IMG/VR virus record: IMGVR_UViG_3300025869_002060
Span: 1-64,000 of that record
Reading direction: 5' to 3' (one strand)
Length of the DNA stretch: 64,000 nucleotides
The translations under genes were made by a program, and so were the position numbers. This document shows positions 1 to 64,000 of this stretch, piece by piece. Positions within the stretch are counted from its first letter, which is position 1; each line of letters begins with the position of its first letter. The notes under the pieces were generated by a model, which was not told where the DNA came from, searched no databases, and was given only the letters and a program-made list of their open reading frames with translations.

Positions 1-29
1 GTCTCAATCAAAAAAACATTGACCCGACT

Positions 30-293
30 ATGGAAGCGTGGTTGCGTGACGCATGTCTTGATCTTGCAAAAGCAAGAGAGAAGGACACTTCTCTTGAAGC
101 GGATAATGAAAAACTCAAGAACATTCTCCGCAAGGCATTTCCAGAAAAGTCTGGCCATTTCTTTATCTGTGGTGAATCGGGTGAAAAAGATTCGATGGGA
201 TTGCCCGATAGACTGTTCGTCTGCCCAGCATATGGCCTAGATGGATTTGCAGTCTATAAGAAAGATCGTGACTATGATGCGCCGGGGTGGTAA
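30..293 (+). CDS. hypothetical phage protein
   Basis: 87-aa ORF at the head of a tightly packed + strand run; may start upstream of the window. Confidence 0.55.
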   Translation: MEAWLRDACLDLAKAREKDTSLEADNEKLKNILRKAFPEKSGHFFICGESGEKDSMGLPDRLFVCPAYGLDGFAVYKKDRDYDAPGW

Positions 294-294
294 T

Positions 295-654
295 ATGAAA
301 GTTAAAATAAGCTATAGCACTAATTGGATGGGACCTGTTTCTACTCGTTGGTATGAAGAGAACAATATACCTTACGTGTTAAAAACAACGAGTGGAAAAT
401 TTGGTCCTGCTACAGAGTACAAAGACTTTACTGAATCATATTCTTGTGGACGTATAGATATTCGTGGTGTACCAGATGAACCCTGGGGATTAGAATACGG
501 TTTACCAATAATGCACGGAGAAGACTGGAACGCACTCAGTGACTATCTTGAGGAGTTAACAACCGAAGAACTAGTGCCGTATAATACACTTATAGAACAG
601 TTTGAAACACACTATGGAAAAAAGATAAGGTGGAAAGAATATTGTTATGATTAA
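295..654 (+). CDS. hypothetical phage protein
   Basis: ORF 241..654; likely start ATG 295 just after the previous stop; overlaps the next gene. Confidence 0.65.
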   Translation: MKVKISYSTNWMGPVSTRWYEENNIPYVLKTTSGKFGPATEYKDFTESYSCGRIDIRGVPDEPWGLEYGLPIMHGEDWNALSDYLEELTTEELVPYNTLIEQFETHYGKKIRWKEYCYD

Positions 655-1054
655 ACATGAACCACAATTTGATACTGATAAGATTTGCAAACACTATTCA
701 GAAAAGGATGGAGTTCCGGTCAAGTATGTGTGTACGTCTGCACTAGGACACGAAGAACAAGCGATGGATATCTTCTATCGTAATACTCCCCATCCTGAGT
801 TTGGTAATAGATACATGGGCCTTTATTATCACCCAATGAGCGGCAATCTAATGATTACTAATGCTGATAGGATTGAACAAGCAGAGTTTGGTCTTGTAGA
901 AGATGATGATGGTAATCTACAGTATAGTGCCCATCGACATGATTATAAACGGTTTAAGAATGGCAATATGATTGATGGTGGTCGAGCATACATTAAGTCA
1001 AGTGGTTGTCCAATTCATATGCATGTTGTTCGTGATGGCGAAATGGTGAAATAG
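647..1054 (+). CDS. hypothetical phage protein
   Basis: 135-aa ORF coupled to its neighbours; ends in a YSxHRHDY...IDGGRAY segment. Confidence 0.7.
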   Translation: MIKHEPQFDTDKICKHYSEKDGVPVKYVCTSALGHEEQAMDIFYRNTPHPEFGNRYMGLYYHPMSGNLMITNADRIEQAEFGLVEDDDGNLQYSAHRHDYKRFKNGNMIDGGRAYIKSSGCPIHMHVVRDGEMVK

Positions 1055-1063
1055 GCGTTTTAT

Positions 1064-1315
1064 ATGACTAAAAAAATAATTCATATCAATCGTAATATCA
1101 TTCAACAGAATGAGAAGCACGGTAGAAAACTACCAGTGTGTCGTATTGATATGGATGGTAATACATGGTATGGTAGCAGAATTGAGATTCTTGGACCAAG
1201 CGAAATGATATACAGCCCAGATAAACCACGATCTTGTGGTGCTAAGTTGTGGATTGAAACTCAAGCGGATGTAGTGATTCACGATAAGACAACATTTAGC
1301 GAGATGAAGTTATGA
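1064..1315 (+). CDS. hypothetical phage protein
   Basis: 83-aa ORF beginning IIHINRNIIQQN; stop overlaps the next ATG (ATGA). Confidence 0.65.
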   Translation: MTKKIIHINRNIIQQNEKHGRKLPVCRIDMDGNTWYGSRIEILGPSEMIYSPDKPRSCGAKLWIETQADVVIHDKTTFSEMKL

Positions 1316-1428
1316 AGATACTCGCAGTTATTCTTGTTGCATTTTCAATCTCGGCTTGTTCAGTGTTAACACCTGTCAAGGTTGCTTATCAAGTTGTAAA
1401 GTTTCCAATTGATCTGGTACTTGACTAA
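1312..1428 (+). CDS. small putative lipoprotein (38 aa)
   Basis: Read manually: MKILAVILVAFSISAC-SVLTPVKVAYQVVKFPIDLVLD; signal peptide with lipobox-like ISAC; below the ORF-track cutoff. Confidence 0.55.
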   Translation: MKILAVILVAFSISACSVLTPVKVAYQVVKFPIDLVLD

Positions 1429-1590
1429 TGATTAATTGCCTGCGTTAATATGTAGCACCCTCCACTTCTAGCATAGTTCTTGCATACTGTTAACTAGTCA
1501 TTAACGATATGGTTAATGAACATGCAGTTAATTGTAAATAATTTATAATAGTAAGAATTTACAATACTAATAGGAGTTGGAGGACTTAGA

Positions 1591-2130
1591 ATGAAGTATT
1601 GCACCGCAGTTATTTCTGCCTTGTTGGCGCTTGTCTTGAGTATGACTGTAGCGAATGCACAAACTAACACAGTAACATCAACTGTAACAGGTACAAATAC
1701 CGTTACCGGCACTACAACTGTAGACAAAACCCCGCCAACCGCAAGTGCTCCTAGTATTGTTATTAACAATAGTGATGTTTGCAAGAGTGCATACAGTGCT
1801 GGTGTACAAACACAGATACTTGGCATAGCAAGTGGTATTACAGTTACAGATGAGAATTGTGAAAGACTTAAACTTGCTCGTAGTTTATACGGAATGGGTA
1901 TGAAGGTTGCGGCCGTCAGTGCATTATGTCAAGACGCTCGTGTATTTGATGCAATGGTAATGGCAGGTACACCTTGTCCTTATAAAGGAAAGATTGGTGA
2001 CGAAGCATTAAAGAAATGGAAAGCAAATTCCGAAGATATACCAAGTGGTAGCCAAATATTAGATTCAAAAAAAAAGAAGGAGTTGAACTCGGAGAGGACG
2101 AACGACGACTATCCGGGGGACAACAACTAA
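1591..2130 (+). CDS. secreted/membrane Cys-containing phage protein
   Basis: GGAGG SD; N-terminal signal peptide; T/V-rich linker; Cys motifs DVC, NCERLKLARSL, LCQD, GTPCP. Confidence 0.75.
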   Translation: MKYCTAVISALLALVLSMTVANAQTNTVTSTVTGTNTVTGTTTVDKTPPTASAPSIVINNSDVCKSAYSAGVQTQILGIASGITVTDENCERLKLARSLYGMGMKVAAVSALCQDARVFDAMVMAGTPCPYKGKIGDEALKKWKANSEDIPSGSQILDSKKKKELNSERTNDDYPGDNN

Positions 2131-2202
2131 ACTATGTTGAAGGCGCTGACTACGGAAACATTAAAGACGATTACAAAGATAGCGACGCCCACGAAAAGAA
2201 AC

Positions 2203-4275
2203 ATGAAATTAACCCGTGGCAGGCAATTGGGATTGCTGTGGGTATTGGTAGCTTGTTCTTTGGTGTTCCAATCGTCTTATTCTAATGCTGATGTAGGTGG
2301 TACAGGGCCAAACGGCGGAGTTATTACATCAGAAACATTAGTTATCAATCCTGTTAGCACAACAGTTACAGATTTAGGTAATGGTTTTCAACGTGAAACT
2401 GTAATAGAATCACATGTAACTACAATCATTGAAGATGTAACAACCCAAGAAGAACAACAAATAACTACTCAAGTAACAACGACAGAAACACGAGATGTTA
2501 CAACTGAAGTGGTTACCGAAAACACCTCAAGTAATTATTTAACCAATCCTAGTTTTGATGATAGCACCACTAGTGCAACAGGCTGGACCTCAACAGGTAC
2601 TCCAAACAATCCTATTGGAACGGCTACAGGACAAAGCACACAAAATTGTTTTGGTACAATCACTGGCGGAAATTGTGCTAAAACCGGAAACCTTGCTGGT
2701 GGTGGAACTACGTTAAGTCAAACCGTTGACTTATTTGATAAAATGAATCAAACTTCGGTCAACAGAGGATTTGATTTAAGGTATGGTGCTCAAGTAGCAT
2801 CACACGAATCTAATGCAAGTGTTCCTGTTTGTACGTCAACTGGATTCTCAGCCGCAGGTGGAGATTGTAGAGATACATATAGTATTGGTATGCAAATTAA
2901 AGATAGTAATGGTACAGTATTGCATAATTTTTTACATGAATTTAATAATATAACTTTTACTGGACTACAAGACAATTATTTTACTCAAGCAATACCTTCA
3001 AATAGTTATACCAGTGCTTTTGCTACATTAAATCTACATGGAATTGATATGGGATTTAATAGCGGATCATTTGGACCAACATTTGACGAAGCCATTGTAC
3101 AAACAACGTTTGATGTTATAACTTATGTAACAACTCAAGTAATTGATACCATTATTACAGATGTTACTTCCACAATATTAGTTGATGTAACCAACTCAGT
3201 TAGCTCAACAACATCACAAGATGTTACTACAATTACAGATACATTTGTAGGACTGCCAGTTGAAGATACTCCTGTGGTTACTGAGCCTATTGAACCAACA
3301 ACACCGGAAGTAGAAATAGTTGACACCACAACAACTGAAGATTCTACAACTGAGACTTCGTTTACTGTAGAAGTAACTAACACCAATGGCGAACAAATAG
3401 AAAGTTTTGAAGTTTCAGTTGAAACCAATATTGATACCGGCATAGCAGAAATTACTGTAGCAGATGCATCTGGCGGAGTACAATCATTTGAAGGACCAGT
3501 AACTGAAGTAGCACAAGTTGATACACAGGTAGCGGCTGTTGAAACACAAATTGAAGCACAAGTCGAATCACAAGTTGAAGCACAAGTTGAAGCACAAGTT
3601 GAAGTAGCAGATTCTTCCACAGAAGCTACAACTGAAAGCACACCTAGTGGATTACGTCCTGACAGTCAACAAGCTGAAGCTGAACCAGAAGCAACAGTAG
3701 AAGTAGAGAGTACTACTGAGAGTTCAAATGAGACAGAAGAAGTAAATACACAGACAGCAGAGGCAGAAGTTGAAGTAGAAACAGAAGAATCTTCGAATAA
3801 TTCCAATGAACAATCCTCTGAGGAGTCGTCGCAGGAGGAAACAAATGACGGGAATGATAACAGTGAGAGCGATGGAAATGAGTCCACTGGGACCGCCAAC
3901 GCCAAAAAAACCAAAGAAGAAAAATCAGATTCTGAGAATAAAAGCACAACTCAAAAAACTAAGCCTAAGCAAGTTAAGTCTAAAGCAGAACTAAAAAAGC
4001 AAGTTGCCGCCGCAGTAGTATCTAAGATTGTTGAAAAACTTGGAACTGATAGTGTAAGCCAAGGAACACAACTAGCACTGATGAACTTGATTGGAGCAGA
4101 TATAACATCAACTGGTGCAACTCTAGTAGACCGTTCAACAACTGAATGGTATAGTTCAACCAAAGTAATTCCGGACCAACCACAACTAGTAGATTTGTTA
4201 TCTGCACCTTTTGCATTGGCTCAAGACAGAGCAATGAACGCCTTAGTTGATTTTCAATACCAAAATTTGAAATGA
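2203..4275 (+). CDS. large secreted acidic, T/E-rich protein
   Basis: ORF 2134..4275; signal-like start at 2203 (MKLTRGRQLGLLWVLVACS); beta-rich N-half; low-complexity EAQV/acidic stalk. Confidence 0.7.
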   Translation: MKLTRGRQLGLLWVLVACSLVFQSSYSNADVGGTGPNGGVITSETLVINPVSTTVTDLGNGFQRETVIESHVTTIIEDVTTQEEQQITTQVTTTETRDVTTEVVTENTSSNYLTNPSFDDSTTSATGWTSTGTPNNPIGTATGQSTQNCFGTITGGNCAKTGNLAGGGTTLSQTVDLFDKMNQTSVNRGFDLRYGAQVASHESNASVPVCTSTGFSAAGGDCRDTYSIGMQIKDSNGTVLHNFLHEFNNITFTGLQDNYFTQAIPSNSYTSAFATLNLHGIDMGFNSGSFGPTFDEAIVQTTFDVITYVTTQVIDTIITDVTSTILVDVTNSVSSTTSQDVTTITDTFVGLPVEDTPVVTEPIEPTTPEVEIVDTTTTEDSTTETSFTVEVTNTNGEQIESFEVSVETNIDTGIAEITVADASGGVQSFEGPVTEVAQVDTQVAAVETQIEAQVESQVEAQVEAQVEVADSSTEATTESTPSGLRPDSQQAEAEPEATVEVESTTESSNETEEVNTQTAEAEVEVETEESSNNSNEQSSEESSQEETNDGNDNSESDGNESTGTANAKKTKEEKSDSENKSTTQKTKPKQVKSKAELKKQVAAAVVSKIVEKLGTDSVSQGTQLALMNLIGADITSTGATLVDRSTTEWYSSTKVIPDQPQLVDLLSAPFALAQDRAMNALVDFQYQNLK

Positions 4276-4283
4276 TATAAATA
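4276..4283 (+). promoter_or_regulatory. T4-type late promoter box TATAAATA
   Basis: Exact TATAAATA about 55 nt upstream of the 4338 start (AGGAGA SD). Similar TATAAATA boxes at 10745 and 22117; TAAATA cores near 12184, 14184, 47808, 53794, 54746 and 58770. Confidence 0.6.
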
Positions 4284-4337
4284 TAGTCGTTACTATAACG
4301 ATTTATAAATCATAACAAACTAGGAGAATCCTCAACT

Positions 4338-6149
4338 ATGAGTGCAGAACAAGATAAGGCCAATGCCGAGGCCAAAAAAAGTCAGGCAGAATCTCAAAAA
4401 AATCAAGCAAACAATGACTTACAACAAGCAAAACGTAATGAGTCAACTGCTAACAACAATTTATCACATGCAAAAGATGAACAAGCAAAAGCAGTACAAA
4501 GTCAATCATCAGCTGAATCTAATCTAAAACAAGCCGACGATGCACACGAACAAGCAATCAAAGACGAACAAGAAAAAGCAGAAGCCGTTTCGGCCGCACA
4601 AGCAGAACTTGACAAAGTTCAAGCTGATCTTATTGCAGTATCAAAACCTCAATACACTATTAATACAGTAGCAAGTGTTGAATTAGGTACTAGCGATTCT
4701 GTGGGAAACGATCAAGCAGGTGCTAGTTACGAAGCACAGGCTGGAGCAAGTGCAGAGGCCGGAGCAAGTGCAGGCTACGAAGTAACAGACCATTCAGTTG
4801 CCGTCGGTGCTGAAGCTCATGCTAGTGCAGAAGCTAGTGCAAGTGCAGGTGCTGAAGCTCATGCAGAACAAGATTTAGGTCCTATTGGAACTGCTCATGC
4901 AGACACAAGTGCAGAAGCAGAAGCTCATGCAAAAGCCGAAGCAGAAGCTCATGCAAATGCAAGTGGTGGATGGGACGGAAGTGATGCAACTGTAGCCGCT
5001 GACGTTGGAGCAAGTGCAAGTGCAGAAGCCGGCGTAAGTGGAAGTGTTGATGCTGAAGTTGGGCTAGATACACCATTGGGTGATATTAGTGTTGATGCTG
5101 GCGCAGACGGTGATGCTGGCGTACATGCAGAAGCATATGCAGAAGCTGGTGCTCATGCCAGTGTTGGTGAGCATGGTGTTGACGTAGGTGGCGGTGCTAT
5201 TGCTGGTGCAAACGTTGGTGCTGGTGCAGAAGGGTCTGCTCACTTAGGTGGAGCAGAGGTAAGTGCAGGTACAGAAGTAAGCATTGGTGCACAGATTGGC
5301 GCTCAAGGCTCAGCACATGCCACATATGAAAATGATACAATCTCTTTTGGTATTGACGGACAAGCCGCAATACTAGTTGGTTTAGATGTTGATGTAAACG
5401 TTGATATTGATATTGGACCATTGGTAGACGGTGCTCAAGCAATACTAGATGCAGGTGGAACCATCGACGAAGCAATGGACCATGTTACAGATGGTATTGA
5501 CAAAGCACAAGATGAAGCAATTAAAGTTACAAAACAAGCACAGGAAACTGCTAAACAAGCAGAGAAAGTTGCTAACGATGCATACAATGGTGCAAAAGAA
5601 GCAACTAAAGCAACAGAGAAAGCAGTCAATGATGCTTCAGAAGCTGTTACTAATGCCGCTAATGATGTAGCACATTGGGGACAAGATGTTGCTAGTGCAA
5701 CTGCTGATGCGTTAAGTGCCAAGAACATGCAAAAGGCCGCACAACAAACTATTAATGCATGTAACAATACAATTAACCAAGCAAACAACGCAATCAATAG
5801 TGCTGAACGTGCTATTACCGATGCCGCCAACGCCGCCGCAAAAGCCGCACAAGATGCCGCCAACGCCGCCGCTAATGCCGCAAAGAATGCCGCTAAGAGT
5901 GTTTCTAAAGGTGCAAAGAAAGCATGGAAGAGCGTGTTTAGTGACATTCGACTTAAAGAAAATGTGGAGTTCGCTGGAACTATTGAAGGTATTAACACAT
6001 ATACTTACAACTATGTTTGGAGTAGTGAAAAGCATACAGGTGTAATGGCTCAAGAACTACTTGGTACAAAACATGATGATGCAGTTGAAATGCATGATTC
6101 AGGTTATTATCAAGTTGACTATAGCAAACTACCTCTAAAGATGATGTAA
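4338..6149 (+). CDS. coiled-coil/Ala-Gly beta-repeat protein with C-terminal intramolecular chaperone (peptidase S74-like) domain
   Basis: C-terminus FSDIRLKENV...GVMAQEL...GYYQVDYSKL is typical of S74 autocleaving chaperones; heptad-like A/Q/K stalks flank a central AxAxAxAG-rich region. Confidence 0.7.
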   Translation: MSAEQDKANAEAKKSQAESQKNQANNDLQQAKRNESTANNNLSHAKDEQAKAVQSQSSAESNLKQADDAHEQAIKDEQEKAEAVSAAQAELDKVQADLIAVSKPQYTINTVASVELGTSDSVGNDQAGASYEAQAGASAEAGASAGYEVTDHSVAVGAEAHASAEASASAGAEAHAEQDLGPIGTAHADTSAEAEAHAKAEAEAHANASGGWDGSDATVAADVGASASAEAGVSGSVDAEVGLDTPLGDISVDAGADGDAGVHAEAYAEAGAHASVGEHGVDVGGGAIAGANVGAGAEGSAHLGGAEVSAGTEVSIGAQIGAQGSAHATYENDTISFGIDGQAAILVGLDVDVNVDIDIGPLVDGAQAILDAGGTIDEAMDHVTDGIDKAQDEAIKVTKQAQETAKQAEKVANDAYNGAKEATKATEKAVNDASEAVTNAANDVAHWGQDVASATADALSAKNMQKAAQQTINACNNTINQANNAINSAERAITDAANAAAKAAQDAANAAANAAKNAAKSVSKGAKKAWKSVFSDIRLKENVEFAGTIEGINTYTYNYVWSSEKHTGVMAQELLGTKHDDAVEMHDSGYYQVDYSKLPLKMM

Positions 6150-6156
6150 TTCTATC

Positions 6157-6738
6157 TTGGTACAAGTAGTAGACTTATACAAAGTACAATATTTGACTGG
6201 GCGTTTTGAAACAGTAGACGCCCAGTCAATTGCATCTATGGTATTGAAACGATACCATAAAAATATGGTAATGGATAAAGACTCTGACAGTATACGTAAC
6301 GAAGATGTTCGTATTGAGTTTAACAGAGATATACAGAATCTTGCATCACTGTTTTGTAAAACTTGGGAAGCACATTATCCAGACCAACCAATTGAATTGT
6401 GTTGGAATTCAACTATTAAAGAAGATCCAAATACAGCATTTTGGGCTGTAGTGCATAGCAAAGGTGAAATGACCAACTTGCACTCACATGAATCAGCTGA
6501 AAACTATGAAAACGGAGCACATGTCAGTGCCGCTTTTTGGGTGCAATGCCAAGAAGGTAGCGGTGACTTTGTTTTTCAGTACAAACCAAATCCTTACGAT
6601 ATACAACAACATATAATTAAACCACACGTTGGTGGTTTTGCTCTATTCAATAGTACCATTCCTCATTTTGTAACAAAGAATCTTACCGATAGCCTACGTA
6701 TTGTTATTAGCATGAACTTTAAACTAAAATCCAGCTAA
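6157..6738 (+). CDS. putative 2OG-Fe(II) oxygenase
   Basis: HSH...SAAFWV...PHFV...RIVISMNF pattern of double-stranded beta-helix oxygenases. Confidence 0.6.
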   Translation: MVQVVDLYKVQYLTGRFETVDAQSIASMVLKRYHKNMVMDKDSDSIRNEDVRIEFNRDIQNLASLFCKTWEAHYPDQPIELCWNSTIKEDPNTAFWAVVHSKGEMTNLHSHESAENYENGAHVSAAFWVQCQEGSGDFVFQYKPNPYDIQQHIIKPHVGGFALFNSTIPHFVTKNLTDSLRIVISMNFKLKSS

Positions 6739-6797
6739 ATAGTTGTAGAGCTAGAACGATATACATAGGAGTAGAGTCGGGAGTATAGGAGGAGACG

Positions 6798-7268
6798 TTG
6801 GTAGATCCAATCAGTGCCGTTGCGATTGCAACAAGTGCTTACAAAGGTCTGCAGGTTGCAATTACAGCTGGACGAGAACTTGATGAAGTTGCTACAACAT
6901 TAGGTAAATGGTTTGGTGCAGTTAGTGACTTTAGAAAATCAGAACAAGAAATAAAAAACCCGCCATTATTCAAGAAGATGTTGTACAGTGGGTCAGTGGA
7001 GCAAGAAGCATTAGAAATTTTTGCACACACTAAAAAAATAGCAGAACAAGAACAAGAGTTAAAAACACTTATTTCTTTTAGATATGGCCCAAAGGCCTGG
7101 GAAGAAATGATTGAACTAAGAAGGAAGATACGAGCCGAAAGAGAAAAAACAATATACAAACAAGAGAGACGTAAAGTATTCATAATTGATTGTGTACTAG
7201 TTGTAGTTGGAATATCAATTGGGGTGGCTGTACTTGTTGGTGTAGCAATGTGGCTTGCTAGTCTTTAG
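6798..7268 (+). CDS. membrane-anchored hypothetical protein
   Basis: AGGAGG SD, TTG start; C-terminal hydrophobic helix. Confidence 0.7.
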   Translation: MVDPISAVAIATSAYKGLQVAITAGRELDEVATTLGKWFGAVSDFRKSEQEIKNPPLFKKMLYSGSVEQEALEIFAHTKKIAEQEQELKTLISFRYGPKAWEEMIELRRKIRAEREKTIYKQERRKVFIIDCVLVVVGISIGVAVLVGVAMWLASL

Positions 7269-7348
7269 ATAAACATCAAAAATTAAGCCGACCATGTAGG
7301 CTTTGAAATAAAAGATTGGAGAAATTATATATGAGGAGTTAGGCTGAA

Positions 7349-7891
7349 ATGTCGACGGAGAAGAAAGGACCCGAAGTAGAATTTGCAGGAGTGAAATTCA
7401 GAGGCGGGAAGATAGTAATATTAGTAACAGCATTATCAACTTTAGGTGGTGGATTGTATGCTGGGTTTGAGTTTTACAAAGATTATATGAACATGAGAGA
7501 AAAGATTGAGTCTTATGTTGCCCCAGACTTATCAGGATTTCAAGAGAAGATAAGTGTGATGCGTAAAGAAGTTGAATCAATGAAAGAGCTAGTTAGTGAT
7601 GCTCAAGCAACAGCAAGAGACATACGCACTGATTTAAGATCTGAAATTGGTGATCAAACAGATCAAATTGCGGCATTGGATAAACGAAGCCGCACAGCAG
7701 ATAGAGAAGTTAGAGAATCACTTCGTTCAAGTGAAAAAGATATTAGAGGTTTAATCAGTAGTACTGATAAAAGATGGGACGATAAACTGGGCAAAGTTGA
7801 TGCTCAAATAAATGCCCTTGAAACAAAAATAGATAAAAAGATAACAAAGGCTTTAGAAAATCCATTAGCCAATATGGCTACAACAAAATAA
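7349..7891 (+). CDS. membrane-anchored coiled-coil protein
   Basis: GAGGAG SD; N-terminal TM segment followed by a long coiled coil. Confidence 0.7.
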   Translation: MSTEKKGPEVEFAGVKFRGGKIVILVTALSTLGGGLYAGFEFYKDYMNMREKIESYVAPDLSGFQEKISVMRKEVESMKELVSDAQATARDIRTDLRSEIGDQTDQIAALDKRSRTADREVRESLRSSEKDIRGLISSTDKRWDDKLGKVDAQINALETKIDKKITKALENPLANMATTK

Positions 7892-8234
7892 TTAACATAT
7901 AGTATGTTAAGTAATGAAGAGCTTGGTCTATTGAAGTAATCCACCAAAACTTAACGGTGTTTTTCTCTACAGACCAGCTCTTTATTGCTGATGTCTTTAC
8001 ATAATCAATATGCCAATGAGCAATCCAGTCAATTGCTCCTGCAATTAAAGCAGTAATTGGTCCTATACCACAAATTAGAAATACCAAAGCGGTTCCTATA
8101 CCGTGTGTACCATAATGTAAGTGTGCTCTTTTACCACGATAGTTGTGCTTGTTTAGAGTACCTTGCATACTTTGTATGCCAATATCTGCTATTGCATGTT
8201 TAACCAACAGTAAAAGAAATATGTTCAAATCCAT
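7878..8234 (-). CDS. DUF3307-like membrane protein
   Basis: KHAIAD, IAHWHIDYVK and DQALH His/Asp motifs with hydrophobic helices. Confidence 0.65.
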   Translation of the reverse strand: MDLNIFLLLLVKHAIADIGIQSMQGTLNKHNYRGKRAHLHYGTHGIGTALVFLICGIGPITALIAGAIDWIAHWHIDYVKTSAIKSWSVEKNTVKFWWITSIDQALHYLTYYMLIILL

Positions 8235-8257
8235 GCATATATTTAACATATTTCTCA

Positions 8258-8716
8258 ATGATAAGTACTTTTATGAAGTACTGGTTAGAATACGTTAAAG
8301 CTGGTTACGACTTGATCATGGAAGCAGAACGCAATACGTCTGTGATACTTGATGATCCAGTAGAACTACACTTGGTACATATGTTTGCACGATCAATTGA
8401 ACGTACAGACATAGGCGAAACACCAGTTGGTGTGCTTTTAAAAAAAGCAGTGTACTTCCGAGACAGAACTAAAGTATTAGAAATTGCAGACGAATGTTTG
8501 TTAGTTCACAGTTACCCACTAAGAAGAAAAACTTGGCCTAGTGAAACATATTACATTGAACTAGGATTAATGGGATATGGATATATTGATCATCCTCACA
8601 TGAGTCAACATAATAATTTTACATTGTCAAGTAAAGTTTTAAATTTTATGTTTACTCGTTCAATTGAAGACCCACCAAACACAGATATAATTTTATCTGT
8701 TGATACTCAACACTAA
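8258..8716 (+). CDS. hypothetical protein
   Basis: 152-aa ORF divergent from the DUF3307-like gene. Confidence 0.6.
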   Translation: MISTFMKYWLEYVKAGYDLIMEAERNTSVILDDPVELHLVHMFARSIERTDIGETPVGVLLKKAVYFRDRTKVLEIADECLLVHSYPLRRKTWPSETYYIELGLMGYGYIDHPHMSQHNNFTLSSKVLNFMFTRSIEDPPNTDIILSVDTQH

Positions 8717-8726
8717 GTAAAACGAA

Positions 8727-8802
<76 letters not shown>

Positions 8803-8811
8803 AAATAAGTC

Positions 8812-8840
8812 TTGACAATACTAATAATAAATAGTATATT
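8812..8840 (+). promoter_or_regulatory. sigma70-like promoter (overlaps a TAAATA box)
   Basis: TTGACA-N17-TATATT. Confidence 0.65.
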
Positions 8841-8870
8841 ACAAGCATACTAACAGAAAGAATAGAGAAC

Positions 8871-8936
8871 ATGATCAAAACTAACACAACATATATTATT
8901 TGTTGGCCACTGCAACAGGGGTATGTTTTGACGTGA
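8871..8936 (+). CDS. putative attenuator leader peptide (21 aa, MIKTNTTYIICWPLQQGYVLT)
   Basis: Short ORF between the promoter and a terminator; Thr/Ile-rich with a single TGG codon. Confidence 0.5.
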   Translation: MIKTNTTYIICWPLQQGYVLT

Positions 8937-8958
8937 CTTTGTGATCAAAGTTATTAAT

Positions 8959-8992
8959 AAAAGCCCCTAGCATTAAGTTAGGGGCTTTTTTT
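8959..8992 (+). terminator. intrinsic terminator / attenuator hairpin abutting tRNA-Trp
   Basis: AAGCCCCTA-loop-TAGGGGCTT followed by a T-tract ending 1 nt before the tRNA. Confidence 0.8.
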
Positions 8993-9066
8993 GTGGGTGT
9001 AGTGTAATGGCAACACGGCTGATTCCAAACCAGCAAACGGGGGTTCGATTCCCTCCACCTATGCCA
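8993..9066 (+). tRNA. tRNA-Trp(CCA)
   Basis: Cloverleaf; anticodon loop TTCCAAA centred on CCA (A31-C39 mismatch); G73 discriminator; encoded CCA. Confidence 0.85.
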
Positions 9067-9068
9067 AT

Positions 9069-9167
9069 TTATCGAGCAAATTGTTGTTTACTGAGTAATG
9101 TATTGATAATGTTTTTACGGTGCTGTCTAATTAGTTTTAGATAGCAAAATAAATGAAATGTATTCAT
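9069..9167 (-). CDS. riboswitch-controlled small basic peptide (32 aa, MNTFHLFCYLKLIRQHRKNIINTLLSKQQFAR)
   Basis: AAGGAGG SD 7 nt upstream of ATG; lies directly downstream of the tandem aptamers. Confidence 0.7.
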   Translation of the reverse strand: MNTFHLFCYLKLIRQHRKNIINTLLSKQQFAR

Positions 9168-9196
9168 TTCTCACCCTCCTTGGTTAAAAGTTAGGT

Positions 9197-9245
9197 GCGT
9201 TCCTTCGGTTTCATTACCTACTTCCGTCTCTTGCGAGATGAACGA
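9197..9245 (-). ncRNA. glutamine riboswitch aptamer (glnA-type), proximal copy
   Basis: Reverse complement CGTTCA-TCTC GCAA GAGA-CGGAAGTA-GGT AATGAA ACC-GAAG-GAACGC: P1 CGUU/AACG, P2 with GNRA loop, GGAAGUA/GAAG junction, P3. Confidence 0.8.
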
Positions 9246-9252
9246 TGATAAT

Positions 9253-9299
9253 GCGTTCCTTCGGCTTAATTGCCTACTTCCGCCCATTTGGGTGAACGT
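9253..9299 (-). ncRNA. glutamine riboswitch aptamer (glnA-type), distal copy
   Basis: Reverse complement CGTTCA-CCC AAAT GGG-CGGAAGTA-GGC AATTAA GCC-GAAG-GAACGC; P2 and P3 covary relative to the proximal copy. Confidence 0.8.
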
Positions 9300-9330
9300 T
9301 GTTTAGCATACGTATTTACCATAATATTGG

Positions 9331-9359
9331 TTGACTTATTGCTAATTTAGTACTATAGT
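9331..9359 (+). promoter_or_regulatory. sigma70-like promoter
   Basis: TTGACT-N17-TATAGT, divergent from the riboswitch transcript. Confidence 0.65.
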
Positions 9360-9399
9360 ATGTATATAGTAAAAAGAGTTATGTGAAGGAGTTTTATGT

Positions 9400-9621
9400 T
9401 TGTTTGAAATGGATGCATTTTCACATGCCGTGATCGCTGTAGTTTGTTTATTTATAGCATGGTATGTTGGTAGAAATTGGGGCCGGAAAAGTTTAGCAGA
9501 AGCTGTCATTGAAACAACTCTAGATAACTTAGAACGCTCTGGGTACATATGTACCGAAACTGGTAGGAATGGTGAGAAAGAACTAATTCCTATCTCAGAA
9601 ATTTTAGCAAATAAGGAATAG
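9400..9621 (+). CDS. small membrane protein
   Basis: N-terminal TM helix; AGGAG SD upstream. Confidence 0.6.
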   Translation: MFEMDAFSHAVIAVVCLFIAWYVGRNWGRKSLAEAVIETTLDNLERSGYICTETGRNGEKELIPISEILANKE

Positions 9622-9752
9622 CAAAATGGTTACAGTTGTCACTATTTTTGGATATATTGTACTAGCTAATTTTGTTGCATCTGGCGTAATGATGGCCATT
9701 GGCAATTAATTTTAACGGTATTCTTAATAAGGTATATAAAGAGTATTAGAAT

Positions 9753-9856
9753 TCGGAAGGTGGTATTGCTTGGGTCGCTACTAGGCAAGAGAACAGGTTT
9801 GGTGATAGAACATCAGTCTTAAGTATCCATTGATGAAACAGTGGAACACCTTCCGG
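9753..9856 (+). ncRNA. candidate structured ncRNA (unassigned)
   Basis: Perfect 9-bp closing stem CGGAAGGTG/CACCTTCCG enclosing three hairpins; ends 8 nt before tRNA-Ala. Confidence 0.55.
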
Positions 9857-9864
9857 CAAAGTTT

Positions 9865-9940
9865 GGGGCCGTAGCTCAGTTGGGAGAGCGATGCCTTTGC
9901 AAGGCATAGGTCGTCGGTTCGATCCCGTCCGGCTCCACCA
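9865..9940 (+). tRNA. tRNA-Ala(TGC)
   Basis: GGGGCCG acceptor with G3:U70, loop TTTGCAA, encoded CCA. Confidence 0.95.
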
Positions 9941-9941
9941 T

Positions 9942-10015
9942 GCGGGTGTCGTATAATGGTATTACCTGAGATTTCCAATCTCATGACAGGAGTTCGATTC
10001 TCCTCACCCGCTCCA
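9942..10015 (+). tRNA. tRNA-Gly(TCC)
   Basis: GCGGGTG/CACCCGC, TGAGA-TTTCCAA-TCTCA, U73, encoded CCA. Confidence 0.95.
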
Positions 10016-10035
10016 ACCAATCCGTAACGGAATGT

Positions 10036-10112
10036 GCGCCTGTAGCTCAGCTGGATAGAGCATTTGACTACGAATCAAAAGGCCAGGAGTTCGAATCTCT
10101 TCAGGCGCACCA
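10036..10112 (+). tRNA. tRNA-Arg(ACG)
   Basis: GCGCCTG/CAGGCGC, TTTGA-CTACGAA-TCAAA, encoded CCA. Confidence 0.95.
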
Positions 10113-10141
10113 ATTTTTTGCATAATATCTTATTTTTTTGG

Positions 10142-10170
10142 TTGACAATCAATAAATGATGTAGTATAGT
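10142..10170 (+). promoter_or_regulatory. sigma70-like promoter
   Basis: TTGACA-N17-TATAGT. Confidence 0.7.
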
Positions 10171-10203
10171 ATTATTATTGTTAAAAAACAAATGAGGTAA
10201 GAA

Positions 10204-10524
10204 ATGAATACCGTAGCATCGTTTATGCTTCTTTTTAACTTTACATTGGCAATGCCCGATGGCGAAGTTCGCGAAGAAATAGTTAATGTATATTCTAAGC
10301 ATTTTGAGTCGCAGAAAGAATGTACAGATTTTCTTGAATCGTGGGAAGGCATAATTAAAAGTCGTGGAGTAAGCACATTACAAGATATGCTTAAAGACGG
10401 ATACAAAGTTAATTTAAACGTTGTCAAATGTGAGCTAGTACCTAGCTTTGCTCCATTGCCAGTTGATGAAAAAGCTGAAGACGACAAATTTGATGATGAT
10501 GACAATCATCAAGCACACGGATAA
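10204..10524 (+). CDS. putative secreted hypothetical protein
   Basis: GAGG SD; hydrophobic N-terminus; two Cys; acidic tail. Confidence 0.65.
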   Translation: MNTVASFMLLFNFTLAMPDGEVREEIVNVYSKHFESQKECTDFLESWEGIIKSRGVSTLQDMLKDGYKVNLNVVKCELVPSFAPLPVDEKAEDDKFDDDDNHQAHG

Positions 10525-10705
10525 GGTTTTCTAGGGAGACGTGGCGTTGATAGCGCCTAGTAGGGGATTGCAGACCCTACGATGAGAAGGAGGGTAACAC
10601 TTCCAAAACCAAGGCACGATGACAGTAAGTCCGGCTACGATCAAGTCGTTAGATGGATAGGCGAGGCCAGAGACCGGGTGAAAGCCCACAAGGACTGGGG
10701 GCTGT
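10525..10705 (+). ncRNA. candidate structured ncRNA (unassigned)
   Basis: GC-enriched intergenic stretch with several stems (GGTTTT/AAAACC, GGCG/CGCC, GTAGGG/CCCTAC, GGGT-GAAA-GCCC, AGTCC/GGACT). Confidence 0.45.
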
Positions 10706-10757
10706 ATTCAAAAAAGTTTTGAAGTTGATTCCATCAGATCGTTTTATAAATAACTGT

Positions 10758-11690
10758 ATGATAAAAATTGTTACTAATAATATAGAATTACCCTCAATGG
10801 TGTTTGAGCCAATTAGTAACCCTTTTGTAGACAAGTTCCTTTTAAAAATTAAAGATGTGCAAAGCAGATTTGCAATGGTTGAATGGCTTGAACGCATTCC
10901 CTACACTCGCAATGATGATATGGGTAGTTGGGAAAATCATAAAAAAGAATCCTACAAAGATTTTGATATTGGAATCAATGGTATTAAAAAACTAGGATAT
11001 GATTTTCCTGTAAACTACGAAGATATAAAAATTGATTTAAACCTTGATACAGTACATCTATTAAATCGTTTGCATAGGTATTTTACCACAGGTTGTCGAT
11101 CAACGTTTGAAGAAATGCAAACATACGATGACAAAACATTCTTTAAATTAAAAACTGAACACCAATGGACTTTCAACGATCTAATACATCATGTAAATGA
11201 CGGTGTACACAGATTAGAAAATTTTATTGATACGCCACGTGCATTAGAATTCCCAGCAGAAACAGAATATCAGATTGCATTTGATTCTCATCAACCATTT
11301 GATTCAGCTGATACTGCCAATGATTATTTTGTTGACATTACCCAAGATGATCAACAATACTTTAGTGATAAACTAGAATACGAAATGTGGTTACCTTGGC
11401 ACCAAATTCTAGGCAAGTGTTATTGGGACGCCTATTTTGCATACGACGATCCAACACAATGGGATTGTAGCGAACATGTTCAATATAGTGGCAGTTTTGC
11501 ATTGGGAAAACGTACACAAGCACGAAATCCTAAAATTGAAGAATGGCTAAAATCGTGGGGTATTGACCCAGGTCCAATGACATGTGGAATACCGGTGGCT
11601 AGATTGGTTAGTGGTCAGCAGACTTTTGACTTTTTGCAATCACAAAAAGAAGGTCCTTGTTCGCTTATTTGTGAAATTGAAATAAACTAA
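10758..11690 (+). CDS. hypothetical protein
   Basis: ORF 10653..11690; likely start ATG 10758 just after TATAAATA at 10745. Confidence 0.7.
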   Translation: MIKIVTNNIELPSMVFEPISNPFVDKFLLKIKDVQSRFAMVEWLERIPYTRNDDMGSWENHKKESYKDFDIGINGIKKLGYDFPVNYEDIKIDLNLDTVHLLNRLHRYFTTGCRSTFEEMQTYDDKTFFKLKTEHQWTFNDLIHHVNDGVHRLENFIDTPRALEFPAETEYQIAFDSHQPFDSADTANDYFVDITQDDQQYFSDKLEYEMWLPWHQILGKCYWDAYFAYDDPTQWDCSEHVQYSGSFALGKRTQARNPKIEEWLKSWGIDPGPMTCGIPVARLVSGQQTFDFLQSQKEGPCSLICEIEIN

Positions 11691-11691
11691 A

Positions 11692-12141
11692 TTATTTCTT
11701 TCCGTTTTTTATCTTATCAATTTCTTCAGCATTATCATTGATTAGTTTGCTTTGATTCATATCAATTAAAGACTGCAATTTTTGAGCTCTCTCAAGATCT
11801 GTGTCCAAGTGCAGGTCTTTGTTGATAACTTTCTCTAATTTTAAGAATTGAATTCTTTCATTAGGAACAAAACGCCAGGTATATCCTCGATCAGAATATA
11901 CACCAAATACTGTTTCAGAAATTCCAATTTTGACTATAATAGCATCTTTGTCGTCAAGTAGAACTTTATCGCCTTCGTTAAAAGCACGATTTAATTTAAA
12001 TTTTAATCCTTTGGCCAGGCTTGTTGCAAAATCTTTAAACATCATTGTAGCAACTAATGCAATTAATGCAACTGCAAAAGGTTCAATTATATGTGCAATT
12101 TCAAAGCCAACGGCATTTGCAGATAGTATAGTAGGATCCAT
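11692..12141 (-). CDS. small MscS-like mechanosensitive channel protein
   Basis: TM helix, then FKDFATSLAKG...AFNEGDKVLLDDKDAIIVKIGISETVF, resembling the MscS TM3/beta domain. Confidence 0.55.
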   Translation of the reverse strand: MDPTILSANAVGFEIAHIIEPFAVALIALVATMMFKDFATSLAKGLKFKLNRAFNEGDKVLLDDKDAIIVKIGISETVFGVYSDRGYTWRFVPNERIQFLKLEKVINKDLHLDTDLERAQKLQSLIDMNQSKLINDNAEEIDKIKNGKK

Positions 12142-12213
12142 AATCTTTCATTTCCAAGCTAGGTTCTGTTACACTATTTATCAATAAATATTGCTAATAA
12201 CAGGAGTTAATAA

Positions 12214-12381
12214 ATGTCAGTAAGTTGTCAAAATTGTGGACATGAGTCACATTGTGGCGTTCCACTATGGAAAGAGTTTCGAAGAGCATATGATCACGGT
12301 CCTGAAGGCCAAATTGAAGTATGTAAACAATGTCGTTGTGAGTATTGTAGTCAAATTACCAAAAGAAAAGAGGTTAAATGA
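12214..12381 (+). CDS. small Cys/His-rich (zinc-binding) protein, 55 aa
   Basis: Read manually: CQNCGHESHCG...CKQCRCEYC; AGGAG SD. Confidence 0.6.
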   Translation: MSVSCQNCGHESHCGVPLWKEFRRAYDHGPEGQIEVCKQCRCEYCSQITKRKEVK

Positions 12382-12578
12382 TTGAGTTTTTGCTAGTCTT
12401 TATGATTGGTAACACTGTAGTAAATCAAACACAAACTTTTGCTGATATCGACGATTGCAGGTATTTTGCTAGTCGTCTAACAAATCAGCCAGCAATTCCT
12501 CAACCAAAATCAGAAAACGATCCAATAGCATATAAACGTATAACTGCCTATTGCAAACCCATACCAAAAAGAAAATAA
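12378..12578 (+). CDS. small hypothetical protein
   Basis: 66 aa, GAGG SD, hydrophobic N-terminus, two Cys. Confidence 0.6.
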   Translation: MIEFLLVFMIGNTVVNQTQTFADIDDCRYFASRLTNQPAIPQPKSENDPIAYKRITAYCKPIPKRK

Positions 12579-12653
12579 CGGTTATGTTACTCTAATAACA
12601 GTAAGTAACTGACTAACCATTTATATAGATCAACACACCAAAGGAGATCCTAC

Positions 12654-13268
12654 ATGTTAGCAAACCTATTAGACGGAGTCAACAGAGCTTTGGTTACTAA
12701 GTTGGTAATTTTACATACCTTAGTAATTGCTGTCTCAAACTACCTAGTAACAATTAGATTTGATTTATTTCCCGGGGCAGAATTGCCACTATTTGGATCA
12801 TTTCCACTCGCGGCCGCGGCGTTCACATTTCCGATCGTTGTTGTTGCAACTGATTTGACTGTACGGTTAATTGGTAAACAAGCAGGAAGAGCCGTTGTGG
12901 CTATGGCCATTATTCCAGCTATTGTGGCGTCGGTGCTAGTGCTATTAGCACTTGGTGACGAACACGCCTACAGAGTTGGACTTGCAAGTGGCACAGCCTA
13001 TGCAATTGGAACAATGCTTGATGTATATGTATTCCAACACATTCGTGAAAAGTATACCGAAATGTGGTGGGCGGCACCAGCAATTTCTACAGTTGTTGCC
13101 AATATCATCGACACCTATGCATTCTTCTATACAGCGTTCTATCCGGCACCTTGGGTACACGGCGTAGCGTTCAATAATACACTTACTAAAATTGTAGTAG
13201 GTCTTATTGTATTCTTACCAGCATACGGTATGTTATTATCGTATCTTAGGAATAGAGTTAAGTCTTAA
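12654..13268 (+). CDS. yhhQ: queuosine precursor transporter (YhhQ/Vut family)
   Basis: SNYLV, AFTFP...ATDL, G...D..VF, STVVANIIDT..F motifs; multi-TM; AAGGAG SD. Confidence 0.8.
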   Translation: MLANLLDGVNRALVTKLVILHTLVIAVSNYLVTIRFDLFPGAELPLFGSFPLAAAAFTFPIVVVATDLTVRLIGKQAGRAVVAMAIIPAIVASVLVLLALGDEHAYRVGLASGTAYAIGTMLDVYVFQHIREKYTEMWWAAPAISTVVANIIDTYAFFYTAFYPAPWVHGVAFNNTLTKIVVGLIVFLPAYGMLLSYLRNRVKS

Positions 13269-13339
13269 CCACAAGGACGAAACCACTAAACCTCACCTAA
13301 TATAAAAATATATTAGGCCCAATAAAACGGTTATTGGAC

Positions 13340-13369
13340 AAAAAAGCAGAAGGAGACTTCTGCTTTTTT
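13340..13369. terminator. bidirectional intrinsic terminator
   Basis: AAAAAAGCAGAAG-GAGA-CTTCTGCTTTTTT. Confidence 0.75.
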
Positions 13370-13423
13370 CTTGACTTTAAAAAATATCAATGTTATTGTA
13401 AATATAACATTAGAAGGAATAAT

Positions 13424-13735
13424 ATGACAGAAGAATATAAAAAACTAGATGAGAAGATCAAAGAGTTGAACAGTACACGAGTCTATAAAAAAATTACTCC
13501 CAAAGGAGATTTGAGCTGGTATATTAAATGGTCATCTTCGGTTGTGATCCTATTGGCTGTAATGTGTCGCAGTGTTCCGGACGTTCCAAAAATATTTGAT
13601 CTAGTATTGTCATTTCATGGCTGTGCCGGTTGGCTAGTTGTTGGAATGCTTTGGCATGATAGAGCATTGATTTGTTTAAACGGTGTTTTGCTTTTTGTAC
13701 TTGGAAGTGGAATATTAACCTATATAGCCAGGTAA
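13424..13735 (+). CDS. small membrane protein
   Basis: Start at ATG 13424; three hydrophobic segments, WYIKW and WHDRAL motifs. Confidence 0.65.
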   Translation: MTEEYKKLDEKIKELNSTRVYKKITPKGDLSWYIKWSSSVVILLAVMCRSVPDVPKIFDLVLSFHGCAGWLVVGMLWHDRALICLNGVLLFVLGSGILTYIAR

Positions 13736-13742
13736 TTACAAA

Positions 13743-14189
13743 ATGAAAGATAAATTTAAAAAACTTTATATTGACTGGGCAAGACGAGTTGCAGAACTTA
13801 GTCATGCCAAACGACTTCAAGTTGGCGCAGTGATTGTAAAAGATGATACTGTTATCAGTTACGGTTATAACGGTATGCCTAGTGGATGGAATAACGAATG
13901 CGAAGATTTAGTTTTCTTTAAAGATAAAAAACAGCTTACCCAGCCTCTATTAAAAACTAAACCAGAAGTGCTACATGCCGAATCAAATGCAATAGCAAAA
14001 TTAGCTAAATCAAATAATAGTGGGTTAGATGCTGATATCTTTATTACACACAGTCCTTGTGGTGAATGTGCTAAACTAATACTACAAGCCGGTATACGTA
14101 CTGTTTATTATGCTGAGAATTATCGTGATGATACAGGAATAAAATTTCTAAAGAAATCTAAAATCTCGGTTCAGCTACTCGATAAATAA
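13743..14189 (+). CDS. dCMP/deoxycytidylate deaminase
   Basis: HAE...PCxxC zinc motif, GYNG, VGAVIV. Confidence 0.9.
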   Translation: MKDKFKKLYIDWARRVAELSHAKRLQVGAVIVKDDTVISYGYNGMPSGWNNECEDLVFFKDKKQLTQPLLKTKPEVLHAESNAIAKLAKSNNSGLDADIFITHSPCGECAKLILQAGIRTVYYAENYRDDTGIKFLKKSKISVQLLDK

Positions 14190-14234
14190 CATTGAATACA
14201 CCCACCCCAAAATAAATTATAGAAGGATAAATGC

Positions 14235-15083
14235 ATGGGCGTTAAAACTCTAACCTTCCATAATAAGTTGTTAACACTGGTTTATAGTTGTCAAGTTATA
14301 GGCATTGCCGGACTGATATACTACTGGGATCCTATCTACTTGTTATGGACCGCACTTGGTAAACTACTTTTTTATAGCTTTGGCGTAGAAATTGGTTTAC
14401 ACCGTTATCTATCACATCGTAGTTTTTCCATGGCCAAATGGAAAGAAAGAATACTCTTGGTATTGAGTATGTTTGCTTGTTATGGAAGTACACTTGGATG
14501 GTGTGCTAATCATAGAGTTCATCATACCAATGCTGATAAAACAAAAGGTGATCCACACCCTAGTAAGCAATGGTTTAAAACATGGTTTTGGATTAATACA
14601 GAAAAGAATGTTACAATAAGTCCAACAGTAATTAAAGATCTACTCAAAGATCCATTCCATAAATGGATGAGAGAAAATTACTTTAGAGTAGTAGTTGGTA
14701 CAATAGTTCTAAGTGCATTGATATTTGGTCCAAAGTTTGCTATATACTTCTTTGTAGTTCCAGCGGCACTTGCCCAACTTAGCGGCGGATTAATAAATGT
14801 AATTTGTCATAAATGGGGATATCGCTCATATGAAACTACCGATCTAAGCAAGAATAATTTTCTAGTTAATGCATATGCATTGTTTGTGGGTGTTGGATTA
14901 CATAACAACCATCATAAATTTCCTTGGGAACATAAAACACTAACAAAAGGAAAACGCATTTGGCATGAAGTGGATTGGGGCGGATGGTTTATTGAAAAAT
15001 TCTTGTTAGAAAGTAATGGCACAGATTGGGGGAAACGCTCTGGGCCATCAACAAAACAAACAAGTAAAATGTTAATGGAGTAA
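14235..15083 (+). CDS. membrane fatty-acid desaturase (delta-9-like) #1
   Basis: Three His boxes: HRYLSH, HRVHH, HNNHH; TM segments. Confidence 0.9.
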   Translation: MGVKTLTFHNKLLTLVYSCQVIGIAGLIYYWDPIYLLWTALGKLLFYSFGVEIGLHRYLSHRSFSMAKWKERILLVLSMFACYGSTLGWCANHRVHHTNADKTKGDPHPSKQWFKTWFWINTEKNVTISPTVIKDLLKDPFHKWMRENYFRVVVGTIVLSALIFGPKFAIYFFVVPAALAQLSGGLINVICHKWGYRSYETTDLSKNNFLVNAYALFVGVGLHNNHHKFPWEHKTLTKGKRIWHEVDWGGWFIEKFLLESNGTDWGKRSGPSTKQTSKMLME

Positions 15084-15085
15084 GA

Positions 15086-15916
15086 ATGGAACAGATAAGC
15101 AGTAAGTGGTTAGCCAGCTATCTTGGAGGGATTACTGGTGTATTTGGTAGTTTTGTAGTTTTTTGTGCAGACTATCATCATTGGGATTGGTATTTAATAA
15201 GTTTTTTGTGGTGGGTTATTGCATGTAGATTGATTATGCAAACAGTTGGACTACACAAATATTGGGCACACAATAGTTTTGACACTGGACCAATCCGTGA
15301 ATGGATTTTAACATGGGGTTGTATACTATGTGGTACTGGTAGTCCATATAACTGGGCAGTGCATCACAGACATCACCATAAACACACTGACACAGACAAA
15401 GATATTCATAGTCCTAATACTAATACTTTTACACAGTCGTTTTTTATAACATGGATGTTTAAACCAGACAAATGGTGGAGAGATAAGAAAATTTCACTAA
15501 AGCATAAAGATTTGCTGTCTAACAAAAAGGTCATGCATATACACAAGTATTATCATCATTATTGGTTTGCATTGATAATTGCAACATTGATAATTGATTG
15601 GCGTATAACACTATTCTTTGTACTTCAACCAGTTGGTTTGAATATGCTGATGTCTGGAATAAACAACCATTTAAGTCATACAGATATAGTTCCAAAATCA
15701 TACAGGAATTATGAATCAAAAGATAATAGTCATAATTTACCAGGCTGGACCAATTTACTGTTATTAGGCGAAGGATATCATCATAATCATCATCACGCAC
15801 CATGGAAGTACGACAACGCAGACAAGCCAGGAGAGTGGGATTTAAGCGGCTGGGTTATTCGTACGTTCTTTGATATACACCGCGGTAAACTAGGAAGCGA
15901 TTACAAGAGGTATTAG
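15086..15916 (+). CDS. membrane fatty-acid desaturase #2
   Basis: HKYWAH, HHRHHH, GEGYHHNHH. Confidence 0.9.
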   Translation: MEQISSKWLASYLGGITGVFGSFVVFCADYHHWDWYLISFLWWVIACRLIMQTVGLHKYWAHNSFDTGPIREWILTWGCILCGTGSPYNWAVHHRHHHKHTDTDKDIHSPNTNTFTQSFFITWMFKPDKWWRDKKISLKHKDLLSNKKVMHIHKYYHHYWFALIIATLIIDWRITLFFVLQPVGLNMLMSGINNHLSHTDIVPKSYRNYESKDNSHNLPGWTNLLLLGEGYHHNHHHAPWKYDNADKPGEWDLSGWVIRTFFDIHRGKLGSDYKRY

Positions 15917-15917
15917 A

Positions 15918-16730
15918 ATGCAATGGAAGTTAACATATTTTACGGGCTACATTGGTGCAATACTAGGTTTAGTATACACTGTCCAGGCTGACATTTGGCC
16001 TTTGTATGTAGCTAGTATAATATATTGGCTTCTCTTTTGTAGACTTATTTGTCAACTAATAGGATTACATAAGTATTGGACACACAGAAGTTTTTCAACA
16101 GGTCCAATACGCCATTTTATACTAGCATTTGGAAGTATACTATGTGGCACTGGTAGTCCGTACACATGGGCAGTGCATCACAGACATCATCATAAACATG
16201 CTGATACAGAAAAAGATGTACACAGTCCAACACAGAATGGTTGGTTAAGCACAATACTAGGTTACTGGGTATTGAATCCAACAGAATGGTGGTATGACAA
16301 AGGAATACAAGTAACACATAGAGACCTAGTTAAAGACAAACAGGTAATGCATGTTCACAAACATTACTGGAAATACTGGTATGCCTTATTAGTTATTACA
16401 ACATTAATAGATTGGCGTATTGCTTTGCTATTTGTAATTCAACCAATTGGGCTAAGTTTATTTGTACATGGGTGCAATAATTTGTTTAGTCACACAACCA
16501 AGTTTCCAAAATCATATAGGAATTATGATTTACCTGACAACAGTAGAAATTTACCAATCTGGACAAACCTAATGTTACTAGGAGAAGGGTATCACAACAA
16601 TCACCATAACAAACCTTGGGCATATGATAATGCAGACAAGCCAGGAGAATGGGATTTCAGTGCATTGGTAATTAAGTATGTATTTGATATTCATCGCGGT
16701 AAACGTGGCTATGAATATAATAAAATTTAA
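15918..16730 (+). CDS. membrane fatty-acid desaturase #3
   Basis: HKYWTH, HHRHHH, GEGYHNNHH; close paralog of #2. Confidence 0.9.
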   Translation: MQWKLTYFTGYIGAILGLVYTVQADIWPLYVASIIYWLLFCRLICQLIGLHKYWTHRSFSTGPIRHFILAFGSILCGTGSPYTWAVHHRHHHKHADTEKDVHSPTQNGWLSTILGYWVLNPTEWWYDKGIQVTHRDLVKDKQVMHVHKHYWKYWYALLVITTLIDWRIALLFVIQPIGLSLFVHGCNNLFSHTTKFPKSYRNYDLPDNSRNLPIWTNLMLLGEGYHNNHHNKPWAYDNADKPGEWDFSALVIKYVFDIHRGKRGYEYNKI

Positions 16731-16742
16731 TAGGAGAATAAT

Positions 16743-17513
16743 ATGAATCCATATAATCAGACACTTTGGGTAGTATGGGGTAACCATCTACTAACAATTG
16801 GAGCAATACTATTCTTTTTTGAATGGTGGATGATTCCAGTTGCCTTTCTATCAGGGCATTTGTTTAGTGTGTTCAGTGAAATAGGAATTCACAGATATTT
16901 TACACACAAAGCATTTACAGTTGAGTCCAGATGGAAAGAGCAGTTAATGAAAGTGTTTGCTTTTTTAACAGGACAAGGAGCAATACTAAGTTGGGTGACA
17001 GTGCATAGGCATCATCATGTTTACGAAGACCAAGAAGGTGATCCTCATAGTCCTAAGATATTTCCATATTGGAAGATCTATTTAGGCTTGTTTCCAAAAA
17101 CCTACAAATCAAATTTGGTAATGGATTTAATCAGGCACAAAGATAGAAGATATTTTGTATTTGAAAACAAATACTATTGGTTGATGTGGACTGCTCTATG
17201 GTTAGGAAGTTTTGCAATTAGTCCATATCTATTCTTTGTAATTGTTAGTGGCAGTGCAATGTGGTATGCTTTTACTAGTGTAGTTAATATATTTTTACAT
17301 GATGAAGTAGTTGGCCATAAACCACACCAAGAACATGTAGCCACCAATAGTGGATGGTTGAACTGGTTAACTGGTGTTGGTTATCACAACAATCATCACA
17401 AGAATCCTAGAAGCTATACATACAACCTAGATGGAAAAGATCGAGACTGGATTGGTGCTATTATTAAATACGTTATAGCAGACAAAGTAGAAGTTGAACA
17501 ACAGAAAGCGTGA
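16743..17513 (+). CDS. membrane fatty-acid desaturase #4
   Basis: HRYFTH, HRHHH, GYHNNHH; AGGAGA SD. Confidence 0.9.
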   Translation: MNPYNQTLWVVWGNHLLTIGAILFFFEWWMIPVAFLSGHLFSVFSEIGIHRYFTHKAFTVESRWKEQLMKVFAFLTGQGAILSWVTVHRHHHVYEDQEGDPHSPKIFPYWKIYLGLFPKTYKSNLVMDLIRHKDRRYFVFENKYYWLMWTALWLGSFAISPYLFFVIVSGSAMWYAFTSVVNIFLHDEVVGHKPHQEHVATNSGWLNWLTGVGYHNNHHKNPRSYTYNLDGKDRDWIGAIIKYVIADKVEVEQQKA

Positions 17514-17520
17514 GTACAAT

Positions 17521-18375
17521 ATGAAAATAGATCCAGACAAGTTTAAGCCAAGTTGGACCGGGCATAAAATTAAAGCATTGATTGTTATGGCACACCTAGC
17601 ATTCATTGGCTATTGTTTTTCAGCAGAATTTAATTGGTTGTTTGTACTCATTGGTGGACCTTTGTTATGGTTCTTTATTTCTAAGATGGGCATGGAAGTT
17701 GGTTTTCATAGATTGTTTTGCCATAAATCATTTTCAACTACACAATGGAAAGCAAGAATGCTACTGATACTTGGTACAATTTCAAGTGTAGGTAGCAGTC
17801 TAACTTGGGTAGCTACACACCGAGTACATCATAAACATGCAGATCATTTAGGTGATCCACAAAACAGTCGTAGAGATAACTCATGGTGGAAAAATTGGTT
17901 AACACTTTGGGACGACAATTGGAAATCCGAGCCGCTTATTATTAAAGATTTAATGCGTGATAAATGGCATCGTTATATACACAAACACTATTTTAAATTG
18001 GTACTTGGTTATATCTCCACACTGGGCGTTATAAGCCTGGCAGTATCTAGTTGGTATCCTATTGTTGTATTGTGGGCTTTTCCTGTTATACTAAATTTCA
18101 ATCTAGCAGGATTTTTAAATTCTCTATTTCATAACAACATAAATGGTTGGGGATTTTATAGAAATTATACTTCTGATGATGATAGCAGAAACCATGCAGT
18201 ACTAAATCTTCTTATGGCAGGTGCTGGAATGCACAACAATCATCATGGGGCTCCTGCTAGTTATACCTATAATACCAATAACAAATGGTATGAAATAGAC
18301 CCAACTGCAAAGTTTGTTAAGAAATTTTTAGCCACTGAAATTACACTACCAGACGGATCTAAAGAAAAAGTATAA
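17521..18375 (+). CDS. membrane fatty-acid desaturase #5
   Basis: HRLFCH, HRVHH, GMHNNHH; start at ATG 17521. Confidence 0.9.
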   Translation: MKIDPDKFKPSWTGHKIKALIVMAHLAFIGYCFSAEFNWLFVLIGGPLLWFFISKMGMEVGFHRLFCHKSFSTTQWKARMLLILGTISSVGSSLTWVATHRVHHKHADHLGDPQNSRRDNSWWKNWLTLWDDNWKSEPLIIKDLMRDKWHRYIHKHYFKLVLGYISTLGVISLAVSSWYPIVVLWAFPVILNFNLAGFLNSLFHNNINGWGFYRNYTSDDDSRNHAVLNLLMAGAGMHNNHHGAPASYTYNTNNKWYEIDPTAKFVKKFLATEITLPDGSKEKV

Positions 18376-18422
18376 ACGACTCAATCTATAATTACTAGTA
18401 TTAATCAACTTAGGAAATTTCA

Positions 18423-19121
18423 ATGACTGGTACATATAGAGCTGAACTAATACCCACGGCAGAAGTTCGCTCAAACAAAAACCTACAAAAAAAATTACTT
18501 TCTATTATTACAGGCCGCAATCGGTTAATGGGTGCGTCGGTCACTGATAACTCTCATGCTGTCAGAGAGTTTGCAGGACTATTGGTCGAAAAGACAAAGC
18601 AAGGTTTTGATTCTAGATTTCATACATGGGCATTAGCATATCACAATGATGAAACTGATCCATGTGGATTCTTTGTATGTGGTAGTATTCATGATTTACC
18701 AATTTGGACAATACAAAGTGTGAGTTTTGCCAATGCACAAAAAAGAAATGATTGGTCAAAAGGACATCCTTTTGTAACAACTCTTGATGCACTTGGTGAC
18801 AAGATGATCTCTGACAGAGTATATGATTTATTGTGGATGAATCCTGATCGTCCAGCAATACGTAAACAATGGAAAAGTGGTTTTGACATGATGCGTTACT
18901 GTCCAAGTTTTTACGATTCAGAAAAACAGCAATATAAATGGCATAGGTATATTGAAGGAGTAGTCAAACAAGGCGAAACTCATCCTATTGAACAGTACCA
19001 TAAACAAATACTACAAGATAGACCAGCACTGGTTGATGTTGCAATTAGACATTTTGTTTTAAAAAATGAATACAGACAAGAATGGAATGCAGTGTCCGAC
19101 TGGTGGCCCAATAATGACTAA
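18423..19121 (+). CDS. hypothetical protein
   Basis: 232-aa soluble ORF between the desaturase array and the TRAP operon. Confidence 0.65.
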   Translation: MTGTYRAELIPTAEVRSNKNLQKKLLSIITGRNRLMGASVTDNSHAVREFAGLLVEKTKQGFDSRFHTWALAYHNDETDPCGFFVCGSIHDLPIWTIQSVSFANAQKRNDWSKGHPFVTTLDALGDKMISDRVYDLLWMNPDRPAIRKQWKSGFDMMRYCPSFYDSEKQQYKWHRYIEGVVKQGETHPIEQYHKQILQDRPALVDVAIRHFVLKNEYRQEWNAVSDWWPNND

Positions 19122-19569
19122 GTTAGTTAATTACTATAGCTGGTTTGTTCTAGCAATGGTATTACTAATTGTTACCAATGTATTAGGTCGTTACTTCTTT
19201 GATCTTAGATTTGATTTTGCAGTCGACGTGAGTTGGCAGTTGTATGGAATAATGATTATAATGGGTTGTAGTCATGCATTATCAACAGACTCGCATATAA
19301 GAACTGACGTATACTGGAACAAATTCAGTGATAAAGTTAAAGCTCGTATTGATTTTGTAAGTTATCTAATTTTATTTTTTCCTGCTATCAGTATACTCAC
19401 ATACAAAAGTATTTTTGATACTATAAGAAGTGTAGCACAAAACGAAACAAGCAGTGCAACAATGGCTCAACTCATAGTATGGCCATTGAAGATAGGAATT
19501 ACATTAGGATTAATATTATTACTGTATCAAGGTGCAGTAAACACAAGAAAGTGTTTTAAAAGATGTTAG
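19114..19569 (+). CDS. dctQ: TRAP transporter small permease
   Basis: Four TM helices; VLGRYFF, HIRTD motifs. Confidence 0.85.
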   Translation: MTKLVNYYSWFVLAMVLLIVTNVLGRYFFDLRFDFAVDVSWQLYGIMIIMGCSHALSTDSHIRTDVYWNKFSDKVKARIDFVSYLILFFPAISILTYKSIFDTIRSVAQNETSSATMAQLIVWPLKIGITLGLILLLYQGAVNTRKCFKRC

Positions 19570-20942
19570 CCATTGTAATGTTAGTGGCAATGATTGCCGG
19601 CATATTTGTAGGTGTTCCAGTAGCATTTACTCTCTTATTTTTAGCACTAGGTTTTGGCTACATCACAATGGGAGAAAATGTATTTGATTTAGCCTATTAT
19701 AATTTAATAGGTGGGCTTAGTGACGAAGTGTTCATGGCAATACCAATGTTTATATTCATGGGTTATGTTGCTGAACGGGCAGGTTTGGTAGAAGGATTGT
19801 TTGACAGTCTTAAACGTATGCTAAGTGGAATCAAAGGAAGTTTGTACTATGTTGTTATTGTAATTGCTATTCTTATCAGTCTGGCTACAGGTGTAGTTGG
19901 TGCCAGTGTGACCTTACTGGGTATTATGGCCGCGCCGCACATGATGCGGTTGGGTTACGATCACAAATTAAGTGCTGGTGTAATTGCCGCCGGAGGATCA
20001 ATGATTATTATTCCTCCAAGTGTTCCTTTAATTGTTATGGCACCAACAATGAATGTTAGTATTGTTGATCTATATGCGGCTGTAATGGGTCCAGGATTGA
20101 TGATTGCTTTTATGTTTATGGTTTATTGTGCCTATCAAGTTAGACGATATCCTGAACTAGCACCAGCAACAGAACATGAACCTGTTCCGTGGACCTTGTA
20201 TACTAGATTAATACTTGATGTTTTTCCATTGGCTTTCTTAATAGCAGTTACATTAGGCAGTATGTTATTTGGACTAGCAACCAGTACAGAAGCAGGATCA
20301 TTTGGAGCCGCAGGTGCTCTAATACTTGCTCTTGCCAATAGAAGTTTAACCTGGGAAAGATTGCAAGAGGCTATGTTAAAAACAACAAGCACAAGTGCCG
20401 TTGTTATGTTACTTGCTATAGCCTCAACTATTTTTGGTGCAGTTTTTACAGGATTGGGCGGGGACAATATTATTGTTGATGCTCTTAATAGTTTACCAAT
20501 ACCAACTTGGGCACTGGTAGGCACAATACTTGTATTGTGTCATATACTAGGCTGGCCGTTTGAATGGCCTGTAGTGGTACTGGTTTTTTTACCGATGTTT
20601 ATGCCCATCCTGGTAAATAACAACGTCGACATGTTGTGGTTTGGAGCCGCACTAGGGATAGTGATACAAACGGCCTACCTAACTCCTCCTGTTGCACTTA
20701 CATCATATTATTTAAAACAAGTTGTTCCTTCCTGGGATTTAACTATGATATTTAAATCTATGATGCCTTTTATGTGGATTCAAGTTTTAGCAGTCTGCAT
20801 ATTATTCCTAACCCCTAGTATCGCCACCTGGTTTCCAAAATATTTGGACCATCAGAGGCAGGTACTAAATAATTCTGTTACAGGAGAGAAACCTGTAGGA
20901 GAAATAGATTTCTTATCAAAGAGCAAGTCAAAATCAAATTAA
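19563..20942 (+). CDS. dctM: TRAP transporter large permease
   Basis: AIPMFIFMG, IIPPS(V)PLIV, YLTPPV motifs; about 12 TM. Confidence 0.92.
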   Translation: MLAIVMLVAMIAGIFVGVPVAFTLLFLALGFGYITMGENVFDLAYYNLIGGLSDEVFMAIPMFIFMGYVAERAGLVEGLFDSLKRMLSGIKGSLYYVVIVIAILISLATGVVGASVTLLGIMAAPHMMRLGYDHKLSAGVIAAGGSMIIIPPSVPLIVMAPTMNVSIVDLYAAVMGPGLMIAFMFMVYCAYQVRRYPELAPATEHEPVPWTLYTRLILDVFPLAFLIAVTLGSMLFGLATSTEAGSFGAAGALILALANRSLTWERLQEAMLKTTSTSAVVMLLAIASTIFGAVFTGLGGDNIIVDALNSLPIPTWALVGTILVLCHILGWPFEWPVVVLVFLPMFMPILVNNNVDMLWFGAALGIVIQTAYLTPPVALTSYYLKQVVPSWDLTMIFKSMMPFMWIQVLAVCILFLTPSIATWFPKYLDHQRQVLNNSVTGEKPVGEIDFLSKSKSKSN

Positions 20943-20956
20943 AGGAGATATTTTGG

Positions 20957-22048
20957 ATGAAAAAGACTTTAGTAGGAAGTATTGTAGCTGGTGCATTAGC
21001 TTTGTTTTCAACAGGCGTACTAGCAGATGATACAAAAACTTTAAAAATTGCAAGTTCCTACCCAGCAGTAAGCACACTTACTGATCAAGCAACTTTTATT
21101 GCAGATCGTGTTAAGACACTTACTGAAGGAAAGGTAATTATGGAATTTAAACCAGCTGGCGCATTAGTTCCAGCATTCCAAGTACTTGATGCAACAGCAT
21201 CTGGTGCGGCTGACGGAGCATGGACTCAGTCATATTACTGGGTTGGTAAAGATAAAACTTTATCGTTATTCAACTCACCCTTAGGTGGACCATACGGTAT
21301 GGACGGTATGGATTTCTTAGGCTGGATGTTCCACGGTGGCGGACTTGATCTATACAGAACTTTCTACAAGGATGTTTTAAAATTAGATGTTGTTCCTTTT
21401 CCAGTTATGCCAGCACAGAATCAGCCATTAGGTTGGTTTCATCGCCCAATTAAAGATCTAGCAGATCTAAAAAACTTTAAATGTCGTCAAACAGGTATTA
21501 ACGTAGAACTGTATGCTCGTATGGGTATGCAGACTATTGGTATGCCAGGTGGTGAGATTGCCGCCGCAGGGCGTAAAGGTGTTATTAATTGTGCAGAATT
21601 TGTTGGTGGTTTAGAAGATCAACGCATGGGCTTCAGCAAAATTTGGAAGTATTACTATCTAAACAGTTTGCATGAGCATTCAAACACAGGCGATTTACTA
21701 CTCAATGGTAAAGTATGGCGTAGCCTTTCAAAGCAACAGCAGACAGCAATTCGTTCTGCCGCTTATGAATCATATCTATGGTGGATGACTGACATGCAAG
21801 GTAAAAACGGTCAAGCACTAGCAGAAATGATTGAACAAGATGGAGTTAAAGTTATGAAAACTCCAGCAGATATCATTGAAGCAGAGTTAAAGACTATTGA
21901 TGCTATGTTAGCTGAAGAGAGTGCAAAGAACCCTTGGTTTGCTAAAGTACTTGCTTCACAAAAAGCATGGGCAAAGAAAGTTGTACCATTTAAGAACGTT
22001 GCGTTTACACCTTATAACTATGCCGCAGATTACTACTGGGGCAATTAA
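20957..22048 (+). CDS. dctP: TRAP substrate-binding protein (DctP/TakP-like)
   Basis: Signal peptide; PAGALVPAFQVLDA, YYWVGK, QPLGWF motifs; AAGGAG SD. Confidence 0.9.
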   Translation: MKKTLVGSIVAGALALFSTGVLADDTKTLKIASSYPAVSTLTDQATFIADRVKTLTEGKVIMEFKPAGALVPAFQVLDATASGAADGAWTQSYYWVGKDKTLSLFNSPLGGPYGMDGMDFLGWMFHGGGLDLYRTFYKDVLKLDVVPFPVMPAQNQPLGWFHRPIKDLADLKNFKCRQTGINVELYARMGMQTIGMPGGEIAAAGRKGVINCAEFVGGLEDQRMGFSKIWKYYYLNSLHEHSNTGDLLLNGKVWRSLSKQQQTAIRSAAYESYLWWMTDMQGKNGQALAEMIEQDGVKVMKTPADIIEAELKTIDAMLAEESAKNPWFAKVLASQKAWAKKVVPFKNVAFTPYNYAADYYWGN

Positions 22049-22073
22049 GTTTTAAACAAAACTAAGTTATTAG

Positions 22074-22099
22074 AAAAGGGCCGTTGGCCCTTTTCTTTT
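22074..22099 (+). terminator. intrinsic terminator
   Basis: AAAAGGGCC-GTT-GGCCCTTTTCTTTT. Confidence 0.75.
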
Positions 22100-22261
22100 G
22101 ACTGAATTTTCTCACGTATAAATAGTGTTAGCAACGCCCATTAGTGGACGTCGGATACCTTGGACGCTTTGGTAATCATAAACCATTTATCTAGTTGACT
22201 AGTAACGCCCTTCCGTGTATAGTGTGAGAGTACTATTAGCATTAACTTTTAGGTATCACGC

Positions 22262-23443
22262 ATGTTCACATCTCTTCAGCACCCTGACCGATATGGTTAT
22301 TATCAAATTGGTAATCGACGTACTTACAGTAAACTAGAGTTCGTTGATTATCTTAATCAATATCCTGCAGACTGGCATTGGGATTACAACGATGCATTCT
22401 TTAGCAGTTTTGATTGGGCAACAGAACCCGCAGAAGATATCAACACACTATATCGTAAGCGAGCAGAAGCACTACGAGAACAATACGATTACGTTGTTCT
22501 CTTCTATTCGGGTGGATACGACAGTTCGAATATGCTATATGCATTTTTGGATAACGGAATTCCTATAGATGAAATCTGTACGTACTATGCAAGTCAGGAT
22601 ACATTCACAGGACAAAAAATAGAACTTGATAATTTTACCTGGCAGAAACTAGATGCCATTGAAAAGAAATATCCCAATATAAAGATCACACGTTGGGATT
22701 ACGGAGATGAATTTTTTAATTGGTCTGACAAAATTAAACAAGCAGGCGCCGGCGCTAACATGGTAGAAATGATAGCAGGAGGACTGATTTCTATTAACCG
22801 TATTGTATTAGATTTTGGTCATGAATATGTTCCACACTGGAAGAAGTTGCTCATGCAAGGCAAAAAGGTTGCATGGGTACACGGTGCAGATAAACCTATG
22901 TTGCGATATCACAACGATACGTGGAAATTTAACTTTCATGATGGAATAATCAATGGTCGATTAACTCCAGTACGGCAAATACTTGATCAAGGTGATATTG
23001 GAAATATTGAATTATTCTATTGGGCTCCCGATGCGACTTGTGCAAATATTATTATCAAACAATGTCATTTACTTAAAAATTATTACACCCCACAAGCAAA
23101 GATAGACTTTTCTAAAATACCAGGTGTTAAAAAGCATAATATTGAATATGGTTGGGAAATAGATAATATCTCACTTGACTTTGTTAAACAACTATATCCA
23201 AGACTATTCTCTGGTAACTTGATTTTACCAAATGAAAATTGGTCAACGATTAAAAGTGCCCGCAGTATGTTTGGCAACAGAGATCATTGGTTCACACAAT
23301 TAAACCATCATGCAGTAGATGAGTTTCATCGAATGTGGAAAGGAGCAAATAGCTCAATACATTCTCATTGGCATGATTGGTTCCACAACGGCACTATCGA
23401 AAGCGGTATTCGTAGTTGCATTACACAAGATTATATTATATGA
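22262..23443 (+). CDS. PP-loop (N-type ATP pyrophosphatase superfamily) protein
   Basis: VLFYSGGYDS motif (SGGxDS). Confidence 0.6.
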   Translation: MFTSLQHPDRYGYYQIGNRRTYSKLEFVDYLNQYPADWHWDYNDAFFSSFDWATEPAEDINTLYRKRAEALREQYDYVVLFYSGGYDSSNMLYAFLDNGIPIDEICTYYASQDTFTGQKIELDNFTWQKLDAIEKKYPNIKITRWDYGDEFFNWSDKIKQAGAGANMVEMIAGGLISINRIVLDFGHEYVPHWKKLLMQGKKVAWVHGADKPMLRYHNDTWKFNFHDGIINGRLTPVRQILDQGDIGNIELFYWAPDATCANIIIKQCHLLKNYYTPQAKIDFSKIPGVKKHNIEYGWEIDNISLDFVKQLYPRLFSGNLILPNENWSTIKSARSMFGNRDHWFTQLNHHAVDEFHRMWKGANSSIHSHWHDWFHNGTIESGIRSCITQDYII

Positions 23444-24708
23444 TTGAAGTTGTAATTGCATTAGCGGCCGGAATATGTGCAGGTGTGTTTGCTGGGTTAA
23501 TACCCGGTGTTCCAATTATGATGGGCTTTATGCTTTTCTTGCCAATGGTCAGTGCTGATGCATTTTGTTTAAGTTTGTATGGAGTGGTAATGACTCTTGG
23601 TACACAGTTCTTTGGTAGCCAAGCAGTATTGTATTATCGTATTCCTGGGGAAACCAGCAGTTTCCCCACATTAATTGAAAGCAAAAACTTTACAACACCT
23701 GAACAACTACGTCATACTATACAAGTGACAACCTGGGGCAGTCTTGTTGCAACTATAATTGCATTGTTGCTATTATCGTTGGCTCTTACAAGTGGTGCAT
23801 TAGATTGGGTCAAGCTCAGCATTGAATTTAGAGGTCTTGTGTTTGCATTGCTTATTGGTATGTGTATATTTGGTAATGGTCATGCATTGGCAAATATTGT
23901 TATTCTTGGTCTAGCAAGTTTCTTTGCATTCTACGAAGACATTGCTCCGCTAACAGGATTTATGCCTACCTACTACTTTAGCAGTATGTTGTCTCTTATT
24001 ATTATCTTCGCAATGCAGTTGGTATGGAATAGTTCTGACAGGTTTAAAACATACTCAGTTGGAACACATTCAACGTTTAAACTACGCGAGTGGTTGCCTT
24101 TTTATGCAAAATATGGATCTCTTGGAACCGTGTTTGGACTGGTACCACAACTAGGTGCTACCTTTAGCAGTTATCTTACTTACTCGTGGTTAAAGAAGAA
24201 TAATGCCAGTCCGACACACAGAGTTGCCGGAGCAGAAACAGCGAATAACGGAGCAATAGTATTTCAATGGTTTCCGTTGTTTTTGTTTGGTATTCCAATT
24301 ACAGGCAGTGAGATAATGCTAGTATCTCATTTTAATCAATTAGGACTTGATTTTAGTTTTCTTAAAGACTGGACTCAAGTTGCATGGCTTGCAGGATTGA
24401 TCGCACTAGCAGGATTAATCTACACTAGAATTTGCTTAACGACGAATCAATTACTTTATAAAGTGGTTGGAAGAGCATTGAGCTCACGTTACCTCACAAT
24501 CGCTATTGCGTTTGGAAGCATGTACTTATTTTATTGGGTTGGTAATTACACTGCTAAGTTTATGTTAATCCATTTAATGATTTTCATTCCGGTCAGTTGG
24601 ATAGTAGCTAAATTAAAAGTAAACCTATTAGCAGTTACTATTGGAATGATATTGATGAGTGAGATACTTCTTACTTTTTATCAACTGTTACAAATTCACA
24701 TTCTATAA
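23440..24708 (+). CDS. tripartite tricarboxylate transporter TctA-like permease
   Basis: G..AGLIPG, IPGETSS, VAGAETANNGA, GIP motifs; multi-TM. Confidence 0.75.
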   Translation: MIEVVIALAAGICAGVFAGLIPGVPIMMGFMLFLPMVSADAFCLSLYGVVMTLGTQFFGSQAVLYYRIPGETSSFPTLIESKNFTTPEQLRHTIQVTTWGSLVATIIALLLLSLALTSGALDWVKLSIEFRGLVFALLIGMCIFGNGHALANIVILGLASFFAFYEDIAPLTGFMPTYYFSSMLSLIIIFAMQLVWNSSDRFKTYSVGTHSTFKLREWLPFYAKYGSLGTVFGLVPQLGATFSSYLTYSWLKKNNASPTHRVAGAETANNGAIVFQWFPLFLFGIPITGSEIMLVSHFNQLGLDFSFLKDWTQVAWLAGLIALAGLIYTRICLTTNQLLYKVVGRALSSRYLTIAIAFGSMYLFYWVGNYTAKFMLIHLMIFIPVSWIVAKLKVNLLAVTIGMILMSEILLTFYQLLQIHIL

Positions 24709-24719
24709 GGAGAATTAAA

Positions 24720-25550
24720 GTGAAAAAATTACTAATTGCCGCAACGATGTTGTGTTTGCCGTTTACAGCAAATGCCGCAGATATTATTCCTACTGCAAAC
24801 CTCAAAGGTCCACAAGGAAAAATAGTACAGAATATTATTGCTAATTCTGTAACAACAAAGTTTGTAGCAAAGCAAACAGGTGGATGTGGAGAAGCCGTAG
24901 CAACATTTGAATCTGCTACAGGTCCTGTTGCTATTATATGGAGTAACTCCATGTACAGGAATAGCAAGAAGGCAAACCAAAATTGTATTATCAAACACGA
25001 TGAAGCCAGATCTGTTATGCAGGCTCGTGTACCATACGACATTTGTGTTACAAAAGGAGTCAACCTAGTTAAAGGCACTGACATGGCTTTTGGCAATAAC
25101 AAGTTTAATCCACAAATTGACCAACTTGAAGATCTTAACACAAACGGATTGGGTATTGAGTTTAGAACTGTTACATATAGAGGCAGTGGCCCAGTAGCCG
25201 CCGCAGTTGGCAATGGAGATGTTAATATTGGAATTATTGCAACTCCAAGTGCAAAGAAAGCAATTGAAGCAGGAAGTATTCAATGCTTGTATTCAACAGG
25301 ATCAGACCGTTACGGTCAACTGCCAATGTCAGAGTTTGTTCCTGGTACAAAACTTGCTAACTACAATCTTGGTATGATGGTGTTTACTCGTAACATGAGC
25401 AAAGCAGATCACGCCGCATTGGTTTCAGAACTTGAGCCACTCGAAGAAGCTCTAGTAATGCAAGACATGTTTGATGTCAAAGTTGATCTCGAAGATGCAG
25501 ATACTAAAGCATTTATTGAAGAAGCAAAGAGCTTAGAAAACACTAACTAA
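24720..25550 (+). CDS. TctC/Bug-like periplasmic substrate-binding protein (divergent)
   Basis: Signal peptide; VTYRGSGPVAAAVGNGDV resembles the Bug/TctC 'PYKGGGPA..DL.GG.V' segment; adjacent to TctA. Confidence 0.6.
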   Translation: MKKLLIAATMLCLPFTANAADIIPTANLKGPQGKIVQNIIANSVTTKFVAKQTGGCGEAVATFESATGPVAIIWSNSMYRNSKKANQNCIIKHDEARSVMQARVPYDICVTKGVNLVKGTDMAFGNNKFNPQIDQLEDLNTNGLGIEFRTVTYRGSGPVAAAVGNGDVNIGIIATPSAKKAIEAGSIQCLYSTGSDRYGQLPMSEFVPGTKLANYNLGMMVFTRNMSKADHAALVSELEPLEEALVMQDMFDVKVDLEDADTKAFIEEAKSLENTN

Positions 25551-25573
25551 GTCTCTTTTGGTAAGATTAATAG

Positions 25574-25602
25574 TAGACCTTCTGTGGTTATAATGCTATA
25601 CT
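25574..25602 (+). promoter_or_regulatory. sigma70-like early promoter
   Basis: TAGACC-N17-TATACT. Confidence 0.55.
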
Positions 25603-25640
25603 AGTATAGTAATAACATATAATCACAGAAGGATTCTATT

Positions 25641-25823
25641 ATGACTACTATGACTACTGAACCTATGCCATTTGATTCGCTTGAAGTCCGTAAGGCTACA
25701 AACGGATTTATTTTAATTGTAAATGATATTGAAGGCGATGCACACGAATACGTGTATGACACTTCGCGTAAACTAATGAAAGTGTTAAAGGCTACACTCG
25801 AGCCAAAAAAACCAGGAGTTTAA
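25641..25823 (+). CDS. hypothetical protein
   Basis: 60 aa, AAGGA SD, downstream of a promoter. Confidence 0.6.
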   Translation: MTTMTTEPMPFDSLEVRKATNGFILIVNDIEGDAHEYVYDTSRKLMKVLKATLEPKKPGV

Positions 25824-25828
25824 CTCCA

Positions 25829-26563
25829 ATGGCAACTCTCGAAGAACAACAAAAAACCGTTGACACGATCAAACACGGATTACGTACTTACAACATATAT
25901 GTTTCTGGGTATGGTGGTGAAATGGTACTTAGCAAATGCACCAAAGAACAGTACGAATTTTGGAGCGAGTATGAAGATGATCACGAACGTGAATTTTTAG
26001 ATTATATGCTTGAAGAATGCCGACACGACGACGATCTTGAAGAAGATAATATTGAAGGGCAACCATGGGAACATGTTCCTGAATCAGCTCGATTCGAAAA
26101 CGGTATGTCATGGTATGACTTTGACGATGTTGAGCATACCAATGGTGCTACCTATAGTGGCGCATATATAACTGTTGAGTCAACAGACAGTGCTGGGAAT
26201 ATCGAAGAGGTATTTGACGGTTCAGTTGAAGACTTTGAAAGCAAGTTTAAAATTCAAAAATCTGAATTTGATTACGATAAACAAATGAATGAACTTGTTG
26301 ACAAAGACGGACACAACTATATCTTCTTTGGCATGAGTGTTGAAAAAGGTCAATTCAGTAATTTTGAATTTGAATCAATGACGCCACCGGAATGGGATCG
26401 CTTAAAATTTGATGTTATAGAATATCCAAACGGGGATAATATAATTGAAAACTTCAGGTTTGTTGATGCAAAAGGTGAAGATTCCACTGACATAGATGTA
26501 TGGGATCAAGGTGGCGATGGCACAACAGGCAAAGGATTCTATGCTGAGGTATGGGATTATTAA
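25829..26563 (+). CDS. acidic hypothetical protein
   Basis: 244-aa ORF, AGGAG SD. Confidence 0.75.
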   Translation: MATLEEQQKTVDTIKHGLRTYNIYVSGYGGEMVLSKCTKEQYEFWSEYEDDHEREFLDYMLEECRHDDDLEEDNIEGQPWEHVPESARFENGMSWYDFDDVEHTNGATYSGAYITVESTDSAGNIEEVFDGSVEDFESKFKIQKSEFDYDKQMNELVDKDGHNYIFFGMSVEKGQFSNFEFESMTPPEWDRLKFDVIEYPNGDNIIENFRFVDAKGEDSTDIDVWDQGGDGTTGKGFYAEVWDY

Positions 26564-26648
26564 TGGATCCAGACGATTTTCCTTTGATATTAGCAATGGT
26601 TGTTTCGTTAGGATTTGCAATAGCCGTGCTGGCAGGCATATTTTTAGG

Positions 26649-26677
26649 TTGACAGCATAAGTCAGACGTGTTAGTAT
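26649..26677 (+). promoter_or_regulatory. sigma70-like promoter
   Basis: TTGACA-N17-TAGTAT with an extended -10 TG. Confidence 0.6.
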
Positions 26678-26710
26678 ACGTATACTAAAACAACTAGACA
26701 GGTTATCTAG

Positions 26711-27031
26711 ATGGCTTATGCAGTTACACATTCTAAAGTACGTAACGCCTTTAATACACTGAACAAGCAAGTGTTTAGTAACCAGCTAGATTTTGAATCA
26801 GTTGAGCTGGACATAGATTTCCTGGATACAGAATGGGGATTTTGTATTCCAGAAGACGGTGAAATTATACTGGGTTTAACAGATGAATTTCCAAACCGTA
26901 AAAGTTTCGTAGACGTGCTATGTCACGAAATGATCCACCTATATCAGATAGTAAACAACCTCAACGTTGATCATAAATCTACTTTTAAAAAGTGGGCCAA
27001 GTCAGCAGAAAAACTTGGACATCATGTATGA
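26711..27031 (+). CDS. SprT-like zinc metalloprotease-domain protein
   Basis: VLCHEMIHLYQ (HExxH) and downstream H...F..WA. Confidence 0.7.
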   Translation: MAYAVTHSKVRNAFNTLNKQVFSNQLDFESVELDIDFLDTEWGFCIPEDGEIILGLTDEFPNRKSFVDVLCHEMIHLYQIVNNLNVDHKSTFKKWAKSAEKLGHHV

Positions 27032-27135
27032 GATGCTTTGGGCGATACTAGTACTAGCTATAATATTCATGTTTCCGATACTACTTCTAGTGATGTGGAA
27101 TAACGAAAATCCCCAAAAATAAACGTAAAAAATGG

Positions 27136-27164
27136 TTGACCTTTTGGGGAATCCGTTGTATACT
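27136..27164 (+). promoter_or_regulatory. sigma70-like early promoter
   Basis: TTGACC-N17-TATACT. Confidence 0.75.
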
Positions 27165-27195
27165 GTGTATATAATAAGGAATAGAGGAACACACA

Positions 27196-27738
27196 ATGAA
27201 CGCATTAGTTAAACATATTGAAGCAAAAAATGCAAAAACTCAGGAATGGGTAGATGCTGGTCCAGATCGTTGGGCAGGTATGTTGTCAACTGATGTTGAG
27301 CATTGGGCAGACTATAATGTTACTACTCCAGCCCAGCTGGATAGGTACTTAGATACACAGAGCTTGTATGAGGTGATTTCCGATTGTACCTCCAAGTCGT
27401 ATGCTAGGTCTGAAATAGCCAGGCTTGACACTGTCTCTGAGGAGGATTTCAAGAAGGAGCAGGACTATTGGTTCGCTCAAAGCGAAATTGCATTCAATGA
27501 GGAGGTTGCCGCTAAAGCAAAAGCATTGGCTGACTTTGAAGCTGAGGTTAACGTATGCCTTGAAGCTGGCGCCATTGATAGAGCAACGGCTCTACGTTGG
27601 ATGACTGAAGATGAGAGGTTCTATCATTTACAAGATGTAGAACATTGGGTTTGGGATAAAGGTATCCTATTTACAGACGAAGGCAAGGCTGTCTGTAAGG
27701 AATTAGAAGTTCTTATAGAACATGAGGAGGTAGCATAA
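27196..27738 (+). CDS. early hypothetical protein
   Basis: 180 aa, GAGG SD. Confidence 0.75.
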   Translation: MNALVKHIEAKNAKTQEWVDAGPDRWAGMLSTDVEHWADYNVTTPAQLDRYLDTQSLYEVISDCTSKSYARSEIARLDTVSEEDFKKEQDYWFAQSEIAFNEEVAAKAKALADFEAEVNVCLEAGAIDRATALRWMTEDERFYHLQDVEHWVWDKGILFTDEGKAVCKELEVLIEHEEVA

Positions 27739-27760
27739 TCTGTGATTCCAAAATAAATGG

Positions 27761-27788
27761 TTGACATTTTGGTTAGATGTGTTATACT
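27761..27788 (+). promoter_or_regulatory. sigma70-like early promoter
   Basis: TTGACA-N16-TATACT. Confidence 0.7.
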
Positions 27789-27818
27789 GTATACACAATA
27801 AGAAATTAGGAGCAAGAA

Positions 27819-28148
27819 ATGAGCAAAGAGGTAAACGTAGCAGATATCCTGGACCAGGATGATATGGTTGTAAGCACCAAGGGTTTTACCCGCGGCCAAC
27901 TTAAAACTGCTTTTGACAAGTTGACTGAAAAATTGGACGACTGGAAAATGCCTATTAATACTGTTATCCATATTAAGGATTGGTATTTGATGATTGAGGC
28001 ATGTTCTTTTTTCACTGGTAGCCAGCTCTGGCAAGTTAAGGATTTGGGTCTTGGCCTAATGCACGTTAAAGCAGACGGGTACTACAACACTGAAGCGAAA
28101 TTGTTAGCATTCCAGGTAATTCAACTTCCTGACGCAACAGGTGCATAA
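27819..28148 (+). CDS. early hypothetical protein
   Basis: 109 aa, AGGAG SD. Confidence 0.7.
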   Translation: MSKEVNVADILDQDDMVVSTKGFTRGQLKTAFDKLTEKLDDWKMPINTVIHIKDWYLMIEACSFFTGSQLWQVKDLGLGLMHVKADGYYNTEAKLLAFQVIQLPDATGA

Positions 28149-28159
28149 GGAGATAAGAT

Positions 28160-28504
28160 ATGGAATACCCCTTAGAAATTGTTGACACTGGTGATAGTGT
28201 CCAGTCCTCTGGTACAAGCCTAATAGGTTATGTAAATGCAACCATCACCGAGATTGAAATTCTCTTTGGTGAGAATCTCGGCCCAAGTGGTGATGACAAA
28301 GTGTTCAATGAATTCCGTGGTGAAGTCCAAAGTAGCGATGGAGACGTTGAAACTGTTACAGTTTATGATTGGAAAGAAAAAAGTCCATTTACTGCTCAAT
28401 CAGGAGAGTACCGTTGGCATGTTGGTGGCTTCAATCACGAAGCGGTCTATTTAGTAAATGACCTGCTTGAAGAACTGAGAGTCAAGCATGAAAAACTCAG
28501 TTGA
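28160..28504 (+). CDS. early hypothetical protein
   Basis: 114 aa, AAGGAG SD; GTSLIGY...YDWK...WHVGG pattern. Confidence 0.7.
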   Translation: MEYPLEIVDTGDSVQSSGTSLIGYVNATITEIEILFGENLGPSGDDKVFNEFRGEVQSSDGDVETVTVYDWKEKSPFTAQSGEYRWHVGGFNHEAVYLVNDLLEELRVKHEKLS

Positions 28505-28661
28505 ATTTAACAAAGTCTGGATAAGAGAAAACTTTGAACTTTTTTCGCGGAGGTTGTTTGACTTCCACAGTGAATACAGTGAATCACATGATATCACTGT
28601 TGACGAGAGCCGCAACGGCTTTATTACGTACATTGCCAAACTTGAAAAGGAAACAGTGTAA
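28488..28661 (+). CDS. small early hypothetical protein (57 aa)
   Basis: Read manually, MKNSVEFNKVWIRENFE...; coupled to its neighbours. Confidence 0.5.
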   Translation: MKNSVEFNKVWIRENFELFSRRLFDFHSEYSESHDITVDESRNGFITYIAKLEKETV

Positions 28662-28840
28662 TGGAACTAACTGACCAAGAAGTACTCGATTCAACTCGTG
28701 CCTTTTGGGAGGCTAAATGCAACAAACATATTCAGATGTACGAATACGGCAAGTATTCGTTTGAAGAGTTTGTTACCAATATGTCCCGCATGGGGTGGGA
28801 TCCTCAAGTCGTTGAAGAGCTTGTCTTAGAAGACGCATAA
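28661..28840 (+). CDS. small early hypothetical protein (59 aa)
   Basis: Read manually, MELTDQEVLDSTRAFWEAKC...; TAATG coupling. Confidence 0.55.
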   Translation: MELTDQEVLDSTRAFWEAKCNKHIQMYEYGKYSFEEFVTNMSRMGWDPQVVEELVLEDA

Positions 28841-28854
28841 CAAAGGAGAATAAA

Positions 28855-29091
28855 ATGGGTATCGCATGTGAATATACGTATAAATTTCCGGTTGATGAAT
28901 GGGACCGTATTGGAGGGTTGTATAGCCTAGCTGATGTTCCTGTTGTAAGTCACAAAGACCTTACTCGTCTTGGGGAGATTGTTACACGTGATAAAGATCA
29001 AGAACTCTACGAAGTGGTAGACGACCAGAAAGGTTGGACGTTGGTAGTGCCATTTTCTGATGTAAAACCACTAGAACCTATGCCAGCATAA
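28855..29091 (+). CDS. early hypothetical protein
   Basis: 78 aa, AAGGAG SD. Confidence 0.65.
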   Translation: MGIACEYTYKFPVDEWDRIGGLYSLADVPVVSHKDLTRLGEIVTRDKDQELYEVVDDQKGWTLVVPFSDVKPLEPMPA

Positions 29092-29107
29092 TAAAAAAAT
29101 GCTCCTA

Positions 29108-29155
29108 AAAACCCAGCAGATCGCTAAGTTGTTGATCTTGCTGGGTTTTTTCTTT
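29108..29155 (+). terminator. intrinsic terminator
   Basis: AAAACCCAGCAGATC...GATCTTGCTGGGTTTTTTCTTTT. Confidence 0.7.
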
Positions 29156-29186
29156 TAAAAAAATGCACTTTTCTGGCAGATTTTGG

Positions 29187-29215
29187 TTGACCATTTGGGA
29201 AAGATGTCGTATACT
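29187..29215 (+). promoter_or_regulatory. sigma70-like early promoter
   Basis: TTGACC-N17-TATACT. Confidence 0.75.
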
Positions 29216-29248
29216 GTATACATAATAAGGAATTAGGAGTTATACCAA

Positions 29249-29449
29249 ATGAAAAATACAGTTATATATGGTGCCGTTATTGTAGCAATGTTCGTATCAG
29301 TAGGATATGTTGCAAACAATGCTCTAATGATGCCTGATGTGCAGGTTAGCTATTCCACGAAGCATTGTGTGAAAGTGGTTAACTATGCAGATACCAACTT
29401 CTCATGTGAAAATATGCCCAGCAAATTTAATCATGTTTGGGTCAAATAA
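29249..29449 (+). CDS. small membrane-anchored protein
   Basis: N-terminal TM; C..V...C Cys pair; AGGAG SD. Confidence 0.65.
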   Translation: MKNTVIYGAVIVAMFVSVGYVANNALMMPDVQVSYSTKHCVKVVNYADTNFSCENMPSKFNHVWVK

Positions 29450-29453
29450 GAGG

Positions 29454-29482
29454 TTGACCATTTGTTATTTGTAGTGTATACT
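29454..29482 (+). promoter_or_regulatory. sigma70-like early promoter
   Basis: TTGACC-N17-TATACT. Confidence 0.75.
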
Positions 29483-29527
29483 ACAAGTATAATAAGGAAA
29501 CGACGTTAAGGAATTAAGGAGCCAAAC

Positions 29528-30556
29528 ATGTCAAAGAGTTTTATCAAAATTACAGACGGATCTTATCGTAACACAGACGTTAGCGGTCAGGTGTTCCGTC
29601 TTGCAGATCAATTCAAGAGCACTAACAAAGGTGCCTACGTTACAGTTTACAACGATAACAAGTTTATGGGTATGCCTGAAAAACTTCGTGTTAAGGTAAA
29701 CAACATGAAAGATTATGAGTTTGTATCTGAAGACAACTTCAACGAAGTTGTTAATACAAACGAAGAGCCGTTTGATGAAGAAAAGCGGATGTCGGAAATC
29801 CGTGAGCGGTTTGACATTCTAACAGATATGACGACAGCATGTATTGCTGGTGATATCCGTGCAATGATTGTATCGGGACCTCCAGGTGTTGGTAAGTCTT
29901 ATGGTGTTGAGAAGGAAGTTGACAAGGCTACATTGTTTGATCAACTTGCTGATCGTCCGTTGAAGGCAGAAGTTGTTAAAGGTTCAACCAGTGCTATTGG
30001 ACTGTACACTACACTTTACAAGTACAGTGATGAAAATTGCATGTTGGTTTTTGATGACTGTGACAGTGTACTTGTTGATGATGTTTGTTTGAACCTACTT
30101 AAAGGTGCATTGGACTCAGGTAAGAAACGTAAAATTAGTTGGTTGGCAGACTCCAACTTGCTACGTAGAGAAGGCGTGCCGGATTCATTTGAATTCAAAG
30201 GTTCAGTGGTTTTCATTACCAACCTTAAGTTTGAGAACGTTCGGTCTCAAAAGATGAGAGATCATCTTGATGCTCTTCAGTCACGTTGTCATTATCTTGA
30301 TCTTACTCTTGATACTATGCAAGACAAAATGCTTCGTATCAAACAGATTGCAGGTGATGGTGCCTTGTTTGAAGGTTACAACTTCAGCCAAGAGCAACAG
30401 GATTCAATCATCAAGTTCATGGAAACTAACAAGAATAAGTTACGTGAGATGAGCCTTCGAATGGCTCTTAAGATTGGTGATTTGGTTAAGAGTTTCCCGG
30501 ATCGTTGGGAAGCGATGGCTTTGGTAACTTGCGCCAAAGGTGCAAGTGCCAAATAA
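29528..30556 (+). CDS. AAA+ ATPase
   Basis: Walker A GPPGVGKS, Walker B LVFDDCD, sensor/arginine finger ALQSRC. Confidence 0.85.
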   Translation: MSKSFIKITDGSYRNTDVSGQVFRLADQFKSTNKGAYVTVYNDNKFMGMPEKLRVKVNNMKDYEFVSEDNFNEVVNTNEEPFDEEKRMSEIRERFDILTDMTTACIAGDIRAMIVSGPPGVGKSYGVEKEVDKATLFDQLADRPLKAEVVKGSTSAIGLYTTLYKYSDENCMLVFDDCDSVLVDDVCLNLLKGALDSGKKRKISWLADSNLLRREGVPDSFEFKGSVVFITNLKFENVRSQKMRDHLDALQSRCHYLDLTLDTMQDKMLRIKQIAGDGALFEGYNFSQEQQDSIIKFMETNKNKLREMSLRMALKIGDLVKSFPDRWEAMALVTCAKGASAK

Positions 30557-30607
30557 GGTGGCACCGGCAATTCCTCCTAGCTCCTAAAGCTGGTGTCATC
30601 TACCTTG

Positions 30608-30644
30608 GTGCTCTAGAGTATTTATACTCTAGGGCACTTTTTTT
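30608..30644 (+). terminator. intrinsic terminator (contains TATAAATA on the minus strand)
   Basis: GTGCTCTAGAGTA-TTTA-TACTCTAGGGCAC followed by a T-tract. Confidence 0.8.
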
Positions 30645-30654
30645 ACCATACGAT

Positions 30655-30683
30655 TTGACAATACCTTCTAGCTATAGTATAAT
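30655..30683 (+). promoter_or_regulatory. sigma70-like promoter
   Basis: Consensus TTGACA-N17-TATAAT. Confidence 0.8.
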
Positions 30684-30689
30684 GGAAAC

Positions 30690-31826
30690 ATGATGCAAAA
30701 AGAATTAGAAAAGTTTGAGTCCGTTGAAGAGTACATTCTGTTTATTGCAGGATATCTCAAAAAGCCAAGCGATGAGAGCATGGCAATACCTTCGTTTAGT
30801 ATGCCCAACTCACCTATTAACTTAGCAAGGTACGATGTATCTGTGATTAGTAACTTTGCTCATCAGATACATGACAATATTGGCTTTACATCTAAGCAAT
30901 GTAACTTGGCTGGAAAAATAATTGTTAAGTATCGCAGGCAAATGGCAAAGGTTGGTATTGATGTTGCTCCAGTTGCTAACGGTAATGTTGAAGTTAAATT
31001 GCCTATCAGAGATATTGATTATTCACGTAAGGTTTCGCTTGAACAAGATAGAATTAAAATACGTTTTCCGTTTGATCAAATGCTAGTTCAAAAACTAAGA
31101 ACGTATGGCAAGAACGAGAGTCATGGTTCAGCAATTTGGGATCACGAAGCACGTTATTGGAATCTTGCACTGACAGAATTCAATGTAATGTGGACTCAGG
31201 AGCAATTGGTTAGTGGTCATAACTTTGATGCTGACAAAGAGTTTGACAATGTATACAAGATTTGTAAACAAGCAGTAGGTAGTGTACCTAAACTTAAAAT
31301 AGATGGAGATAAGATCTATATGGACAACTGTCCTGCTAGTTTGGAGAATTTTCTTATTGACAAACTGGGGGATTTCACATTAAATAACATGGTAAAGTTG
31401 ATTGATTATGCTGGTGTGTGTGGGTTTGATGTATCACAAAAACTACTTGATAAATGTACTACTAACGAACTACAGCCATACTTTCTCAACCAAGAGATTG
31501 TAGTTAAAACACCTGAAGAAAAGGACGTTGAAAACCTATTAGAATATATTAAGATGTCAAACCGATTTCCTGTAGTAACATATTGTGTTGGACATGATCA
31601 AGCCTTATACAAAAGGCTTACTGAGCAGTTTAGCAAAACGGCAGTTATTGATATAAAGGAAGTTAAAGAGATTGACCATTTAAAAACTATTCCTTTGTTG
31701 GTTACCAATACAGGGTTAGTTAGGTCAGGCACTACTAGACAACGGTTGTTTCAAATGGCAGAACGAATAGTGTTCTTTTATAAGGACAATGAACCTGATT
31801 CAGTCTACGGTCGAAACTTATTTTAA
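30690..31826 (+). CDS. hypothetical protein upstream of the helicase
   Basis: 378-aa ORF. Confidence 0.75.
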   Translation: MMQKELEKFESVEEYILFIAGYLKKPSDESMAIPSFSMPNSPINLARYDVSVISNFAHQIHDNIGFTSKQCNLAGKIIVKYRRQMAKVGIDVAPVANGNVEVKLPIRDIDYSRKVSLEQDRIKIRFPFDQMLVQKLRTYGKNESHGSAIWDHEARYWNLALTEFNVMWTQEQLVSGHNFDADKEFDNVYKICKQAVGSVPKLKIDGDKIYMDNCPASLENFLIDKLGDFTLNNMVKLIDYAGVCGFDVSQKLLDKCTTNELQPYFLNQEIVVKTPEEKDVENLLEYIKMSNRFPVVTYCVGHDQALYKRLTEQFSKTAVIDIKEVKEIDHLKTIPLLVTNTGLVRSGTTRQRLFQMAERIVFFYKDNEPDSVYGRNLF

Positions 31827-31840
31827 GGATTATGATATAA

Positions 31841-33292
31841 ATGCCAAGATGTGTACTACACGTTAAAGACGAAGTTAATGTTAAGTTAGAAGGATTAGAA
31901 CTTACAGAAAGACGAAAACTTGCTAAGAAGTTTTCTTTTGAAGTGCCTGGTGCAAGGTATATGCCGGCAGTACGTCTTGGTAGGTGGGATGGATGTGTAA
32001 GTTTCTTCCAACTTGGTGGTAGCACATATATCAACTTACTTGATCAAATCTTACCTGAGATAAGTCATTACGAAATTGAAATAGAAGATCACAGAGACTA
32101 CAATACTAAATTTGAGTTTGATGAAGTTTCAGAAACTACATACTCAGATAAAGCATGGCCAAAAGGACACCCAGTTGAAGGTGAACCTATCCTATTAAGA
32201 GACTATCAAGTTGAACTTATCAATAATTTTCTTACCAACCCACAATGTATCCAAGAAGTAGCGACAGGTGCTGGTAAAACAATTATGACGGCTTCATTGA
32301 GTCAGAGTGTAGAGCAGTATGGTAGAAGTATTGTAATTGTTCCTAACAAAAGTTTGGTAACACAAACAGAAGAAGACTATATTAATATGGGTTTAGATGT
32401 TGGTGTATACTTTGGTGATCGAAAAGAGTTTGATCATACACATACTATCTGCACATGGCAAAGTCTAAATATTTTAATGAAGAATACTCGTAACGATACT
32501 GCTAACATCACGATACAAGAGTTCATTGAAGGTGTAGTTTGTGTTATTGTTGATGAAGTACACATGGCAAAAGCAGATGCATTAAAAACTCTGCTAACAG
32601 GTGTTATGTCGCGAGTGCCAATTCGGTGGGGTTTAACAGGTACAGTACCAAAAGAAATGTATGAACAAGTAAGTTTGTTCTGTAGCATTGGTACCGTAAT
32701 CGGAAAACTAAGTGCTAGTGAGTTACAAGAAGCTGGACACTTAGCACAATGCAAAGTAAATGTGGTACAGTTAATGGATCACAGCGAATATAACAACTAT
32801 CAAAGTGAGCTTAAATATCTATTAGAACAACCTGACAGACTTGATTATATTGCAAGTGTAATTGACAAGGTCAAAGAAAGTGGAAATACTTTCGTATTAG
32901 TGGACAGAATAAATGCAGGAAAAGAACTTGAGAAAAGGATTCCGTCTGCCGTATTTGTTAGCGGTGGAACGAAAGCAAAAGAACGTAAGGACCATTATGA
33001 CGAGGTGGCTGATGCAACTAATAAAGTTATTATTGCTACTTACGGTGTTGCCGCTGTTGGCATTAATATCCCTCGTATATTCAATTTGGTATTACTTGAA
33101 CCGGGTAAGAGTTTTGTTAGGGTAATACAGAGTATTGGTAGAGGAATTAGAAAAGCAGAAGACAAGGACCATGTTGAGATATGGGATATCACAAGTACAT
33201 GTAAATTTGCTAAACGTCATTTAACAAAACGTAAACAGTTTTATCGTGAAGCCAACTACCCCTTTCAAATCGAAAAGGTAGAATGGAAATGA
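31841..33292 (+). CDS. uvsW: SF2 DNA helicase (UvsW-like)
   Basis: LRDYQ, ATGAGKT, VIVDEVH, GLTGT, AVGINIP, QSIGRGIR. Confidence 0.85.
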   Translation: MPRCVLHVKDEVNVKLEGLELTERRKLAKKFSFEVPGARYMPAVRLGRWDGCVSFFQLGGSTYINLLDQILPEISHYEIEIEDHRDYNTKFEFDEVSETTYSDKAWPKGHPVEGEPILLRDYQVELINNFLTNPQCIQEVATGAGKTIMTASLSQSVEQYGRSIVIVPNKSLVTQTEEDYINMGLDVGVYFGDRKEFDHTHTICTWQSLNILMKNTRNDTANITIQEFIEGVVCVIVDEVHMAKADALKTLLTGVMSRVPIRWGLTGTVPKEMYEQVSLFCSIGTVIGKLSASELQEAGHLAQCKVNVVQLMDHSEYNNYQSELKYLLEQPDRLDYIASVIDKVKESGNTFVLVDRINAGKELEKRIPSAVFVSGGTKAKERKDHYDEVADATNKVIIATYGVAAVGINIPRIFNLVLLEPGKSFVRVIQSIGRGIRKAEDKDHVEIWDITSTCKFAKRHLTKRKQFYREANYPFQIEKVEWK

Positions 33293-34197
33293 TAAACTGG
33301 AACGAGGATGATGGTGTATTCTTGCCTATGTTAAACGATAAAGGTAGGAATCTATTCTATCAAGATGCACTAGCATTAAAAGCACCAGGCAAAACAGTTG
33401 TAGACATTGGAGCAGGAACAGGCTTTTTAAGTGTATTAGCAATGCGAGCCGGTGCTAAGAATGTGATTGCAGTTGAACAAGACTTTGAACGTTATAATCT
33501 TGCAAAACAAATTATACACGAATGTGGCTTGTCAAAAGATGTAGAACTTGTACATGGTGATTGGCTTGAACAAAATATTACAGGCGACATATATGTAAGT
33601 GAAACAATTGATACACATATATGGAATGAGAACATACTACTCATAAGCGAACATGCAATACGTAATGGTGGAGAATTTATTCCTGGCAGGTTTGAGTACA
33701 GGTTTAAGATATATACCAACCATCCTTTATTTTCAGTATGTCAAAGCGAAAGTGAAGCATTTGATTTTCAGCCAGACATTGAAGTAGACAGTGCATACGA
33801 ACAAGCAATATCTCAAAAAGCACGAGACGAAACACGATTGTATGTAGCCAACCCAATCTTTAACCTGTTTCAGGCTGTTAAGCAGTATCCAACAGATATG
33901 GAACCAGTAATTGGTTGCTTTGAACAGTTACATGTATCAGACTGGTACAAAGTTGATTTAAACGTTGGCGGGCATTCAAACTATTCACAGTTTCAACACA
34001 AATTTAACCTAATGGACTTGCCCAAACGTCATGGTTATTGTATATTAGTAGAGTGGCAAGCAAAAACAGAAGGTATTACAATGGAACTATGGGACACTAT
34101 CTTTGGAACACTGAGCAAAGTAATACCCGAAGGAACTAGCAAAATAGAAACGGGTTACGATTCGTTAATAAAGAAATGGATATTTAAATATGAGTAA
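33283..34197 (+). CDS. SAM-dependent methyltransferase, protein-arginine-methyltransferase-like
   Basis: VVDIGAGTGFLSVLAMRAGAKNVIAVE; DIYVSETID...NE double-Glu-like loop; FIPGR. Confidence 0.7.
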   Translation: MEMINWNEDDGVFLPMLNDKGRNLFYQDALALKAPGKTVVDIGAGTGFLSVLAMRAGAKNVIAVEQDFERYNLAKQIIHECGLSKDVELVHGDWLEQNITGDIYVSETIDTHIWNENILLISEHAIRNGGEFIPGRFEYRFKIYTNHPLFSVCQSESEAFDFQPDIEVDSAYEQAISQKARDETRLYVANPIFNLFQAVKQYPTDMEPVIGCFEQLHVSDWYKVDLNVGGHSNYSQFQHKFNLMDLPKRHGYCILVEWQAKTEGITMELWDTIFGTLSKVIPEGTSKIETGYDSLIKKWIFKYE

Positions 34198-35023
34198 ATT
34201 AATGGTATGTGGCTGTAGTTTTAGTGCTCCGGCTGGAGGTCCAGAGAGTCCGGAAAAATACGAAGCACTAGCAGGCACCGCATACGGAGAAGTACTTGCA
34301 AAAAAATTAAACTGGGACGTTGAAATACTGGCAAGACAGGGTTGCAGTAACGGAGGTATCCGAATACAGATTGATGAAGTGTTACGTCAACGTCCAGACT
34401 TTGCTATTATTGCTCCTACGTTTCATGACAGAATGGAAATACCCGCAAGTGCCGCACCATTTGTTCCTCCTAAAAATGAGAACAAGGGTTGGAATAGTGA
34501 CCTTCAACAACATCTACAAGAAGCACATTTAAATGGATACAATGTTGAAGCGGGAATTAACAATGTTAACTATGGTACCAATCCATACACAATGATTTGT
34601 GAAACTATTTTTAGTCTAGCAGAGAATTATCCTCACCCATATAGAGCTGGACAAATCGACAAGTATACACAAAAGGCAGTAAAGCAGTATATCAATCATA
34701 TGTATGACAGTGAATGGAAATTGCAGATGGATCGCTGGATCATACGTGATGGTATCATGCAATTACATTATGCTAATATACCTTTTCTTCTTATTGCATG
34801 TAATATATGGACCAGCGAAACAGTAAGAGACGAATTCCCAGCAGTGATACCAGATCATTGTTTGACAATAAACTATAATGATACACCAGCATATGCTACA
34901 AATGAATGGCCGTTCCAAGATACCTTAGGTTTTGATCCGGGTTACCACGGTGATCCTAAAAGCCAAGAGTATCTTGCAGACGTATACCATAAACTAATAA
35001 CAAAGAAATGGAAATTAACATGA
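34190..35023 (+). CDS. SGNH-like hypothetical protein
   Basis: CGCSFS, LARQGCSN and C-terminal HGD blocks. Confidence 0.5.
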   Translation: MSKLMVCGCSFSAPAGGPESPEKYEALAGTAYGEVLAKKLNWDVEILARQGCSNGGIRIQIDEVLRQRPDFAIIAPTFHDRMEIPASAAPFVPPKNENKGWNSDLQQHLQEAHLNGYNVEAGINNVNYGTNPYTMICETIFSLAENYPHPYRAGQIDKYTQKAVKQYINHMYDSEWKLQMDRWIIRDGIMQLHYANIPFLLIACNIWTSETVRDEFPAVIPDHCLTINYNDTPAYATNEWPFQDTLGFDPGYHGDPKSQEYLADVYHKLITKKWKLT

Positions 35024-35520
35024 GAATACTTACACTAGAAGATGAACATTTTGATATGACGGCGTTACCTGAAGAAGTAGATGACCTACGTTTTTCAGTA
35101 TTGGATAATAGTGATCCTAAGAATCCTGATTTCTTCTTTATTCCGTTGATATTTTTAGAGAGCTTTAATAGTTCTGCATTGGTATTGACTATTGCTGGTA
35201 AGCAAATACAAATGCCAATGGATTGGCACATACTAATTGGTGAACCTGATATGGGAGACCTAGAAGTAATTCCTCTTACTAGCATTAACGATAGAGGATT
35301 CAAAGCATTTTGTTTTAATTCATTAAGTTCATTTAGACCTGAGTTTGGAGATATTGAAATTGTAGATATCTACCAAGATGTTAAATGGTATTTTCCTAAA
35401 CTTAGACCAGGGCAACTGTTAGCAGTACCAATTGACACTGGTCCAAAGCCTAGGTGTGCATACTTTGTAAATGATATTAGTAGACTTAGCGAGGTAGTTG
35501 ACTATGCAAAAATCTGGTAA
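35020..35520 (+). CDS. conserved hypothetical phage protein
   Basis: MRILTLED...YFIPLIFLESF...; coupled to the previous gene. Confidence 0.7.
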   Translation: MRILTLEDEHFDMTALPEEVDDLRFSVLDNSDPKNPDFFFIPLIFLESFNSSALVLTIAGKQIQMPMDWHILIGEPDMGDLEVIPLTSINDRGFKAFCFNSLSSFRPEFGDIEIVDIYQDVKWYFPKLRPGQLLAVPIDTGPKPRCAYFVNDISRLSEVVDYAKIW

Positions 35521-35854
35521 TGATATTCATGTAACGATTGATAACATTGGTGGCAAGGTTATCAAAGACACGGAGAAATATGAGCTAACTGACAATTCTC
35601 ATTTAAATAACTTAGTACTAAGTAAAACTAGATTGAGAGCAAACCAATCAACAAATGGTCATCGACATAGCGGTCAGGAAGAAGTCTACTATTTTATTGC
35701 AGGTGAAGGTAAAATGGAATTAGACTATAAAGAAATAAATGTAAAACCTGGCGACATTGTATTAATTGAAGATAATGTATTTCATAAGGTGCATAATACT
35801 GGTGATTATTATTTAGATTTTATTTGCGTATTTGAAGGAAGAAGGAAACATTAA
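35498..35854 (+). CDS. cupin-domain protein
   Basis: GHRHSGQEEVYYFIAGEG...PGDIVLI...FHKVHN. Confidence 0.85.
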   Translation: MTMQKSGNDIHVTIDNIGGKVIKDTEKYELTDNSHLNNLVLSKTRLRANQSTNGHRHSGQEEVYYFIAGEGKMELDYKEINVKPGDIVLIEDNVFHKVHNTGDYYLDFICVFEGRRKH

Positions 35855-36393
35855 TGCAGGCACGACTAGCGGTCGCACACCCAGATGATTGTTGCATCTT
35901 TGGTTGGCCGCTTATATATATGACTAGAAGAGTATGGCGCTGGTCCATTGTATACTTAACGTATAACGAAAGTGATCCACGAGCTCAAGAAGCGACAGCC
36001 TTCTGGTATAAACACAAAGTCTTAACTGAATTCTTAGGTTTTGAAGACCATTATAGAGATCTTGAACAAGGGTTTATTAGCACATTTAACGAAGAAGAAG
36101 CATCACAAGCATTACAAGAAAATCTTAAAGACGTTGATTTAATTGTTACTCATGGTGCCGAAGGAGAGTACGGACATATACATCATAAGTTTGTTCACAA
36201 TGTAGTAAATCTTATGCCTCAACCTAAGATTTATTTCTCTCCAAAAGAAACTAGCAATGCTGGAGTGACAGCTCCTACTTTTAGTTTGAACGATTGGCCA
36301 TTGCACCGCGAAGTAATTGAAGGATTTAAGGATAGAGAACATGGGTATTATTGGGTCACAGAAGAAGCTAAACGCCGACAGCTTTATATATGA
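35854..36393 (+). CDS. PIG-L/LmbE-family deacetylase-like protein
   Basis: VAHPDD and THGAEGEYGHIHH motifs. Confidence 0.75.
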   Translation: MQARLAVAHPDDCCIFGWPLIYMTRRVWRWSIVYLTYNESDPRAQEATAFWYKHKVLTEFLGFEDHYRDLEQGFISTFNEEEASQALQENLKDVDLIVTHGAEGEYGHIHHKFVHNVVNLMPQPKIYFSPKETSNAGVTAPTFSLNDWPLHREVIEGFKDREHGYYWVTEEAKRRQLYI

Positions 36394-36634
36394 AAGCCCA
36401 GATGGTGGCAAGACTGTTTACACAAGACGGTTTGGAGATCCGGTAACTAAAAGGACTCTTGTTATTGGAAAAGAAAGACTGGAGTCTGTGTGCAGACAAG
36501 AACAAGAAGAAAAAGAAATGATACAGGATATTTTGGTAAAATCAAAATCAAATAAGGCCTTGCAAAATGCACTAGACCATGTTAAACTAATTTATAATAT
36601 AGTAAAAGAAAGCACAGATAAAAATGGCAAATGA
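36341..36634 (+). CDS. hypothetical protein
   Basis: YESPDGGKTVY motif; start uncertain. Confidence 0.55.
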   Translation: MGIIGSQKKLNADSFIYESPDGGKTVYTRRFGDPVTKRTLVIGKERLESVCRQEQEEKEMIQDILVKSKSNKALQNALDHVKLIYNIVKESTDKNGK

Positions 36635-36797
36635 ACCAGGTGCAAATGAACGTATAGGAATCGAAGTCCCAGGCGGTGTAAAACTTGATGTTGACACCGG
36701 AAATAATGCATTAGATATTGTAGTTGTAATTGGCATTATAGTCATTGCAAGTTTTTTATATGTTGCTAAGAAATGGGTTGATCGGAAAATGAAGTGA
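36624..36797 (+). CDS. small membrane protein (57 aa)
   Basis: Read manually; one TM helix followed by a basic tail. Confidence 0.5.
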   Translation: MANEPGANERIGIEVPGGVKLDVDTGNNALDIVVVIGIIVIASFLYVAKKWVDRKMK

Positions 36798-36800
36798 AAG

Positions 36801-37307
36801 ATGGCCACAGAAAAGATGATTACGCTGGCAGGAAAGACGAAGATGGATAAACTGAACATACGCAACGAAATGTCTGCATTGGATCACAAACAACGTGACT
36901 ACTATGATAGCATGACAGATGATGAAAAGAAAAAGTTTGCGGCTTTTCTTATGATACGTTGGGGAAGTGCAGTTACAGGAGATACAATACTACAACAGTA
37001 TTATCTTGCAAGTTGTAATCAACGACTTAATAAAAACTTCTTTGACATTAGTGCGAGCAAACATAAGAAATTTTTGTGGCTGTTAGCAACTACAATCAGT
37101 CCAGGAATGGGCAATCATTATCACAAATGGATTTCACCTAAGAAGAAAACAAACAACAATAAAGCAGTAAAGTTTTTAAAACAAATGTTTCCAAACCTCG
37201 ACGAAACTGATATAGAGATATTGGCAAAAATCAATGATAAACGAGATCTTAAGGACTTGGCAAGACGGCATGGCTGGGATGACAAGCGAATCAAAGCCGA
37301 GCTATAA
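36801..37307 (+). CDS. putative clamp-loader small subunit-like protein
   Basis: Size and helical pattern (YYDSMTDDEKKKF...LMIRW...WISPKKK) recall T4 gp62-like subunits; weak assignment. Confidence 0.4.
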   Translation: MATEKMITLAGKTKMDKLNIRNEMSALDHKQRDYYDSMTDDEKKKFAAFLMIRWGSAVTGDTILQQYYLASCNQRLNKNFFDISASKHKKFLWLLATTISPGMGNHYHKWISPKKKTNNNKAVKFLKQMFPNLDETDIEILAKINDKRDLKDLARRHGWDDKRIKAEL

Positions 37308-37974
37308 GTGTCAATATTGCGGTAAATCATATCGCAAAGAAAGCACACTTGCCGCTCATTTATGTGAGCCTAAACGTAGGTATCAACAAGAAAAGGAAGT
37401 TGGTGTACAACTTGGCTTCCAAGCATATCTGCGATTCTATGAACTTAGTCAAGGTAGTGCAAAATTAAAGACATACAAAGACTGTGTTGAAAGTCCATAC
37501 TACAGTGCCTTTATTAAGTTTGGCAGGCATTCACAGGCTGTTCGTTGTGTTAACTTTAAAAGTTTCACAGACTGGTTGTTAAAAAACAATAAAAAATTAG
37601 ATCACTGGACCAAAGAAGATTTATATCTTGAATGGTTATATCAGTATATGCGTAATGAAGGTGTTAGCGATGCACTTGAAAGAAGTATGCTGGAAATACA
37701 GAAATACTGTGACGAAACGGATAAGTTACAGTTTGTTGATTATTTCCGTTATGGAAATGAAAACAGAATCTGTCATCATATAAGTAATGGCAGAGTAAGT
37801 CCGTGGATCGTGTTCAATTGCGATAGTGGTGTATCGTTTTTGGAAAAACTTAACGAAGAACAACTAGGAATCATCTTGCCGTGGATTGATCCTGATTATT
37901 GGCAGAAAAAGTTTAAAGATTATGTTGCTGATAGAGAATGGGTCAAAGACATACTTAACAAGGGAGGGTTTTAA
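37234..37974 (+). CDS. zinc-finger hypothetical protein
   Basis: CQYCGKSYRKESTLAAHLC (C2HC/C2H2-like). Confidence 0.65.
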   Translation: MINEILRTWQDGMAGMTSESKPSYKCQYCGKSYRKESTLAAHLCEPKRRYQQEKEVGVQLGFQAYLRFYELSQGSAKLKTYKDCVESPYYSAFIKFGRHSQAVRCVNFKSFTDWLLKNNKKLDHWTKEDLYLEWLYQYMRNEGVSDALERSMLEIQKYCDETDKLQFVDYFRYGNENRICHHISNGRVSPWIVFNCDSGVSFLEKLNEEQLGIILPWIDPDYWQKKFKDYVADREWVKDILNKGGF

Positions 37975-38007
37975 AATGTTCAATCAACTAGCCTGGAAGG
38001 ATACGTT

Positions 38008-38967
38008 TTGAAAATGAAAATCATAGCAGGAAACAGTAATAGAGATCTCGCCGAGCTTATTTCGGAACACTGTTTTGCCGCACTTGTGTCAGCAGATATT
38101 AAAACTTTTGCTGACGGTGAAAGCAGTGTGGAGTTTTTAGAAAACATCAGAGGTGAAGATGTTTTTATTATACAATCAACTAGTACTCCAGTTAACAATC
38201 ATTTGATGGAGTTACTTATTATGGTTGATGCGGCCAAACGAAGTAGTGCCAGACGTATTACCGCAGTTATGCCATACTTTGGTTATGCACGCCAGGATCG
38301 TAAGAGTGCAAGTCGTACGCCAATTACTGCAAAACTAGTTGCTAACTTGTTAACCCAAGCAGGCGCAGATAGAATCTTAACAATGGATCTACATGCAGGA
38401 CAAATACAAGGATTCTTTGATATTCCAGTTGATGACCTAACAAGTCGTTTAGTGTTCGCAAAAGATATTAAACGTAGCATTGAAGGGTTTTACGAGACTG
38501 AAATTGAGAACCAACCACAAACAGTATTTGTAAGTCCAGATGCTGGAGGTACAGTACGAGCAAGAAAATTTGCTGATATGTTTGGCGGAGATATTGCTAT
38601 TGTTGACAAACGTCGACCACGAGCAGGACAAAGTGAAGTAATGAACCTAATAGGTGAAGTTAAAGATAAACATGCAATCCTAGTAGACGATATTGTAGAT
38701 AGCGGAGGAACATTATGTCATGCCGCACAAGCAATTATGGATCAAGGTGCATTGAGCGTTCGTGCTTATATTACACACGGAGTACTGTCAGGCGAAGCAG
38801 TAAAAAGAATTGAAAAAAGTGTATTGTCCGAACTAGTAGTTACGGATAGTATCAACTCACGAGATATAACTAAGTTAAAGAAGGTACGTGAAGTATCTGT
38901 TGGAACATTATTTGGCGAAGCAATTCGTCGAGTAGCAAACGAAGAATCAGTGAGCTCGTTATTTTAA
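38008..38967 (+). CDS. prs: ribose-phosphate pyrophosphokinase (PRPP synthetase)
   Basis: [45 protein letters not shown]. Confidence 0.97.
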
Positions 38968-39545
38968 TGCAATTTAAAAGTGATATTGATATAGACTTTG
39001 GTGATCGTACACAAGTACTTGATTTATTAAGTCCTGTCCCAGCAAGTATCAAACGTGACGATGGTTTGGTTAAGCACAATACTGGAGTATATTTTCAACG
39101 TGTTCCTGTAGATCCTTACACAGGTTTATGTAGCATTGACCACAAAGAAAGTGAAGATAGAGGATACATCAAACTTGACTTACTAAATGTTAACGTTTAT
39201 AAACAAGTTAAGAATGAAGAACATTTAAAACAGTTGTTAGAAAAAGAACCTGAATGGGATAGGCTTTATGATAAATCATTCTGTGAGCAGTTAATTCACA
39301 TCAATGATCATTATGAAACTCTAGTACGTATGCCTGAAGCAGTTAATACTATTCCAAGACTTGCAATGTTCTTAGCAGTTATACGTCCTGGAAAACGTGC
39401 ATTGATAGGACAAAGATGGAAAGAAGTTGCAAAAACCGTTTGGGAAAAGCCCGCCGACGAGACCTATTATTTTAAGAAGTCGCATAGTGTAGCATATGCA
39501 AACCTAGTAGTAGTTCATATGAACTTAATCAGTCTTTCGAACTAA
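38967..39545 (+). CDS. minimal DNA polymerase III alpha (DnaE/family C) catalytic-core protein
   Basis: SDIDIDF, KHNTGV, KLDLL, IRPG and FKKSHSVAYA appear in DnaE order within only 192 aa. Confidence 0.75.
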   Translation: MQFKSDIDIDFGDRTQVLDLLSPVPASIKRDDGLVKHNTGVYFQRVPVDPYTGLCSIDHKESEDRGYIKLDLLNVNVYKQVKNEEHLKQLLEKEPEWDRLYDKSFCEQLIHINDHYETLVRMPEAVNTIPRLAMFLAVIRPGKRALIGQRWKEVAKTVWEKPADETYYFKKSHSVAYANLVVVHMNLISLSN

Positions 39546-39905
39546 CGTAATACTACGTCTTTTGCTACGCCTAGCACCTAGTTGTTTTAGGCTAGTACTT
39601 GGACCAAATCTTATATCTACATCCTTGCTATTAAATGTGGATCTGCATGTTTGGAATTGGAACCAATCGTGTTTTAAAAACACATTGATTGGAATTAATC
39701 TATTAGATTCCCACCACCATACGTCGGCTAAGTCCAAGAAACTCATCTTCTCTTCTTTTGATTTTAATTTACTATAATCATAGATCGTAGTAATTTGTTC
39801 ATCGCTATTCTGGATTATACCGATATATTCAACTCCACCGTATACTAGGTAGGTTAAAAATGGGTACTGCTCAAGTAGCTCTGTTATCTGTTCTTCAGTG
39901 TACAA
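39525..39905 (-). CDS. conserved hypothetical phage protein
   Basis: 126 aa, YPFL...YIGIIQN...WWWESNRLIPIN. Confidence 0.7.
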   Translation of the reverse strand: MYTEEQITELLEQYPFLTYLVYGGVEYIGIIQNSDEQITTIYDYSKLKSKEEKMSFLDLADVWWWESNRLIPINVFLKHDWFQFQTCRSTFNSKDVDIRFGPSTSLKQLGARRSKRRSITLVRKTD

Positions 39906-39945
39906 GTGTCAACTTCAATAAATAATGTTAATAAGGATCGCCTAC

Positions 39946-40395
39946 ATGACGCAGACAATACTCAGTTATTTATATACGCCAATTATTCGGATGCAAATTC
40001 TGGACGGTACGGTAACCAATCGGGAGGAAAGAAGAGTGTTTAACAATACAATCCAACTGTACAAAGGTACTGATAATCCTGTACAGATAAAATTTTTAAA
40101 TCAGGATCAAAAAAAGCTAGATGTAACTAACTATACATTTGTTGCTAAAGTTATGGAAGGACAAGAAGGTTTTTCATTCTTAACTCCAACTATTACTATA
40201 ACTGATGCTACAAATGGAAAAGGAACTGTTACGTTTACAGAAGAAGATTTAGCATCACTTGATGCGGCACGTTATACATTGGCAATCAAAGGTACCAAGT
40301 CTTCAGTTGAAGCACCGGCTTATGCGGATGACCACTATACGTTAGGTATCACTGTGCATGTTAATCCAGGCTTTTTAGCTGATAAACCATCGTAA
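39946..40395 (+). CDS. Ig-like/BppU-like beta-sandwich structural protein
   Basis: Beta-rich; LYKGTDNP.....NQDQK..D......DATNGKGTVT. Confidence 0.45.
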   Translation: MTQTILSYLYTPIIRMQILDGTVTNREERRVFNNTIQLYKGTDNPVQIKFLNQDQKKLDVTNYTFVAKVMEGQEGFSFLTPTITITDATNGKGTVTFTEEDLASLDAARYTLAIKGTKSSVEAPAYADDHYTLGITVHVNPGFLADKPS

Positions 40396-40466
40396 ACTAC
40401 TTTATTTTCTGAGGACTTGGTATTTGCTTAAATATCAAGCAATCCCTTTTGTTACAAGGAACCTCT

Positions 40467-41288
40467 ATGAAATTAAACTTATCCCGCATTGAAGAACGAA
40501 CAGAACTACTTGAAAATCACTTACTTTTCCAAGGCGACTGTCTAAAAACATTAGACCAATTACATATCTTTATGGAACACCATGTATATGCTGTATGGGA
40601 TTTCATGAGTCTTATTAAATCATTACAAATGCATATATGCCCAAGCACTGAGTGCTGGGTTCCTACAAAATGGGCACGTGCCGGATTAGCACGTATAATC
40701 AACGAAATTGTACTAGGTGAAGAAAGCGATATAGACATCGGTGGTGAAAGTAGTATTACACATCATGATTTATATGCACAAGCAATGTTAGAAGTGGGTT
40801 CAAACGGGAGACCATTTGAAGAATTCATTGAACGTGTACGCAATTTAGGATTTAATGACGCAATGGAAAATGCTCATGTTCCTCCAGCAAGTGCAAGTTT
40901 TATGAAGACAACATTTGGATTTATTGACACAAGAAAACCACATGTTATTGCCGGTGCATTTGCATTCGGCAGGGAAAAACTAATACCTACTATGTTCAGT
41001 AGTTTGTTAAGACAAATGAAGTTTACAGAACATGATGCTCCAAAGTTCCATTACTATTTAGAGAGGCATATTGAGCTAGATGGCGACGAACATGGCCCTG
41101 CGGCAGTGCATCTAGTAGAAACCTTATGTGATAATGATCCAGTAAAAATACACGAAGCAGAAACATCAGCACTTGACGCCCTTGATGCTCGTATACGTTT
41201 ATGGGATGCCGTGTATAGTATTATCAACGACCCTGATGAAAAATTTCTATATAGTGAGTTATTTTTAGCAGAAGGTATAGCCCCATAA
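40467..41288 (+). CDS. DUF3050 / heme-oxygenase-like diiron enzyme
   Basis: HHVYAVWDFMSL, INEIVLGEESD, FAFGRE, YLERHIELDGDEHG. Confidence 0.8.
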   Translation: MKLNLSRIEERTELLENHLLFQGDCLKTLDQLHIFMEHHVYAVWDFMSLIKSLQMHICPSTECWVPTKWARAGLARIINEIVLGEESDIDIGGESSITHHDLYAQAMLEVGSNGRPFEEFIERVRNLGFNDAMENAHVPPASASFMKTTFGFIDTRKPHVIAGAFAFGREKLIPTMFSSLLRQMKFTEHDAPKFHYYLERHIELDGDEHGPAAVHLVETLCDNDPVKIHEAETSALDALDARIRLWDAVYSIINDPDEKFLYSELFLAEGIAP

Positions 41289-41289
41289 T

Positions 41290-42768
41290 ATGTCCGAAAT
41301 CGTTTTATTAACAGGACTCGCAGTAACTGGTAGATTATATAGATCTATGGGCGGAGCTCAATTGGCTTGGTGGTTACGGCAATCTAACTATGATGTACAA
41401 GTAATTGATTTTTTCTGTCAGATGAGCGACGAGGATTTACTTAAACTATACGCAAAGTTTATTACTAAAAGAACAAGAATAGTGGGCTTTGGAATCATGG
41501 GAACATACAATCCTATGATGGGACAACTAGTAAGATTTGTTGAAGAAATGATGCCCACACTTCGCAAGAAATTTCCACATGTTATATTTGTATGTGGCGG
41601 TGCTTGTGCCCAACTTGCAAGTAAACGTTACACACAAGGATCAGGTTTTGATTATTACTATTATGGATATGCAGAAAATACTTTTCTAAGTTTATGTAAT
41701 CAAGTTTTTAGAAAAGGTTCTCAGGTTGATGTAGAAAGAAAACTTGGTAATAGGATTATTAGGGAATCAACTATATGCCCCTTAGATGAATCATCGTTAT
41801 TTACAATTAAAAGAGACGGGCATAGATGGCACGATAAAGATTGTATTATGCCTAACGAAAGTTTACCAATTGAAATAGGAAGAGGTTGTATTTTTAAATG
41901 TAAATTTTGTGCATTTCCACATGTTGGTAAAAAGAAAGGTGAGTATACAAGAACGTTACAACACCTAGAAGAAGAAATACTTAATAATTATTATAAGTTT
42001 GGTTCAACAAAATACTATTTGCTTGATGATACATTCAATGATGATGTTGATAAAATTAAAGATTTTAGCGACATGGTACAACGTTTACCTTTTAAAATTC
42101 ATATAGCAGGTTTTTGTAGAGCTGATTTACTTTGGGCTAATCCTGATACTCCACACTTACTTGAAGAAGCAGGAATGATTGGAACTTACTTTGGTATTGA
42201 AAGTTTTAACCAGTGTGCTTCAAAGTTTGTTGGTAAACCTTGGAGTTTCCAACATGCCCAAGACTACCTTATTAAGTTACGTCATGAGATATGGAAAGAA
42301 CGTATAAGTTTTCGTACAAGTATGATTATTGGATTGCCTGGTGACGATCGCAAAGATTATATTAAATGGCACAGATGGTTTGTAGAAAATGAAATTCCAA
42401 ACTGGAGTTGGCATCCTCTACATCTTGAACGTGATCTACGAGCCCAAAATAATAGTACTATTGACAAGGATGCTGAAAAACACGGATACACTTGGATAAC
42501 TGAAAATAGTAAAGTTATGTGGAAGCACAAAGAGTCTGGTATGACATGGCGTGATGCAATGGAAATGTATACTGAATTTGAAGCACTTAAAGCACCATAT
42601 CAAGTTAAACATTGCTGGGGAGCAATAGAAGAATTTAATTACCTACCACCAGATGCTGATCCTCAGGATCATAACTTTGTTAAAGTACGAACCCAGCATA
42701 ACAAACAGTTAAATGAAGATCGCAAAACCTTCTTAAATGGTTATATTCGAAAGTTACTTGCCCTATAA
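41290..42768 (+). CDS. cobalamin-binding-domain radical SAM protein
   Basis: N-terminal B12-binding-like domain (VCGG, YYYGYAE); GRGCIFKCKFC; DDTF; GIESF; IIGLPG. Confidence 0.85.
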   Translation: MSEIVLLTGLAVTGRLYRSMGGAQLAWWLRQSNYDVQVIDFFCQMSDEDLLKLYAKFITKRTRIVGFGIMGTYNPMMGQLVRFVEEMMPTLRKKFPHVIFVCGGACAQLASKRYTQGSGFDYYYYGYAENTFLSLCNQVFRKGSQVDVERKLGNRIIRESTICPLDESSLFTIKRDGHRWHDKDCIMPNESLPIEIGRGCIFKCKFCAFPHVGKKKGEYTRTLQHLEEEILNNYYKFGSTKYYLLDDTFNDDVDKIKDFSDMVQRLPFKIHIAGFCRADLLWANPDTPHLLEEAGMIGTYFGIESFNQCASKFVGKPWSFQHAQDYLIKLRHEIWKERISFRTSMIIGLPGDDRKDYIKWHRWFVENEIPNWSWHPLHLERDLRAQNNSTIDKDAEKHGYTWITENSKVMWKHKESGMTWRDAMEMYTEFEALKAPYQVKHCWGAIEEFNYLPPDADPQDHNFVKVRTQHNKQLNEDRKTFLNGYIRKLLAL

Positions 42769-42773
42769 ATGTC

Positions 42774-42802
42774 TTGACAAGACTTTAATATTTTGCTATA
42801 GT
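42774..42802 (+). promoter_or_regulatory. sigma70-like promoter
   Basis: TTGACA-N17-TATAGT. Confidence 0.7.
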
Positions 42803-42809
42803 ATATAAA

Positions 42810-43817
42810 ATGTGGACTGAAGTACAAAATACACTAACTGGTGTTCTGCCGAGCAAGAAGAAAACGGCTAGTTCTGGCTGGATTAGCTTTAATGCTCCGT
42901 GTTGTGTACACAATGGAGAAACACCTGACACAAGAGGTCGCGGCGGCGTAATATTTAACGGACAAGGTACAGTTAATTATCATTGTTTTAACTGTAGTTT
43001 TAAAGCCAACTATACACCTGGACGTCTACTTAACTACAAATTTAAAAAGTTATTGGGCTGGCTTGGAGCCAATGATACAGTCATTAATAGACTGGTTATT
43101 GAAGCGATGCGAGTCAAGGATTTAATTGAACCAGAAGATATTGAAGAACCGCACACTGAAGAAATTAATATTAATGCAAGAAGTTTGCCCAACAATCTTA
43201 TTAACTTAAAAGAAGCAATAGCATTAGGTGAACAACTTCCTGATGAGCTAGGAAAGGCTGTAGATTATGTCAACCGCAGAGGCGTTAATCTTAACAAGTA
43301 TACTATCCACTGGACTAGTGATACTCATAACAATATGCATAGGCGAGTTGTTATTCCTATTACGTGGAAAAAGAAAGTAATGGGTTATACTGCAAGATCG
43401 TTTGACGATGTTGTTAAACCCAAGTATCATAATAACTATGAATCAAAGTTGGTTTATAACTTAGATAACCAACACTACGATAATGAAATTGCAATAGTAT
43501 GTGAAGGTCCATTTGATGCACTTGCAATTGATGGTATTGCTACTCTTGGTAGTGAGATCAATAATATTCAAGCACAGCTCATTGAGAACCTAGATAAACA
43601 TATTATAGTTGTTGCTGATACTGATGTGTCAGGCGACGGATTAATTAAGGCCGCACTGAAAAACGGTTGGTCAGTTAGTTTTCCAGTTTGGCAGAAAGAT
43701 TACAAAGATGTGTCAGAAGCAGTTGAACATCTTGGAAAACTATTTGTAATGAAAAGCATTATAGACGGTGTTGAGACAAACCCGTTGAAAATCAAACTTA
43801 GGAGAAAGATCAAATGA
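42810..43817 (+). CDS. DNA primase (T4 gp61-like)
   Basis: Zn ribbon CCVH...HCFNC; TOPRIM VCEGPFDA, ADTD. Confidence 0.85.
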   Translation: MWTEVQNTLTGVLPSKKKTASSGWISFNAPCCVHNGETPDTRGRGGVIFNGQGTVNYHCFNCSFKANYTPGRLLNYKFKKLLGWLGANDTVINRLVIEAMRVKDLIEPEDIEEPHTEEININARSLPNNLINLKEAIALGEQLPDELGKAVDYVNRRGVNLNKYTIHWTSDTHNNMHRRVVIPITWKKKVMGYTARSFDDVVKPKYHNNYESKLVYNLDNQHYDNEIAIVCEGPFDALAIDGIATLGSEINNIQAQLIENLDKHIIVVADTDVSGDGLIKAALKNGWSVSFPVWQKDYKDVSEAVEHLGKLFVMKSIIDGVETNPLKIKLRRKIK

Positions 43818-44482
43818 AGTATAAGAAAATCCATTGTCATGGTAGTACTTTTACATGTGGGAAAGGTCTCAGCGATCAGAATAAAGAAAATTATGCACAA
43901 TTGATGTATAACGCAACAGGAATACAATGTATCAATCAAGGCTTTAATCAGAGCAGTAATGAAGATACTTTTCTTCGTGCTAGTGTTAGCATATTAGATG
44001 CTGATGCAGATCTTATTATTGTTGAATGGTGTGCTCCAGGTAACCAACGTTATTATCCAAATCATGTTACAGTAAAAACTATGGAAGTGCATGAACACGA
44101 TACATTGTATAATCAATATTATAAGCTGAGTCAGTTCTTGCCGTTGTTAGACAGCATGGCTTTTCAAATGCGTAAAAAGATTCTACATTTTACAAGCAAC
44201 TTGTTTATTGATGAGGAGTTTTTAAAAATTCCTCTACCTCCTCTTAACAAAGAAGATATTACACATATTGGTGGCAAAACACGTCAAGCAATTCAAGTTA
44301 ATCCCAGTAAACCGGATATTACTGCTGAACGTGCTTCGTTAAATAGTATACGTACATTGTTGCTAACTATTCGACGTACAGATTGGATAAACTTAACTGA
44401 TAACGTTGAAAGTAAATGGGGAGACCTAAGTCTCGACGATCAGCATAAGAAAGTGTCAGAGATGTGCTTGGCCGCAATTTAA
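43814..44482 (+). CDS. SGNH-like hypothetical protein
   Basis: HGSTFTCG, NQGFNQSSN blocks. Confidence 0.45.
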   Translation: MKYKKIHCHGSTFTCGKGLSDQNKENYAQLMYNATGIQCINQGFNQSSNEDTFLRASVSILDADADLIIVEWCAPGNQRYYPNHVTVKTMEVHEHDTLYNQYYKLSQFLPLLDSMAFQMRKKILHFTSNLFIDEEFLKIPLPPLNKEDITHIGGKTRQAIQVNPSKPDITAERASLNSIRTLLLTIRRTDWINLTDNVESKWGDLSLDDQHKKVSEMCLAAI

Positions 44483-44491
44483 GGAGAGCAA

Positions 44492-45385
44492 ATGAATCAA
44501 TTTTGGATAACAGGTAATCCCGGAAGCGGTTATCATTTGATAGAAGCACTAATAAGGTTTTGCAGTGGATTAGACTTTGATAAAAATCTACAACCGCTGG
44601 AGCCTTTGCACTGTTTTCATAGACATCATCAGACGCAATCATTGATACCTACAATGGAACTGCAAGATAATCGCTCAACATTGCAACAGTTAGTCCAACC
44701 AATTGACAATAATAATCCAAGGGTAGTTACAGTAACAGCACCAATGGCTGAAACTGGAATTGACGCTGTCTTCAATATAGTAAAAGATAGAGGTCATTTT
44801 ATTTTTTTAAATGCACAAGATCCTGTTTTTGGAATTGTGTTTTCGCAGACGTCCAGTAATGATCCACGTAAAAATGCTATATCGTTTATGCCTAACAATA
44901 ATGTTAAGCAATGGAACAGTGAAGCTGAAGTTTTTACAGACCTTGAAAGATGGGAACAACGTGAATATCTAAGTTCGTTTATTGAACACTATTGGACAGA
45001 ACTAGAAAGCCAACGACAATTAGCAATGTCATATGGAGCCACTTGTTATTTTACTGAATCGTTTATGACAGATCCCGACAGAGTTTGTCGAGCAGTGTTT
45101 GAAAAGTTTGAAATACCAATAGCCGACGAACAAACGTTTGATATTCTAATAGAGCTGTGGAAACATCATTGCACACAAACAATATCCGATTACCAAAGTA
45201 TTAATTCTTGGAAACATGCTTTGGTAAATGAATCTGAATATGATTCCCAAATACCATTGCGTTCTTTAGTATATGAAGCTATAATACAAAGACATATCAG
45301 AACTGAACTTAATACTGAACTCAGGTGTGCTGGGCTAAACACATGGCCTACTACTGTCAGAGAACTAAAGGAATACTATGACTGA
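44492..45385 (+). CDS. P-loop/sulfotransferase-like hypothetical protein
   Basis: ITGNPGSG N-terminal loop; ESFMTDP..VC..VF. Confidence 0.45.
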   Translation: MNQFWITGNPGSGYHLIEALIRFCSGLDFDKNLQPLEPLHCFHRHHQTQSLIPTMELQDNRSTLQQLVQPIDNNNPRVVTVTAPMAETGIDAVFNIVKDRGHFIFLNAQDPVFGIVFSQTSSNDPRKNAISFMPNNNVKQWNSEAEVFTDLERWEQREYLSSFIEHYWTELESQRQLAMSYGATCYFTESFMTDPDRVCRAVFEKFEIPIADEQTFDILIELWKHHCTQTISDYQSINSWKHALVNESEYDSQIPLRSLVYEAIIQRHIRTELNTELRCAGLNTWPTTVRELKEYYD

Positions 45386-46760
45386 TTATACACCAGACTT
45401 ACAAAAATTATTCTTAGAAATGTTGATGGACGACGCACAAAGTTTTGTTCGTGTTGCAAACATTTATAATCCTAACAACTTTGATCAAGGATTAAGACCA
45501 ACTGCTGAGTTCCTTAAAGACCATAGTGAAAAGTATAAAGTTCTTCCAACGCACGATCAAGTAAAAGCACAAACTGGTGTAGATCTAAAACCACACACAG
45601 ACTTATCTGAAGACCATTATGATTGGTTTATGGCTGAGTTTGAAGCATTTACAAGACGTGGTGAATTAGAAAGAGCAATTCTTAAGAGTGCCGACTTATT
45701 AGAAAAAGGCGAATATGATCCAGTTGAGAAACTGATCAAAGATGCAGTGCAAATAAGTCTTACAAAAGATATGGGTACTGATTATTTTGCAGATCCACGT
45801 GGTAGATTGATGGCTGTTAAGAGCAACAACGGTCAGGTAAGTACAGGCTGGGAAACACTTGATAAAAAACTATTTGGTGGAATGAATAGAGGCGAGTTGA
45901 ATATCTTTGCAGGTGGCAGTGGATCTGGTAAAAGTTTGTTTATGCAAAACATAAGTCTAAATTGGATCACACAAGGTGTTAACGGAGTGTACATTACACT
46001 AGAACTTAGTGAAGAGCTTTGTGCAATGAGAATGGATGCAATGACAGCAAATATTGCAACCAGCCAAATATTTAAAGATCTTGACACACTTGAAATGAAG
46101 ATTAAGATGGCAGGAAAGAAAAGCGGAAAATTCCGTATTAAGTATATGCCAGCACAAAGCAATGTTAATCAGATTAGAAGTTATCTTAAAGAACTTCAAG
46201 TACAGACTGGCATGAAAGTTGATTTTGTAATGATTGACTATCTTGATCTTGTTATGCCAGTTAGTGCAAAAGTAAGTCCAAATGATTTGTTTATTAAAGA
46301 CAAGTATGTAAGTGAAGAACTACGTAATTTATCAAAAGAACTAAACGTATTAATGATTACTGCATCACAGTTGAACAGAAGTGCAGTTGAAGAAATAGAA
46401 TTTGATCATTCGCATATTGCTGGTGGATTGAGTAAAATTAATACTGCTGATAATGTTTTTGGTATTTTTACAAGTCGTGCAATGCGTGAACGTGGTAGAT
46501 ATCAAATACAGTTAATGAAAACAAGAAGCAGTAGTGGTGTTGGTCAAAAGGTAGACTTAGAATTTAATCTAGAAAGTTTACGTATTACAGATCCCGGTGA
46601 AGAAGGACAAGATAGAGGTCCAGTTGAAGCAAGTAGTGATATACTTGGAAAGATTAAAACTTCTAGTGTAACTGACAAACCTAACTTGGATACAGCCAAA
46701 GTTGGTGCAAGTGTAGACGGTAGCAAGTTAAAGAACATGCTGGCTGGTTTAAAATCATGA
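45378..46760 (+). CDS. replicative DNA helicase (DnaB/gp41 family)
   Basis: GGSGSGKS, YITLEL, MIDYLDL, TASQLNR, SKINTAD, LMKTR. Confidence 0.92.
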   Translation: MTDYTPDLQKLFLEMLMDDAQSFVRVANIYNPNNFDQGLRPTAEFLKDHSEKYKVLPTHDQVKAQTGVDLKPHTDLSEDHYDWFMAEFEAFTRRGELERAILKSADLLEKGEYDPVEKLIKDAVQISLTKDMGTDYFADPRGRLMAVKSNNGQVSTGWETLDKKLFGGMNRGELNIFAGGSGSGKSLFMQNISLNWITQGVNGVYITLELSEELCAMRMDAMTANIATSQIFKDLDTLEMKIKMAGKKSGKFRIKYMPAQSNVNQIRSYLKELQVQTGMKVDFVMIDYLDLVMPVSAKVSPNDLFIKDKYVSEELRNLSKELNVLMITASQLNRSAVEEIEFDHSHIAGGLSKINTADNVFGIFTSRAMRERGRYQIQLMKTRSSSGVGQKVDLEFNLESLRITDPGEEGQDRGPVEASSDILGKIKTSSVTDKPNLDTAKVGASVDGSKLKNMLAGLKS

Positions 46761-47791
46761 TCACGTATGAAGATATACGTGAAATACATCTTGAACTAAC
46801 TACACTATGCAATGCAAAATGCCCACAATGTCCACGCAACTTTAATGGATTCACCTTTAACGACGGATATCCTGAAACTTATATGACGCTGGATCAAGCC
46901 AAGCATATATTTAATCCTACTTTTCTCAAGCAACTTACACAATTTACAATCAATGGTAACTATGGAGACATGGTAATGAATCCAGATTCTGTTGACATTG
47001 TTGAGTACCTTAGAGAAACAAACTCAGATGTAGAAATTATTATCAGTACCAATGGAGGTGCTAGAAACAAAGAGTTTTGGCAAAGACTTGCTAAAGCAAA
47101 TACAAAAGTATACTTTGATCTTGACGGTATTGATGAAGTACACAGTTTATACAGACAAAATACTCGATATCAAACAGTTATTAAGAATGCATTAACATAT
47201 ATTGGTGCAGGCGGCCATGCTATATGGAAATGTATTAAATTCAAACACAATGTACATCAAATTGAAGAAATGCGCCAATTGAGTGTTGATTTTGGTTTTA
47301 AAACATTTGAACTGATTGAGCATGGACGAGATACAGGTCCAGTGTTTAACGACAACAAAGAACTAACACACATACTAGGAGATTACAACGGTACAACAGA
47401 CTTTGAAACTATGTTTGTTGATGAACGTTCTGAATCTCGTACTGTAGATAATACAGCCTGGCGGTTTGATCCAACAGTTGACGATATTCAACTTGGGTGT
47501 GATACATTACAGAACAACAGGATTTATATTGCGGCCAATGGCGATGTTGCTCCTTGTTGTTATACTGGTTTCTTTCCAAATACATATGGTAAAAAAACAT
47601 ATATGGAACCATTAAATGCCCAGTTAACTGAGTTAATGTCAGAATATAATGCACTTGAACATGATATAGAAACATGTATCAAATGGTTTAATGGTTTTAC
47701 AGACCTATGGAAGAAGAAAAGTTATAAGGATGGGCGTTTATTGGTCTGTGATGAGAACTGTGGGAGCACCAATTGTTCTCAAAAACAATAA
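46757..47791 (+). CDS. radical SAM protein with SPASM/twitch-like tail
   Basis: CNAKCPQC, NGNYGD, STNGG, C...NGDVAPCC...CDENC. Confidence 0.88.
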   Translation: MITYEDIREIHLELTTLCNAKCPQCPRNFNGFTFNDGYPETYMTLDQAKHIFNPTFLKQLTQFTINGNYGDMVMNPDSVDIVEYLRETNSDVEIIISTNGGARNKEFWQRLAKANTKVYFDLDGIDEVHSLYRQNTRYQTVIKNALTYIGAGGHAIWKCIKFKHNVHQIEEMRQLSVDFGFKTFELIEHGRDTGPVFNDNKELTHILGDYNGTTDFETMFVDERSESRTVDNTAWRFDPTVDDIQLGCDTLQNNRIYIAANGDVAPCCYTGFFPNTYGKKTYMEPLNAQLTELMSEYNALEHDIETCIKWFNGFTDLWKKKSYKDGRLLVCDENCGSTNCSQKQ

Positions 47792-47851
47792 CAAAATAAT
47801 CTAAAGACAATAAATACAAACAACTACAACTATTTTAAATGAGGTATTCCC

Positions 47852-48103
47852 TTGCAAAAGAAAACACGTAGTATCTTGGATGAGCTGTCTGAAATTAGAT
47901 TAACGAAATCTGTAACAGACAAAGGCAATATTGTTGAGAGTAGAGGATTGAATGTAATTAATAGTTGCATCAATCTTATCAACAATATCCGTGAGAATTA
48001 TGACCCTGATGTCGCCCTAGATTTAGAGCGTCGCCTGTTGAATAGTATAAAAGCCCAAGATACCGCCAAGTTCAGCAGAGGAATAAAAAGGGCAAAAAAA
48101 TGA
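47852..48103 (+). CDS. hypothetical protein
   Basis: TTG start with GAGG SD after a TAAATA box. Confidence 0.65.
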   Translation: MQKKTRSILDELSEIRLTKSVTDKGNIVESRGLNVINSCINLINNIRENYDPDVALDLERRLLNSIKAQDTAKFSRGIKRAKK

Positions 48104-49074
48104 ATTTAGACCATATTCTAAATAAAGAACAGCTTGATGAAGAGCGAAGAAGATTAGATCCTAAATGTTGGAAAGGCTATAAAAAGCAAGGAACCAAAAT
48201 GAAAGGTGACACAAGAGTTAATAATTGTGTTCCGGAGTCAGTTACAACCGAATCTAAAAAAGACACACACTGTTCAGACAAGTGCTGTGGTGCAGACGTT
48301 AAAAGAGAAGACTGTAAATGTCCTGCAGATTGTCCACATTGCAACTGTAACGATCCTAAAGTTGCAGAAGGCAAAAGCCCACACAAAAAAGGTACTAAAA
48401 AGTACAAGAAGCATATGGCGGCAATGCATGCCGGAATGGGCGAATCAGTAAGTGAAGATGATACTGACTACCCACAAGTAGTAAATAGAAATATTGACCA
48501 AAAGAATGTTATGGACATTCTTCGCAAGTTTCCAGCAGAAACTAAAAAGATGCAAATGGATGGCGATGTATTTGCAATTTATGATACAGATTTATATATG
48601 GCCCTGTTTGATTACTTTTCAGAAGATATGCCATATGGTACACAAAAAGGTAGAGACGGGGATCCAGTAGAGTGGATCAATGACGAACTTGATAGCCTAG
48701 GACTACTAGACGAAATAGTTGAAAACAATGAACTTACGTTTGAAGATGATGACAAGTTCTTTGAAACATTTGGCGAACTAGGATATAGCATAGACGAAAA
48801 TGATTTATTTGAAGCAGAGTATCAAGGACGTAAAGTTAAACTTAACAAGCCTATGCAGGGTGATGTTAAGAAGTTTAAGGTATATGTAAAAGATCCTAAA
48901 ACAGGTAACGTAAAAAAGGTTAACTTTGGACATGGCGGAAGTAGTGTTAAAGGTAAAGCAATGAAGATTAGAAAGAATAATCCTAAAGCTCGTAAGAGTT
49001 TTCGTGCTAGACACAACTGTGACAATCCAGGACCGAAAACCAAGGCCAGATATTGGTCTTGTCGTAAATGGTAA
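48100..49074 (+). CDS. mosaic late protein of short Cys/His/Lys modules
   Basis: CWKGYKK...NCVP; HCSDKCCG...CPHCNC; C-terminal KVNFG...RKSFRARHNC...ARYWSC. Confidence 0.7.
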   Translation: MNLDHILNKEQLDEERRRLDPKCWKGYKKQGTKMKGDTRVNNCVPESVTTESKKDTHCSDKCCGADVKREDCKCPADCPHCNCNDPKVAEGKSPHKKGTKKYKKHMAAMHAGMGESVSEDDTDYPQVVNRNIDQKNVMDILRKFPAETKKMQMDGDVFAIYDTDLYMALFDYFSEDMPYGTQKGRDGDPVEWINDELDSLGLLDEIVENNELTFEDDDKFFETFGELGYSIDENDLFEAEYQGRKVKLNKPMQGDVKKFKVYVKDPKTGNVKKVNFGHGGSSVKGKAMKIRKNNPKARKSFRARHNCDNPGPKTKARYWSCRKW

Positions 49075-49095
49075 TATGAGAAGGCATGACAAGCA

Positions 49096-50208
49096 ATGAA
49101 AATAAATGAAATTATATTAAAAGAACAACAGCTTGATGAGTTAAACCCGTTGACACCATCAACTACTGCGGCTGGTATTACTAATATAGCACGTGGAGCA
49201 AAAGGTGCAGTTAGTGCATTAGTCAAAGGACAAAGCCCAACAGCCGGTGCAAAAGCAGGTGTTGCCAAAGGTGAAGCTGGTGCAATGATTAAAAAGTTAA
49301 GCGATCAAACATTTGCACGATGGAACGAAAAGATTCAAGCTAACGCAGACTTAAACACTGATACTGAGCTCGTTAAGTTTATTGCTCAATTCCGTAAACA
49401 CGCTAAAGATGATCCATGGCCAGGACCACAAAAAGGCACAGCCGCAAACGTTGGCAAGACTAGAGAATATATCAAGCAGATGGTTAGTATTGAATTAGCC
49501 GCTGGTGAGTTTGGCAAAAAAGAATTAGCTGGTGACGATGCAGGAGGTGCTACTCCTCCTGCACCCAAGGATAATCCAGCAGTGCTTGAACCAGGCGACA
49601 AAGGTACTAAAGAAGTTACCACTAAAGATCCAAAAGATATTCCAGTTGGAACACAATACACTATTAAACAAAGCGGCGGCGGCACAGCCACGTATAAGTG
49701 GGAAGGTCAACAGTGGACTAAACTTATGCCTTCGGGCAAGTTCCAAGGCGGACAAATCAAAAACGATCTAGCATTTAAATTGTACTTGTCAGCAGTTGAC
49801 CAAGGAACAGCATTAGCACCTGTTAGTGCTCAACCAGTTCCTGCACCAGCAGGATCAGAAAAGCCCGCGGCACCAGTTGATGCCAACAAAGACGGAAAAG
49901 ATGATGCAACTGGAGAGCCAATGCCAGCACCAGTTGATGCCAACAAAGACGGAAAAGATGATGCAACTGGAGAGCCAATGCCAGTTGATAAGGACGGCGA
50001 CGGTAAACCAGATCCAAATGATATCAATGCACAAGTTGATGCTAACAAAGACGGACTTGACGATAAAACTGGAGAGCCAATGAAAACTGACGGTGATGCT
50101 GAAGCAGGTGCCGCAGATCCTGCAGAAATAGATAGTATGAAAGCTGAAATTGGTAAAGCAAATAAATCAGCTCTACAAAAATTAAAGACAGCATTAGGAA
50201 TGAAGTAA
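49096..50208 (+). CDS. hypothetical (virion?) protein with DxNxDG repeats
   Basis: 370 aa; Pro/Ala linker; four Asp-rich loops. Confidence 0.75.
   Translation: MKINEIILKEQQLDELNPLTPSTTAAGITNIARGAKGAVSALVKGQSPTAGAKAGVAKGEAGAMIKKLSDQTFARWNEKIQANADLNTDTELVKFIAQFRKHAKDDPWPGPQKGTAANVGKTREYIKQMVSIELAAGEFGKKELAGDDAGGATPPAPKDNPAVLEPGDKGTKEVTTKDPKDIPVGTQYTIKQSGGGTATYKWEGQQWTKLMPSGKFQGGQIKNDLAFKLYLSAVDQGTALAPVSAQPVPAPAGSEKPAAPVDANKDGKDDATGEPMPAPVDANKDGKDDATGEPMPVDKDGDGKPDPNDINAQVDANKDGLDDKTGEPMKTDGDAEAGAADPAEIDSMKAEIGKANKSALQKLKTALGMK
49870..49983 (+). repeat. exact 57-nt tandem duplication (APVDANKDGKDDATGEPMP x2) plus degenerate copies to about 50085
   Basis: Units 49870-49926 and 49927-49983 are identical. 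Confidence 0.9.
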
Positions 50209-51983
50209 TGAAAATTGATCAGTTTAAATCGTTAGAACACAAAGTTCTCAAAGAAAATTATTTAAAGAAAAGTAATGCTCTACTAGAGAGTGTTTGTTTG
50301 GATCTAGATGCTGAACAAAGGCGTATTGTTGAAGGCATTTACAATGATGCCCGTCCACTTATTGAAGCCGCATTAACAGCAGATCAAATTACAGGATTGT
50401 TCCAAGCCGCTGAAAAAGCCGCTAACGATAGCGGAACAAACAGAACAGCATTAGGTAAAGGTAAAGATGTTATTGATGCTGGTAATAAAATGCTTAATGA
50501 TGCTGGTAAGTGGCTACAAGATACTGCACCAGTTAAAGCGTTTGATTCAAAATTTGAACAAATTAAAAGAGATTTAAAAACAAAATTAGGGCAAAGTGCC
50601 GCAGGTAAAAAGACTTTAGAAGCAGTACAAGGACTTGGCGACTATGCTAAAGCAAATCCTGCTAAAACAGCGTTTGCTATTGGTATTTTAACAGCGGTTG
50701 CCGCTGTAGCAACAGGACCAGTTGGTGGTGCTATTGCTGGACAAGTATTACGTGGTGCTAACGAACTTATTAAAGGTGAAAAACTTTCAACAGCAATTGG
50801 TAAAGGCGCGAAAGCGGCCGCACTTGGTTATCTTGCAGGCCAATCATTTAAGATGATCAGTGATGAAGTTATTGCTAACATTGAATCAGCAGGCTTAGCA
50901 GATATTGATGCATTAGAAGCATCAATGAATGATGCAAACTTTAAAGACGCAATGTCAGATGTTACTGCTGAATTTGGTAACGATACAGTTGACTCGCTTG
51001 TAAACGATGGTAGAATATATACAGGTTCGGGCAATATTAACGGTTTTAATTACAATTATAACGTCATAATGAATCCAGAAGAATTAGCTAAGTTTAACGA
51101 ATTTAAACAGGCAATTACTAGTTCAGGAAAATCGTTTAGTCCTGAATGGTACAAAGCCTCAGCAGAATACCATGACTTTATGACACAGTTGCAGAACAAT
51201 CCTGTACAGGGTGATAGACGAGCAATACTTGATGCAGTCCAAGCGGCAAGTGAAAACAAAGATAACTTTAGTATAGATCAACTTGAAGACATAATTGGAG
51301 AATTTGATAGTCTTGAAGACAGTGTTGGAGCTCTTAAAACCAAGGCTGAAGTAATGGGTCCAGTAATTCAAGCGGCGGTACAACAAGCTGACTCACTTAA
51401 AGCAACAGCAGATAGATCTTCGCCTCCTGGAGAGATTGAAGATCCAGTGCCTGAAGAAATGAGCGGTGCCAGCGATGAAGAAATTGACAAAGTTGCAGTA
51501 AGAGGAACTGAAAGTAAGTTCTTATCAGCACCAGCTTTAACTGAATCTCAGATACGTGTACTATTTCATCAAGTAGCATTCTTGTCTGAATCAGAACAAC
51601 TTGATGAAATTAGTCTTGGTGCTATTACTACTAAAGCAAAACAAATTGCCGCCAAAGGTATGCAAAAAGCCGCAGACGTCGGCAAGAATATGACTACTCG
51701 TGTTACTGCTCAGAAGTTGCAAAAAGCCTGGGAGAAAGCTGGTAAGCCAGAAGATTCTGCAGAGATAGCAAAAATATTAAGCAAGAACAAAGTATCACAA
51801 GAAGTTAGTACAAAAGCATTTACTGATGCAGGAATTGAAGTACCACCTATTCCAGAGCCAGAAGAAGACTCAAACATTGATGTTGATAAAATTATTGACT
51901 GGGTTAACAAGCAATCCAAAGAAATTAAAGCAGATATTATATCAGTTGTTAAGTCAGCAGATGAAAAGTTAGCAGGCGCCTAA
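50208..51983 (+). CDS. large Ala-rich helical protein with a central hydrophobic hairpin (virion/ejection protein?)
   Basis: 591 aa; AFAIGILTAVAAVATGPVGGAIAG segment. Confidence 0.7.
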   Translation: MKIDQFKSLEHKVLKENYLKKSNALLESVCLDLDAEQRRIVEGIYNDARPLIEAALTADQITGLFQAAEKAANDSGTNRTALGKGKDVIDAGNKMLNDAGKWLQDTAPVKAFDSKFEQIKRDLKTKLGQSAAGKKTLEAVQGLGDYAKANPAKTAFAIGILTAVAAVATGPVGGAIAGQVLRGANELIKGEKLSTAIGKGAKAAALGYLAGQSFKMISDEVIANIESAGLADIDALEASMNDANFKDAMSDVTAEFGNDTVDSLVNDGRIYTGSGNINGFNYNYNVIMNPEELAKFNEFKQAITSSGKSFSPEWYKASAEYHDFMTQLQNNPVQGDRRAILDAVQAASENKDNFSIDQLEDIIGEFDSLEDSVGALKTKAEVMGPVIQAAVQQADSLKATADRSSPPGEIEDPVPEEMSGASDEEIDKVAVRGTESKFLSAPALTESQIRVLFHQVAFLSESEQLDEISLGAITTKAKQIAAKGMQKAADVGKNMTTRVTAQKLQKAWEKAGKPEDSAEIAKILSKNKVSQEVSTKAFTDAGIEVPPIPEPEEDSNIDVDKIIDWVNKQSKEIKADIISVVKSADEKLAGA

Positions 51984-51984
51984 A

Positions 51985-52716
51985 ATGAAATTAAAAGAAG
52001 GCGGAAATATATTTAAAGATCCAACTACTAAAAAACCGTTTACTCAACGTATTAATCGTGCTGATGTTACACCCACTGTCCAGTGGTTAGAGAACTTAAC
52101 TGGTTTAAGCCTAGTAGACAACATGCTTGGAACAACAGGTAAAAAAGAAACATCAGGTGATTTAGATCTTGCTGTTGATGTAAGCAAAATTGATAAACAA
52201 ACACTTATTGATGTGTTACTGAAAAAAGGCGTTGATAAAGCAGATATTAAAAAGAGTGGCGACAGTGTTCATCACAAAACACCTATCAATGGTGATCCGG
52301 CTAATGGTTATGTTCAGACTGATTTTATGTTTGGTGATCCAAAATGGCAAAGTTTTAGTCTACAAGGCGGAGCCGAAGGCAGTGACTTTAAAGGACTACA
52401 CAGACACATATTGTTGGCTAGTATTGCTAAAGCACTAGGATACAAATGGAGTTACAAAAACGGACTTATTAATAGAGCCGATAACATGCCTGTAGAAGGT
52501 GGCAAATCTACCGCAGGAATTAGTAAACATTTAGGTATTCCAGCTGGTAAACTAAACAGTGTAGAAGATATAGTTGATGCTATTAAAGGTCGTCCTGATT
52601 ACAATATGCTGGTCGTTGATGCTCGTGAAGGATTTTCAAGAGATAATTTAACACTTCCTGAATCAGCTGAGTCGGCGCCAGTAGGAACACAGGCTTGGTT
52701 TAGGAAGTTTATGTAA
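51985..52716 (+). CDS. pol-beta-superfamily nucleotidyltransferase
   Basis: LGTTGKKETSGDLDLAVD (GS...DxD) and VQTDFM third-Asp motif. Confidence 0.75.
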   Translation: MKLKEGGNIFKDPTTKKPFTQRINRADVTPTVQWLENLTGLSLVDNMLGTTGKKETSGDLDLAVDVSKIDKQTLIDVLLKKGVDKADIKKSGDSVHHKTPINGDPANGYVQTDFMFGDPKWQSFSLQGGAEGSDFKGLHRHILLASIAKALGYKWSYKNGLINRADNMPVEGGKSTAGISKHLGIPAGKLNSVEDIVDAIKGRPDYNMLVVDAREGFSRDNLTLPESAESAPVGTQAWFRKFM

Positions 52717-53762
52717 TGGATTTATTTGAATTCTTAAATGAGGACGGTCCTCGTATTGCACATCCTGAAGATGCTATATTCCAAGGTTCAGCAAGAGCCG
52801 CCAATTACTTAGAAGCATTACTAGATGTAATTGAAGACCCAGGTAGTGTTAGTATTAAATGGGACGGCGGTGTTGCATTGTATTTTGGAAACAGAGAAGG
52901 CAAGTTTGTAATAACAGACAAGTATATGCCAGCTAAAGGTTTTTTTGCAACCAGCCCAGATGAATGGCGTCAGTATGATAAAGATAGAGGTGCTGACAGA
53001 GGAAACTTATATACACAAGTTGAAACAGTATGGCCAGGATTAAAAGCCGCAGTTGGAAGTACCGACGGATTATTTAAAAGTGATCTAATGTGGGTAGGAC
53101 AACTCAAACCAATTGAAGGTCGTTATGTATTTAAACCCACCACAGTAGAATATCGTGTTCCTGTTAACAGCAACATTGGTAAAGTTATTGCTGGACGAGT
53201 AGCAGGCGTAGCAGTACATAGTTTTAATGATGCACCATGGGACGGAAAATCCGGACTTGATCAAGGTGCAAGTGATGTGGCAATACTAAGTCCTACAGCA
53301 GGAATTCAATTCAGTTTAAAGAACCCAGTTAAACTAGTAGGAGCCGCTAAAAAGGCTGTACAAGGTGAAGGCAAACTAGCTGATGAGTTTTTACAAGGAA
53401 TGGCCAAAGTAGCTCAATCAGCATTGCAAAAGTTTATGAATCATCAAATTACAAAACAAACAAGTGATCCACTTGAGAAATGGCTTGAAACCAATGTAAG
53501 TGGAAAACAATTACATTTCCTAACCAATCCAGACGATGGATATCTACATGCTCATGAAGATGGACTTAAAGCACTATACAATATATGGAATAGTATATAC
53601 AGATTAAAAGCACATCTTGCATTACAATTAGAGCAACAAGTTAGCGGTTTTGAACAGTGGACCGGTGGAAAACAAGAAGGCGAAGGCTTTGTTTTTAACA
53701 GTAAACACGGTTTAGTTAAAATTGTTAACAGAGAAGGCTTTGGAGCCGCACATTTTAACTAA
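52716..53762 (+). CDS. KWDG-motif protein (ATP-dependent ligase/covalent nucleotidyltransferase-like)
   Basis: SIKWDGG, D, EGEGFV, VKIVNR in the order of ligase motifs I/III/IV/V. Confidence 0.5.
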   Translation: MDLFEFLNEDGPRIAHPEDAIFQGSARAANYLEALLDVIEDPGSVSIKWDGGVALYFGNREGKFVITDKYMPAKGFFATSPDEWRQYDKDRGADRGNLYTQVETVWPGLKAAVGSTDGLFKSDLMWVGQLKPIEGRYVFKPTTVEYRVPVNSNIGKVIAGRVAGVAVHSFNDAPWDGKSGLDQGASDVAILSPTAGIQFSLKNPVKLVGAAKKAVQGEGKLADEFLQGMAKVAQSALQKFMNHQITKQTSDPLEKWLETNVSGKQLHFLTNPDDGYLHAHEDGLKALYNIWNSIYRLKAHLALQLEQQVSGFEQWTGGKQEGEGFVFNSKHGLVKIVNREGFGAAHFN

Positions 53763-53847
53763 TATTATTATCGCTTTTTAATTAAAAAAGATAAATAAAT
53801 GCATAGTAGACCATGCAGGTTTACACCGCATTTTAAGGAGAAATCAA

Positions 53848-54183
53848 ATGCCAGCAGTAACAAGAGCAAATGGCCTAGGACATGCACATGAAACATTGTA
53901 TGCAACAGGTTCACATTCAGCATTCGTAATTGACGCAGGTGCATCACTAGCAACTGAAGGCGGAATTGGTGGAGCAATCGAAGCTCTAGCACAACACCTT
54001 GGTTCAGCTTGTGTACTTTTCGATTCAGAAGGTACAGCAGGAGCAGTTTCAGTAGTAATGGACGGTCATGCCGTTTCAGCCGCTGATCTACAAGTTAGCA
54101 TCCGTGCAATGGGAACAGTAAGTGGTTATGACTTCAGTGGCGCAACAGTCACCGAAGGTGGAGCAATTACAGTTGCCGCGTAA
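53848..54183 (+). CDS. small Ala/Gly-rich protein (candidate structural)
   Basis: Strong AAGGAG SD after a TAAATA box; followed by a terminator. Confidence 0.75.
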   Translation: MPAVTRANGLGHAHETLYATGSHSAFVIDAGASLATEGGIGGAIEALAQHLGSACVLFDSEGTAGAVSVVMDGHAVSAADLQVSIRAMGTVSGYDFSGATVTEGGAITVAA

Positions 54184-54206
54184 TTAATTTACGAAGCAAA
54201 CAATTT

Positions 54207-54236
54207 AAAAGGGCTACTTTTGGTAGCCCTTTTTTT
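54207..54236 (+). terminator. intrinsic terminator
   Basis: AAAAGGGCTAC-TTTTG-GTAGCCCTTTTTTT. Confidence 0.85.
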
Positions 54237-54253
54237 GTGACATAAGTACTAGC

Positions 54254-54706
54254 ATGGAACAGAGAATCTATAATTATTCGCTTATGACATTGGTTGATAT
54301 TACAAAAACAAACCAAGTACACAACAGTGAAAACAATGATGATCTAAAACGCAATCAACATAGAAACTATCAAACTATGTTGCAAACACTTGGTTTACGC
54401 ACACAACCTACAATCAAAGGTGATGTTAAAATGACCAATGGCGAATTCCCTCGACCTGATTTTGGTGAAAGCTATAACGGTATACACAATATATGGCAAG
54501 TAAACTTTAGTGTTGAACAACCAGAAGCATTCTCTGATATAGAACAAAATCCAATTGGTTTATTAGAAGAAGACTTTGATCAAGTACCAATTGTTAGTAT
54601 GCTAAACGAAACGGCTAGATTTATTTTACCTTGCTTCTTTAGTTATGGACCATTAAAGAACATACATTTCTATTATGAGTACTTTGATAGAGACTTACAC
54701 AACTAA
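54254..54706 (+). CDS. hypothetical protein
   Basis: TLVDIT...QHRNYQT..Q..GLR pattern. Confidence 0.7.
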   Translation: MEQRIYNYSLMTLVDITKTNQVHNSENNDDLKRNQHRNYQTMLQTLGLRTQPTIKGDVKMTNGEFPRPDFGESYNGIHNIWQVNFSVEQPEAFSDIEQNPIGLLEEDFDQVPIVSMLNETARFILPCFFSYGPLKNIHFYYEYFDRDLHN

Positions 54707-54761
54707 ACCAAAAACATATACTATTAAAATATTTGCACAAGCAGGTAAATAATAGTTACAA

Positions 54762-54791
54762 AGGCACACTTAGGCACACTTAGGCTCACTA
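54762..54791 (+). repeat. three 10-nt tandem repeats (AGGCACACTT)
   Basis: AGGCACACTT AGGCACACTT AGGCTCACTA, intergenic. Confidence 0.8.
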
Positions 54792-54840
54792 TATTAAACG
54801 GTAGTTAAAAGCTATATTTAGAAGAATTTAGGAGAGCCCA

Positions 54841-55110
54841 GTGCCTGCAACGTCTACATCCATTGAAAAAACAAACCTAGAAGCTCATGTTGAACTCTGT
54901 GCCGAGCGATATGACGCACTAGAAGACAAGTTAGACAATTTAGATAGACGTATTGAAAAAATCGACGATGGCGTCGAAGATATTAAAAAAGCCATAGCAA
55001 AGAATTCCATAGGTGCCCATAGCCAACTTATTAAGATTGGAACCGCACTATTTGCCGTACTACTCACAGCATGTATCGGCCTCACAGTAAATTTGATAAT
55101 GTCGAACTGA
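54841..55110 (+). CDS. coiled-coil protein with C-terminal TM
   Basis: LEAHVELCAERY; GTG start with AGGAG SD. Confidence 0.7.
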   Translation: MPATSTSIEKTNLEAHVELCAERYDALEDKLDNLDRRIEKIDDGVEDIKKAIAKNSIGAHSQLIKIGTALFAVLLTACIGLTVNLIMSN

Positions 55111-55114
55111 TATT

Positions 55115-55321
55115 ATGAAGATTGAAGAATTACTTAATCATATCACTGTCCCTGTCACTAACGAAGAGGCAGATGTATTAGCACAATTTAACGGTAGTGC
55201 TAAACGTAAACGCGACTTTAATGAACGCGAACAGGTTGTTGTAAACCAGTTAATCAACAAAGATATCTTAATGAGGCAAAACACAAATGGAATTATCGAG
55301 TATTCAAAAAAACGCAAATAG
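55115..55321 (+). CDS. hypothetical protein
   Basis: 68 aa. Confidence 0.6.
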   Translation: MKIEELLNHITVPVTNEEADVLAQFNGSAKRKRDFNEREQVVVNQLINKDILMRQNTNGIIEYSKKRK

Positions 55322-55829
55322 ATCCGAACTCTTTAAGCAGTTAGATATATTTGCTGAGTTAAATGCATCTAAAGTTGCGTTATGGCAGAAACAAGAAACT
55401 GATCGTCTTTTAGACGACCCGGATAATGTCTATATTATCCCTGTTAAGAATGGATTTAAAGTAGGAAGGTCAGCAGTATACGAAAAACCAATTGGTTGGG
55501 TAGTTACTTGCAAATCACAAAAGAAGAAGCCATTTGAATTCAACACCAAGAACCAAGCATTATTGTATGCTGTATTGACAGAAAAAGGATATGACAAAGA
55601 AGCAGACGAGTATAAACAAGCCTTTTTACAAGTACAAAAGCATGTCACTGATATACAGTTTTATAAACATAATATAAAGGCGGCATGTAATAAGAAAGAT
55701 TATTTTAAACAAGAAGCACTTGAAAATAGGCTAGATGATAGTATGTATAGACTGGAACTTGCTAAAAATAACTTCGAAAAATCAATTAAGTCGGCTAAAT
55801 ACATAAAACTTAGGGATAACGAAAAATGA
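55287..55829 (+). CDS. hypothetical protein
   Basis: 180 aa. Confidence 0.65.
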   Translation: MELSSIQKNANRSELFKQLDIFAELNASKVALWQKQETDRLLDDPDNVYIIPVKNGFKVGRSAVYEKPIGWVVTCKSQKKKPFEFNTKNQALLYAVLTEKGYDKEADEYKQAFLQVQKHVTDIQFYKHNIKAACNKKDYFKQEALENRLDDSMYRLELAKNNFEKSIKSAKYIKLRDNEK

Positions 55830-56566
55830 AAATATCAGAAATAGGTTTAACTACCTCAAAAGAAAAAGTTAATAAGGTAATTGAATCTCGCTTTGGAGCG
55901 AAGATCGATTATTCCTCTCTCACTGTTGAAAAAGCACAGTCTATTATAGAGGGGCTAACATCAAGTCTAGCTAAGTTTAATAACAGCCACAATACTCATG
56001 TCGCTCACAAGAATCCTAAGTATGTAGAATGCTTTATGATTAAAGAAGGTTTGACTGCTTGGTTAAAAGAACATCACCAAAAAGATGAAGACGGTAATGT
56101 TATTCCACACAAGGAAGAAAAAGTTGTTCTTGAAAGCGAAACAGCCCAAGCAGAAGCAGTTCTAGCTGGTAGAGATATGGTTGATTCAGTGCAAGACATG
56201 ATGGAAAAGATTGGCAGAATGCAAAACGAACAAATGCCAGCATTACTTGATTCAATACATGATCAGATAAGTGCAGAACAAGCAGAAGCATTTAAAACAG
56301 CAGTTGATCCAGTACTAGCAGGATTAGAAGAACAATTACGTACTGGGCGTGAAACGTTGGATGGTGCGGCTCGTTCATTGGCAGGTGAAGAAGTTGCAGG
56401 CGCAATGGATATGCCAGCCGAAGAACCAGCAGTTGATCCCGAAGCACCAGCTGAAGAACCAGCCGCTGATGCAGATGCAAGTGCAGAAGCCCCAGCAGAC
56501 GATTTTGAAGCAACTGATGCCGCCGCTGGCGGTGAAGAAGATGCCGGTAGAGAAGAAAGAGTCTAA
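55826..56566 (+). CDS. helical protein with acidic Pro/Ala tail (scaffold/core-like)
   Basis: 246 aa. Confidence 0.65.
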   Translation: MKISEIGLTTSKEKVNKVIESRFGAKIDYSSLTVEKAQSIIEGLTSSLAKFNNSHNTHVAHKNPKYVECFMIKEGLTAWLKEHHQKDEDGNVIPHKEEKVVLESETAQAEAVLAGRDMVDSVQDMMEKIGRMQNEQMPALLDSIHDQISAEQAEAFKTAVDPVLAGLEEQLRTGRETLDGAARSLAGEEVAGAMDMPAEEPAVDPEAPAEEPAADADASAEAPADDFEATDAAAGGEEDAGREERV

Positions 56567-56979
56567 TGCGTTTAAATGAATTTAATACAAGAGCACTAGA
56601 TCCTGACGTATTAGAAGATGATGCTGACGATCAAGGACATACTAATTTAGTAACAGCTCTTGAATTCTTGCGTCATAGAAGTCGAGACAAGATGCTACAA
56701 CCCAAAGTTCGTGTTGATAGCTTGATTGAAATGGTACGCAATACTGGTGCAACGACATTTAACCTAGAAAGTTTAACTAACGCTTTTAAGACTAATGGAT
56801 CCGTTAAAGGATTGATTAAAGATATCAAAGACGACGAGCACGGTGTGAAGTATGTGTTCCTCAAAGATTTTAGTGACCTAGAAGTAGATAATGAGACTGC
56901 TATAGCATATGGCACTAAGGATGATAACCCCGATAAAGTTGTGAAACAAATGGCTAATAGGGCTTTAAAAAATGATTAA
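56566..56979 (+). CDS. hypothetical protein
   Basis: 137 aa. Confidence 0.7.
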   Translation: MRLNEFNTRALDPDVLEDDADDQGHTNLVTALEFLRHRSRDKMLQPKVRVDSLIEMVRNTGATTFNLESLTNAFKTNGSVKGLIKDIKDDEHGVKYVFLKDFSDLEVDNETAIAYGTKDDNPDKVVKQMANRALKND

Positions 56980-57136
56980 TTGGATTAAAAACAGAGTAAT
57001 GGAACGTACTTCATGGGACGGCGGCGCATTAATTGCAGTCGGACTAGTTGTGCTATTTCTTGGACCATTTGCAAAATGGGCGGCTTATGCGGCTATTGCT
57101 TATGGTGCTTGGACTATGTGGAAAAAAGAAGACTAA
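56972..57136 (+). CDS. small two-TM membrane protein (54 aa)
   Basis: Read manually: MINWIKNRVMERTSWDGGALIAVGLVVLFLGPFAKWAAYAAIAYGAWTMWKKED. Confidence 0.65.
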   Translation: MINWIKNRVMERTSWDGGALIAVGLVVLFLGPFAKWAAYAAIAYGAWTMWKKED

Positions 57137-57217
57137 TATCTTTTGCACATGGTTTATGGGGTTCCATCCCCGTACCGGCTAGAACCCGGATTGGACTACT
57201 ATTATAGGAGAAAACAA

Positions 57218-57628
57218 ATGGGAAGACCACTAAATAAAAAGTTCTTTGGAACACCAACCCCAGCAGGAAATGAAATTAAAGTTCAGTTCCATAACGGAAC
57301 AGGTTCTGTTGCTGGATGGATTATTAAACAGGTTGGAGCAAAACGCTTTAAAGTTACTGATGGTTCAGAAATTAAAGTCTGTTCATTGGTTGATAAAGCT
57401 TCAGCGGCTATTGCCGCAGGTGAAATGACTATCACTATCAATGATGGTGGTACGGCAAGACAAGTTACTAAGATTGCCGCTAAGAAAGTTACACTTGACA
57501 CTGGTACAACAATTAACTGGGACTTTACAGGAACAGGTGATGTTGTCGAAATGGAAGAAGCTGGCGATGATGCTACTATTGACGCCATAGGCACAGACGA
57601 AGATGACTTCGAAGGTGATGACGTCTAA
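57218..57628 (+). CDS. hypothetical (candidate structural) protein
   Basis: AGGAGA SD, MGRPLNKKFFG start; acidic tail. Confidence 0.75.
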   Translation: MGRPLNKKFFGTPTPAGNEIKVQFHNGTGSVAGWIIKQVGAKRFKVTDGSEIKVCSLVDKASAAIAAGEMTITINDGGTARQVTKIAAKKVTLDTGTTINWDFTGTGDVVEMEEAGDDATIDAIGTDEDDFEGDDV

Positions 57629-57653
57629 ATCTTTCACTAATTTATGTGAATTT

Positions 57654-57683
57654 AGAAAGGGGGTATTTGCCCCCTTTCTTTTT
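57654..57683 (+). terminator. intrinsic terminator
   Basis: AGAAAGGGGG-TATTTG-CCCCCTTTCTTTTT. Confidence 0.8.
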
Positions 57684-57695
57684 CCATAATTTTAC

Positions 57696-57724
57696 TTGAC
57701 AAATAAATATAAAGAAGGTATAAT
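57696..57724 (+). promoter_or_regulatory. sigma70-like promoter
   Basis: Consensus TTGACA-N17-TATAAT. Confidence 0.8.
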
Positions 57725-57729
57725 ACATT

Positions 57730-58053
57730 ATGATTACAGTTTCCGATAAAGCCGCTGAGAAGATTCTAGAACTAGGAGTAAAAGCACTCTTAGTTAAAGT
57801 AAAACCAAGTGGCTGTAATGGTTACAGTTATATCATAGAAGAACATACACCACAAGATGATGAAGTTTATTATACCGATAAGAATGTTAAAATTCGAATC
57901 GCAGAAGGTAGTGAACCATTCTTATATGGCACTATGGTAGATTACATTACTAGTTCAGATGGCTTTACAACTAAGTTTGATATTGTAAGCTCACTTGAGT
58001 CTGGACGTTGTGGTTGCGGAGAAAGTTTTAACATTGATAATTCAAAAATATAA
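57730..58053 (+). CDS. iscA: iron-sulfur cluster assembly A-type carrier (IscA/SufA/HesB)
   Basis: MITVSDKAA, SGCNGYSY, CGCGESF. Confidence 0.9.
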   Translation: MITVSDKAAEKILELGVKALLVKVKPSGCNGYSYIIEEHTPQDDEVYYTDKNVKIRIAEGSEPFLYGTMVDYITSSDGFTTKFDIVSSLESGRCGCGESFNIDNSKI

Positions 58054-58762
58054 TTACACTGATTGCGGTAGAGAAAACATTAACGGCAAACGCCATTACT
58101 GTCTGCCCGACGGATCAAAAGCACCTAGTGTTACCACAGTACTAGATCTCACTAAACCTGAAGAAAAGAAAAAAGCATTAATGCAATGGCGCAAACGTGT
58201 GGGCGAACAACGAGCACAACAAATTGTTACTGAAGCCGCAAACCGCGGAACTTCAATGCACAAATACCTTGAAGAGTATTGTATTGACGGTAAACTTAGA
58301 GATATGCCATCTAATCCATTTCATAAACCACCGTATCGCATGGCTGAAGTTATTGTTCGTGAAGGTATGTCAAAAGTAGATGAAATATGGGGTACTGAGG
58401 TTCCTCTTTATTTTCCTGGTGTATATGCAGGAACAACAGACTTAGTTGGTATGTTTAATAATACTCCAGCAATTATGGATTTTAAACAAACTAACAAGCC
58501 TAAGAAAGAAGAATGGATTGAAGATTATAAATTGCAAATGGCCGCATATGCATTGGCACACAACGAAGTACACGGAACGGAAATTAATCGTGGTGTTGTA
58601 TTGATGTGTGTTAAACCTGAAGTAAATGAACAAGGCCAAGTAACAAAAGAACCACAATATCAGCAGTTCCTAGTTGAAGGAGACGAATTTACACACTGGA
58701 AGAACCAATGGTGGAAGCGTCTTGAGCAATATTACACAAAAATCTCCAACGGTGAAATATAA
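58034..58762 (+). CDS. PD-(D/E)XK exonuclease
   Basis: PSVTTVL, RGTSMH, E, AGTTD, IMDFK, QMAAY; TTG start assumed. Confidence 0.8.
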   Translation: MIIQKYNYTDCGRENINGKRHYCLPDGSKAPSVTTVLDLTKPEEKKKALMQWRKRVGEQRAQQIVTEAANRGTSMHKYLEEYCIDGKLRDMPSNPFHKPPYRMAEVIVREGMSKVDEIWGTEVPLYFPGVYAGTTDLVGMFNNTPAIMDFKQTNKPKKEEWIEDYKLQMAAYALAHNEVHGTEINRGVVLMCVKPEVNEQGQVTKEPQYQQFLVEGDEFTHWKNQWWKRLEQYYTKISNGEI

Positions 58763-58807
58763 AAGAACATAAATAGTTTATATTAAGAGAACTGTTGAGG
58801 AACACAA

Positions 58808-60172
58808 ATGGCTGTTATACAAATTTCAAGAATCCAAGTCAGACGTGGATTGCATGACAACTTACCTAGTTTAGCTAGTGCTGAAATGGGTTGGAGTTTA
58901 GACACACGTAGACTTTTCATTGGCAACGGAACGGCAACTGAAGGTGCTCCCGTTATTGGTCGTACTGAGGTTTTAACTGAGCATAGTGATATTCTTGCAC
59001 TTGTAGATATTTTTAGTTTTAAAGCACTACCTGCAGGATTCGTTGCTAACACAGGACCAAACAATACAGAATTTACACGAAGTCTACAAGAAAAACTTGA
59101 TGACTTTGTAAATGTACGTGACTTTGGTGCAAAAGGTGACGGCGTCACAGATGATACCGCTTCTATTACAAGAGCATTAATTAATACTTTTGGTTATACA
59201 AGTACCTACCCTGGTATTAGTACTAGACGAACAATTTATTTCCCAAGTGGAAAGTATCTAGTCTCTGCCGCAATTAACGTTCCTCCATTTATTAACATTG
59301 TTGGTGACACTGCTGATAGCACACTAATATTTACAGAAACTTCAAGTACTATTGCAACAGTTTTCCAACTAGTAGACAATAACTCAAACCTTGCAAGTTC
59401 ATTTGGTGATGCTCTTGGAACTATTACCACACGTGGAAGAGATTATACTTTTAGGAATATTGGAATACAACATGCAGGTGCCGCAATTAGTCCTTGTGTA
59501 TTAATTGCTGGTGGTGAAAAGATCCTATTTGATAATTGTAAATTCTTAGGACCAGCCGCTAGTACAGTCGATCCTGCAACTACTCACTCAGCAATATTTG
59601 TTCAGAACAATACAAACAACGCTGGATTTAAAGCAAACAATATTAAAGTTATTAATTGTGAATTTGAAAATCATGGGTATGGTATTGAAACACTCAGTAC
59701 TGTTGACAACTTGGTTGTATCAGGAACCAAGTTTAAAAATGTTTGGTTAGGAACAGTACTAAGTGCAGACACTACAAACTACACATTAGAAAACAATTCA
59801 TCAGAAAGTGTTGATGGCGAAACAGCCGCATCACAAACATTTATCGAATCCCGTGGCGCAAAGAAAACAAGCTCTACCTTAACTAAAACGATTGCACAGA
59901 ATACAACTGGCACGTTTACTGAGGTTGATTTTCTTGATGATTACAATCATATTACAATAGAATATGTATGCACAGTTGGAACTAATAAGAAAATTGGAAA
60001 GTTTAGAGCAGTGGGCACTGGCTCTGCTTATAACTTTGAAGATGATTTTATTTCAACAGCAGATCTAAATGTAGAATTTGAAGTCAATACTACAACTGGA
60101 GTAATTACATATAATACAACAGGTGCAACAGGGGATGCCACTCTCACTTATTCAATTGAGTTTCATGCATAA
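58808..60172 (+). CDS. tail/baseplate-type protein with pectate-lyase-like beta-helix
   Basis: QISRIQVRRG...EMGWSLDTRRLFIG N-domain; VNVRDFGAKGDGVTDDT; IYFPSGKY. Confidence 0.7.
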   Translation: MAVIQISRIQVRRGLHDNLPSLASAEMGWSLDTRRLFIGNGTATEGAPVIGRTEVLTEHSDILALVDIFSFKALPAGFVANTGPNNTEFTRSLQEKLDDFVNVRDFGAKGDGVTDDTASITRALINTFGYTSTYPGISTRRTIYFPSGKYLVSAAINVPPFINIVGDTADSTLIFTETSSTIATVFQLVDNNSNLASSFGDALGTITTRGRDYTFRNIGIQHAGAAISPCVLIAGGEKILFDNCKFLGPAASTVDPATTHSAIFVQNNTNNAGFKANNIKVINCEFENHGYGIETLSTVDNLVVSGTKFKNVWLGTVLSADTTNYTLENNSSESVDGETAASQTFIESRGAKKTSSTLTKTIAQNTTGTFTEVDFLDDYNHITIEYVCTVGTNKKIGKFRAVGTGSAYNFEDDFISTADLNVEFEVNTTTGVITYNTTGATGDATLTYSIEFHA

Positions 60173-60210
60173 TTAAATCCTCATTGCTCATAGTATAATG
60201 AGTATAGACA

Positions 60211-60657
60211 ATGTGGAAGCTACGTGACCCAAATCAACGTTTGTTGAACTGGAAACAATTTAGAAAAAGATTAAACGGACTCGATCTTGAGACGGCGCTT
60301 CAGGAAACTGTTGACTATTGGTGCTCACCGCCGTGGGCACCTTTTTACTTAGACGAAGAGGATCCAAACTCATGGCCGGCACCATGGGATCTAATTGTTG
60401 ACAATTATTTTTGTGATATTGCAAAAGCATTAGGCATGGTATATACAATTTACTTAACTGATCACCAGCCTGATATAAAATTAAATATCTACCGAGAGCC
60501 GGATACGGGCTGTAATCTAGCATTGGTGGTTATCAACAGGAAATATGTTCTTAATATGAATTCTGGACAAGTATTAAATAGACAATACATAGAAGATAGT
60601 TTACAATTAAGATACACGTACAACGTCAAAGAACTAAATCTAGAAAAGTATATATAG
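60211..60657 (+). CDS. hypothetical protein
   Basis: 148 aa, WPAPWDL motif. Confidence 0.7.
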   Translation: MWKLRDPNQRLLNWKQFRKRLNGLDLETALQETVDYWCSPPWAPFYLDEEDPNSWPAPWDLIVDNYFCDIAKALGMVYTIYLTDHQPDIKLNIYREPDTGCNLALVVINRKYVLNMNSGQVLNRQYIEDSLQLRYTYNVKELNLEKYI

Positions 60658-60665
60658 GAGATTCA

Positions 60666-62987
60666 ATGAGCCAAATTCAAGTAACAAAAAGAGATAACAG
60701 GAAAGAATCTCTTGATTTAGAAAAATTACACAAGGTTGTTTTCTGGGCAACTGAAAATATTAACGGTGTTAGTGCCAGTCAAGTTGAAATTAAAAGCCAT
60801 ATTTCATTTTATAACGGAATTTCTACATATGAAATACAGGAAACTCTTATTAAGAGTGCCGCTGATTTAATTAGCGAAGACACGCCAAACTACCAATGGG
60901 TGGCAGGGCGACTTTTAGCATATCATATTCACAAGCAAGTCTTTGGAGCATTTGGTTCACCTGATTCATTATTAGATGTAGTAAAACGAAATGTTAAATC
61001 TGGCTTTTATACAGAAGAATTATTAGAAAAATATACAGAAGAAGAGTTCAATCAAATGAACTCTTTTTTAGATCATACTAAAGATGAATCCTTTACGTAT
61101 ACAGCCATGGAACAATGGCGCGGCAAGTATCTAGTACAAAATCGTGTAACAAACGAAATATTTGAAACTCCACAAATAGCATATATAATGATAGCCGCAA
61201 CATTGTTTGCTGAGTACCCACAAGAAACACGTATGAAATGGGTAAAGGATTATTATGAAGCTATCAGCAATTTTGATATTAGTTTACCCACTCCTGTTAT
61301 GGCTGGTGTTCGAACACCGCAAAAACAGTTTTCGTCATGTGTCCTTATTGAGACCGACGATAGTCTTGATAGCATCAACGCCACTACTAGTAGTATAGTT
61401 AAGTATGTCAGTCAAAAAGCTGGTATTGGCGTTGGTGCTGGACGTATTCGTGCATTAGGCAGTCCTATTCGCAATGGTGATGCATACCACACTGGTGTTA
61501 TCCCGTTTTATAAAATGTTTCAAAGTGCAACTCGTTCTTGTTCACAAGGTGGTGTACGCAACGGTGCCGCAACATTGTATTACCCAATTTGGCACTATGA
61601 AGTCGAAGACCTACTTGTTTTAAAGAATAATAAAGGCACAGAGGATAATAGAGTACGCCACATGGATTATGGGGTTCAATTCAACAAATTAATGTACGAA
61701 AGACTCATCTCTGGTGGTAATATTACATTGTTTTCACCCCATGACGTGCCTGAATTATACGAGGCGTTCTATAATAACCAAGACAGATTTACTGAGCTAT
61801 ACGAAATAGCAGAACGTAATACACGCCTTCGTAAAAAGACTATGCGAGCAAGTGAGTTGTTTGGATCGTTTATGGAAGAACGTAAAAACACTGGACGTAT
61901 CTACTTGCAGAATGTAGATCATGCAAACACACATAGCCCATTTAAAGAAGAAATTGCACCTATTAAAATGAGCAACTTATGTTGTGAAATTGATTTACCA
62001 ACAGTGCCATTAAAAGATGTAAACGACGAACTGGGTCGTATTGCATTATGCACATTATCAGCAATTAACTTTGGTAATATATCAAAGCCTGAGGACTTTG
62101 AAAAAATGTGTACGTTAGCAGTACGTGGTTTAGATGCACTATTAACATATCAGAACTATCCTATTAAAGCCGCAGAATTAGCAACTAGAGAATATAGGCC
62201 ACTTGGTATTGGTATTATTAACCTAGCATACTTTTTAGCACGCCAAGGACTTTCTTATAGCGATCCAAGTGCTCTTCCCGTTATTGATGAATACATGGAA
62301 GCCTGGAGTTATTATCTTATTAAGGCTAGTGCTGATCTCGCCGTTGAGCATGGTCCATGTGAAGGTTGGAAAAATCTAAAGAGTGCTGATGGTATTCTGC
62401 CAATTGACACATACAAAAAAGAAGTTGATGAACTAGTAGCTCACAAAGAACGTATGCCTTGGAAGAGTCTGCGTAAACAAATACAAGAAACTGGACAACG
62501 TAATGCTACATTGATGGCTATCATGCCTGCAGAAACATCAGCACAAATTAGTAATGCTACAAATGGTATTGAACCTCCTCGTGCATTGGTAAGTGTTAAG
62601 CAAAGCAAACATGGAGCATTAAGGCAGGTTGTGCCAGGTTATTGGAAGTTAAGGACTAAGTACGAACTACTATGGGATCAGACTAGTCCACAAGGTTATT
62701 TAAAAATTTGTGCAGTTATGCAGAAGTATATTGATCAGGGAATGAGTGTAAATACAAGTTACAACCCACAGCATTACGAAGACGAAAAGATTCCGATGAG
62801 TACAATGCTTGGTGATATACTGCTTAGTTACAAGTACGGTATTAAGCAACTATACTATTTTAATACATACGATGGCCAAGGCGAAATTGATATTAATAGT
62901 ATGGTAGGACAGATCAAAGAACAAGATCTTAAACAAGTAGAACTAGAACCAATCATTGAAGAAGATTGCGATAGTTGCGTAATTTAG
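60666..62987 (+). CDS. nrdA: ribonucleoside-diphosphate reductase class Ia, alpha subunit
   Basis: ATP cone (VTKRD), PTPVMAG, QFSSC, SNLCCEI, CTLSAIN, MPAETSAQ, C-terminal CDSC. Confidence 0.97.
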   Translation: MSQIQVTKRDNRKESLDLEKLHKVVFWATENINGVSASQVEIKSHISFYNGISTYEIQETLIKSAADLISEDTPNYQWVAGRLLAYHIHKQVFGAFGSPDSLLDVVKRNVKSGFYTEELLEKYTEEEFNQMNSFLDHTKDESFTYTAMEQWRGKYLVQNRVTNEIFETPQIAYIMIAATLFAEYPQETRMKWVKDYYEAISNFDISLPTPVMAGVRTPQKQFSSCVLIETDDSLDSINATTSSIVKYVSQKAGIGVGAGRIRALGSPIRNGDAYHTGVIPFYKMFQSATRSCSQGGVRNGAATLYYPIWHYEVEDLLVLKNNKGTEDNRVRHMDYGVQFNKLMYERLISGGNITLFSPHDVPELYEAFYNNQDRFTELYEIAERNTRLRKKTMRASELFGSFMEERKNTGRIYLQNVDHANTHSPFKEEIAPIKMSNLCCEIDLPTVPLKDVNDELGRIALCTLSAINFGNISKPEDFEKMCTLAVRGLDALLTYQNYPIKAAELATREYRPLGIGIINLAYFLARQGLSYSDPSALPVIDEYMEAWSYYLIKASADLAVEHGPCEGWKNLKSADGILPIDTYKKEVDELVAHKERMPWKSLRKQIQETGQRNATLMAIMPAETSAQISNATNGIEPPRALVSVKQSKHGALRQVVPGYWKLRTKYELLWDQTSPQGYLKICAVMQKYIDQGMSVNTSYNPQHYEDEKIPMSTMLGDILLSYKYGIKQLYYFNTYDGQGEIDINSMVGQIKEQDLKQVELEPIIEEDCDSCVI

Positions 62988-63004
62988 ATAAGAAAGTAAA
63001 AAAA

Positions 63005-64000
63005 ATGTCAGTATTTAATTCTAAAAAAATTGACCAAACAAAGTGTTTGGCATTCCTGGATAAATCAGGTGGAGCCAGCATTCAACGTTATGACCAGTTA
63101 AAGTATAAGCAATTTGATAAATTAACTGAAAAGCAGTTAGGTTTTTTTTGGAGACCTGAAGAAGTAGATATTGGTCGTGACAGTAAAGACTTTAAAGAGT
63201 TAACCGATCACGAAAGACATATTTTTACTAGTAATCTTAAAAGACAAATCTTGCTAGATTCAGTACAAGGTCGCAGTCCTAACTTAGCATTACTTCCAAT
63301 TGTTACTATTCCAGAACTTGAAACATTTATTGAAACATGGGCATTCAATGAAACTATTCATAGTAGAAGTTATACACATATTATTAGAAACGTATATTCT
63401 AATCCTAGCGAAGTTTTTGATTCAATGTTGGATATTCAGGAAATTGTTGATTGTGCAACTGACATCAGTACCAATTATGATTCTCTTATTGAAAGTGTAA
63501 ATCTTTACAATTTGTTTGGTGTAGGCACACATACACTTAACGGAAAGAAAGTTACTGTTGATTTGTATGATATCAAAAAGAAACTATTTTTAGCTATTAC
63601 AAGTATTAACGCATTAGAAGGTTTGCGTTTCTATGTGAGTTTTGCATGTAGTTGGGCATTTGCCGAACTTAAGAAGATGGAAGGCAATGCAAAAATTATC
63701 AAGTTTATTGCACGTGATGAAAATGTACATCTTGCCGCTACACAAACATTACTTAAACTACTTCCGCAAGACGACAAAGATTTTATTAAAATACGTAAAG
63801 AAACAGAAGAAGATTGTAAAGCCATTTATTTTTCCGCCGCTCAGCAAGAAAAAGAATGGGCAAAGTATTTGTTTTCAGGCGGGTCAATGATTGGTTTAAA
63901 CGAAGTATTATTAGGCCAATATGTTGATTGGTTACTATGCAAACGTATGACAGCAGTTGGACTTGATTGTGGCTTTAAGCCAGGTAGTAATCCGTTACCA
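63005..64000 (+). CDS. nrdB: ribonucleotide reductase class Ia, beta subunit (3' truncated by the window)
   Basis: Read manually: FFWRPEEVD, LDSVQGR, ETIHSRSY, LEGLRFYVSF, IARDENVH; frame stays open to the window end. Confidence 0.95.
   Translation, partial: MSVFNSKKIDQTKCLAFLDKSGGASIQRYDQLKYKQFDKLTEKQLGFFWRPEEVDIGRDSKDFKELTDHERHIFTSNLKRQILLDSVQGRSPNLALLPIVTIPELETFIETWAFNETIHSRSYTHIIRNVYSNPSEVFDSMLDIQEIVDCATDISTNYDSLIESVNLYNLFGVGTHTLNGKKVTVDLYDIKKKLFLAITSINALEGLRFYVSFACSWAFAELKKMEGNAKIIKFIARDENVHLAATQTLLKLLPQDDKDFIKIRKETEEDCKAIYFSAAQQEKEWAKYLFSGGSMIGLNEVLLGQYVDWLLCKRMTAVGLDCGFKPGSNPLP

What the first reader, a model, noticed from the sequence alone, without database searches (positions are those of the whole stretch)
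11692..25550. About 14-kb envelope and nutrient reprogramming island next to nutrient-sensing RNAs
Seen together: MscS-like channel, YhhQ, five desaturases, TRAP and TTT transporters, next to the Gln riboswitch and Trp attenuator locus. Inference: a coordinated programme in which the phage monitors host N and amino-acid status, then remodels the inner membrane and adds importers to extend productive infection in nutrient-poor water.
Basis: inference. Interest (0 to 1): 0.62.

Follow-up and report, generated by a model that had tools for sequence, protein, structure and literature searches.

The report
Mosaic membrane-gene cargo in jumbo phage
A marine jumbo phage carries a 14-kb block packed with membrane genes (five lipid desaturases, two kinds of nutrient importer, a mini mechanosensitive channel), but the block is a patchwork of separately acquired modules, and nothing links it to the nearby glutamine riboswitch.

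Summary
The gene inventory is real. Window 11692-25550 encodes a minimal MscS-like protein, YhhQ, a dCMP deaminase, five intact SCD/Delta9-type desaturases, a complete TRAP DctQMP set, and a TctA plus TctC-like binding protein. Ten of the 21 multi-pass membrane proteins on the 228-kb phage contig sit in this block (p 7e-9).

It is not one conserved island. The nearest relatives share YhhQ, the deaminase, three desaturases and PP-loop-TctA-SBP in synteny, but lack TRAP, Des2/Des3 and DUF6552. Twenty-seven further loci of more distant relatives carry none of the island genes at this position. The TRAP cassette belongs to a virus-only clade that is also found in T4-like phages and in another jumbo phage, at other genome positions.

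The tandem glutamine riboswitch lies on the opposite strand and precedes its own 32-aa ORF. No Trp attenuator passed Rfam thresholds.

New leads: PP-loop-TctA-SBP is a conserved three-gene viral module, and desaturase arrays of up to 11 copies recur in viral contigs. Best reading: a mosaic cargo slot of auxiliary genes acting at the host inner membrane.

The parts
11692..12141 (-). Minimal MscS-like protein, 149 aa: one long TM/pore helix, a five-strand beta domain and a C-terminal helix. It is the only minus-strand gene in the block.
   Evidence: No Pfam hit. It belongs to a family of 223 small proteins. The family profile hits only MscS chains (9SDG E 7.5e-6). AF2 pLDDT 92.6. The top 50 Foldseek matches are all MscS family, prob 1.0, rmsd 3.2-4.4 A over 79-94 aligned columns in the better-superposed hits. 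72% identical ortholog in L016.
12654..13268 (+). YhhQ/COG1738 transporter for the queuosine precursors preQ0/preQ1.
   Evidence: Pfam Vut_1 E 2.1e-20. TIGR00697 94.8 bits, above its 50.95 cutoff. 68% ortholog in L016. A terminator-like hairpin at 13340-13369 follows it.
13334..13735 (+). DUF6552 small membrane protein. Its true start is probably later than the listed TTG. It has no ortholog in the relatives.
   Evidence: Pfam DUF6552 E 1.2e-15. 2-3 TM-like segments. No match in L016-L018.
13743..14189 (+). dCMP/cytidine deaminase.
   Evidence: Pfam dCMP_cyt_deam_1 E 5.7e-22. 66-68% orthologs in L016 and L018.
14235..15083 (+). Desaturase 1 (SCD/Delta9 type). Has orthologs in the relatives.
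   Evidence: FA_desaturase E 2.2e-13. His boxes intact. 66% in L016 and 59% in L018. Forms a clade with L016/L018/L019 copies.
15086..16730 (+). Desaturases 2 and 3 (15086-15916 and 15918-16730), a tandem duplicate pair that is absent from the nearest relatives.
   Evidence: 56% identical to each other. Sister taxa at 100% support, inside a clade (99) shared with other viral contigs. No orthologs in L016/L018.
16743..17513 (+). Desaturase 4.
   Evidence: FA_desaturase E 4.2e-17. 64-67% orthologs in L016/L018.
17494..18375 (+). Desaturase 5.
   Evidence: FA_desaturase E 5.8e-18. 52% ortholog in L016. Named stearoyl-CoA/fatty-acid desaturase homologs reach only 30-36% identity, and no hit beyond the 50-78% orthologs exceeds 38%. 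31.6% to the desaturase of Pelagibacter phage Mosig.
18423..19121 (+). 232-aa soluble protein of unknown function. A GNAT-like fold is only a lead.
   Evidence: No Pfam or NCBIfam hit. 29-36% orthologs sit next to the desaturases in L016/L018. ESM Atlas structure neighbours are GNAT acetyltransferases at TM 0.45-0.53, from a low-confidence model.
19066..22048 (+). Complete TRAP cassette: DctQ (19066-19569), DctM (19563-20942) and DctP (20957-22048, with an N-terminal signal-peptide-like segment). It is an insertion specific to this phage within its lineage.
   Evidence: Pfam DctQ 5.7e-18, DctM 1e-62 (profile 1-412 of 413), DctP 1.7e-30. The best solved relatives of DctP are the keto-acid binders 7UG8 (E 7e-43) and TakP 2HZK. 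Arg177 is invariant. 68-80% homologs in 15 IMG/VR contigs, with T4-like context where examined, and in the 217-kb contig L175. Absent from L016-L018. Bacterial homologs reach 55% at most. Viral and bacterial sequences split on one branch.
22262..23443 (+). 393-aa PP-loop ATP pyrophosphatase, resembling the synthetase domain of asparagine synthetase B. It is the first gene of a conserved PP-loop-TctA-SBP module.
   Evidence: Invariant SGGxDS motif. No Pfam or PDB sequence hit. AF2 pLDDT 91. Foldseek matches are PP-loop enzymes. VIA-align best matches are AsnB 1CT9 (Z 10.6, 292 residues aligned) and beta-lactam synthetase (Z 9.4). Full-length structural matches occur only among uncharacterised phage proteins. 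Adjacent to TctA in 22 of 39 viral TctA loci.
23416..24708 (+). TctA-family large membrane subunit, 430 aa, about 9-12 TM helices.
   Evidence: Pfam TctA E 2.6e-26, profile 2-420 of 423. 43-44% orthologs in L016/L018. A paralog lies at G000 100453-101760. Homologs in 39 IMG/VR loci.
24720..25550 (+). TctC/Bug-like periplasmic binding protein with an N-terminal signal-peptide-like segment. Family membership is borderline.
   Evidence: Pfam TctC 25.4 bits, below the 27 cutoff. PDB 5OEI E 7e-4. Profile match to Bug27 E 2.7e-4. Atlas neighbours are all viral, and 14 of 30 clusters carry PF03401. Always sits downstream of TctA.

Best explanation
The block is a variable cargo slot of a marine jumbo myophage. 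It lies between the tRNA cluster and a conserved replication module and has filled up with auxiliary genes whose products act at the host inner membrane or periplasm. It consists of at least five modules with different histories.

1. A minimal MscS-like channel protein.
2. YhhQ plus a dCMP deaminase, for nucleobase and nucleotide supply. YhhQ probably serves the phage's own FolE/QueD/QueE-like 7-deazaguanine genes, which lie 150 kb away.
3. An array of old SCD-type desaturase paralogs with a small partner protein.
4. A mobile, virus-resident TRAP DctQMP cassette whose binding protein is of the TakP/keto-acid type.
5. A three-gene PP-loop(AsnB-like)-TctA-SBP module.

Inferred mechanism: during a long infection in nutrient-poor seawater, the signal-peptide-bearing binding proteins are exported to the periplasm of a Gram-negative host. 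The ion-gradient-driven TRAP and TTT-like permeases then add uptake capacity for organic (keto/carboxylic) acids without using ATP. In the TTT module the imported carboxylate is adenylated and amidated by the PP-loop enzyme. The desaturases use O2 and host reductant to add double bonds to acyl chains.

Shown here: gene identity and integrity, the mosaic distribution, the viral clades and the conserved neighbourhoods. Inferred: substrates, timing, and benefit to the phage. The modules are selected separately. They share a place of action, not a common switch.
For: - Identity and integrity of the genes.
- Phage origin.
- Enrichment of membrane proteins, p 6.6e-9.
- Partial synteny with the nearest relatives L016/L017/L018 (YhhQ, deaminase, Des1/4/5, the 232-aa gene, TctA, SBP, PP-loop), without TRAP, Des2/3 or DUF6552.
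- Only 2 of the 29 loci of related phages with at least 8 kb upstream of the 62-83% conserved core gene carry any island gene, and both come from the L016/L017 contigs.
- A 357-kb relative carries glycosyltransferases, sugar-modifying enzymes and GroEL at this position instead.
- The TRAP cassette occurs at 68-80% identity in T4-like phages (gp32, gp59, gp15, neck protein) and in a distantly related 217-kb phage contig, at other genome positions.
- Viral DctP sequences form one group, separated from the best 40 bacterial representatives by a long branch, with no bacterial homolog above 55% identity.
- Desaturase paralog classes are shared across viral lineages, and related phages carry desaturases elsewhere in their genomes.
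- PP-loop-TctA-SBP adjacency on the same strand recurs in divergent viral contigs.
- FolE, QueD-like and QueE-like genes are present in the same genome. Phage-encoded YhhQ is on record in PMC6884629.
- The region is recovered in marine metagenomes from 13 studies and in two metatranscriptome libraries, with 0-1 mismatches in the listed contigs.
Against: - No expression timing or transport assay exists. The RNA-library contigs could come from carried-over DNA, and no silent control stretch could be laid.
- No TctB was found, and the TctC-like protein is below the Pfam cutoff.
- No DpdA/TGT or QueC family match was found in the 65% of the genome that is available, so the YhhQ link to deazaguanine is incomplete.
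- The host is unknown.
- The nearest relatives do keep much of the block in order, so some functional coupling between modules cannot be excluded.
- The promoter and terminator scans were at chance level and do not define transcription units.
Confidence: 0.6

Rival explanations
1. One reading: a single coordinated programme in which the phage senses host nitrogen and amino-acid status through the glutamine riboswitch and a Trp attenuator, then switches on membrane remodelling and importers.
For: The tandem glutamine aptamers are real and score strongly (62 and 59 bits) and lie about 2.4 kb from the block. The block is membrane-rich and mostly co-oriented with short gaps between genes.
Against: The aptamers are on the minus strand and read away from the block. 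They are followed directly by a Shine-Dalgarno sequence and a 32-aa ORF at 9167-9069, so they control that ORF in cis. Three tRNA genes and a 345-aa ORF lie in between. No Trp leader reached its Rfam threshold; the only matches are Thr_leader at 37.8 bits against a gathering score of 55 and trpB at 30 bits against 59. The modules are not co-conserved.
Confidence: 0.06
2. The desaturase array makes a specialised unsaturated acyl product (an unusual lipid, N-acyl compound or signal) rather than tuning bulk membrane fluidity. It would work with the possibly GNAT-like 232-aa protein, the phage ACP and perhaps the PP-loop amidoligase, with the transporters supplying precursors.
For: - The five copies fall into four old paralog classes 25-37% identical to one another. 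Three of the classes have orthologs in the nearest relatives.
- Of 79 viral loci found with the desaturase profile, 45 carry two or more copies, up to 11.
- In L029 the array is interleaved with a FabF-like ketoacyl synthase, an ACP, a PP-loop enzyme, an ATP-grasp ligase and rubrerythrin.
- G000 encodes an ACP.
- The 232-aa neighbour has GNAT-like structure neighbours.
Against: No ketoacyl synthase was found in G000. Its ACP is 190 kb away among tail-fibre-like genes. The GNAT lead rests on a low-confidence model. The characterised phage desaturases are plain Delta9 acyl-lipid desaturases (PMC5776448).
Confidence: 0.2
3. The genes are passengers: host-derived morons that accumulate in a permissive slot and are decaying or neutral, with no role in infection.
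For: The slot is hypervariable among relatives. A DNA variant in one run diverges immediately to the right of DctP (22081-22318).
Against: - All catalytic His boxes, the PP-loop motif and the full-length permease domains are intact.
- Orthologs persist at 43-72% identity in relatives.
- The viral DctP, TctC-like, PP-loop and mini-MscS families consist mostly of viral or uncharacterised metagenomic sequences, which indicates long retention under selection in viruses.
- Cellular homologs reach only about 30-55% identity, so these are not recent captures.
Confidence: 0.1
4. The block is cellular DNA (a host genomic island or contaminant) that was mis-joined to a phage contig.
For: TRAP, TTT, YhhQ and desaturases are typical cellular genes. 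Matches to DctM in the deposited phage collection are only weak, from fragments or bacterial records.
Against: - The same junctions occur in independent contigs: L180 and L262 at 100% identity, and the syntenic L016-L018.
- DNA contigs in runs X6 and X7 cover nearly the whole laid stretch (16500-22400) at near-identity.
- GC content and coding strand match the flanks.
- No bacterial genome among 185,579 species representatives has a DctP more than 54% identical.
Confidence: 0.02

Closest known systems
Cyanophage-encoded Delta9 lipid desaturases (vFAD; Roitman et al. 2018, PMC5776448)
   Same: A phage-borne, membrane-bound desaturase of the DesC/SCD type with three His boxes, proposed to alter host membrane lipids during infection.
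   Different: That paper describes a vFAD gene in cyanomyophages and contains no mention of 'tandem' or 'copies'. Here there are five copies in four old paralog classes, in a jumbo phage of unknown host that is probably a Gram-negative marine bacterium. Named cellular homologs reach only 30-36% identity. Regiospecificity is untested.
TRAP transporters of the TakP/keto-acid-binding type (PDB 2HZK/2HZL, 7UG8; COG4663)
   Same: DctQ, DctM and DctP are adjacent in Q-M-P order. The permease domains are full length. The binding protein has a signal-peptide-like N-terminus and the conserved arginine.
   Different: The cassette is encoded by phages and belongs to a virus-only clade that is 68-81% identical internally and at most 55% identical to any bacterial homolog. 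The substrate has not been determined.
Tripartite tricarboxylate transporters (TctABC/Bug family)
   Same: A TctA-family permease is followed by a secreted binding protein with weak TctC/Bug similarity.
   Different: No TctB was found. The binding protein is below the Pfam threshold. The pair is coupled to an AsnB-like PP-loop enzyme in many viral contigs, an association I do not know from cellular TTT operons (own knowledge).
MscS mechanosensitive channels, including minimal forms (171-aa MscS 9SDG; Trypanosoma cruzi MscS 9BGQ)
   Same: A pore-lining TM3-like helix followed by the beta domain.
   Different: There is only one TM helix and no TM1-TM2 sensor paddle. A single C-terminal helix stands in place of the alpha-beta vestibule domain. 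The whole family consists of small proteins, mostly 100-185 aa among the listed members. Oligomeric state and channel activity are unknown.
Hypervariable auxiliary-gene islands of marine T4-like phages (pelagimyophages, PMC7029224)
   Same: A variable region near the replication genes that holds envelope-related, substrate-transport and radical-SAM genes. Some TRAP-bearing contigs are pelagimyophage-like: the L013 gp15 is 62-64% identical to those of HTVC008M and Melnitz.
   Different: This is a different phage lineage, a jumbo phage distantly related to PA5oct and Atu_ph07, with a far larger membrane-gene load. The paper does not name TRAP or TTT genes.
Phage YhhQ with 7-deazaguanine pathways (Hutinet et al. 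2019, PMC6884629)
   Same: A phage-encoded YhhQ homolog occurs together with FolE, QueD-like and QueE-like genes in the same genome.
   Different: No DpdA/TGT or QueC family match was found in the recovered 65% of the genome. YhhQ lies about 150 kb from the pathway genes.

Membership tests
TRAP transporter (DctPQM) | Small 4-TM DctQ and large DctM membrane subunits encoded together | tested here: met
   Pfam DctQ E 5.7e-18 (profile 1-130 of 132). DctM E 1e-62 (profile 1-412 of 413), 11 TM-like segments. The genes overlap by a few bases.
TRAP transporter (DctPQM) | DctP-type periplasmic binding protein with an export signal and the carboxylate-binding arginine | tested here: met
   Pfam DctP E 1.7e-30. 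NCBIfam TRAP_S1 55.5 bits against a cutoff of 50. Hydrophobic N-terminus at residues 4-24. R177 is invariant in 13 homologs and aligns with the Arg of the KMRIPG stretch in 7UG8. The role of that arginine is taken from my own knowledge of the family.
TRAP transporter (DctPQM) | Solute uptake driven by an ion gradient | not testable with these tools
   Requires a transport assay.
Tripartite tricarboxylate transporter (TctABC) | TctA large permease | tested here: met
   Pfam TctA E 2.6e-26, profile 2-420 of 423. The second copy scores E 4e-35.
Tripartite tricarboxylate transporter (TctABC) | TctC/Bug-type binding protein | tested here: inconclusive
   Pfam 25.4 bits, below the 27 cutoff. 5OEI E 7e-4. 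Bug27 E 2.7e-4 with a 6-sequence profile. Viral Atlas neighbours partly carry PF03401. The structure was not modelled.
Tripartite tricarboxylate transporter (TctABC) | TctB small membrane subunit | tested here: not met
   No small multi-TM ORF lies next to either TctA gene, and no TctB family hit appeared in the Pfam scans of the block. I therefore file it as TTT-like, not as a canonical TctABC system.
SCD/DesC-type Delta9 membrane desaturase | Three His boxes (HxxxxH, HxxHH, HxxHH) on a 4-TM scaffold | tested here: met
   H56/H61, H93/H96/H97 and H223/H226/H227 are invariant in all five copies. 2-4 TM-like segments each. Profile against SCD1 4ZYO/4YMK gives E 1e-24.
SCD/DesC-type Delta9 membrane desaturase | Delta9 regiospecificity on acyl-lipid or acyl-CoA substrates | not testable with these tools
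   Requires expression and fatty-acid analysis. The NCBIfam DesA equivalog scores are far below its cutoff (47-65 bits against 400).
MscS channel | Pore helix TM3 followed by the beta domain | tested here: met
   Profile hits are exclusively MscS chains over TM3 plus the beta domain. Foldseek prob 1.0, rmsd 3.2-4.4 A over 79-94 aligned columns in the better-superposed hits.
MscS channel | TM1-TM2 tension-sensing paddle and C-terminal alpha-beta vestibule domain | tested here: not met
   The model has one helix (3-50), a beta domain (59-104) and one helix (115-145). Family members are mostly 100-185 aa. I therefore call it MscS-like, not a canonical MscS.
YhhQ/COG1738 queuosine-precursor transporter | Match to the curated equivalog model above its cutoff | tested here: met
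   TIGR00697 94.8 bits against 50.95. PRK11212 136.6 bits, below its 252 cutoff.
PP-loop ATP pyrophosphatase (AsnB-type synthetase domain) | SGGxDS PP-loop motif on a Rossmann-like fold | tested here: met
   S83-G84-G85-x-D87-S88 is invariant in 32 homologs. Foldseek finds PP-loop enzymes. VIA-align gives AsnB Z 10.6 and beta-lactam synthetase Z 9.4.
PP-loop ATP pyrophosphatase (AsnB-type synthetase domain) | N-terminal glutaminase domain, or membership in QueC | tested here: not met
   No Pfam match for the protein at E 0.01 or better. No QueC (PF06508) match anywhere in the genome. The structural match covers only the synthetase part of AsnB (chain residues 95-516). QueC scores only Z 5.3.
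Riboswitch-controlled operon | Aptamer upstream of, and on the same strand as, the genes it controls | tested here: not met
   The aptamers are at 9300-9194 on the minus strand. The block genes are on the plus strand from 12654 onwards. The aptamers are followed by their own ORF.

The most novel reading that the evidence does not exclude
Marine phages keep a membrane toolkit of their own that has evolved inside viruses for a long time and moves between unrelated lineages (jumbo and T4-like). It would comprise:

1. Complete TRAP importers that form a virus-only clade.
2. A three-gene module of an AsnB-like PP-loop amidoligase, a TctA permease and a binding protein, which imports a carboxylate and traps or converts it by amidation.
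3. Multi-paralog SCD-type desaturase arrays, sometimes with a ketoacyl synthase and an ACP, that make unsaturated lipids the host cannot make.
4. A one-helix mini-MscS.

This window would be one of the richest single examples.
Probability: 0.3. Interest if true: 0.75.

Novelty: new variant of a known kind. Interest (0 to 1): 0.55.

Why it matters
Auxiliary metabolic genes are well known in marine phages. Complete, multi-subunit, binding-protein-dependent importers carried by phages are not described in the literature I could search: nine full-text searches returned no paper on phage-encoded TRAP or TTT transporters (among them).

If these transporters work, a phage can change what an infected cell takes up from seawater, and infected cells are a sizeable share of marine bacteria. 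That bears on carbon-flux models.

Three results give concrete, testable entry points to viral control of the host inner membrane: the recurring PP-loop-TctA-SBP neighbourhood, the desaturase arrays of up to 11 copies, and the mini-MscS family.

For this finding itself the practical message is a correction. The block is real and unusual, but it is a patchwork, and it has no cis link to the riboswitch next to it.

Tried and rejected
- **Nucleotide search of the phage collection.** Megablast of the block found nothing. tblastn with DctM found only weak matches of 22-27% in fragments or bacterial records, so no deposited phage carries this cassette.
- **Literature.** Searches for phage TRAP/TTT genes and for desaturase arrays were unproductive. 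Only the vFAD, pelagimyophage and YhhQ papers were useful.
- **Host assignment.** I tried to name a host from the nearest cellular DctP homologs. The best are 46-54% identical and come from soil, freshwater or groundwater Beta- and Alphaproteobacteria MAGs, which is uninformative. The host stays unknown. I infer a Gram-negative host only from the signal-peptide-bearing binding proteins.
- **Recent capture of TRAP from SAR11 or cyanobacteria.** Rejected, because no bacterial homolog exceeds 55% identity.
- **The 393-aa protein as the missing QueC.** Rejected as untestable or unsupported: there is no PF06508 hit, QueC scores only Z 5.3 against 10.6 for AsnB, and hhalign with the QueC-like protein of L029 matched only the PP-loop motif.
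- **Promoter and terminator scans.** These were at chance level and I did not use them to define operons.
- **ACP neighbourhood in G000.** It gave tail-fibre-like genes, not lipid genes.

Full report
**What the window is**

The window is the first 64 kb of a single 228,348-bp contig with 37% GC. It is about 93% coding and most genes are on the plus strand. The contig is an IMG/VR virus record with linear ends, and CheckV estimates it to be 65% complete. It encodes:
- a DnaB-type helicase 48-51% identical to those of the jumbo phages Atu_ph07 and PA5oct;
- a second helicase, a ribonucleotide reductase and tail-spike-like proteins;
- five tRNA genes at 8727-10112.

The same sequence occurs nearly letter for letter in marine metagenomes from 13 studies.

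**Checking the observation**

- **YhhQ.** ORF 12654-13268 is a YhhQ/COG1738 transporter (Vut_1 E 2e-20; TIGR00697 above its cutoff).
- **Desaturases.** Five consecutive ORFs from 14235 to 18375 match FA_desaturase.
- **TRAP.** ORFs 19066-22048 are DctQ, DctM and DctP, with full-length profile coverage.
- **TTT.** ORF 23416-24708 is a TctA. The next ORF, 24720-25550, is a secreted protein with borderline TctC similarity.
- **MscS-like.** This call could not be confirmed with Pfam or by a single-sequence PDB search. An exhaustive search then found a family of 223 small proteins. A profile built from 38 of them hit only MscS-family chains in the PDB, over the pore helix and beta domain (best E 7.5e-6). 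A confident AF2 model (pLDDT 92.6) found only MscS-family structures in its top 50 Foldseek matches. It has one transmembrane helix and no sensor paddle or vestibule domain, so it is MscS-like and not a canonical MscS.

- a DUF6552 membrane protein;
- a dCMP deaminase;
- a 232-aa protein whose only lead is a GNAT-like fold taken from a weak Atlas model;
- a 393-aa protein with no family match.

I studied the 393-aa protein further. It has an invariant SGGxDS PP-loop and folds confidently (pLDDT 91). It resembles the synthetase domain of asparagine synthetase B and beta-lactam synthetase (Z 10.6 and 9.4; PP-loop enzymes by Foldseek). Full-length structural relatives occur only among uncharacterised phage proteins.

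The clustering of membrane proteins is not a chance effect. Ten of the contig's 21 proteins with two or more hydrophobic segments lie among the block's 17 genes (p 6.6e-9).

**The nutrient-sensing RNAs**

Rfam confirms two adjacent glutamine aptamers, but they are on the minus strand at 9300-9194. Read on that strand, they are followed by a Shine-Dalgarno sequence and a 32-codon ORF at 9167-9069, so they control that ORF. They point away from the block. Three tRNA genes and a 345-aa ORF separate them from it.

No Trp leader passes its threshold. There is a tRNA-Trp gene, and a sub-threshold Thr_leader/trpB-like structure at 8847-8997. The sequence shows no cis link between these RNAs and the block.

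**Is the block co-conserved?**

Only in part.

*Nearest relatives.* A profile of the five desaturases retrieved 79 viral loci. Three of these (L016 and L017, which are near-identical, and L018) are close relatives with clear synteny. They carry:
- the 345-aa gene;
- the mini-MscS (72% identity);
- YhhQ (68%);
- the deaminase (66-68%);
- orthologs of Des1, Des4 and Des5 (L018 has only Des1 and Des4);
- the 232-aa gene;
- TctA (43-44%);
- the binding protein (48-50%);
- the PP-loop gene (49%);
- the same downstream genes.

They lack the TRAP cassette, Des2/Des3 and DUF6552. They have the PP-loop gene after, not before, TctA-SBP. They also hold a second TctA-SBP pair inside the block, which in this genome sits at 100.4-102.7 kb.

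*More distant relatives.* I used the conserved 342-aa gene at 29528-30556 as an anchor. It has 62-83% homologs in 80 loci, on contigs of up to 357 kb. Of the 29 loci with at least 8 kb upstream, only the two from the L016/L017 contigs carry any island gene. In a 357-kb relative, that position holds glycosyltransferases, a sugar dehydratase, a C-methyltransferase, a radical-SAM protein, GroEL and a GGACT-family (gamma-glutamyl cyclotransferase-like) protein.

The position is therefore a variable cargo slot, and the present content is specific to a narrow lineage.

**The TRAP cassette**

DctM and DctP have 68-80% identical homologs in 15 IMG/VR contigs, and none of those contigs shares the other block genes. 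In the two contigs I examined, a DctQ precedes DctM, and the context is T4-like: gp32, gp59, neck protein and gp15. One contig is closest to Pelagibacter phage HTVC008M and Methylophilales phage Melnitz, and another is nearest to cyanomyophages. A 217-kb ENA contig that is a distant relative of this phage carries the cassette next to its DnaJ/ClpB genes.

Across 5.8 billion proteins, DctP homologs fall into two sets: a tight set at 64-81% identity, then a gap to 55% or less. The best of 185,579 species-representative genomes reach 46-54%. In a quick tree, 16 viral sequences separate from the 40 best bacterial sequences on one long branch (length 0.88, SH-aLRT 88).

The closest solved relatives are a keto-acid-binding protein (7UG8) and TakP, and Arg177 is invariant. 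The cassette is thus a virus-resident, laterally mobile TRAP system, probably for keto or monocarboxylic acids. The genome holds two further orphan DctP genes outside the window.

**The desaturases**

All five keep the three His boxes, and the nearest solved structure is SCD1. Des2 and Des3 are 56% identical to each other. All other pairs are 25-37% identical.

In a quick tree, Des1, Des4 and Des5 each group with their orthologs in L016 and/or L018 (Des5 with L016 only). Des2 and Des3 are sisters inside a well-supported class shared with several other viral contigs. For Des5, the named cellular desaturase homologs are only 30-36% identical, and nothing beyond its 50-78% orthologs exceeds 38%.

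Of the 79 viral loci, 45 carry two or more copies and some carry 7-11. In L029 the array is interleaved with a FabF-like ketoacyl synthase, an ACP, a PP-loop enzyme, an ATP-grasp ligase and rubrerythrin. Related jumbo-phage contigs carry desaturases at a different genome position.

G000 has an ACP but no ketoacyl synthase in the recovered part. A Delta9 desaturase gene carried by cyanophages is on record and experimentally characterised (PMC5776448). I found no report of arrays like these.

**The TTT-like module**

A profile of the TctA copies found 39 viral loci. In 22 of them a homolog of the PP-loop protein lies within 4 kb, usually directly adjacent and on the same strand. In 23 of them a TctC-like binding protein is present within the locus, and in the loci whose layout I examined it directly follows TctA. 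Several loci also have a DctP-like protein. L266 repeats the exact order seen in the window.

PP-loop-TctA-SBP is therefore a conserved viral module, and it is the strongest functional linkage inside the block. My inference is that an imported carboxylate is adenylated and amidated.

**YhhQ and the deaminase**

The genome also encodes FolE, a phosphoribosyltransferase, a QueD-like PTPS and a QueE-like radical-SAM protein at 169.5-173.7 kb. Phage-encoded YhhQ has been noted in connection with 7-deazaguanine DNA modification (PMC6884629). No TGT/DpdA or QueC family match was found in the available 65% of the genome. These two genes fit nucleobase and nucleotide supply better than envelope remodelling.

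**Expression**

Two marine metatranscriptome libraries hold about 82% of the sampled words of 14235-22048. Their contigs cover Des4, Des5, the 232-aa gene and DctQMP with 0-1 differences in the listed pieces. This is consistent with transcription in nature. DNA carry-over cannot be excluded, and I could not lay a control stretch because only one call was allowed. One DNA run shows a variant that diverges just to the right of DctP (22081-22318), at the edge of the cassette.

**Verdict**

The block is a mosaic cargo slot of auxiliary genes that act at the host inner membrane, assembled from modules with separate histories. It is not a co-conserved programme wired to the neighbouring riboswitch.

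It is a new variant of a known kind, the phage auxiliary-gene island. Three component findings look under-described and are testable:
- virus-clade TRAP cassettes;
- the PP-loop-TctA-SBP module;
- multi-copy desaturase arrays together with a one-helix MscS-like family.

Noticed in passing
window 9069-9300 (-): Tandem glutamine riboswitch aptamers (62 and 59 bits) are followed by a Shine-Dalgarno sequence and a 32-codon ORF at 9167-9069. From memory, the peptide has a basic stretch reminiscent of cyanobacterial glutamine-synthetase inactivating factors. This is a lead only and was not tested.
   Followed up: partly
window 8847-8997 (+): A sub-threshold Thr_leader match (37.8 bits against a gathering score of 55, E 2e-4) and a trpB-motif match lie between tRNA-Thr and tRNA-Trp. 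They overlap a 21-codon ORF at 8871-8936 that contains several Thr and Ile codons.
   Followed up: partly
window 57136-57220 (+): A freshwater-2 RNA motif scores above its gathering threshold (64.8 bits against 49.9) in this marine phage, at the start of ORF 57143-57628.
   Followed up: no
G000 100453-103790 and 182272-183300 (outside the window; loci L176, L177): A second TctA (Pfam E 4e-35) is followed by a 305-aa binding-protein-like gene, and there are two orphan DctP-type binding proteins. In the relatives L016-L018, homologs of the TctA-SBP pair lie inside the island. In other viral contigs, TctA2-SBP2-DctP forms a recurring module.
   Followed up: partly
G000 169574-173744 (locus L261): FolE, a phosphoribosyltransferase, a QueD-like PTPS and a QueE-like radical-SAM gene suggest a 7-deazaguanine pathway. 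No QueC or TGT/DpdA family match was found in the recovered genome. In the relative L062, a desaturase is inserted between the QueD-like and QueE-like genes.
   Followed up: partly
L029 (IMG/VR 3300013006_001903), L040, L024, L028, L027: These viral contigs carry 7-11 SCD-type desaturase paralogs within about 20 kb. In L029 the paralogs are interleaved with a FabF-like ketoacyl synthase, an ACP, a PP-loop enzyme, an ATP-grasp ligase and rubrerythrin.
   Followed up: partly
G000 203022-211181 (-) and 90430-91470: A run of six tandem paralogs of 360-470 aa, plus one distant copy. One of them gives a weak radical-SAM match.
   Followed up: no
G000 150566-155940: Three paralogs of about 394 aa (32-37% identical to each other) are related to the gene directly upstream of DctQ in the 217-kb contig L175. 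Function unknown.
   Followed up: no
G000 214676-214930 (-): An acyl carrier protein gene (PP-binding E 3.7e-14) lies among tail-fibre-like genes (Peptidase_G2 and glycine-rich domain proteins).
   Followed up: partly
window 22081-22318: In DNA run X6, a contig matches the TRAP cassette and then diverges (34 substitutions, 11 indels) before running on into unlike sequence just to the right of DctP. This is a strain-level variable junction.
   Followed up: no
window 13340-13369: A 13-bp-stem hairpin flanked by A and T runs (a bidirectional terminator-like structure) lies just after YhhQ and is followed by a promoter-like site at 13371-13399. It also suggests that the listed TTG start of the DUF6552 ORF is too early.
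   Followed up: no
L195 1-10000 (IMG/VR 3300027759_004177, 357 kb): In this relative, the slot upstream of the conserved 342-aa gene holds GT17 and GT9 glycosyltransferases, a GDP-mannose-dehydratase-like enzyme, a C-methyltransferase, a radical SAM/SPASM protein, GroEL and a GGACT-family (gamma-glutamyl cyclotransferase-like) protein.
   Followed up: partly

What the first reader, a model, noticed from the sequence alone, without database searches (positions are those of the whole stretch)
14235..18375. Array of five intact tandem membrane fatty-acid desaturases
Seen: five consecutive ORFs of 256-284 aa, 1-12 nt apart, each with all three His boxes. #2 and #3 share long near-identical blocks (CGTGSPYxWAVHHRHHHKHxDTxKDxHSP; YDNADKPGEWDxS), suggesting recent duplication, while #1, #4 and #5 are divergent. 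Known: single desaturases occur in some cyanophages and act on membrane fluidity. To my knowledge a five-gene paralog array in a phage is not described. Inference: the paralogs diversified in chain length, regiochemistry or headgroup, or in related chemistry (hydroxylase, acetylenase), forming a lipid-remodelling system or a signal-lipid pathway.
Basis: partly seen in the sequence, partly recalled or inferred. Interest (0 to 1): 0.82.

Follow-up and report, generated by a model that had tools for sequence, protein, structure and literature searches.

The report
Five-desaturase operon in a jumbo phage
A 228-kb marine jumbo phage carries five intact, anciently diverged membrane fatty-acid desaturase genes in a row next to a GNAT-fold acyltransferase-like gene; similar five-copy phages have been reported, but what multi-copy arrays do is still unknown.

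Summary
Five tandem + strand ORFs (14235-18375; 282/276/270/256/284 aa; gaps of 2, 1, 12 and 7 nt) all pass Pfam FA_desaturase. All keep H-X4-H, H-R-X-H-H, N-X3-H and H-N/H-N-H-H. The one paralog modelled (paralog 5) has the SCD1 fold.

The array is not an assembly artefact. Three independent assemblies carry the same array in the same context, and each gene is under purifying selection (dN/dS 0.03-0.31). The paralogs are old: 26-37% identical, and 56.5% for #2/#3, which is not a recent duplicate. Related phages have 1:1 orthologs.

The window is the start of a 228-kb viral contig. Its replication proteins are about 50% identical to those of PA5oct-like jumbo myophages.

The novelty claim fails. 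Zhong et al. (2020, 2023) described two 222-230 kb cryopeg-brine phages with five FAD copies each, transcribed at low level.

The following is new as far as I could find:
- Arrays of 2-11 copies occur in 46 of 78 other IMG/VR loci, against 1 of 80 cellular loci.
- A GNAT-fold partner family recurs beside the arrays.
- High-copy islands also hold KAS, radical-SAM, cupin and Rieske genes.

Most likely these are non-redundant SCD-type acyl desaturases that remodel host lipids. Substrates, regiochemistry and electron donor are unknown.

The parts
14235..15083 (+). Desaturase paralog 1 (282 aa), SCD/DesC-type membrane di-iron desaturase
   Evidence: PF00487 51 bits. Motifs HRYLSH, HRVHH, NVICH, HNNHH. 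Orthologs in L082, L002, L004, L005 with 99-100 support. dN/dS 0.057 vs L081 and 0.091 vs L082.
15086..15916 (+). Desaturase paralog 2 (276 aa); sister lineage of paralog 3 and the least constrained copy
   Evidence: PF00487 51.2 bits. Motifs HKYWAH, HRHHH, NHLSH, HHNHH. Ortholog L082_2473, support 96. dN/dS 0.307 vs L081 and 0.148 vs L082.
15918..16730 (+). Desaturase paralog 3 (270 aa)
   Evidence: PF00487 62.2 bits. Motifs HKYWTH, HRHHH, NLFSH, HNNHH. 56.5% identical to paralog 2. The window and L082 copies of paralogs 2 and 3 form one four-member clade (100); within it only the paralog-2 pair is resolved (96), and L082_3304 is the nearest row (82% identity). dN/dS 0.081 and 0.052.
16743..17513 (+). 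Desaturase paralog 4 (256 aa), the most divergent lineage (long stem branch)
   Evidence: PF00487 63.2 bits. Motifs HRYFTH, HRHHH, NIFLH, HNNHH. Orthologs L082_4126, L002_10786, L004_10137, support 100. dN/dS 0.027 and 0.047.
17521..18375 (+). Desaturase paralog 5 (284 aa from ATG 17521; an alternative TTG start lies at 17494)
   Evidence: PF00487 66 bits. Motifs HRLFCH, HRVHH, NSLFH, HNNHH. AlphaFold2 model pLDDT 92.8. The only confident PDB fold matches are SCD1 entries 6wf2/4ymk/4zyo, TM 0.67. Orthologs L082_4887 and L002_11595. dN/dS 0.041 and 0.120.
18423..19121 (+). GNAT-fold protein (232 aa), a conserved partner 47 nt downstream of the array
   Evidence: No Pfam or PHROG hit. AlphaFold2 pLDDT 88.7. 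Foldseek against PDB gives 279 hits at E<=1e-3; all 50 listed are GNAT acyl/acetyltransferases. The family is small: 10 representatives among 1.84 billion proteins. Members 37% and 27% identical also sit beside desaturase arrays (L163/L164, L166). A family profile finds roughly 200-aa members in many other desaturase islands.
19066..22048 (+). Complete TRAP transporter DctQ (19066-19569), DctM (19563-20942) and DctP (20957-22048), directly downstream. Synteny is conserved in the near-identical assembly L080; no functional link to the desaturases is shown
   Evidence: Pfam DctQ, DctM and DctP. Same order in L080.
13743..14189 (+). dCMP deaminase directly upstream of the array. Synteny is conserved; this is context, not part of the lipid function
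   Evidence: PF00383. Same position in L081 and L082 and in L002-L004.

Best explanation
The five genes form a co-oriented, tightly packed block that is probably co-transcribed. They are auxiliary metabolic genes of a PA5oct-like jumbo myophage. Each encodes a short (256-284 aa) integral-membrane di-iron enzyme of the SCD/OLE1/DesC 'first desaturase' type.

Shown:
- Family and fold membership.
- A complete set of metal ligands in all five.
- Purifying selection on each copy.
- Conservation of the array in independent assemblies.
- 1:1 orthology of the paralogs with copies in related phages.

Inferred:
- During infection the enzymes insert into the host inner membrane. Using O2 and a host-supplied electron donor (none is encoded in the 64 kb seen), they introduce double bonds into host acyl chains, either phospholipid-bound or acyl-CoA.
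- The paralogs are old and individually constrained, so they are non-redundant. They probably differ in double-bond position, chain length or lipid carrier, so that together they shift the host's acyl-chain profile more broadly than one enzyme could.
- The GNAT-fold protein encoded immediately downstream, which recurs beside such arrays in diverged phages, probably acts with them. It could be an acyltransferase that supplies or uses the modified acyl chains.
- The physiological payoff is most likely control of membrane fluidity or composition during infection in cold or saline water.
For: Family:
- PF00487 above the cutoff for all five.
- A profile of the five hits SCD1 at E about 5e-25, against AlkB at 6e-7.
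- All SCD1-type ligand motifs are invariant.
- The AF2 model (pLDDT 92.8) matches only SCD1 structures, TM 0.67.

Reality of the array:
- The same five-gene array in the same context occurs in ENA assemblies L080 and L081 (about 98% nt) and in JGI contig L082 (69-84% nt).

Constraint:
- dN/dS is 0.03-0.31 against L081 and 0.05-0.15 against L082.

Age and non-redundancy:
- Identities are 26-57%.
- Paralogs 1, 4 and 5 have orthologs in the same order in L002, and 1 and 4 in L004. The 2/3 duplication predates the window/L082 split.

Generality:
- 46 of 78 other IMG/VR loci have at least 2 copies, up to 11.
- 163 of 171 viral copies keep all three His boxes.
- Only 1 of 80 cellular loci has more than one copy.

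Partner: GNAT fold and recurrent adjacency.

Phage identity: helicases, tail fibre, RNR and tRNAs, and PA5oct/Atu_ph07/Phosso at about 50% identity.

Precedent:
- Cyanophage vFADs are active delta-9 desaturases (PMC5776448).
- The five-copy cryopeg phages transcribe their FADs (PMC10405475).
Against: - No activity, substrate or regiochemistry can be read from sequence.
- No ferredoxin, flavodoxin, cytochrome b5 or reductase was found in the 64 kb, so electron supply is assumed.
- The host is unknown. The TRAP relatives turned out to be phage genes.
- Sharing of subfamilies with distant phages is favoured by the ML tree but not significant. Holding the window group together costs 41.7 lnL, p-AU 0.074.
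- Paralog 2 is under weaker constraint.
- The GNAT link rests on adjacency only, and no canonical acyl-CoA-binding motif is evident by eye in the alignment.
- Promoter and terminator scans are no better than shuffles, so co-transcription is inferred from spacing only.
- Zhong 2023 saw only low transcription of the FAD genes in a related setting.
Confidence: 0.6

Rival explanations
1. Specialised-metabolite pathway. The desaturases, together with the GNAT-fold protein (and, in other phages, KAS, radical-SAM, cupin, Rieske and ATP-grasp enzymes), build or tailor a dedicated lipid or lipid-derived molecule rather than adjusting bulk membrane lipids. The product could be an N-acyl amine or aminolipid, a polyunsaturated or conjugated acyl chain, or a signal.
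For: - A GNAT-fold partner family sits beside arrays in diverged phages, sometimes in several copies per island.
- High-copy islands L010, L013, L014, L015 and L009 interleave desaturases with beta-ketoacyl synthase, B12-radical SAM, radical SAM, cupin, Rieske and ATP-grasp genes.
- PF05118 (the LpxO/OlsC-type hydroxylase family) lies a median 90 nt from the nearest desaturase in 22 loci.
- Transporters are adjacent in the window and in L009.
Against: - Near the array the window itself has only the desaturases and the GNAT protein. No KAS, ACP, thioesterase or PF05118 gene was seen among the ORFs annotated.
- Accessory-gene regions of large marine myophages collect unrelated genes. Pelagimyophages are already known to carry fabF, SCD, Asp/Asn hydroxylase, radical SAM and transport genes (PMC7029224).
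- The co-occurrence was not tested against a background.
Confidence: 0.2
2. Redundant copies for gene dosage. The five enzymes do the same delta-9 reaction, and the copy number simply raises activity.
For: Zhong et al. 2020 proposed elevated dosage as an advantage. All five share the same SCD-type catalytic motifs.
Against: - Paralogs are only 26-57% identical with saturated dS.
- Each has its own conserved ortholog in related phages.
- Dosage amplifications are normally young and near-identical, and there is no nucleotide-level similarity between copies.
Confidence: 0.08
3. Some or all copies do non-desaturase chemistry within the same fold, such as hydroxylation, acetylenation, conjugation or epoxidation, or they act on non-fatty-acid substrates.
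For: From general knowledge, the membrane di-iron His-box superfamily includes hydroxylases, ketolases and alkane monooxygenases. A weaker profile hit to AlkB was found. The stem of paralog 4 is very long.
Against: - The motifs match the SCD/DesC signature (HRxxxH, HRxHH...D...DPH, G.G.HNNHH) rather than AlkB or CrtW types.
- The PDB profile hit to SCD1 is about 18 orders of magnitude better than to AlkB.
- The only NCBIfam hit is a desaturase family.
Confidence: 0.1
4. Assembly artefact or decaying pseudogene cluster.
For: None found.
Against: - Three independent assemblies from other samples carry the same order.
- The ORFs are intact and all ligands are present.
- dN/dS is well below 1.
Confidence: 0.01

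Closest known systems
Five-copy FAD jumbo phages from Arctic cryopeg brine (Zhong et al. 2020, PMC7300359; 2023, PMC10405475; vOTU43_CB18_222366 and vOTU105_CB18_230153)
   Same: - Uncultivated phages of 222-230 kb (this contig is 228 kb).
- Five FAD copies per genome, with three His motifs.
- SCD1 (4ZYO) is the best structural template.
- Purifying selection on the FAD genes.
- FAD clades without close microbial relatives.
- Predicted Pseudomonas host there; here the nearest cultured phages are PA5oct-like Pseudomonas jumbo phages.
   Different: - The sequences could not be compared here, so kinship is not shown.
- This phage occurs in other, apparently marine, samples.
- In the parts I read, those papers do not describe the tandem order, ortholog sets across phages, the GNAT-fold partner or larger arrays.
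Cyanophage vFAD-I and vFAD-II (Roitman et al. 2018, PMC5776448)
   Same: Phage-borne DesC/SCD-type membrane desaturases with three His boxes, treated as auxiliary metabolic genes. The cyanophage enzymes were shown experimentally to be delta-9 desaturases acting on C16.
   Different: - One FAD gene is described per cyanomyophage contig.
- They are close to the host picocyanobacterial DesC clades, and a phage ferredoxin is present on the contig.
- The window's genes have no close cellular relative (best 38%).
- tblastn against deposited phage genomes found no cyanophage hit.
Stearoyl-CoA desaturase SCD1 (PDB 4YMK, 4ZYO, 6WF2) and the OLE1/DesC family
   Same: Fold (TM 0.67), His boxes plus N-X3-H ligands, and paired transmembrane hairpins.
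   Different: - 22-24% identity over the structural alignment.
- 256-284 aa, against 298-322 residues in the crystallised SCD1 chains.
- The acyl carrier is unknown (CoA or glycerolipid).
- No cytochrome b5 or reductase partner was found.
Pseudomonas-type DesA family (NCBIfam NF049918)
   Same: It is the only NCBIfam model hit by all five.
   Different: Scores are 32-65 bits against a cutoff of 400, and the model is 385 positions long. These are not members of that equivalog.
Single FAD genes in deposited phages: Pelagibacter phage Mosig and Acinetobacter phage MD-2021a (254 kb)
   Same: Same family at 26-32% identity, in large myophage or jumbo genomes.
   Different: One copy per genome and no array.
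Paralog radiations of SCD-type desaturases in insect pheromone glands (from general knowledge, not tested here)
   Same: An expansion of 'first desaturase' paralogs in which copies differ in position, chain length and stereochemistry. This is the kind of diversification proposed here.
   Different: Eukaryotic and cytochrome b5-dependent, dispersed or clustered in animal genomes. This is an analogy only.

Membership tests
Membrane-bound di-iron fatty acyl desaturases, SCD/OLE1/DesC 'first desaturase' type (PF00487) | Pfam FA_desaturase match above the gathering score | tested here: met
   All five score 51-66 bits against 29.7.
Membrane-bound di-iron fatty acyl desaturases, SCD/OLE1/DesC 'first desaturase' type (PF00487) | Three His boxes: H-X4-H, H-X2-H-H, H-X2-H-H | tested here: met
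   Present and aligned in all five.
Membrane-bound di-iron fatty acyl desaturases, SCD/OLE1/DesC 'first desaturase' type (PF00487) | Additional SCD1-type ligands Asn-X3-His in the fourth transmembrane helix | tested here: met
   N188 and H192 (paralog 1 numbering) are invariant and align to VNSAAH of SCD1.
Membrane-bound di-iron fatty acyl desaturases, SCD/OLE1/DesC 'first desaturase' type (PF00487) | SCD1-like fold: four transmembrane helices plus a cytosolic cap | tested here: met
   Paralog 5 model has pLDDT 92.8. Foldseek gives only SCD1 entries, probability 1.00, TM 0.67. For the other four only hydropathy and alignment were used.
Membrane-bound di-iron fatty acyl desaturases, SCD/OLE1/DesC 'first desaturase' type (PF00487) | O2-dependent desaturase activity with a defined regiospecificity | not testable with these tools
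   Needs expression and GC-MS.
Membrane-bound di-iron fatty acyl desaturases, SCD/OLE1/DesC 'first desaturase' type (PF00487) | A cognate electron donor (ferredoxin, flavodoxin, cytochrome b5 or a reductase) | tested here: inconclusive
   None was found in the 64-kb window. Relative L004 has a 2x[4Fe-4S] ferredoxin about 6 kb from its array. The other 164 kb of the contig were not seen, and a host donor is possible.
Pseudomonas DesA family equivalog (NCBIfam NF049918) | Score at or above the curated cutoff of 400 bits over the 385-position model | tested here: not met
   31.8-65.4 bits.
Cyanophage vFAD-I/II (Roitman 2018) | Clustering with picocyanobacterial DesC delta-9-3 or delta-9-4 clades, on a cyanomyophage backbone | tested here: not met
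   No cyanophage hit in 50,697 phage records at E<=0.01. The closest cellular relatives are Bdellovibrionota, Bradyrhizobium, Verrucomicrobiota and Bacteroidota at 26-38%. The backbone is PA5oct-like. The vFAD sequences themselves were not available for a direct tree.
Five-copy FAD jumbo phages of Zhong et al. 2020/2023 | Genome of about 220-230 kb with five FAD copies | tested here: met
   The contig is 228,348 bp and has five copies in the first 64 kb. Compared with the text.
Five-copy FAD jumbo phages of Zhong et al. 2020/2023 | Sequence kinship (same viral genus) with vOTU43_CB18_222366 or vOTU105_CB18_230153 | not testable with these tools
   Those sequences were not retrievable by name in the collections at hand.
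GNAT acyl-CoA N-acyltransferase superfamily (for the 232-aa neighbour) | GNAT fold | tested here: met
   AF2 pLDDT 88.7. 279 PDB matches at E<=1e-3; all 50 listed are GNAT enzymes, TM by target 0.5-0.7.
GNAT acyl-CoA N-acyltransferase superfamily (for the 232-aa neighbour) | Sequence-profile match and a canonical acyl-CoA-binding motif | tested here: not met
   No Pfam hit at E<=0.01. No R/Q-x-x-G-x-G/A motif is evident by eye in the alignment. A distant island member gives only Acetyltransf_1 at E 0.007.

The most novel reading that the evidence does not exclude
Multi-subfamily arrays of SCD-type desaturases, together with a dedicated GNAT-fold partner (and KAS, radical-SAM and oxygenase genes in the larger islands), form a virus-specific lipid-diversification module. 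In this reading the paralogs act at different positions, or sequentially, to give the infected cell polyunsaturated or otherwise unusual acyl chains or N-acyl lipids that the host cannot make. That would be a new class of phage-driven lipid biosynthesis, not simple tuning of membrane fluidity.
Probability: 0.2. Interest if true: 0.75.

Novelty: new member of a known kind. Interest (0 to 1): 0.45.

Why it matters
Phage desaturases are usually treated as single fluidity genes. This window and the survey around it point to something different. Large aquatic phages often keep whole sets of old, individually constrained desaturase paralogs, up to 11 within 18 kb, whereas cellular genomes almost never do. 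A previously unannotated GNAT-fold protein travels with these sets.

If the paralogs differ in specificity, phages would be reshaping host lipid composition far more specifically than is assumed. The arrays would also be a natural library of compact (about 260 aa) membrane desaturases with varied specificities. For this locus, the five-copy arrangement has already been published for similar jumbo phages, so the locus itself is a confirmation and an extension, not a discovery.

Tried and rejected
- Misassembly: rejected, because three independent assemblies share the array.
- Recent duplication or gene conversion of #2/#3: rejected.
- Host inference from the TRAP permease: failed. The 68-72% identical relatives carry no taxon names, and the one cluster whose contigs I looked up (P0158, 72%) is encoded by T4-like phages.
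- Nucleotide similarity to deposited phages: none.
- Phage-encoded electron donor: motif scans and tblastn with the L004 ferredoxin found nothing in the window.
- Promoter and terminator scan: no excess over shuffles.
- The 393-aa conserved unknown (22262-23443) as a lipid enzyme: rejected. It has a PP-loop ATPase fold (QueC/Asn-synthase-like) with an SGGYDSS motif.
- Formal test that the subfamilies are shared with distant phages: inconclusive (p-AU 0.074).
- PHROGs: only weak hits to phrog_35201, a family of unknown function.
- Literature searches for 'jumbo phage' plus FAD, and for tandem viral desaturases: nothing beyond the Zhong papers.
- Mapping of SCD1 tunnel-end residues onto the paralogs: not attempted.

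Full report
**Observation.** One search shows five consecutive + strand ORFs:
- 14235-15083 (282 aa)
- 15086-15916 (276 aa)
- 15918-16730 (270 aa)
- 16743-17513 (256 aa)
- 17521-18375 (284 aa from the ATG; a TTG at 17494 would give 293 aa)

They are separated by 2, 1, 12 and 7 nt. All five match Pfam FA_desaturase at 51-66 bits against a cutoff of 29.7. The alignment and a motif scan show H-X4-H, H-R-X-H-H, N-X3-H and H-N/H-N-H-H in every copy.

**What kind of enzyme.**
- A profile of the five hits human and mouse SCD1 in the PDB at E about 5e-25, and the alkane hydroxylase AlkB only at 6e-7.
- In that alignment the invariant Asn and His of the N-X3-H motif align with VNSAAH of SCD1. The three boxes align with HRLWSH, HRAHH and HNYHH.
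- An AlphaFold2 model of paralog 5, built on 54 sequences, has mean pLDDT 92.8. Its only confident PDB matches are SCD1 entries 6wf2, 4ymk and 4zyo (probability 1.00, TM 0.67).
- In the viral structure library it matches an 'OLE1 fatty-acid desaturase' of an uncultured caudovirus and an Emiliania huxleyi virus desaturase fragment.
- The only NCBIfam hit is the Pseudomonas-type DesA family, at 32-65 bits against a cutoff of 400. The genes are therefore not members of that equivalog.

Conclusion: these are SCD/OLE1/DesC-type membrane di-iron desaturases. The acyl carrier and the double-bond position cannot be read from sequence.

**Is it a phage, and which kind.**
- The window equals bases 1-64000 of IMGVR_UViG_3300025869_002060, a contig of 228,348 bp.
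- It encodes UvsW-like and DnaB-like helicases, a tail fibre with an S74 chaperone domain, an Mtd_N/pectate-lyase tail spike, class I RNR, primase and PRPP synthetase, and five tRNAs.
- Nearly all long ORFs lie on one strand.
- The helicases are 48-54% identical to those of jumbo myophages PA5oct and its relatives (Pseudomonas), Atu_ph07 (Agrobacterium) and Phosso (Sinorhizobium).
- There is no nucleotide-level match in 50,697 deposited phage records.

**Not an artefact, not decaying.**
- Two ENA assemblies from other samples (L080, L081; about 98% nt) and one JGI contig (L082; 69-84% nt) carry the same context. The order is Vut_1, DUF6552, dCMP deaminase, five desaturases, the 232-aa gene, then DctQMP.
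- Nei-Gojobori dN/dS for paralogs 1-5 is 0.057, 0.307, 0.081, 0.027 and 0.041 against L081. Against L082 it is 0.091, 0.148, 0.052, 0.047 and 0.120.
- All five are under purifying selection, and paralog 2 is the least constrained.

**Age of the paralogs.**
- Pairwise identity is 26-37%, except for #2/#3 at 56.5%.
- The 'near-identical blocks' in #2/#3 are the His-box regions. Third-position identity there is 0.45-0.7, the longest exact nucleotide match is 23 nt, and dS is about 2. There is no recent duplication and no gene conversion.
- An IQ-TREE (LG+C20) tree of 89 sequences gives each paralog its own orthologs. Paralog 1 groups with copies in L082, L002, L004 and L005. Paralog 4 groups with copies in L082, L002 and L004. 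Paralog 5 groups with copies in L082 and L002.
- Paralogs 2 and 3 group with the two L082 copies in one four-member clade (100). Paralog 2 pairs with its L082 copy (96), and paralog 3 is nearest to the other (82% identity).
- L002 holds the 1-4-5 orthologs in that order. The 2/3 pair is therefore an addition in the window/L082 lineage.
- In the ML tree the lineages are interleaved with copies from distant phages (L006, L007, L009, L010, L011, L015, L029, L054). Forcing the window group into one clade costs 41.7 lnL units but is not formally rejected (p-AU 0.074).

**How common are arrays.**
- A profile scan of the IMG/VR loci (loci not dereplicated, within 10 kb on each side only) found at least 2 desaturase ORFs in 46 of 78 other loci. 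The largest counts are 11 (L015), 9 (L026), 8 (L010, L014), 7 (L013) and 5 (L009, L051).
- 163 of 171 full-length viral copies keep all three His boxes.
- In GTDB representative genomes the best match is 38% identical, in a Pseudobdellovibrio MAG, and most are about 30%. 79 of those 80 loci hold one copy within 8 kb.
- Among deposited phage genomes, only Pelagibacter phage Mosig and the 254-kb Acinetobacter phage MD-2021a have a homologue, one copy each.
- PHROGs offers only weak hits to a family of unknown function.

**Neighbours.**
- The 232-aa gene 47 nt downstream (18423-19121) has no Pfam or PHROG hit. It belongs to a small family with 10 representatives among 1.84 billion proteins.
- Its AlphaFold2 model (pLDDT 88.7) is a GNAT fold. 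It has 279 PDB matches at E<=1e-3, and all 50 listed are GNAT enzymes. The protein atlas had given the same lead.
- Family members 37% and 27% identical also lie beside desaturase arrays (L163/L164, L166).
- A family profile finds roughly 200-aa relatives in islands L010, L013, L014, L015, L016, L026, L044, L060 and others. This is the best candidate for a functional partner, but the link is by adjacency only.
- Across loci, other recurrent neighbours are PF05118 hydroxylase-domain proteins, beta-ketoacyl synthase and B12-binding radical SAM enzymes. The high-copy islands also hold a cupin, a Rieske protein, an ATP-grasp enzyme, radical SAM enzymes and a TctC receptor.
- Pelagimyophages are already reported to carry fabF, stearoyl-CoA desaturase, Asp/Asn hydroxylase, radical SAM and transport genes (PMC7029224). 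Part of this co-occurrence may therefore only reflect a shared accessory region.
- No ferredoxin, flavodoxin, cytochrome b5 or reductase was found in the window. Relative L004 has a 2x[4Fe-4S] ferredoxin about 6 kb from its array.

**Literature.**
- Roitman et al. 2018 (PMC5776448) showed that single cyanophage vFADs are delta-9 desaturases acting on C16.
- Zhong et al. 2020 (PMC7300359) found 12 vFADs in four Arctic viral populations. All cryopeg vFADs belonged to two viruses with 'five copies each'. They had three His motifs, SCD1 as the template, purifying selection, and clades without microbial members.
- Zhong et al. 2023 (PMC10405475) extended those two viruses to 222,366 bp (complete) and 230,153 bp. 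They predicted Pseudomonas as host and saw low-level FAD transcription.
- The present 228-kb PA5oct-like contig fits that description closely. Sequence kinship could not be tested.
- Searches for other descriptions of tandem or multi-copy viral desaturases found nothing.

**Interpretation.** The most likely reading (confidence 0.6) is an operon-like set of non-redundant SCD-type desaturases. A jumbo phage would use it, with host reducing power, to remodel host acyl chains, probably together with the GNAT-fold protein.

Rival readings:
- A dedicated lipid or metabolite pathway (0.2).
- Altered chemistry within the same fold (0.1).
- Plain gene dosage (0.08).
- Assembly artefact (0.01, refuted).

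**Verdict.** For this locus the novelty is 'new member of a known kind'. The breadth of arrays in uncultivated phages, the conserved ortholog sets and the GNAT-fold partner are, as far as I could find, undescribed and worth an expression study.

Noticed in passing
window 19066-22048: A complete TRAP transporter (DctQ, DctM, DctP) is encoded by the phage directly after the array. Its DctM relatives at about 72% identity appear in 99 blocks of the collection. The two contigs examined are T4-like phages, with DctQMP next to gp13, neck, gp15 and terminase genes (L167, L168). Complete TRAP transporters therefore look like a widespread marine phage accessory module.
   Followed up: partly
window 23416-25550: A TctA permease (430 aa) is followed by a 276-aa protein with a weak TctC receptor match (below the Pfam cutoff). 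This would be parts of a second, tripartite tricarboxylate-type uptake system on the same phage. TctA or TctC also sits beside desaturase arrays in L002-L004, L163/L164 and L009.
   Followed up: partly
window 22262-23443: A 393-aa protein without a Pfam hit has a PP-loop motif (SGGYDSS). In the protein atlas it has a virus-only family with a QueC/asparagine-synthase-like fold. It recurs in high-copy desaturase islands (L008, L009, L010, L014). A Vut_1/YhhQ-type transporter lies at 12654-13268, which hints at 7-deazaguanine or a related nucleoside modification.
   Followed up: partly
window 40449-42768: A DUF3050 / haem-oxygenase-like di-iron protein (279 aa) lies directly upstream of a B12-binding radical SAM enzyme (492 aa). 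The radical SAM family recurs next to desaturases in eight other viral loci (L010, L014, L037, L041, L049, L056, L064, L079).
   Followed up: partly
window 12214-12381: A 55-aa Cys-rich ORF (CxxCG ... CxxCxCxxC) is conserved in L002 and L003. It is zinc-ribbon or rubredoxin-like by motif only, about 2 kb upstream of the array. It has no Pfam or PHROG hit.
   Followed up: partly
window 8727-10112: A cluster of five tRNA genes: Thr-TGT, Trp-CCA, Ala-TGC, Gly-TCC and Arg-ACG.
   Followed up: no
window 13340-13399: A 13-bp-stem hairpin with a T tract is followed at once by a promoter-like site (TTGACT-17-TATTGT with TG). It lies inside the TTG-started ORF 13334-13735. The DUF6552 gene therefore probably starts later (103-107 aa in L081 and L082), and a transcription unit containing the array may begin here.
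   Followed up: no
L015 1878-17205; L026; L010; L014; L013: Viral loci hold 7-11 desaturase ORFs within about 18 kb, interleaved with beta-ketoacyl synthase, B12-radical SAM, radical SAM, cupin, Rieske, ATP-grasp and GNAT-like genes. Orthologous sets are shared among these phages.
   Followed up: partly
L036 6335-7312 and 21 other loci; L022 18953-19585: PF05118 (Asp/Asn beta-hydroxylase, the LpxO/OlsC-type domain) proteins lie a median 90 nt from the nearest viral desaturase in 22 loci, and a second cluster is found in 14 loci. No such gene was seen among the window ORFs annotated.
   Followed up: partly
L083 5610-7112: The only cellular locus with two adjacent desaturases is a Pseudobdellovibrio MAG contig. 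It is also the closest cellular match (38%), and its copies group with viral copies in the tree. This may be a prophage or a viral contig binned into the MAG.
   Followed up: no
L004 16677-16997: A 106-aa 2x[4Fe-4S] ferredoxin lies about 6 kb downstream of the desaturase pair in a relative of the window phage. No ortholog exists in the window's 64 kb.
   Followed up: yes
window 38008-38967: A phage-encoded ribose-phosphate pyrophosphokinase (PRPP synthetase).
   Followed up: no

What the first reader, a model, noticed from the sequence alone, without database searches (positions are those of the whole stretch)
19114..22048. Complete three-component TRAP transporter (dctQ-dctM-dctP) carried by a phage
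Seen: intact, translationally coupled dctQ/dctM plus dctP with a signal peptide and its own terminator. Known: TRAP systems import organic acids using an ion gradient; this DctP resembles the TakP/2-oxoacid-binding type. Phage transporter genes are usually lone binding proteins such as pstS, so a full importer is unusual. Inference: it boosts uptake of a carbon substrate (pyruvate or 2-oxoacids) during infection.
Basis: partly seen in the sequence, partly recalled or inferred. Interest (0 to 1): 0.68.

Follow-up and report, generated by a model that had tools for sequence, protein, structure and literature searches.

The report
Phage-borne TakP-type TRAP organic-acid importer
A marine jumbo phage really does carry a complete three-gene TRAP importer for small organic acids. 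The operon belongs to a lineage found so far only in uncultured ocean phages, which suggests these phages change what their hosts take up during infection.

Summary
dctQ (19114-19569), dctM (19563-20942) and dctP (20957-22048) are intact, full-length Pfam matches. dctQ and dctM overlap by 7 nt, dctP has an AGGAG ribosome site and a signal peptide, and a strong hairpin plus T-tract follows at 22074-22099.

The window is the first 64 kb of a 228 kb IMG/VR virus record (about 65% complete). The record carries tail-fibre genes and a DNA polymerase closest to those of 350-490 kb jumbo myoviruses. Four separate assemblies reproduce 12-21 kb around the operon at 99.92-99.995% identity, and GC3 matches the phage, so it is not a chimera.

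DctP is TakP-type. Its best sequence and fold matches are alpha-keto-acid receptors (7UG8, 2HZL), and the TakP ligand and cation residues are conserved.

New here: the operon belongs to a clade seen only in phage contexts. These are at least 9 different genomic positions in pelagimyophage-like T4 phages and jumbo phages. Identity within the clade is 64-81% for DctP; the best cellular relatives reach 54% or less. dN/dS is 0.07-0.10. No GenBank phage record, PHROG family or searched paper has it. Two metatranscriptomes hold identical contigs.

Substrate, transport, infection-time expression and host remain untested.

The parts
18423..19121 (+). ORF of 232 aa, no family match. Its stop overlaps the dctQ start by 8 nt, so it is probably co-transcribed with the operon.
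   Evidence: ORF list; no Pfam, NCBIfam or PHROG hit; sequence at the junction; one contig from an RNA library spans 18300-19232 without a difference.
19114..19569 (+). dctQ, the small membrane subunit (151 aa; the alternative start at 19066 gives 167 aa).
   Evidence: PF04290, profile 1-130 of 132, E 4e-18; four hydrophobic peaks; homologues are 137-158 aa.
19563..20942 (+). dctM, the large permease subunit (459 aa). It overlaps the end of dctQ by 7 nt.
   Evidence: PF06808, profile 1-412 of 413, E 1e-62. TIGR00786 scores 235 bits, below its curated cut-off of 268. About 12 hydrophobic segments. Overlap read directly.
20943..20947 (+). AGGAG ribosome-binding site, 9 nt upstream of the dctP ATG.
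   Evidence: Read directly from the sequence.
20957..22048 (+). dctP, a periplasmic solute-binding protein of the TakP type (363 aa).
   Evidence: PF03480, E 2e-30. PDB by sequence: 7UG8 E 7e-43, 2HZK (TakP) E 3e-41. Model pLDDT 84.6. Fold matches: 7UG8 TM 0.82/0.90, 2HZL TM 0.82/0.89. R177, Y94, Q156, E214 and E240 match the TakP ligand and cation residues.
20957..21025 (+). Predicted Sec signal peptide (residues 1-23), with cleavage after VLA.
   Evidence: A single N-terminal hydrophobic segment, residues 5-23. It is the low-confidence, unaligned N-terminus of the model. No dedicated predictor was available.
22074..22099 (+). Intrinsic terminator: a 9-bp stem, GTT loop and T-tract.
   Evidence: Sequence; hairpin at -16.8 kcal/mol. 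Variant strains change the loop and turn one G-C pair into G-U. RNA-library contigs end at 22115-22124; contigs cannot prove an RNA end.

Best explanation
This is a functional, phage-encoded tripartite ATP-independent periplasmic (TRAP) importer.

Proposed mechanism in an infected Gram-negative marine host:
- DctQ and DctM are inserted into the inner membrane as a heterodimer.
- DctP is exported by the Sec pathway.
- DctP captures a small alpha-keto or alpha-hydroxy monocarboxylate together with a cation (Na+ or Ca2+), as TakP does.
- DctP delivers the ligand to DctQM, which moves it inward using the ion gradient.

The operon sits at the end of a run of same-strand accessory genes: a Vut_1 transporter, a dCMP deaminase, five desaturases and an unknown ORF. 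It closes with its own terminator.

The operon belongs to a lineage of TRAP operons that circulates as a cassette among uncultured marine phages, both pelagimyophage-like T4 phages and jumbo phages. It was not picked up recently from a cell.

Shown here:
- gene integrity and subfamily;
- conserved binding residues;
- real phage context;
- a phage-only clade;
- purifying selection;
- presence in RNA libraries.

Inferred:
- the actual ligand;
- Na+ coupling;
- expression during infection;
- the benefit to the phage, whether extra carbon and energy or a specific precursor.
For: Identity:
- Full-length Pfam hits for all three subunits.
- NCBIfam TRAP_S1 above its cut-off.
- Sequence matches to alpha-keto-acid receptors 7UG8 and TakP at E 1e-41 to 1e-43.
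- Fold matches at TM 0.82-0.90 to 7UG8 (alpha-ketovalerate plus Ca), TakP (Na-pyruvate) and the lactate-plus-Ca receptor 2ZZV.
- TakP residues R177, Y100, Q156, E214 and E240 (PMC1839085) correspond to R177, Y94, Q156, E214 and E240 here. All are invariant in 22 relatives.
- Q-M complex prediction: weak support, score 0.60 against a best control of 0.00. Runs agree in at least 97% of contacts and the partner's pLDDT is at least 74.

Phage context:
- The record is a 228,348-bp IMG/VR virus, 65% complete.
- It has tail-fibre and virion proteins and a DNA polymerase 42-50% identical to Phosso, Atu_ph07 and other 350-490 kb myoviruses.
- The window holds helicases, RNR and 5 tRNAs.

Not a chimera:
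- Four assemblies from different samples match 12-21 kb around the operon at 99.92-99.995%, collinear.
- The identical DctP is indexed in 59 blocks of the collection, on contigs up to 320 kb.
- 16 runs from 14 studies hold at least half of the sampled words.
- GC3 of 0.275-0.296 lies inside the genome's 5-95% range.

Phage clade:
- Every DctP relative at 64-81% identity whose contig I inspected sits among phage genes. Neighbours include gp23, prohead protease, terminase, neck, gp15, gp32, gp59, UvsX/Y/W, PolB, PhoH and lysozyme.
- They form one side of a long branch with 100% SH-aLRT support against 90 cellular sequences.
- DctM shows the same gap: 58-97% identity, then 52% or less.
- The best matches among GTDB species representatives are 46-54% identical.

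Functional constraint:
- dN/dS is 0.07-0.10 in pairs where dS is 0.65-1.2.

Expression:
- Two metatranscriptome runs hold contigs covering 18300-22124. In one run, four contigs spanning 18300-21994 show no difference from the window.
Against: - No binding or transport measurement exists.
- W215 of TakP, which contacts the ligand, is F215 here, and the rest of the pocket was not analysed. The ligand may be another small carboxylate.
- RNA-library contigs can come from carried-over DNA. A silent control stretch could not be assessed, because the strain in that study diverges from the window downstream of about 22125.
- dctM and dctP score below the curated cut-offs of TIGR00786 and TIGR00787, so they are divergent members.
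- The complex prediction gives only weak support and may reflect memory of solved TRAP structures.
- Capsid and terminase genes were not found in this 65%-complete fragment.
- The host is unknown.
Confidence: 0.7

Rival explanations
1. The transporter works, but its role is not general carbon or energy supply. It imports a specific precursor for phage-encoded chemistry. Candidates are a substrate for the PP-loop (SGGxDS) ATPase paralogues, the 2OG-Fe(II) oxygenases or the radical-SAM enzymes that neighbour TRAP operons in these phages.
For: - A virus-restricted PP-loop family lies directly upstream of dctQ in L006 (5 copies), L009 and L010 (3 copies), L116 and L117. A distant member lies directly downstream of dctP in the window (22262-23443).
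- A 2OG-Fe(II) oxygenase precedes dctQ in L013.
- A radical-SAM gene precedes it in L034.
Against: - The neighbours differ between contexts. In L020 the neighbour is a DnaB-like helicase, in L033 an NMO/OTCase pair, and in the window the five desaturases and an unknown ORF lie upstream.
- The PP-loop family has no assigned function.
- Adjacency in phage accessory islands is weak evidence of a shared pathway.
Confidence: 0.2
2. The region is host DNA joined to phage DNA by misassembly, or the contig is a bacterial or plasmid fragment wrongly called viral.
For: - TRAP operons are typical of bacterial chromosomes.
- The record is an incomplete metagenomic contig in which no capsid or terminase gene was found.
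Against: - The same junctions appear in four assemblies from different samples at 99.92% identity or more over 12-21 kb.
- A DNA run covers 18300-23500 with overlapping contigs.
- Composition matches the phage.
- Phage genes lie on both sides.
- Every close relative inspected lies beside hallmark phage genes.
- No cellular sequence exceeds 54% identity.
Confidence: 0.02
3. The genes are carried but do not act as an importer for the phage. They could be a decaying passenger, or serve another purpose such as changing the cell envelope to block superinfection, or only the binding protein matters and it works with host membrane subunits.
For: - The same phage has two orphan DctP genes without adjacent dctQM.
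- A second DctP follows the operon in L033 and L117, so binding proteins may act with other membrane parts.
- One assembly of the 142-kb lineage has dctM split into two ORFs (L022).
Against: - All three genes are intact across many lineages.
- dN/dS is 0.04-0.09 for dctM as well as 0.08-0.10 for dctP.
- The Q-M overlap is conserved.
- The ligand and cation residues are invariant.
Confidence: 0.08

Closest known systems
TakP (RSP_0097-type) TRAP solute receptor of Rhodobacter sphaeroides, PDB 2HZK/2HZL, with its DctQM partners
   Same: - Same Pfam families.
- E 3e-41 over residues 3-355, and TM 0.82/0.89.
- The salt-bridge Arg177, Tyr100 and the cation ligands Gln156, Glu214 and Glu240 are all conserved.
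- The long C-terminal helical extension is present.
   Different: - About 29% identity only.
- Trp215 is Phe.
- Encoded by a phage.
- Dimerisation and ligand were not tested.
Synechococcus CC9311 solute receptor bound to alpha-ketovalerate and calcium, PDB 7UG8
   Same: - It is the best sequence match (E 7e-43) and the best fold match (TM 0.82/0.90).
- It comes from a marine organism.
- It binds a keto acid through a cation.
   Different: - 28% identity.
- It is cellular.
- The phage protein's own ligand and cation are unknown.
Transporter-type auxiliary genes of marine phages: pstS in cyanophages; lactate permease, PnuC and TctA listed for pelagimyophages (PMC7029224, Table S5)
   Same: - These are phage-borne uptake genes in T4-like marine phages.
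- The TRAP-carrying T4-like contigs have gp23 and TerL 67-75% identical to Pelagibacter phages Mosig and HTVC008M and to OM43 phage Melnitz.
   Different: - Those are single components or single-gene carriers. Here all three parts of a binding-protein-dependent secondary transporter are present.
- TRAP is not in that table.
- The isolates themselves have no DctM.
SAR11 DctPQM and TctCBA 'metaparalogues' in flexible genomic islands (PMC11796062)
   Same: TRAP and TTT systems occur together as variable accessory uptake genes in abundant marine heterotrophs. The phage likewise carries TRAP next to a TctA/TctC-like pair.
   Different: - No named SAR11 protein appeared among the close relatives.
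- The nearest cellular sequences found are 54% identical or less and come from Burkholderiales, Alphaproteobacteria and Rokubacteria MAGs.

Membership tests
TRAP transporter (DctPQM, TC 2.A.56) | Periplasmic DctP-family (PF03480) binding protein with an export signal | tested here: met
   PF03480 E 2e-30; NF037995 scores 55.5 against a cut-off of 50; N-terminal hydrophobic signal with a VLA|DD site.
TRAP transporter (DctPQM, TC 2.A.56) | Small DctQ subunit with four membrane helices | tested here: met
   PF04290 over 130 of 132 profile positions. Four hydropathy peaks, one weaker at 1.32.
TRAP transporter (DctPQM, TC 2.A.56) | Large DctM subunit with about twelve membrane helices | tested here: met
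   PF06808 over 412 of 413 profile positions; about 12 hydrophobic segments. Caveat: TIGR00786 scores 235 bits, below its curated 268.
TRAP transporter (DctPQM, TC 2.A.56) | Conserved arginine in the binding protein that pairs with the substrate's carboxylate | tested here: met
   R177 aligns with TakP Arg177 and is invariant in 22 relatives.
TRAP transporter (DctPQM, TC 2.A.56) | DctQ and DctM form a complex | tested here: inconclusive
   Weak support: score 0.60 against a best control of 0.00. Runs agree in at least 97% of contacts and the partner's pLDDT is at least 74. The mark was reached by 51 of 78 solved complexes and 2 of 108 mismatched pairs, but at 0.60 or under by only 5 of those 78 solved complexes and by all 4 mismatches that passed.
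TRAP transporter (DctPQM, TC 2.A.56) | Ion-gradient-driven, ATP-independent uptake that depends on the binding protein | not testable with these tools
   Needs uptake assays.
TakP-type (IPR025997 / COG4663) cation-dependent alpha-keto / alpha-hydroxy acid receptors | Cation-coordinating Gln156, Glu214 and Glu240, plus Tyr100 | tested here: met
   Q156, E214, E240 and Y94 are conserved and invariant in alignment A1. W215, whose main chain is the cation ligand, is F215.
TakP-type (IPR025997 / COG4663) cation-dependent alpha-keto / alpha-hydroxy acid receptors | Long C-terminal helical extension (the swapped helix of the TakP dimer) | tested here: met
   The alignment to 2HZK runs to residue 352 of 365. 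The model has helices 304-324 and 326-349. Dimerisation itself was not tested.
TakP-type (IPR025997 / COG4663) cation-dependent alpha-keto / alpha-hydroxy acid receptors | Binds 2-oxo acids | not testable with these tools
   Needs a ligand screen.
Phage auxiliary metabolic gene | Lies inside a real phage genome with phage genes on both sides, reproducibly | tested here: met
Phage auxiliary metabolic gene | Expressed during infection | tested here: inconclusive
   Identical contigs occur in two RNA libraries, but DNA carry-over is not excluded and contigs give no strand or level.

The most novel reading that the evidence does not exclude
Marine phages maintain their own lineage of TRAP transporters. 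It has long been separate from any sampled cellular lineage. It is shuffled as a cassette between pelagimyophage-like T4 phages and jumbo phages, and it is supplemented by orphan binding proteins and a divergent TctA/TctC pair. If so, infected cells of abundant ocean heterotrophs take up organic acids chosen by the phage rather than by the host.
Probability: 0.45. Interest if true: 0.75.

Novelty: new member of a known kind. Interest (0 to 1): 0.6.

Why it matters
Phage uptake genes described so far are mostly single parts, such as pstS, or single-gene carriers. A complete binding-protein-dependent secondary importer would be different. Here it is conserved under purifying selection across many uncultured ocean phages and is absent from reference phage collections. 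That would mean phages can install a whole high-affinity organic-acid uptake route in the host membrane.

The likely hosts are abundant streamlined heterotrophs, so such a route could change which dissolved organic carbon compounds infected cells consume.

It is also directly testable. The binding protein is small and soluble and has solved relatives, so a ligand screen could name the compound that these phages want.

Tried and rejected
- Nucleotide searches of GenBank phages with the operon (distant mode) and with 24 kb of the window (near mode) found nothing.
- Pfam terminase (PF03237) and gp23 (PF07068) searches of the 228-kb record were negative. The gp23 model also rang in no control genome, so that result says nothing. 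The record is only 65% complete.
- tblastn of DctM against 50,697 phage records gave only 23-27% matches, in short unannotated gut contigs and mislabelled Salmonella/E. coli records.
- Nine paper searches were run. None found a description of a phage TRAP operon. The pelagimyophage paper lists TctA, lactate permease and a desaturase but not TRAP. The search for 7UG8 found nothing relevant.
- The chimera hypothesis was rejected.
- I looked for a donor clade. The nearest cellular DctP and DctM are 46-54% identical and come from mixed Burkholderiales, Alphaproteobacteria and Rokubacteria MAGs on the far side of a long branch, so no donor can be named.
- DNA for the contig of P0125 (at least 90% identical DctP, in another genomic context) could not be fetched.
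- Silence of the stretch downstream of the terminator in RNA libraries could not be used as a control. The DNA contig of the same study also stops matching the window there.
- Complex prediction for Q-M gave weak support only: 0.60 against a best control of 0.00.
- The large representative-protein search was not used, because it carries no names or context and could not separate viral from cellular relatives.
- No alternative genetic code was used.
Full report
**What is at the coordinates**

Three same-strand ORFs occupy 19114-22048. Each matches its TRAP Pfam family almost end to end:
- DctQ PF04290, profile 1-130 of 132;
- DctM PF06808, profile 1-412 of 413;
- DctP PF03480, profile 4-279 of 286.

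NCBIfam agrees on the family but shows divergence. TRAP_S1 is above its cut-off (55.5 against 50). TIGR00786 (235 against 268) and TIGR00787 (24 against 175) are below theirs.

Gene junctions:
- The dctM ATG at 19563 lies within the last codons of dctQ, a 7-nt overlap.
- dctP follows 14 nt after the dctM stop, with AGGAG 9 nt before its ATG.
- The dctQ start is ambiguous between 19066 and 19114. Homologue lengths (137-158 aa) and the start of the Pfam match favour 19114, which overlaps the stop of the upstream ORF by 8 nt.

Hydropathy gives one N-terminal signal-like segment in DctP (MKKTLVGSIVAGALALFSTGVLA|DD), four peaks in DctQ and about twelve in DctM.

Twenty-six nucleotides after the dctP stop lies AAAAGGGCC-GTT-GGCCCTTTT, followed by CTTTT. 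The hairpin folds at -16.8 kcal/mol.

**Is the carrier a phage, and is the join real?**

The window is bases 1-64000 of a single 228,348-bp IMG/VR virus record. The record is classed linear and about 65% complete, with 37% GC.

Phage content of the window and record:
- The window holds a DnaB-like helicase, a DEAD-box helicase, a ribonucleotide reductase and five tRNA genes.
- The far end of the record has collagen-like tail-fibre and virion proteins.
- The DNA polymerase is 42-50% identical to those of Sinorhizobium phage Phosso, Agrobacterium phage Atu_ph07, Vibrio phage 2.275.O and the Yersinia, Serratia and Erwinia jumbo myoviruses of 350-490 kb.
- Terminase and major capsid genes were not found in this fragment.

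Evidence against a chimera:
- The identical DctP is indexed in 59 blocks of the assembly collection, on contigs up to 320 kb.
- Four loci from different samples align to the window at 99.92-99.995% over 12.6-21.0 kb without a gap. They carry the same gene order on both sides of the operon.
- Sixteen sequencing runs from 14 studies hold at least half of the sampled words.
- One independent DNA run covers all of 18300-23500 with overlapping contigs.
- GC3 of dctM and dctP (0.296, 0.275) lies inside the genome's 5-95% range of 0.20-0.32.

A host-derived chimera is excluded for practical purposes.

**What kind of TRAP system is it?**

By sequence, the best solved relatives of DctP are the Synechococcus CC9311 ketoacid receptor 7UG8 (E 7e-43) and TakP of Rhodobacter sphaeroides, 2HZK (E 3e-41, aligned over residues 3-355).

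An AlphaFold model built on 22 relatives has mean pLDDT 84.6. Its best fold matches are:
- 7UG8, bound to alpha-ketovalerate and calcium (TM 0.82/0.90);
- 2HZL, TakP bound to sodium-pyruvate (TM 0.82/0.89);
- 2ZZV, the Thermus receptor bound to lactate and calcium.

The TakP paper names the residues that hold sodium-pyruvate (PMC1839085): Arg177, Tyr100, Gln156, Glu214, the Trp215 main chain and Glu240. In the alignment these are R177, Y94, Q156, E214, F215 and E240 of the phage protein. Five are identical, and those five are invariant in the 22-sequence alignment. The C-terminal helical extension typical of TakP relatives is present.

The exact ligand is not determined.

A Q-M complex prediction gave weak support: score 0.60 against a best control of 0.00. 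Runs agreed in at least 97% of contacts and the partner's pLDDT was at least 74. Passes at 0.60 or under were reached by only 5 of 78 solved complexes and by all 4 mismatches that passed. This agrees with expectation but adds little.

**The wider picture: a phage-only clade**

A word search of 5.8 billion proteins found about 30 DctP clusters at 64-100% identity. Identity then drops to 55% or less for sequences named as cellular TRAP binding proteins. DctM shows the same step, 58-97% and then 52% or less.

I inspected the contigs of the close relatives. All are phage-like:
- Contigs of about 142 kb have dctQMP after PolB, a RecA/UvsX-like gene and a DnaB/gp41-like helicase.
- An NCBI metagenome contig has the operon near the prohead protease, scaffold and gp23, followed by UvsY and UvsW.
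- A Tara contig has it before gp59, gp32 and baseplate genes.
- IMG/VR contigs have it next to neck proteins, gp15 and the large terminase.
- Three further contexts, two of them with fetched DNA, lie beside PhoH, a lysozyme, DnaJ and ClpB. The two with DNA belong to distant relatives of this jumbo phage, whose core proteins are 40-65% identical.

Clustering of neighbouring genes gives at least nine different positions for the operon.

The T4-like carriers have gp23 and TerL 67-75% identical to Pelagibacter phages Mosig and HTVC008M and to OM43 phage Melnitz. Those isolates, and all 50,697 GenBank phage records, lack any close DctM. No PHROG family matches DctQ, DctM or DctP.

In a maximum-likelihood tree of 110 DctP sequences, the 20 I labelled as phage-context form one side of a branch with 100% SH-aLRT support. 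They lie about two substitutions per site from 90 cellular sequences. Of the seven unlabelled metagenomic proteins among those 20, the contexts of two (P0002, P0004) were checked afterwards; five remain unchecked. The best matches among 185,579 GTDB species representatives are 46-54% identical, in Burkholderiales, Alphaproteobacteria and Rokubacteria MAGs.

TRAP proteins are far more alike between this jumbo phage and the T4-like phages (72-78%) than their DNA polymerases are (30%). The cassette has therefore moved between phage lineages.

Pairs with unsaturated synonymous divergence give dN/dS of 0.07-0.10 for both dctP and dctM. The genes are kept working inside phage genomes.

**Expression**

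Two metatranscriptome runs of one study contain contigs matching 18300-22124. In one run, four contigs spanning 18300-21994 show no difference from the window. One of them bridges the unknown ORF and dctQ.

In both RNA runs the last contig ends at 22115-22124, just beyond the terminator. The strains differ there by loop changes and one G-C to G-U change, which keep the hairpin.

This fits transcription that ends at the terminator, with three caveats:
- Contigs cannot show RNA ends, strand or level.
- DNA may be present in RNA libraries.
- The DNA contig of the same study also ceases to match the window after about 22125-22318, so the silence downstream is uninformative.

**Mechanism and rivals**

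The most likely reading is a working importer. It would be installed in the infected cell's inner membrane and periplasm, and would bring in a small alpha-keto or alpha-hydroxy monocarboxylate with a cation.

Whether the gain is carbon and energy or a specific precursor is open. The precursor idea rests on a virus-restricted PP-loop (SGGxDS) paralogue family directly upstream of dctQ in five other contexts and directly downstream of dctP here, and on oxygenase and radical-SAM neighbours. The neighbours are not constant, so I rate it lower.

A passenger or non-transport role is unlikely given the selection on all subunits. Misassembly is rejected.

**Host**

The host is unknown. The clues are:
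- a marine source;
- low GC;
- polymerase relatives that infect Alphaproteobacteria;
- TRAP cassettes shared with relatives of SAR11 and OM43 phages;
- an accessory repertoire (TctA, desaturases, carbamoyltransferase) that overlaps the list for pelagimyophages.

These point to marine heterotrophic Proteobacteria and no further.

**Novelty and verdict**

The transporter is an ordinary member of a known family. What is new is its carrier and its evolutionary standing. I found no paper in the searchable library that describes a phage TRAP operon. A mention in an unsearched supplementary table cannot be excluded.

I file it as a new member of a known kind. Interest is moderate to high because it is widespread, conserved and easy to test.

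Noticed in passing
window 23416-24708 (probable ATG start at 23440) and 24720-25550: A TctA-like membrane protein (PF01970, profile 2-420 of 423) is followed by a TctC-like binding protein with a signal peptide (weak PF03401, E 1e-5). No TctB was seen. The TctA has only 16 relatives in 5.8 billion proteins, all unnamed. Identity falls from 94% to 40% across 11 of them and then to about 25%. This may be a second, highly divergent phage-borne tripartite transporter.
   Followed up: partly
window 14235-18375: Five tandem fatty-acid desaturase paralogues (PF00487, 256-293 aa) lie upstream of the TRAP operon, separated from it only by the unknown ORF at 18423-19121. The array is conserved in the independent assemblies.
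   Followed up: partly
window 22262-23443; G000 150566-151747, 152595-153782, 154756-155940; L006 3573-9558; L009 6039-9552; L116 7016-8146; L117 7143-8240: A virus-restricted family of PP-loop (SGGxDS) ATPase-like proteins occurs in tandem copies. It lies directly upstream of dctQ in five other phage contexts and directly downstream of dctP here. It has no Pfam hit. The protein atlas places it near viral QueC / Asn-synthase-like clusters.
   Followed up: partly
G000 102783-103790 (-) = L026:2783-3790; G000 182272-183300 (-) = L030:10272-11300: The same phage has two further DctP-family binding-protein genes with no adjacent dctQM. They are of the classical DctP type, not the TakP type. A second DctP also follows the operon in L033 and L117.
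   Followed up: partly
window 12654-14189: Three genes head the same-strand run that ends at the TRAP terminator: a Vut_1/YhhQ-type transporter (12654-13268), a DUF6552 protein (13334-13735, shared with the 142-kb T4-like lineage) and a dCMP deaminase (13743-14189).
   Followed up: no
window 8727-10112: A cluster of five tRNA genes: Thr-TGT, Trp-CCA, Ala-TGC, Gly-TCC and Arg-ACG.
   Followed up: no
G000 203022-211181 (-): Six tandem paralogues. The three scanned matched radical-SAM PHROG families, and the rest were assigned by clustering. A carbamoyltransferase lies nearby at 199004-200488.
   Followed up: no
L022 8638-9980; L017 7467-8165: In one assembly of the 142-kb lineage, dctM is split into ORFs of 360 and 96 aa. 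In one assembly of the window's own lineage, the unknown ORF upstream of dctQ is split into 81 and 133 aa, although the whole 14.5-kb locus differs from the window at only one base. These may be real inactivations or sequencing errors.
   Followed up: no
window 22098-22260: The 213-nt spacer after the terminator holds two promoter-like sites: TTGACT-N17-AATAGT and TTGACT-N17-TATAGT. The motif AACGCCC follows the first site and lies within the spacer of the second. This spacer is the most variable stretch between strains. The promoter scan as a whole is not enriched over shuffles.
   Followed up: no
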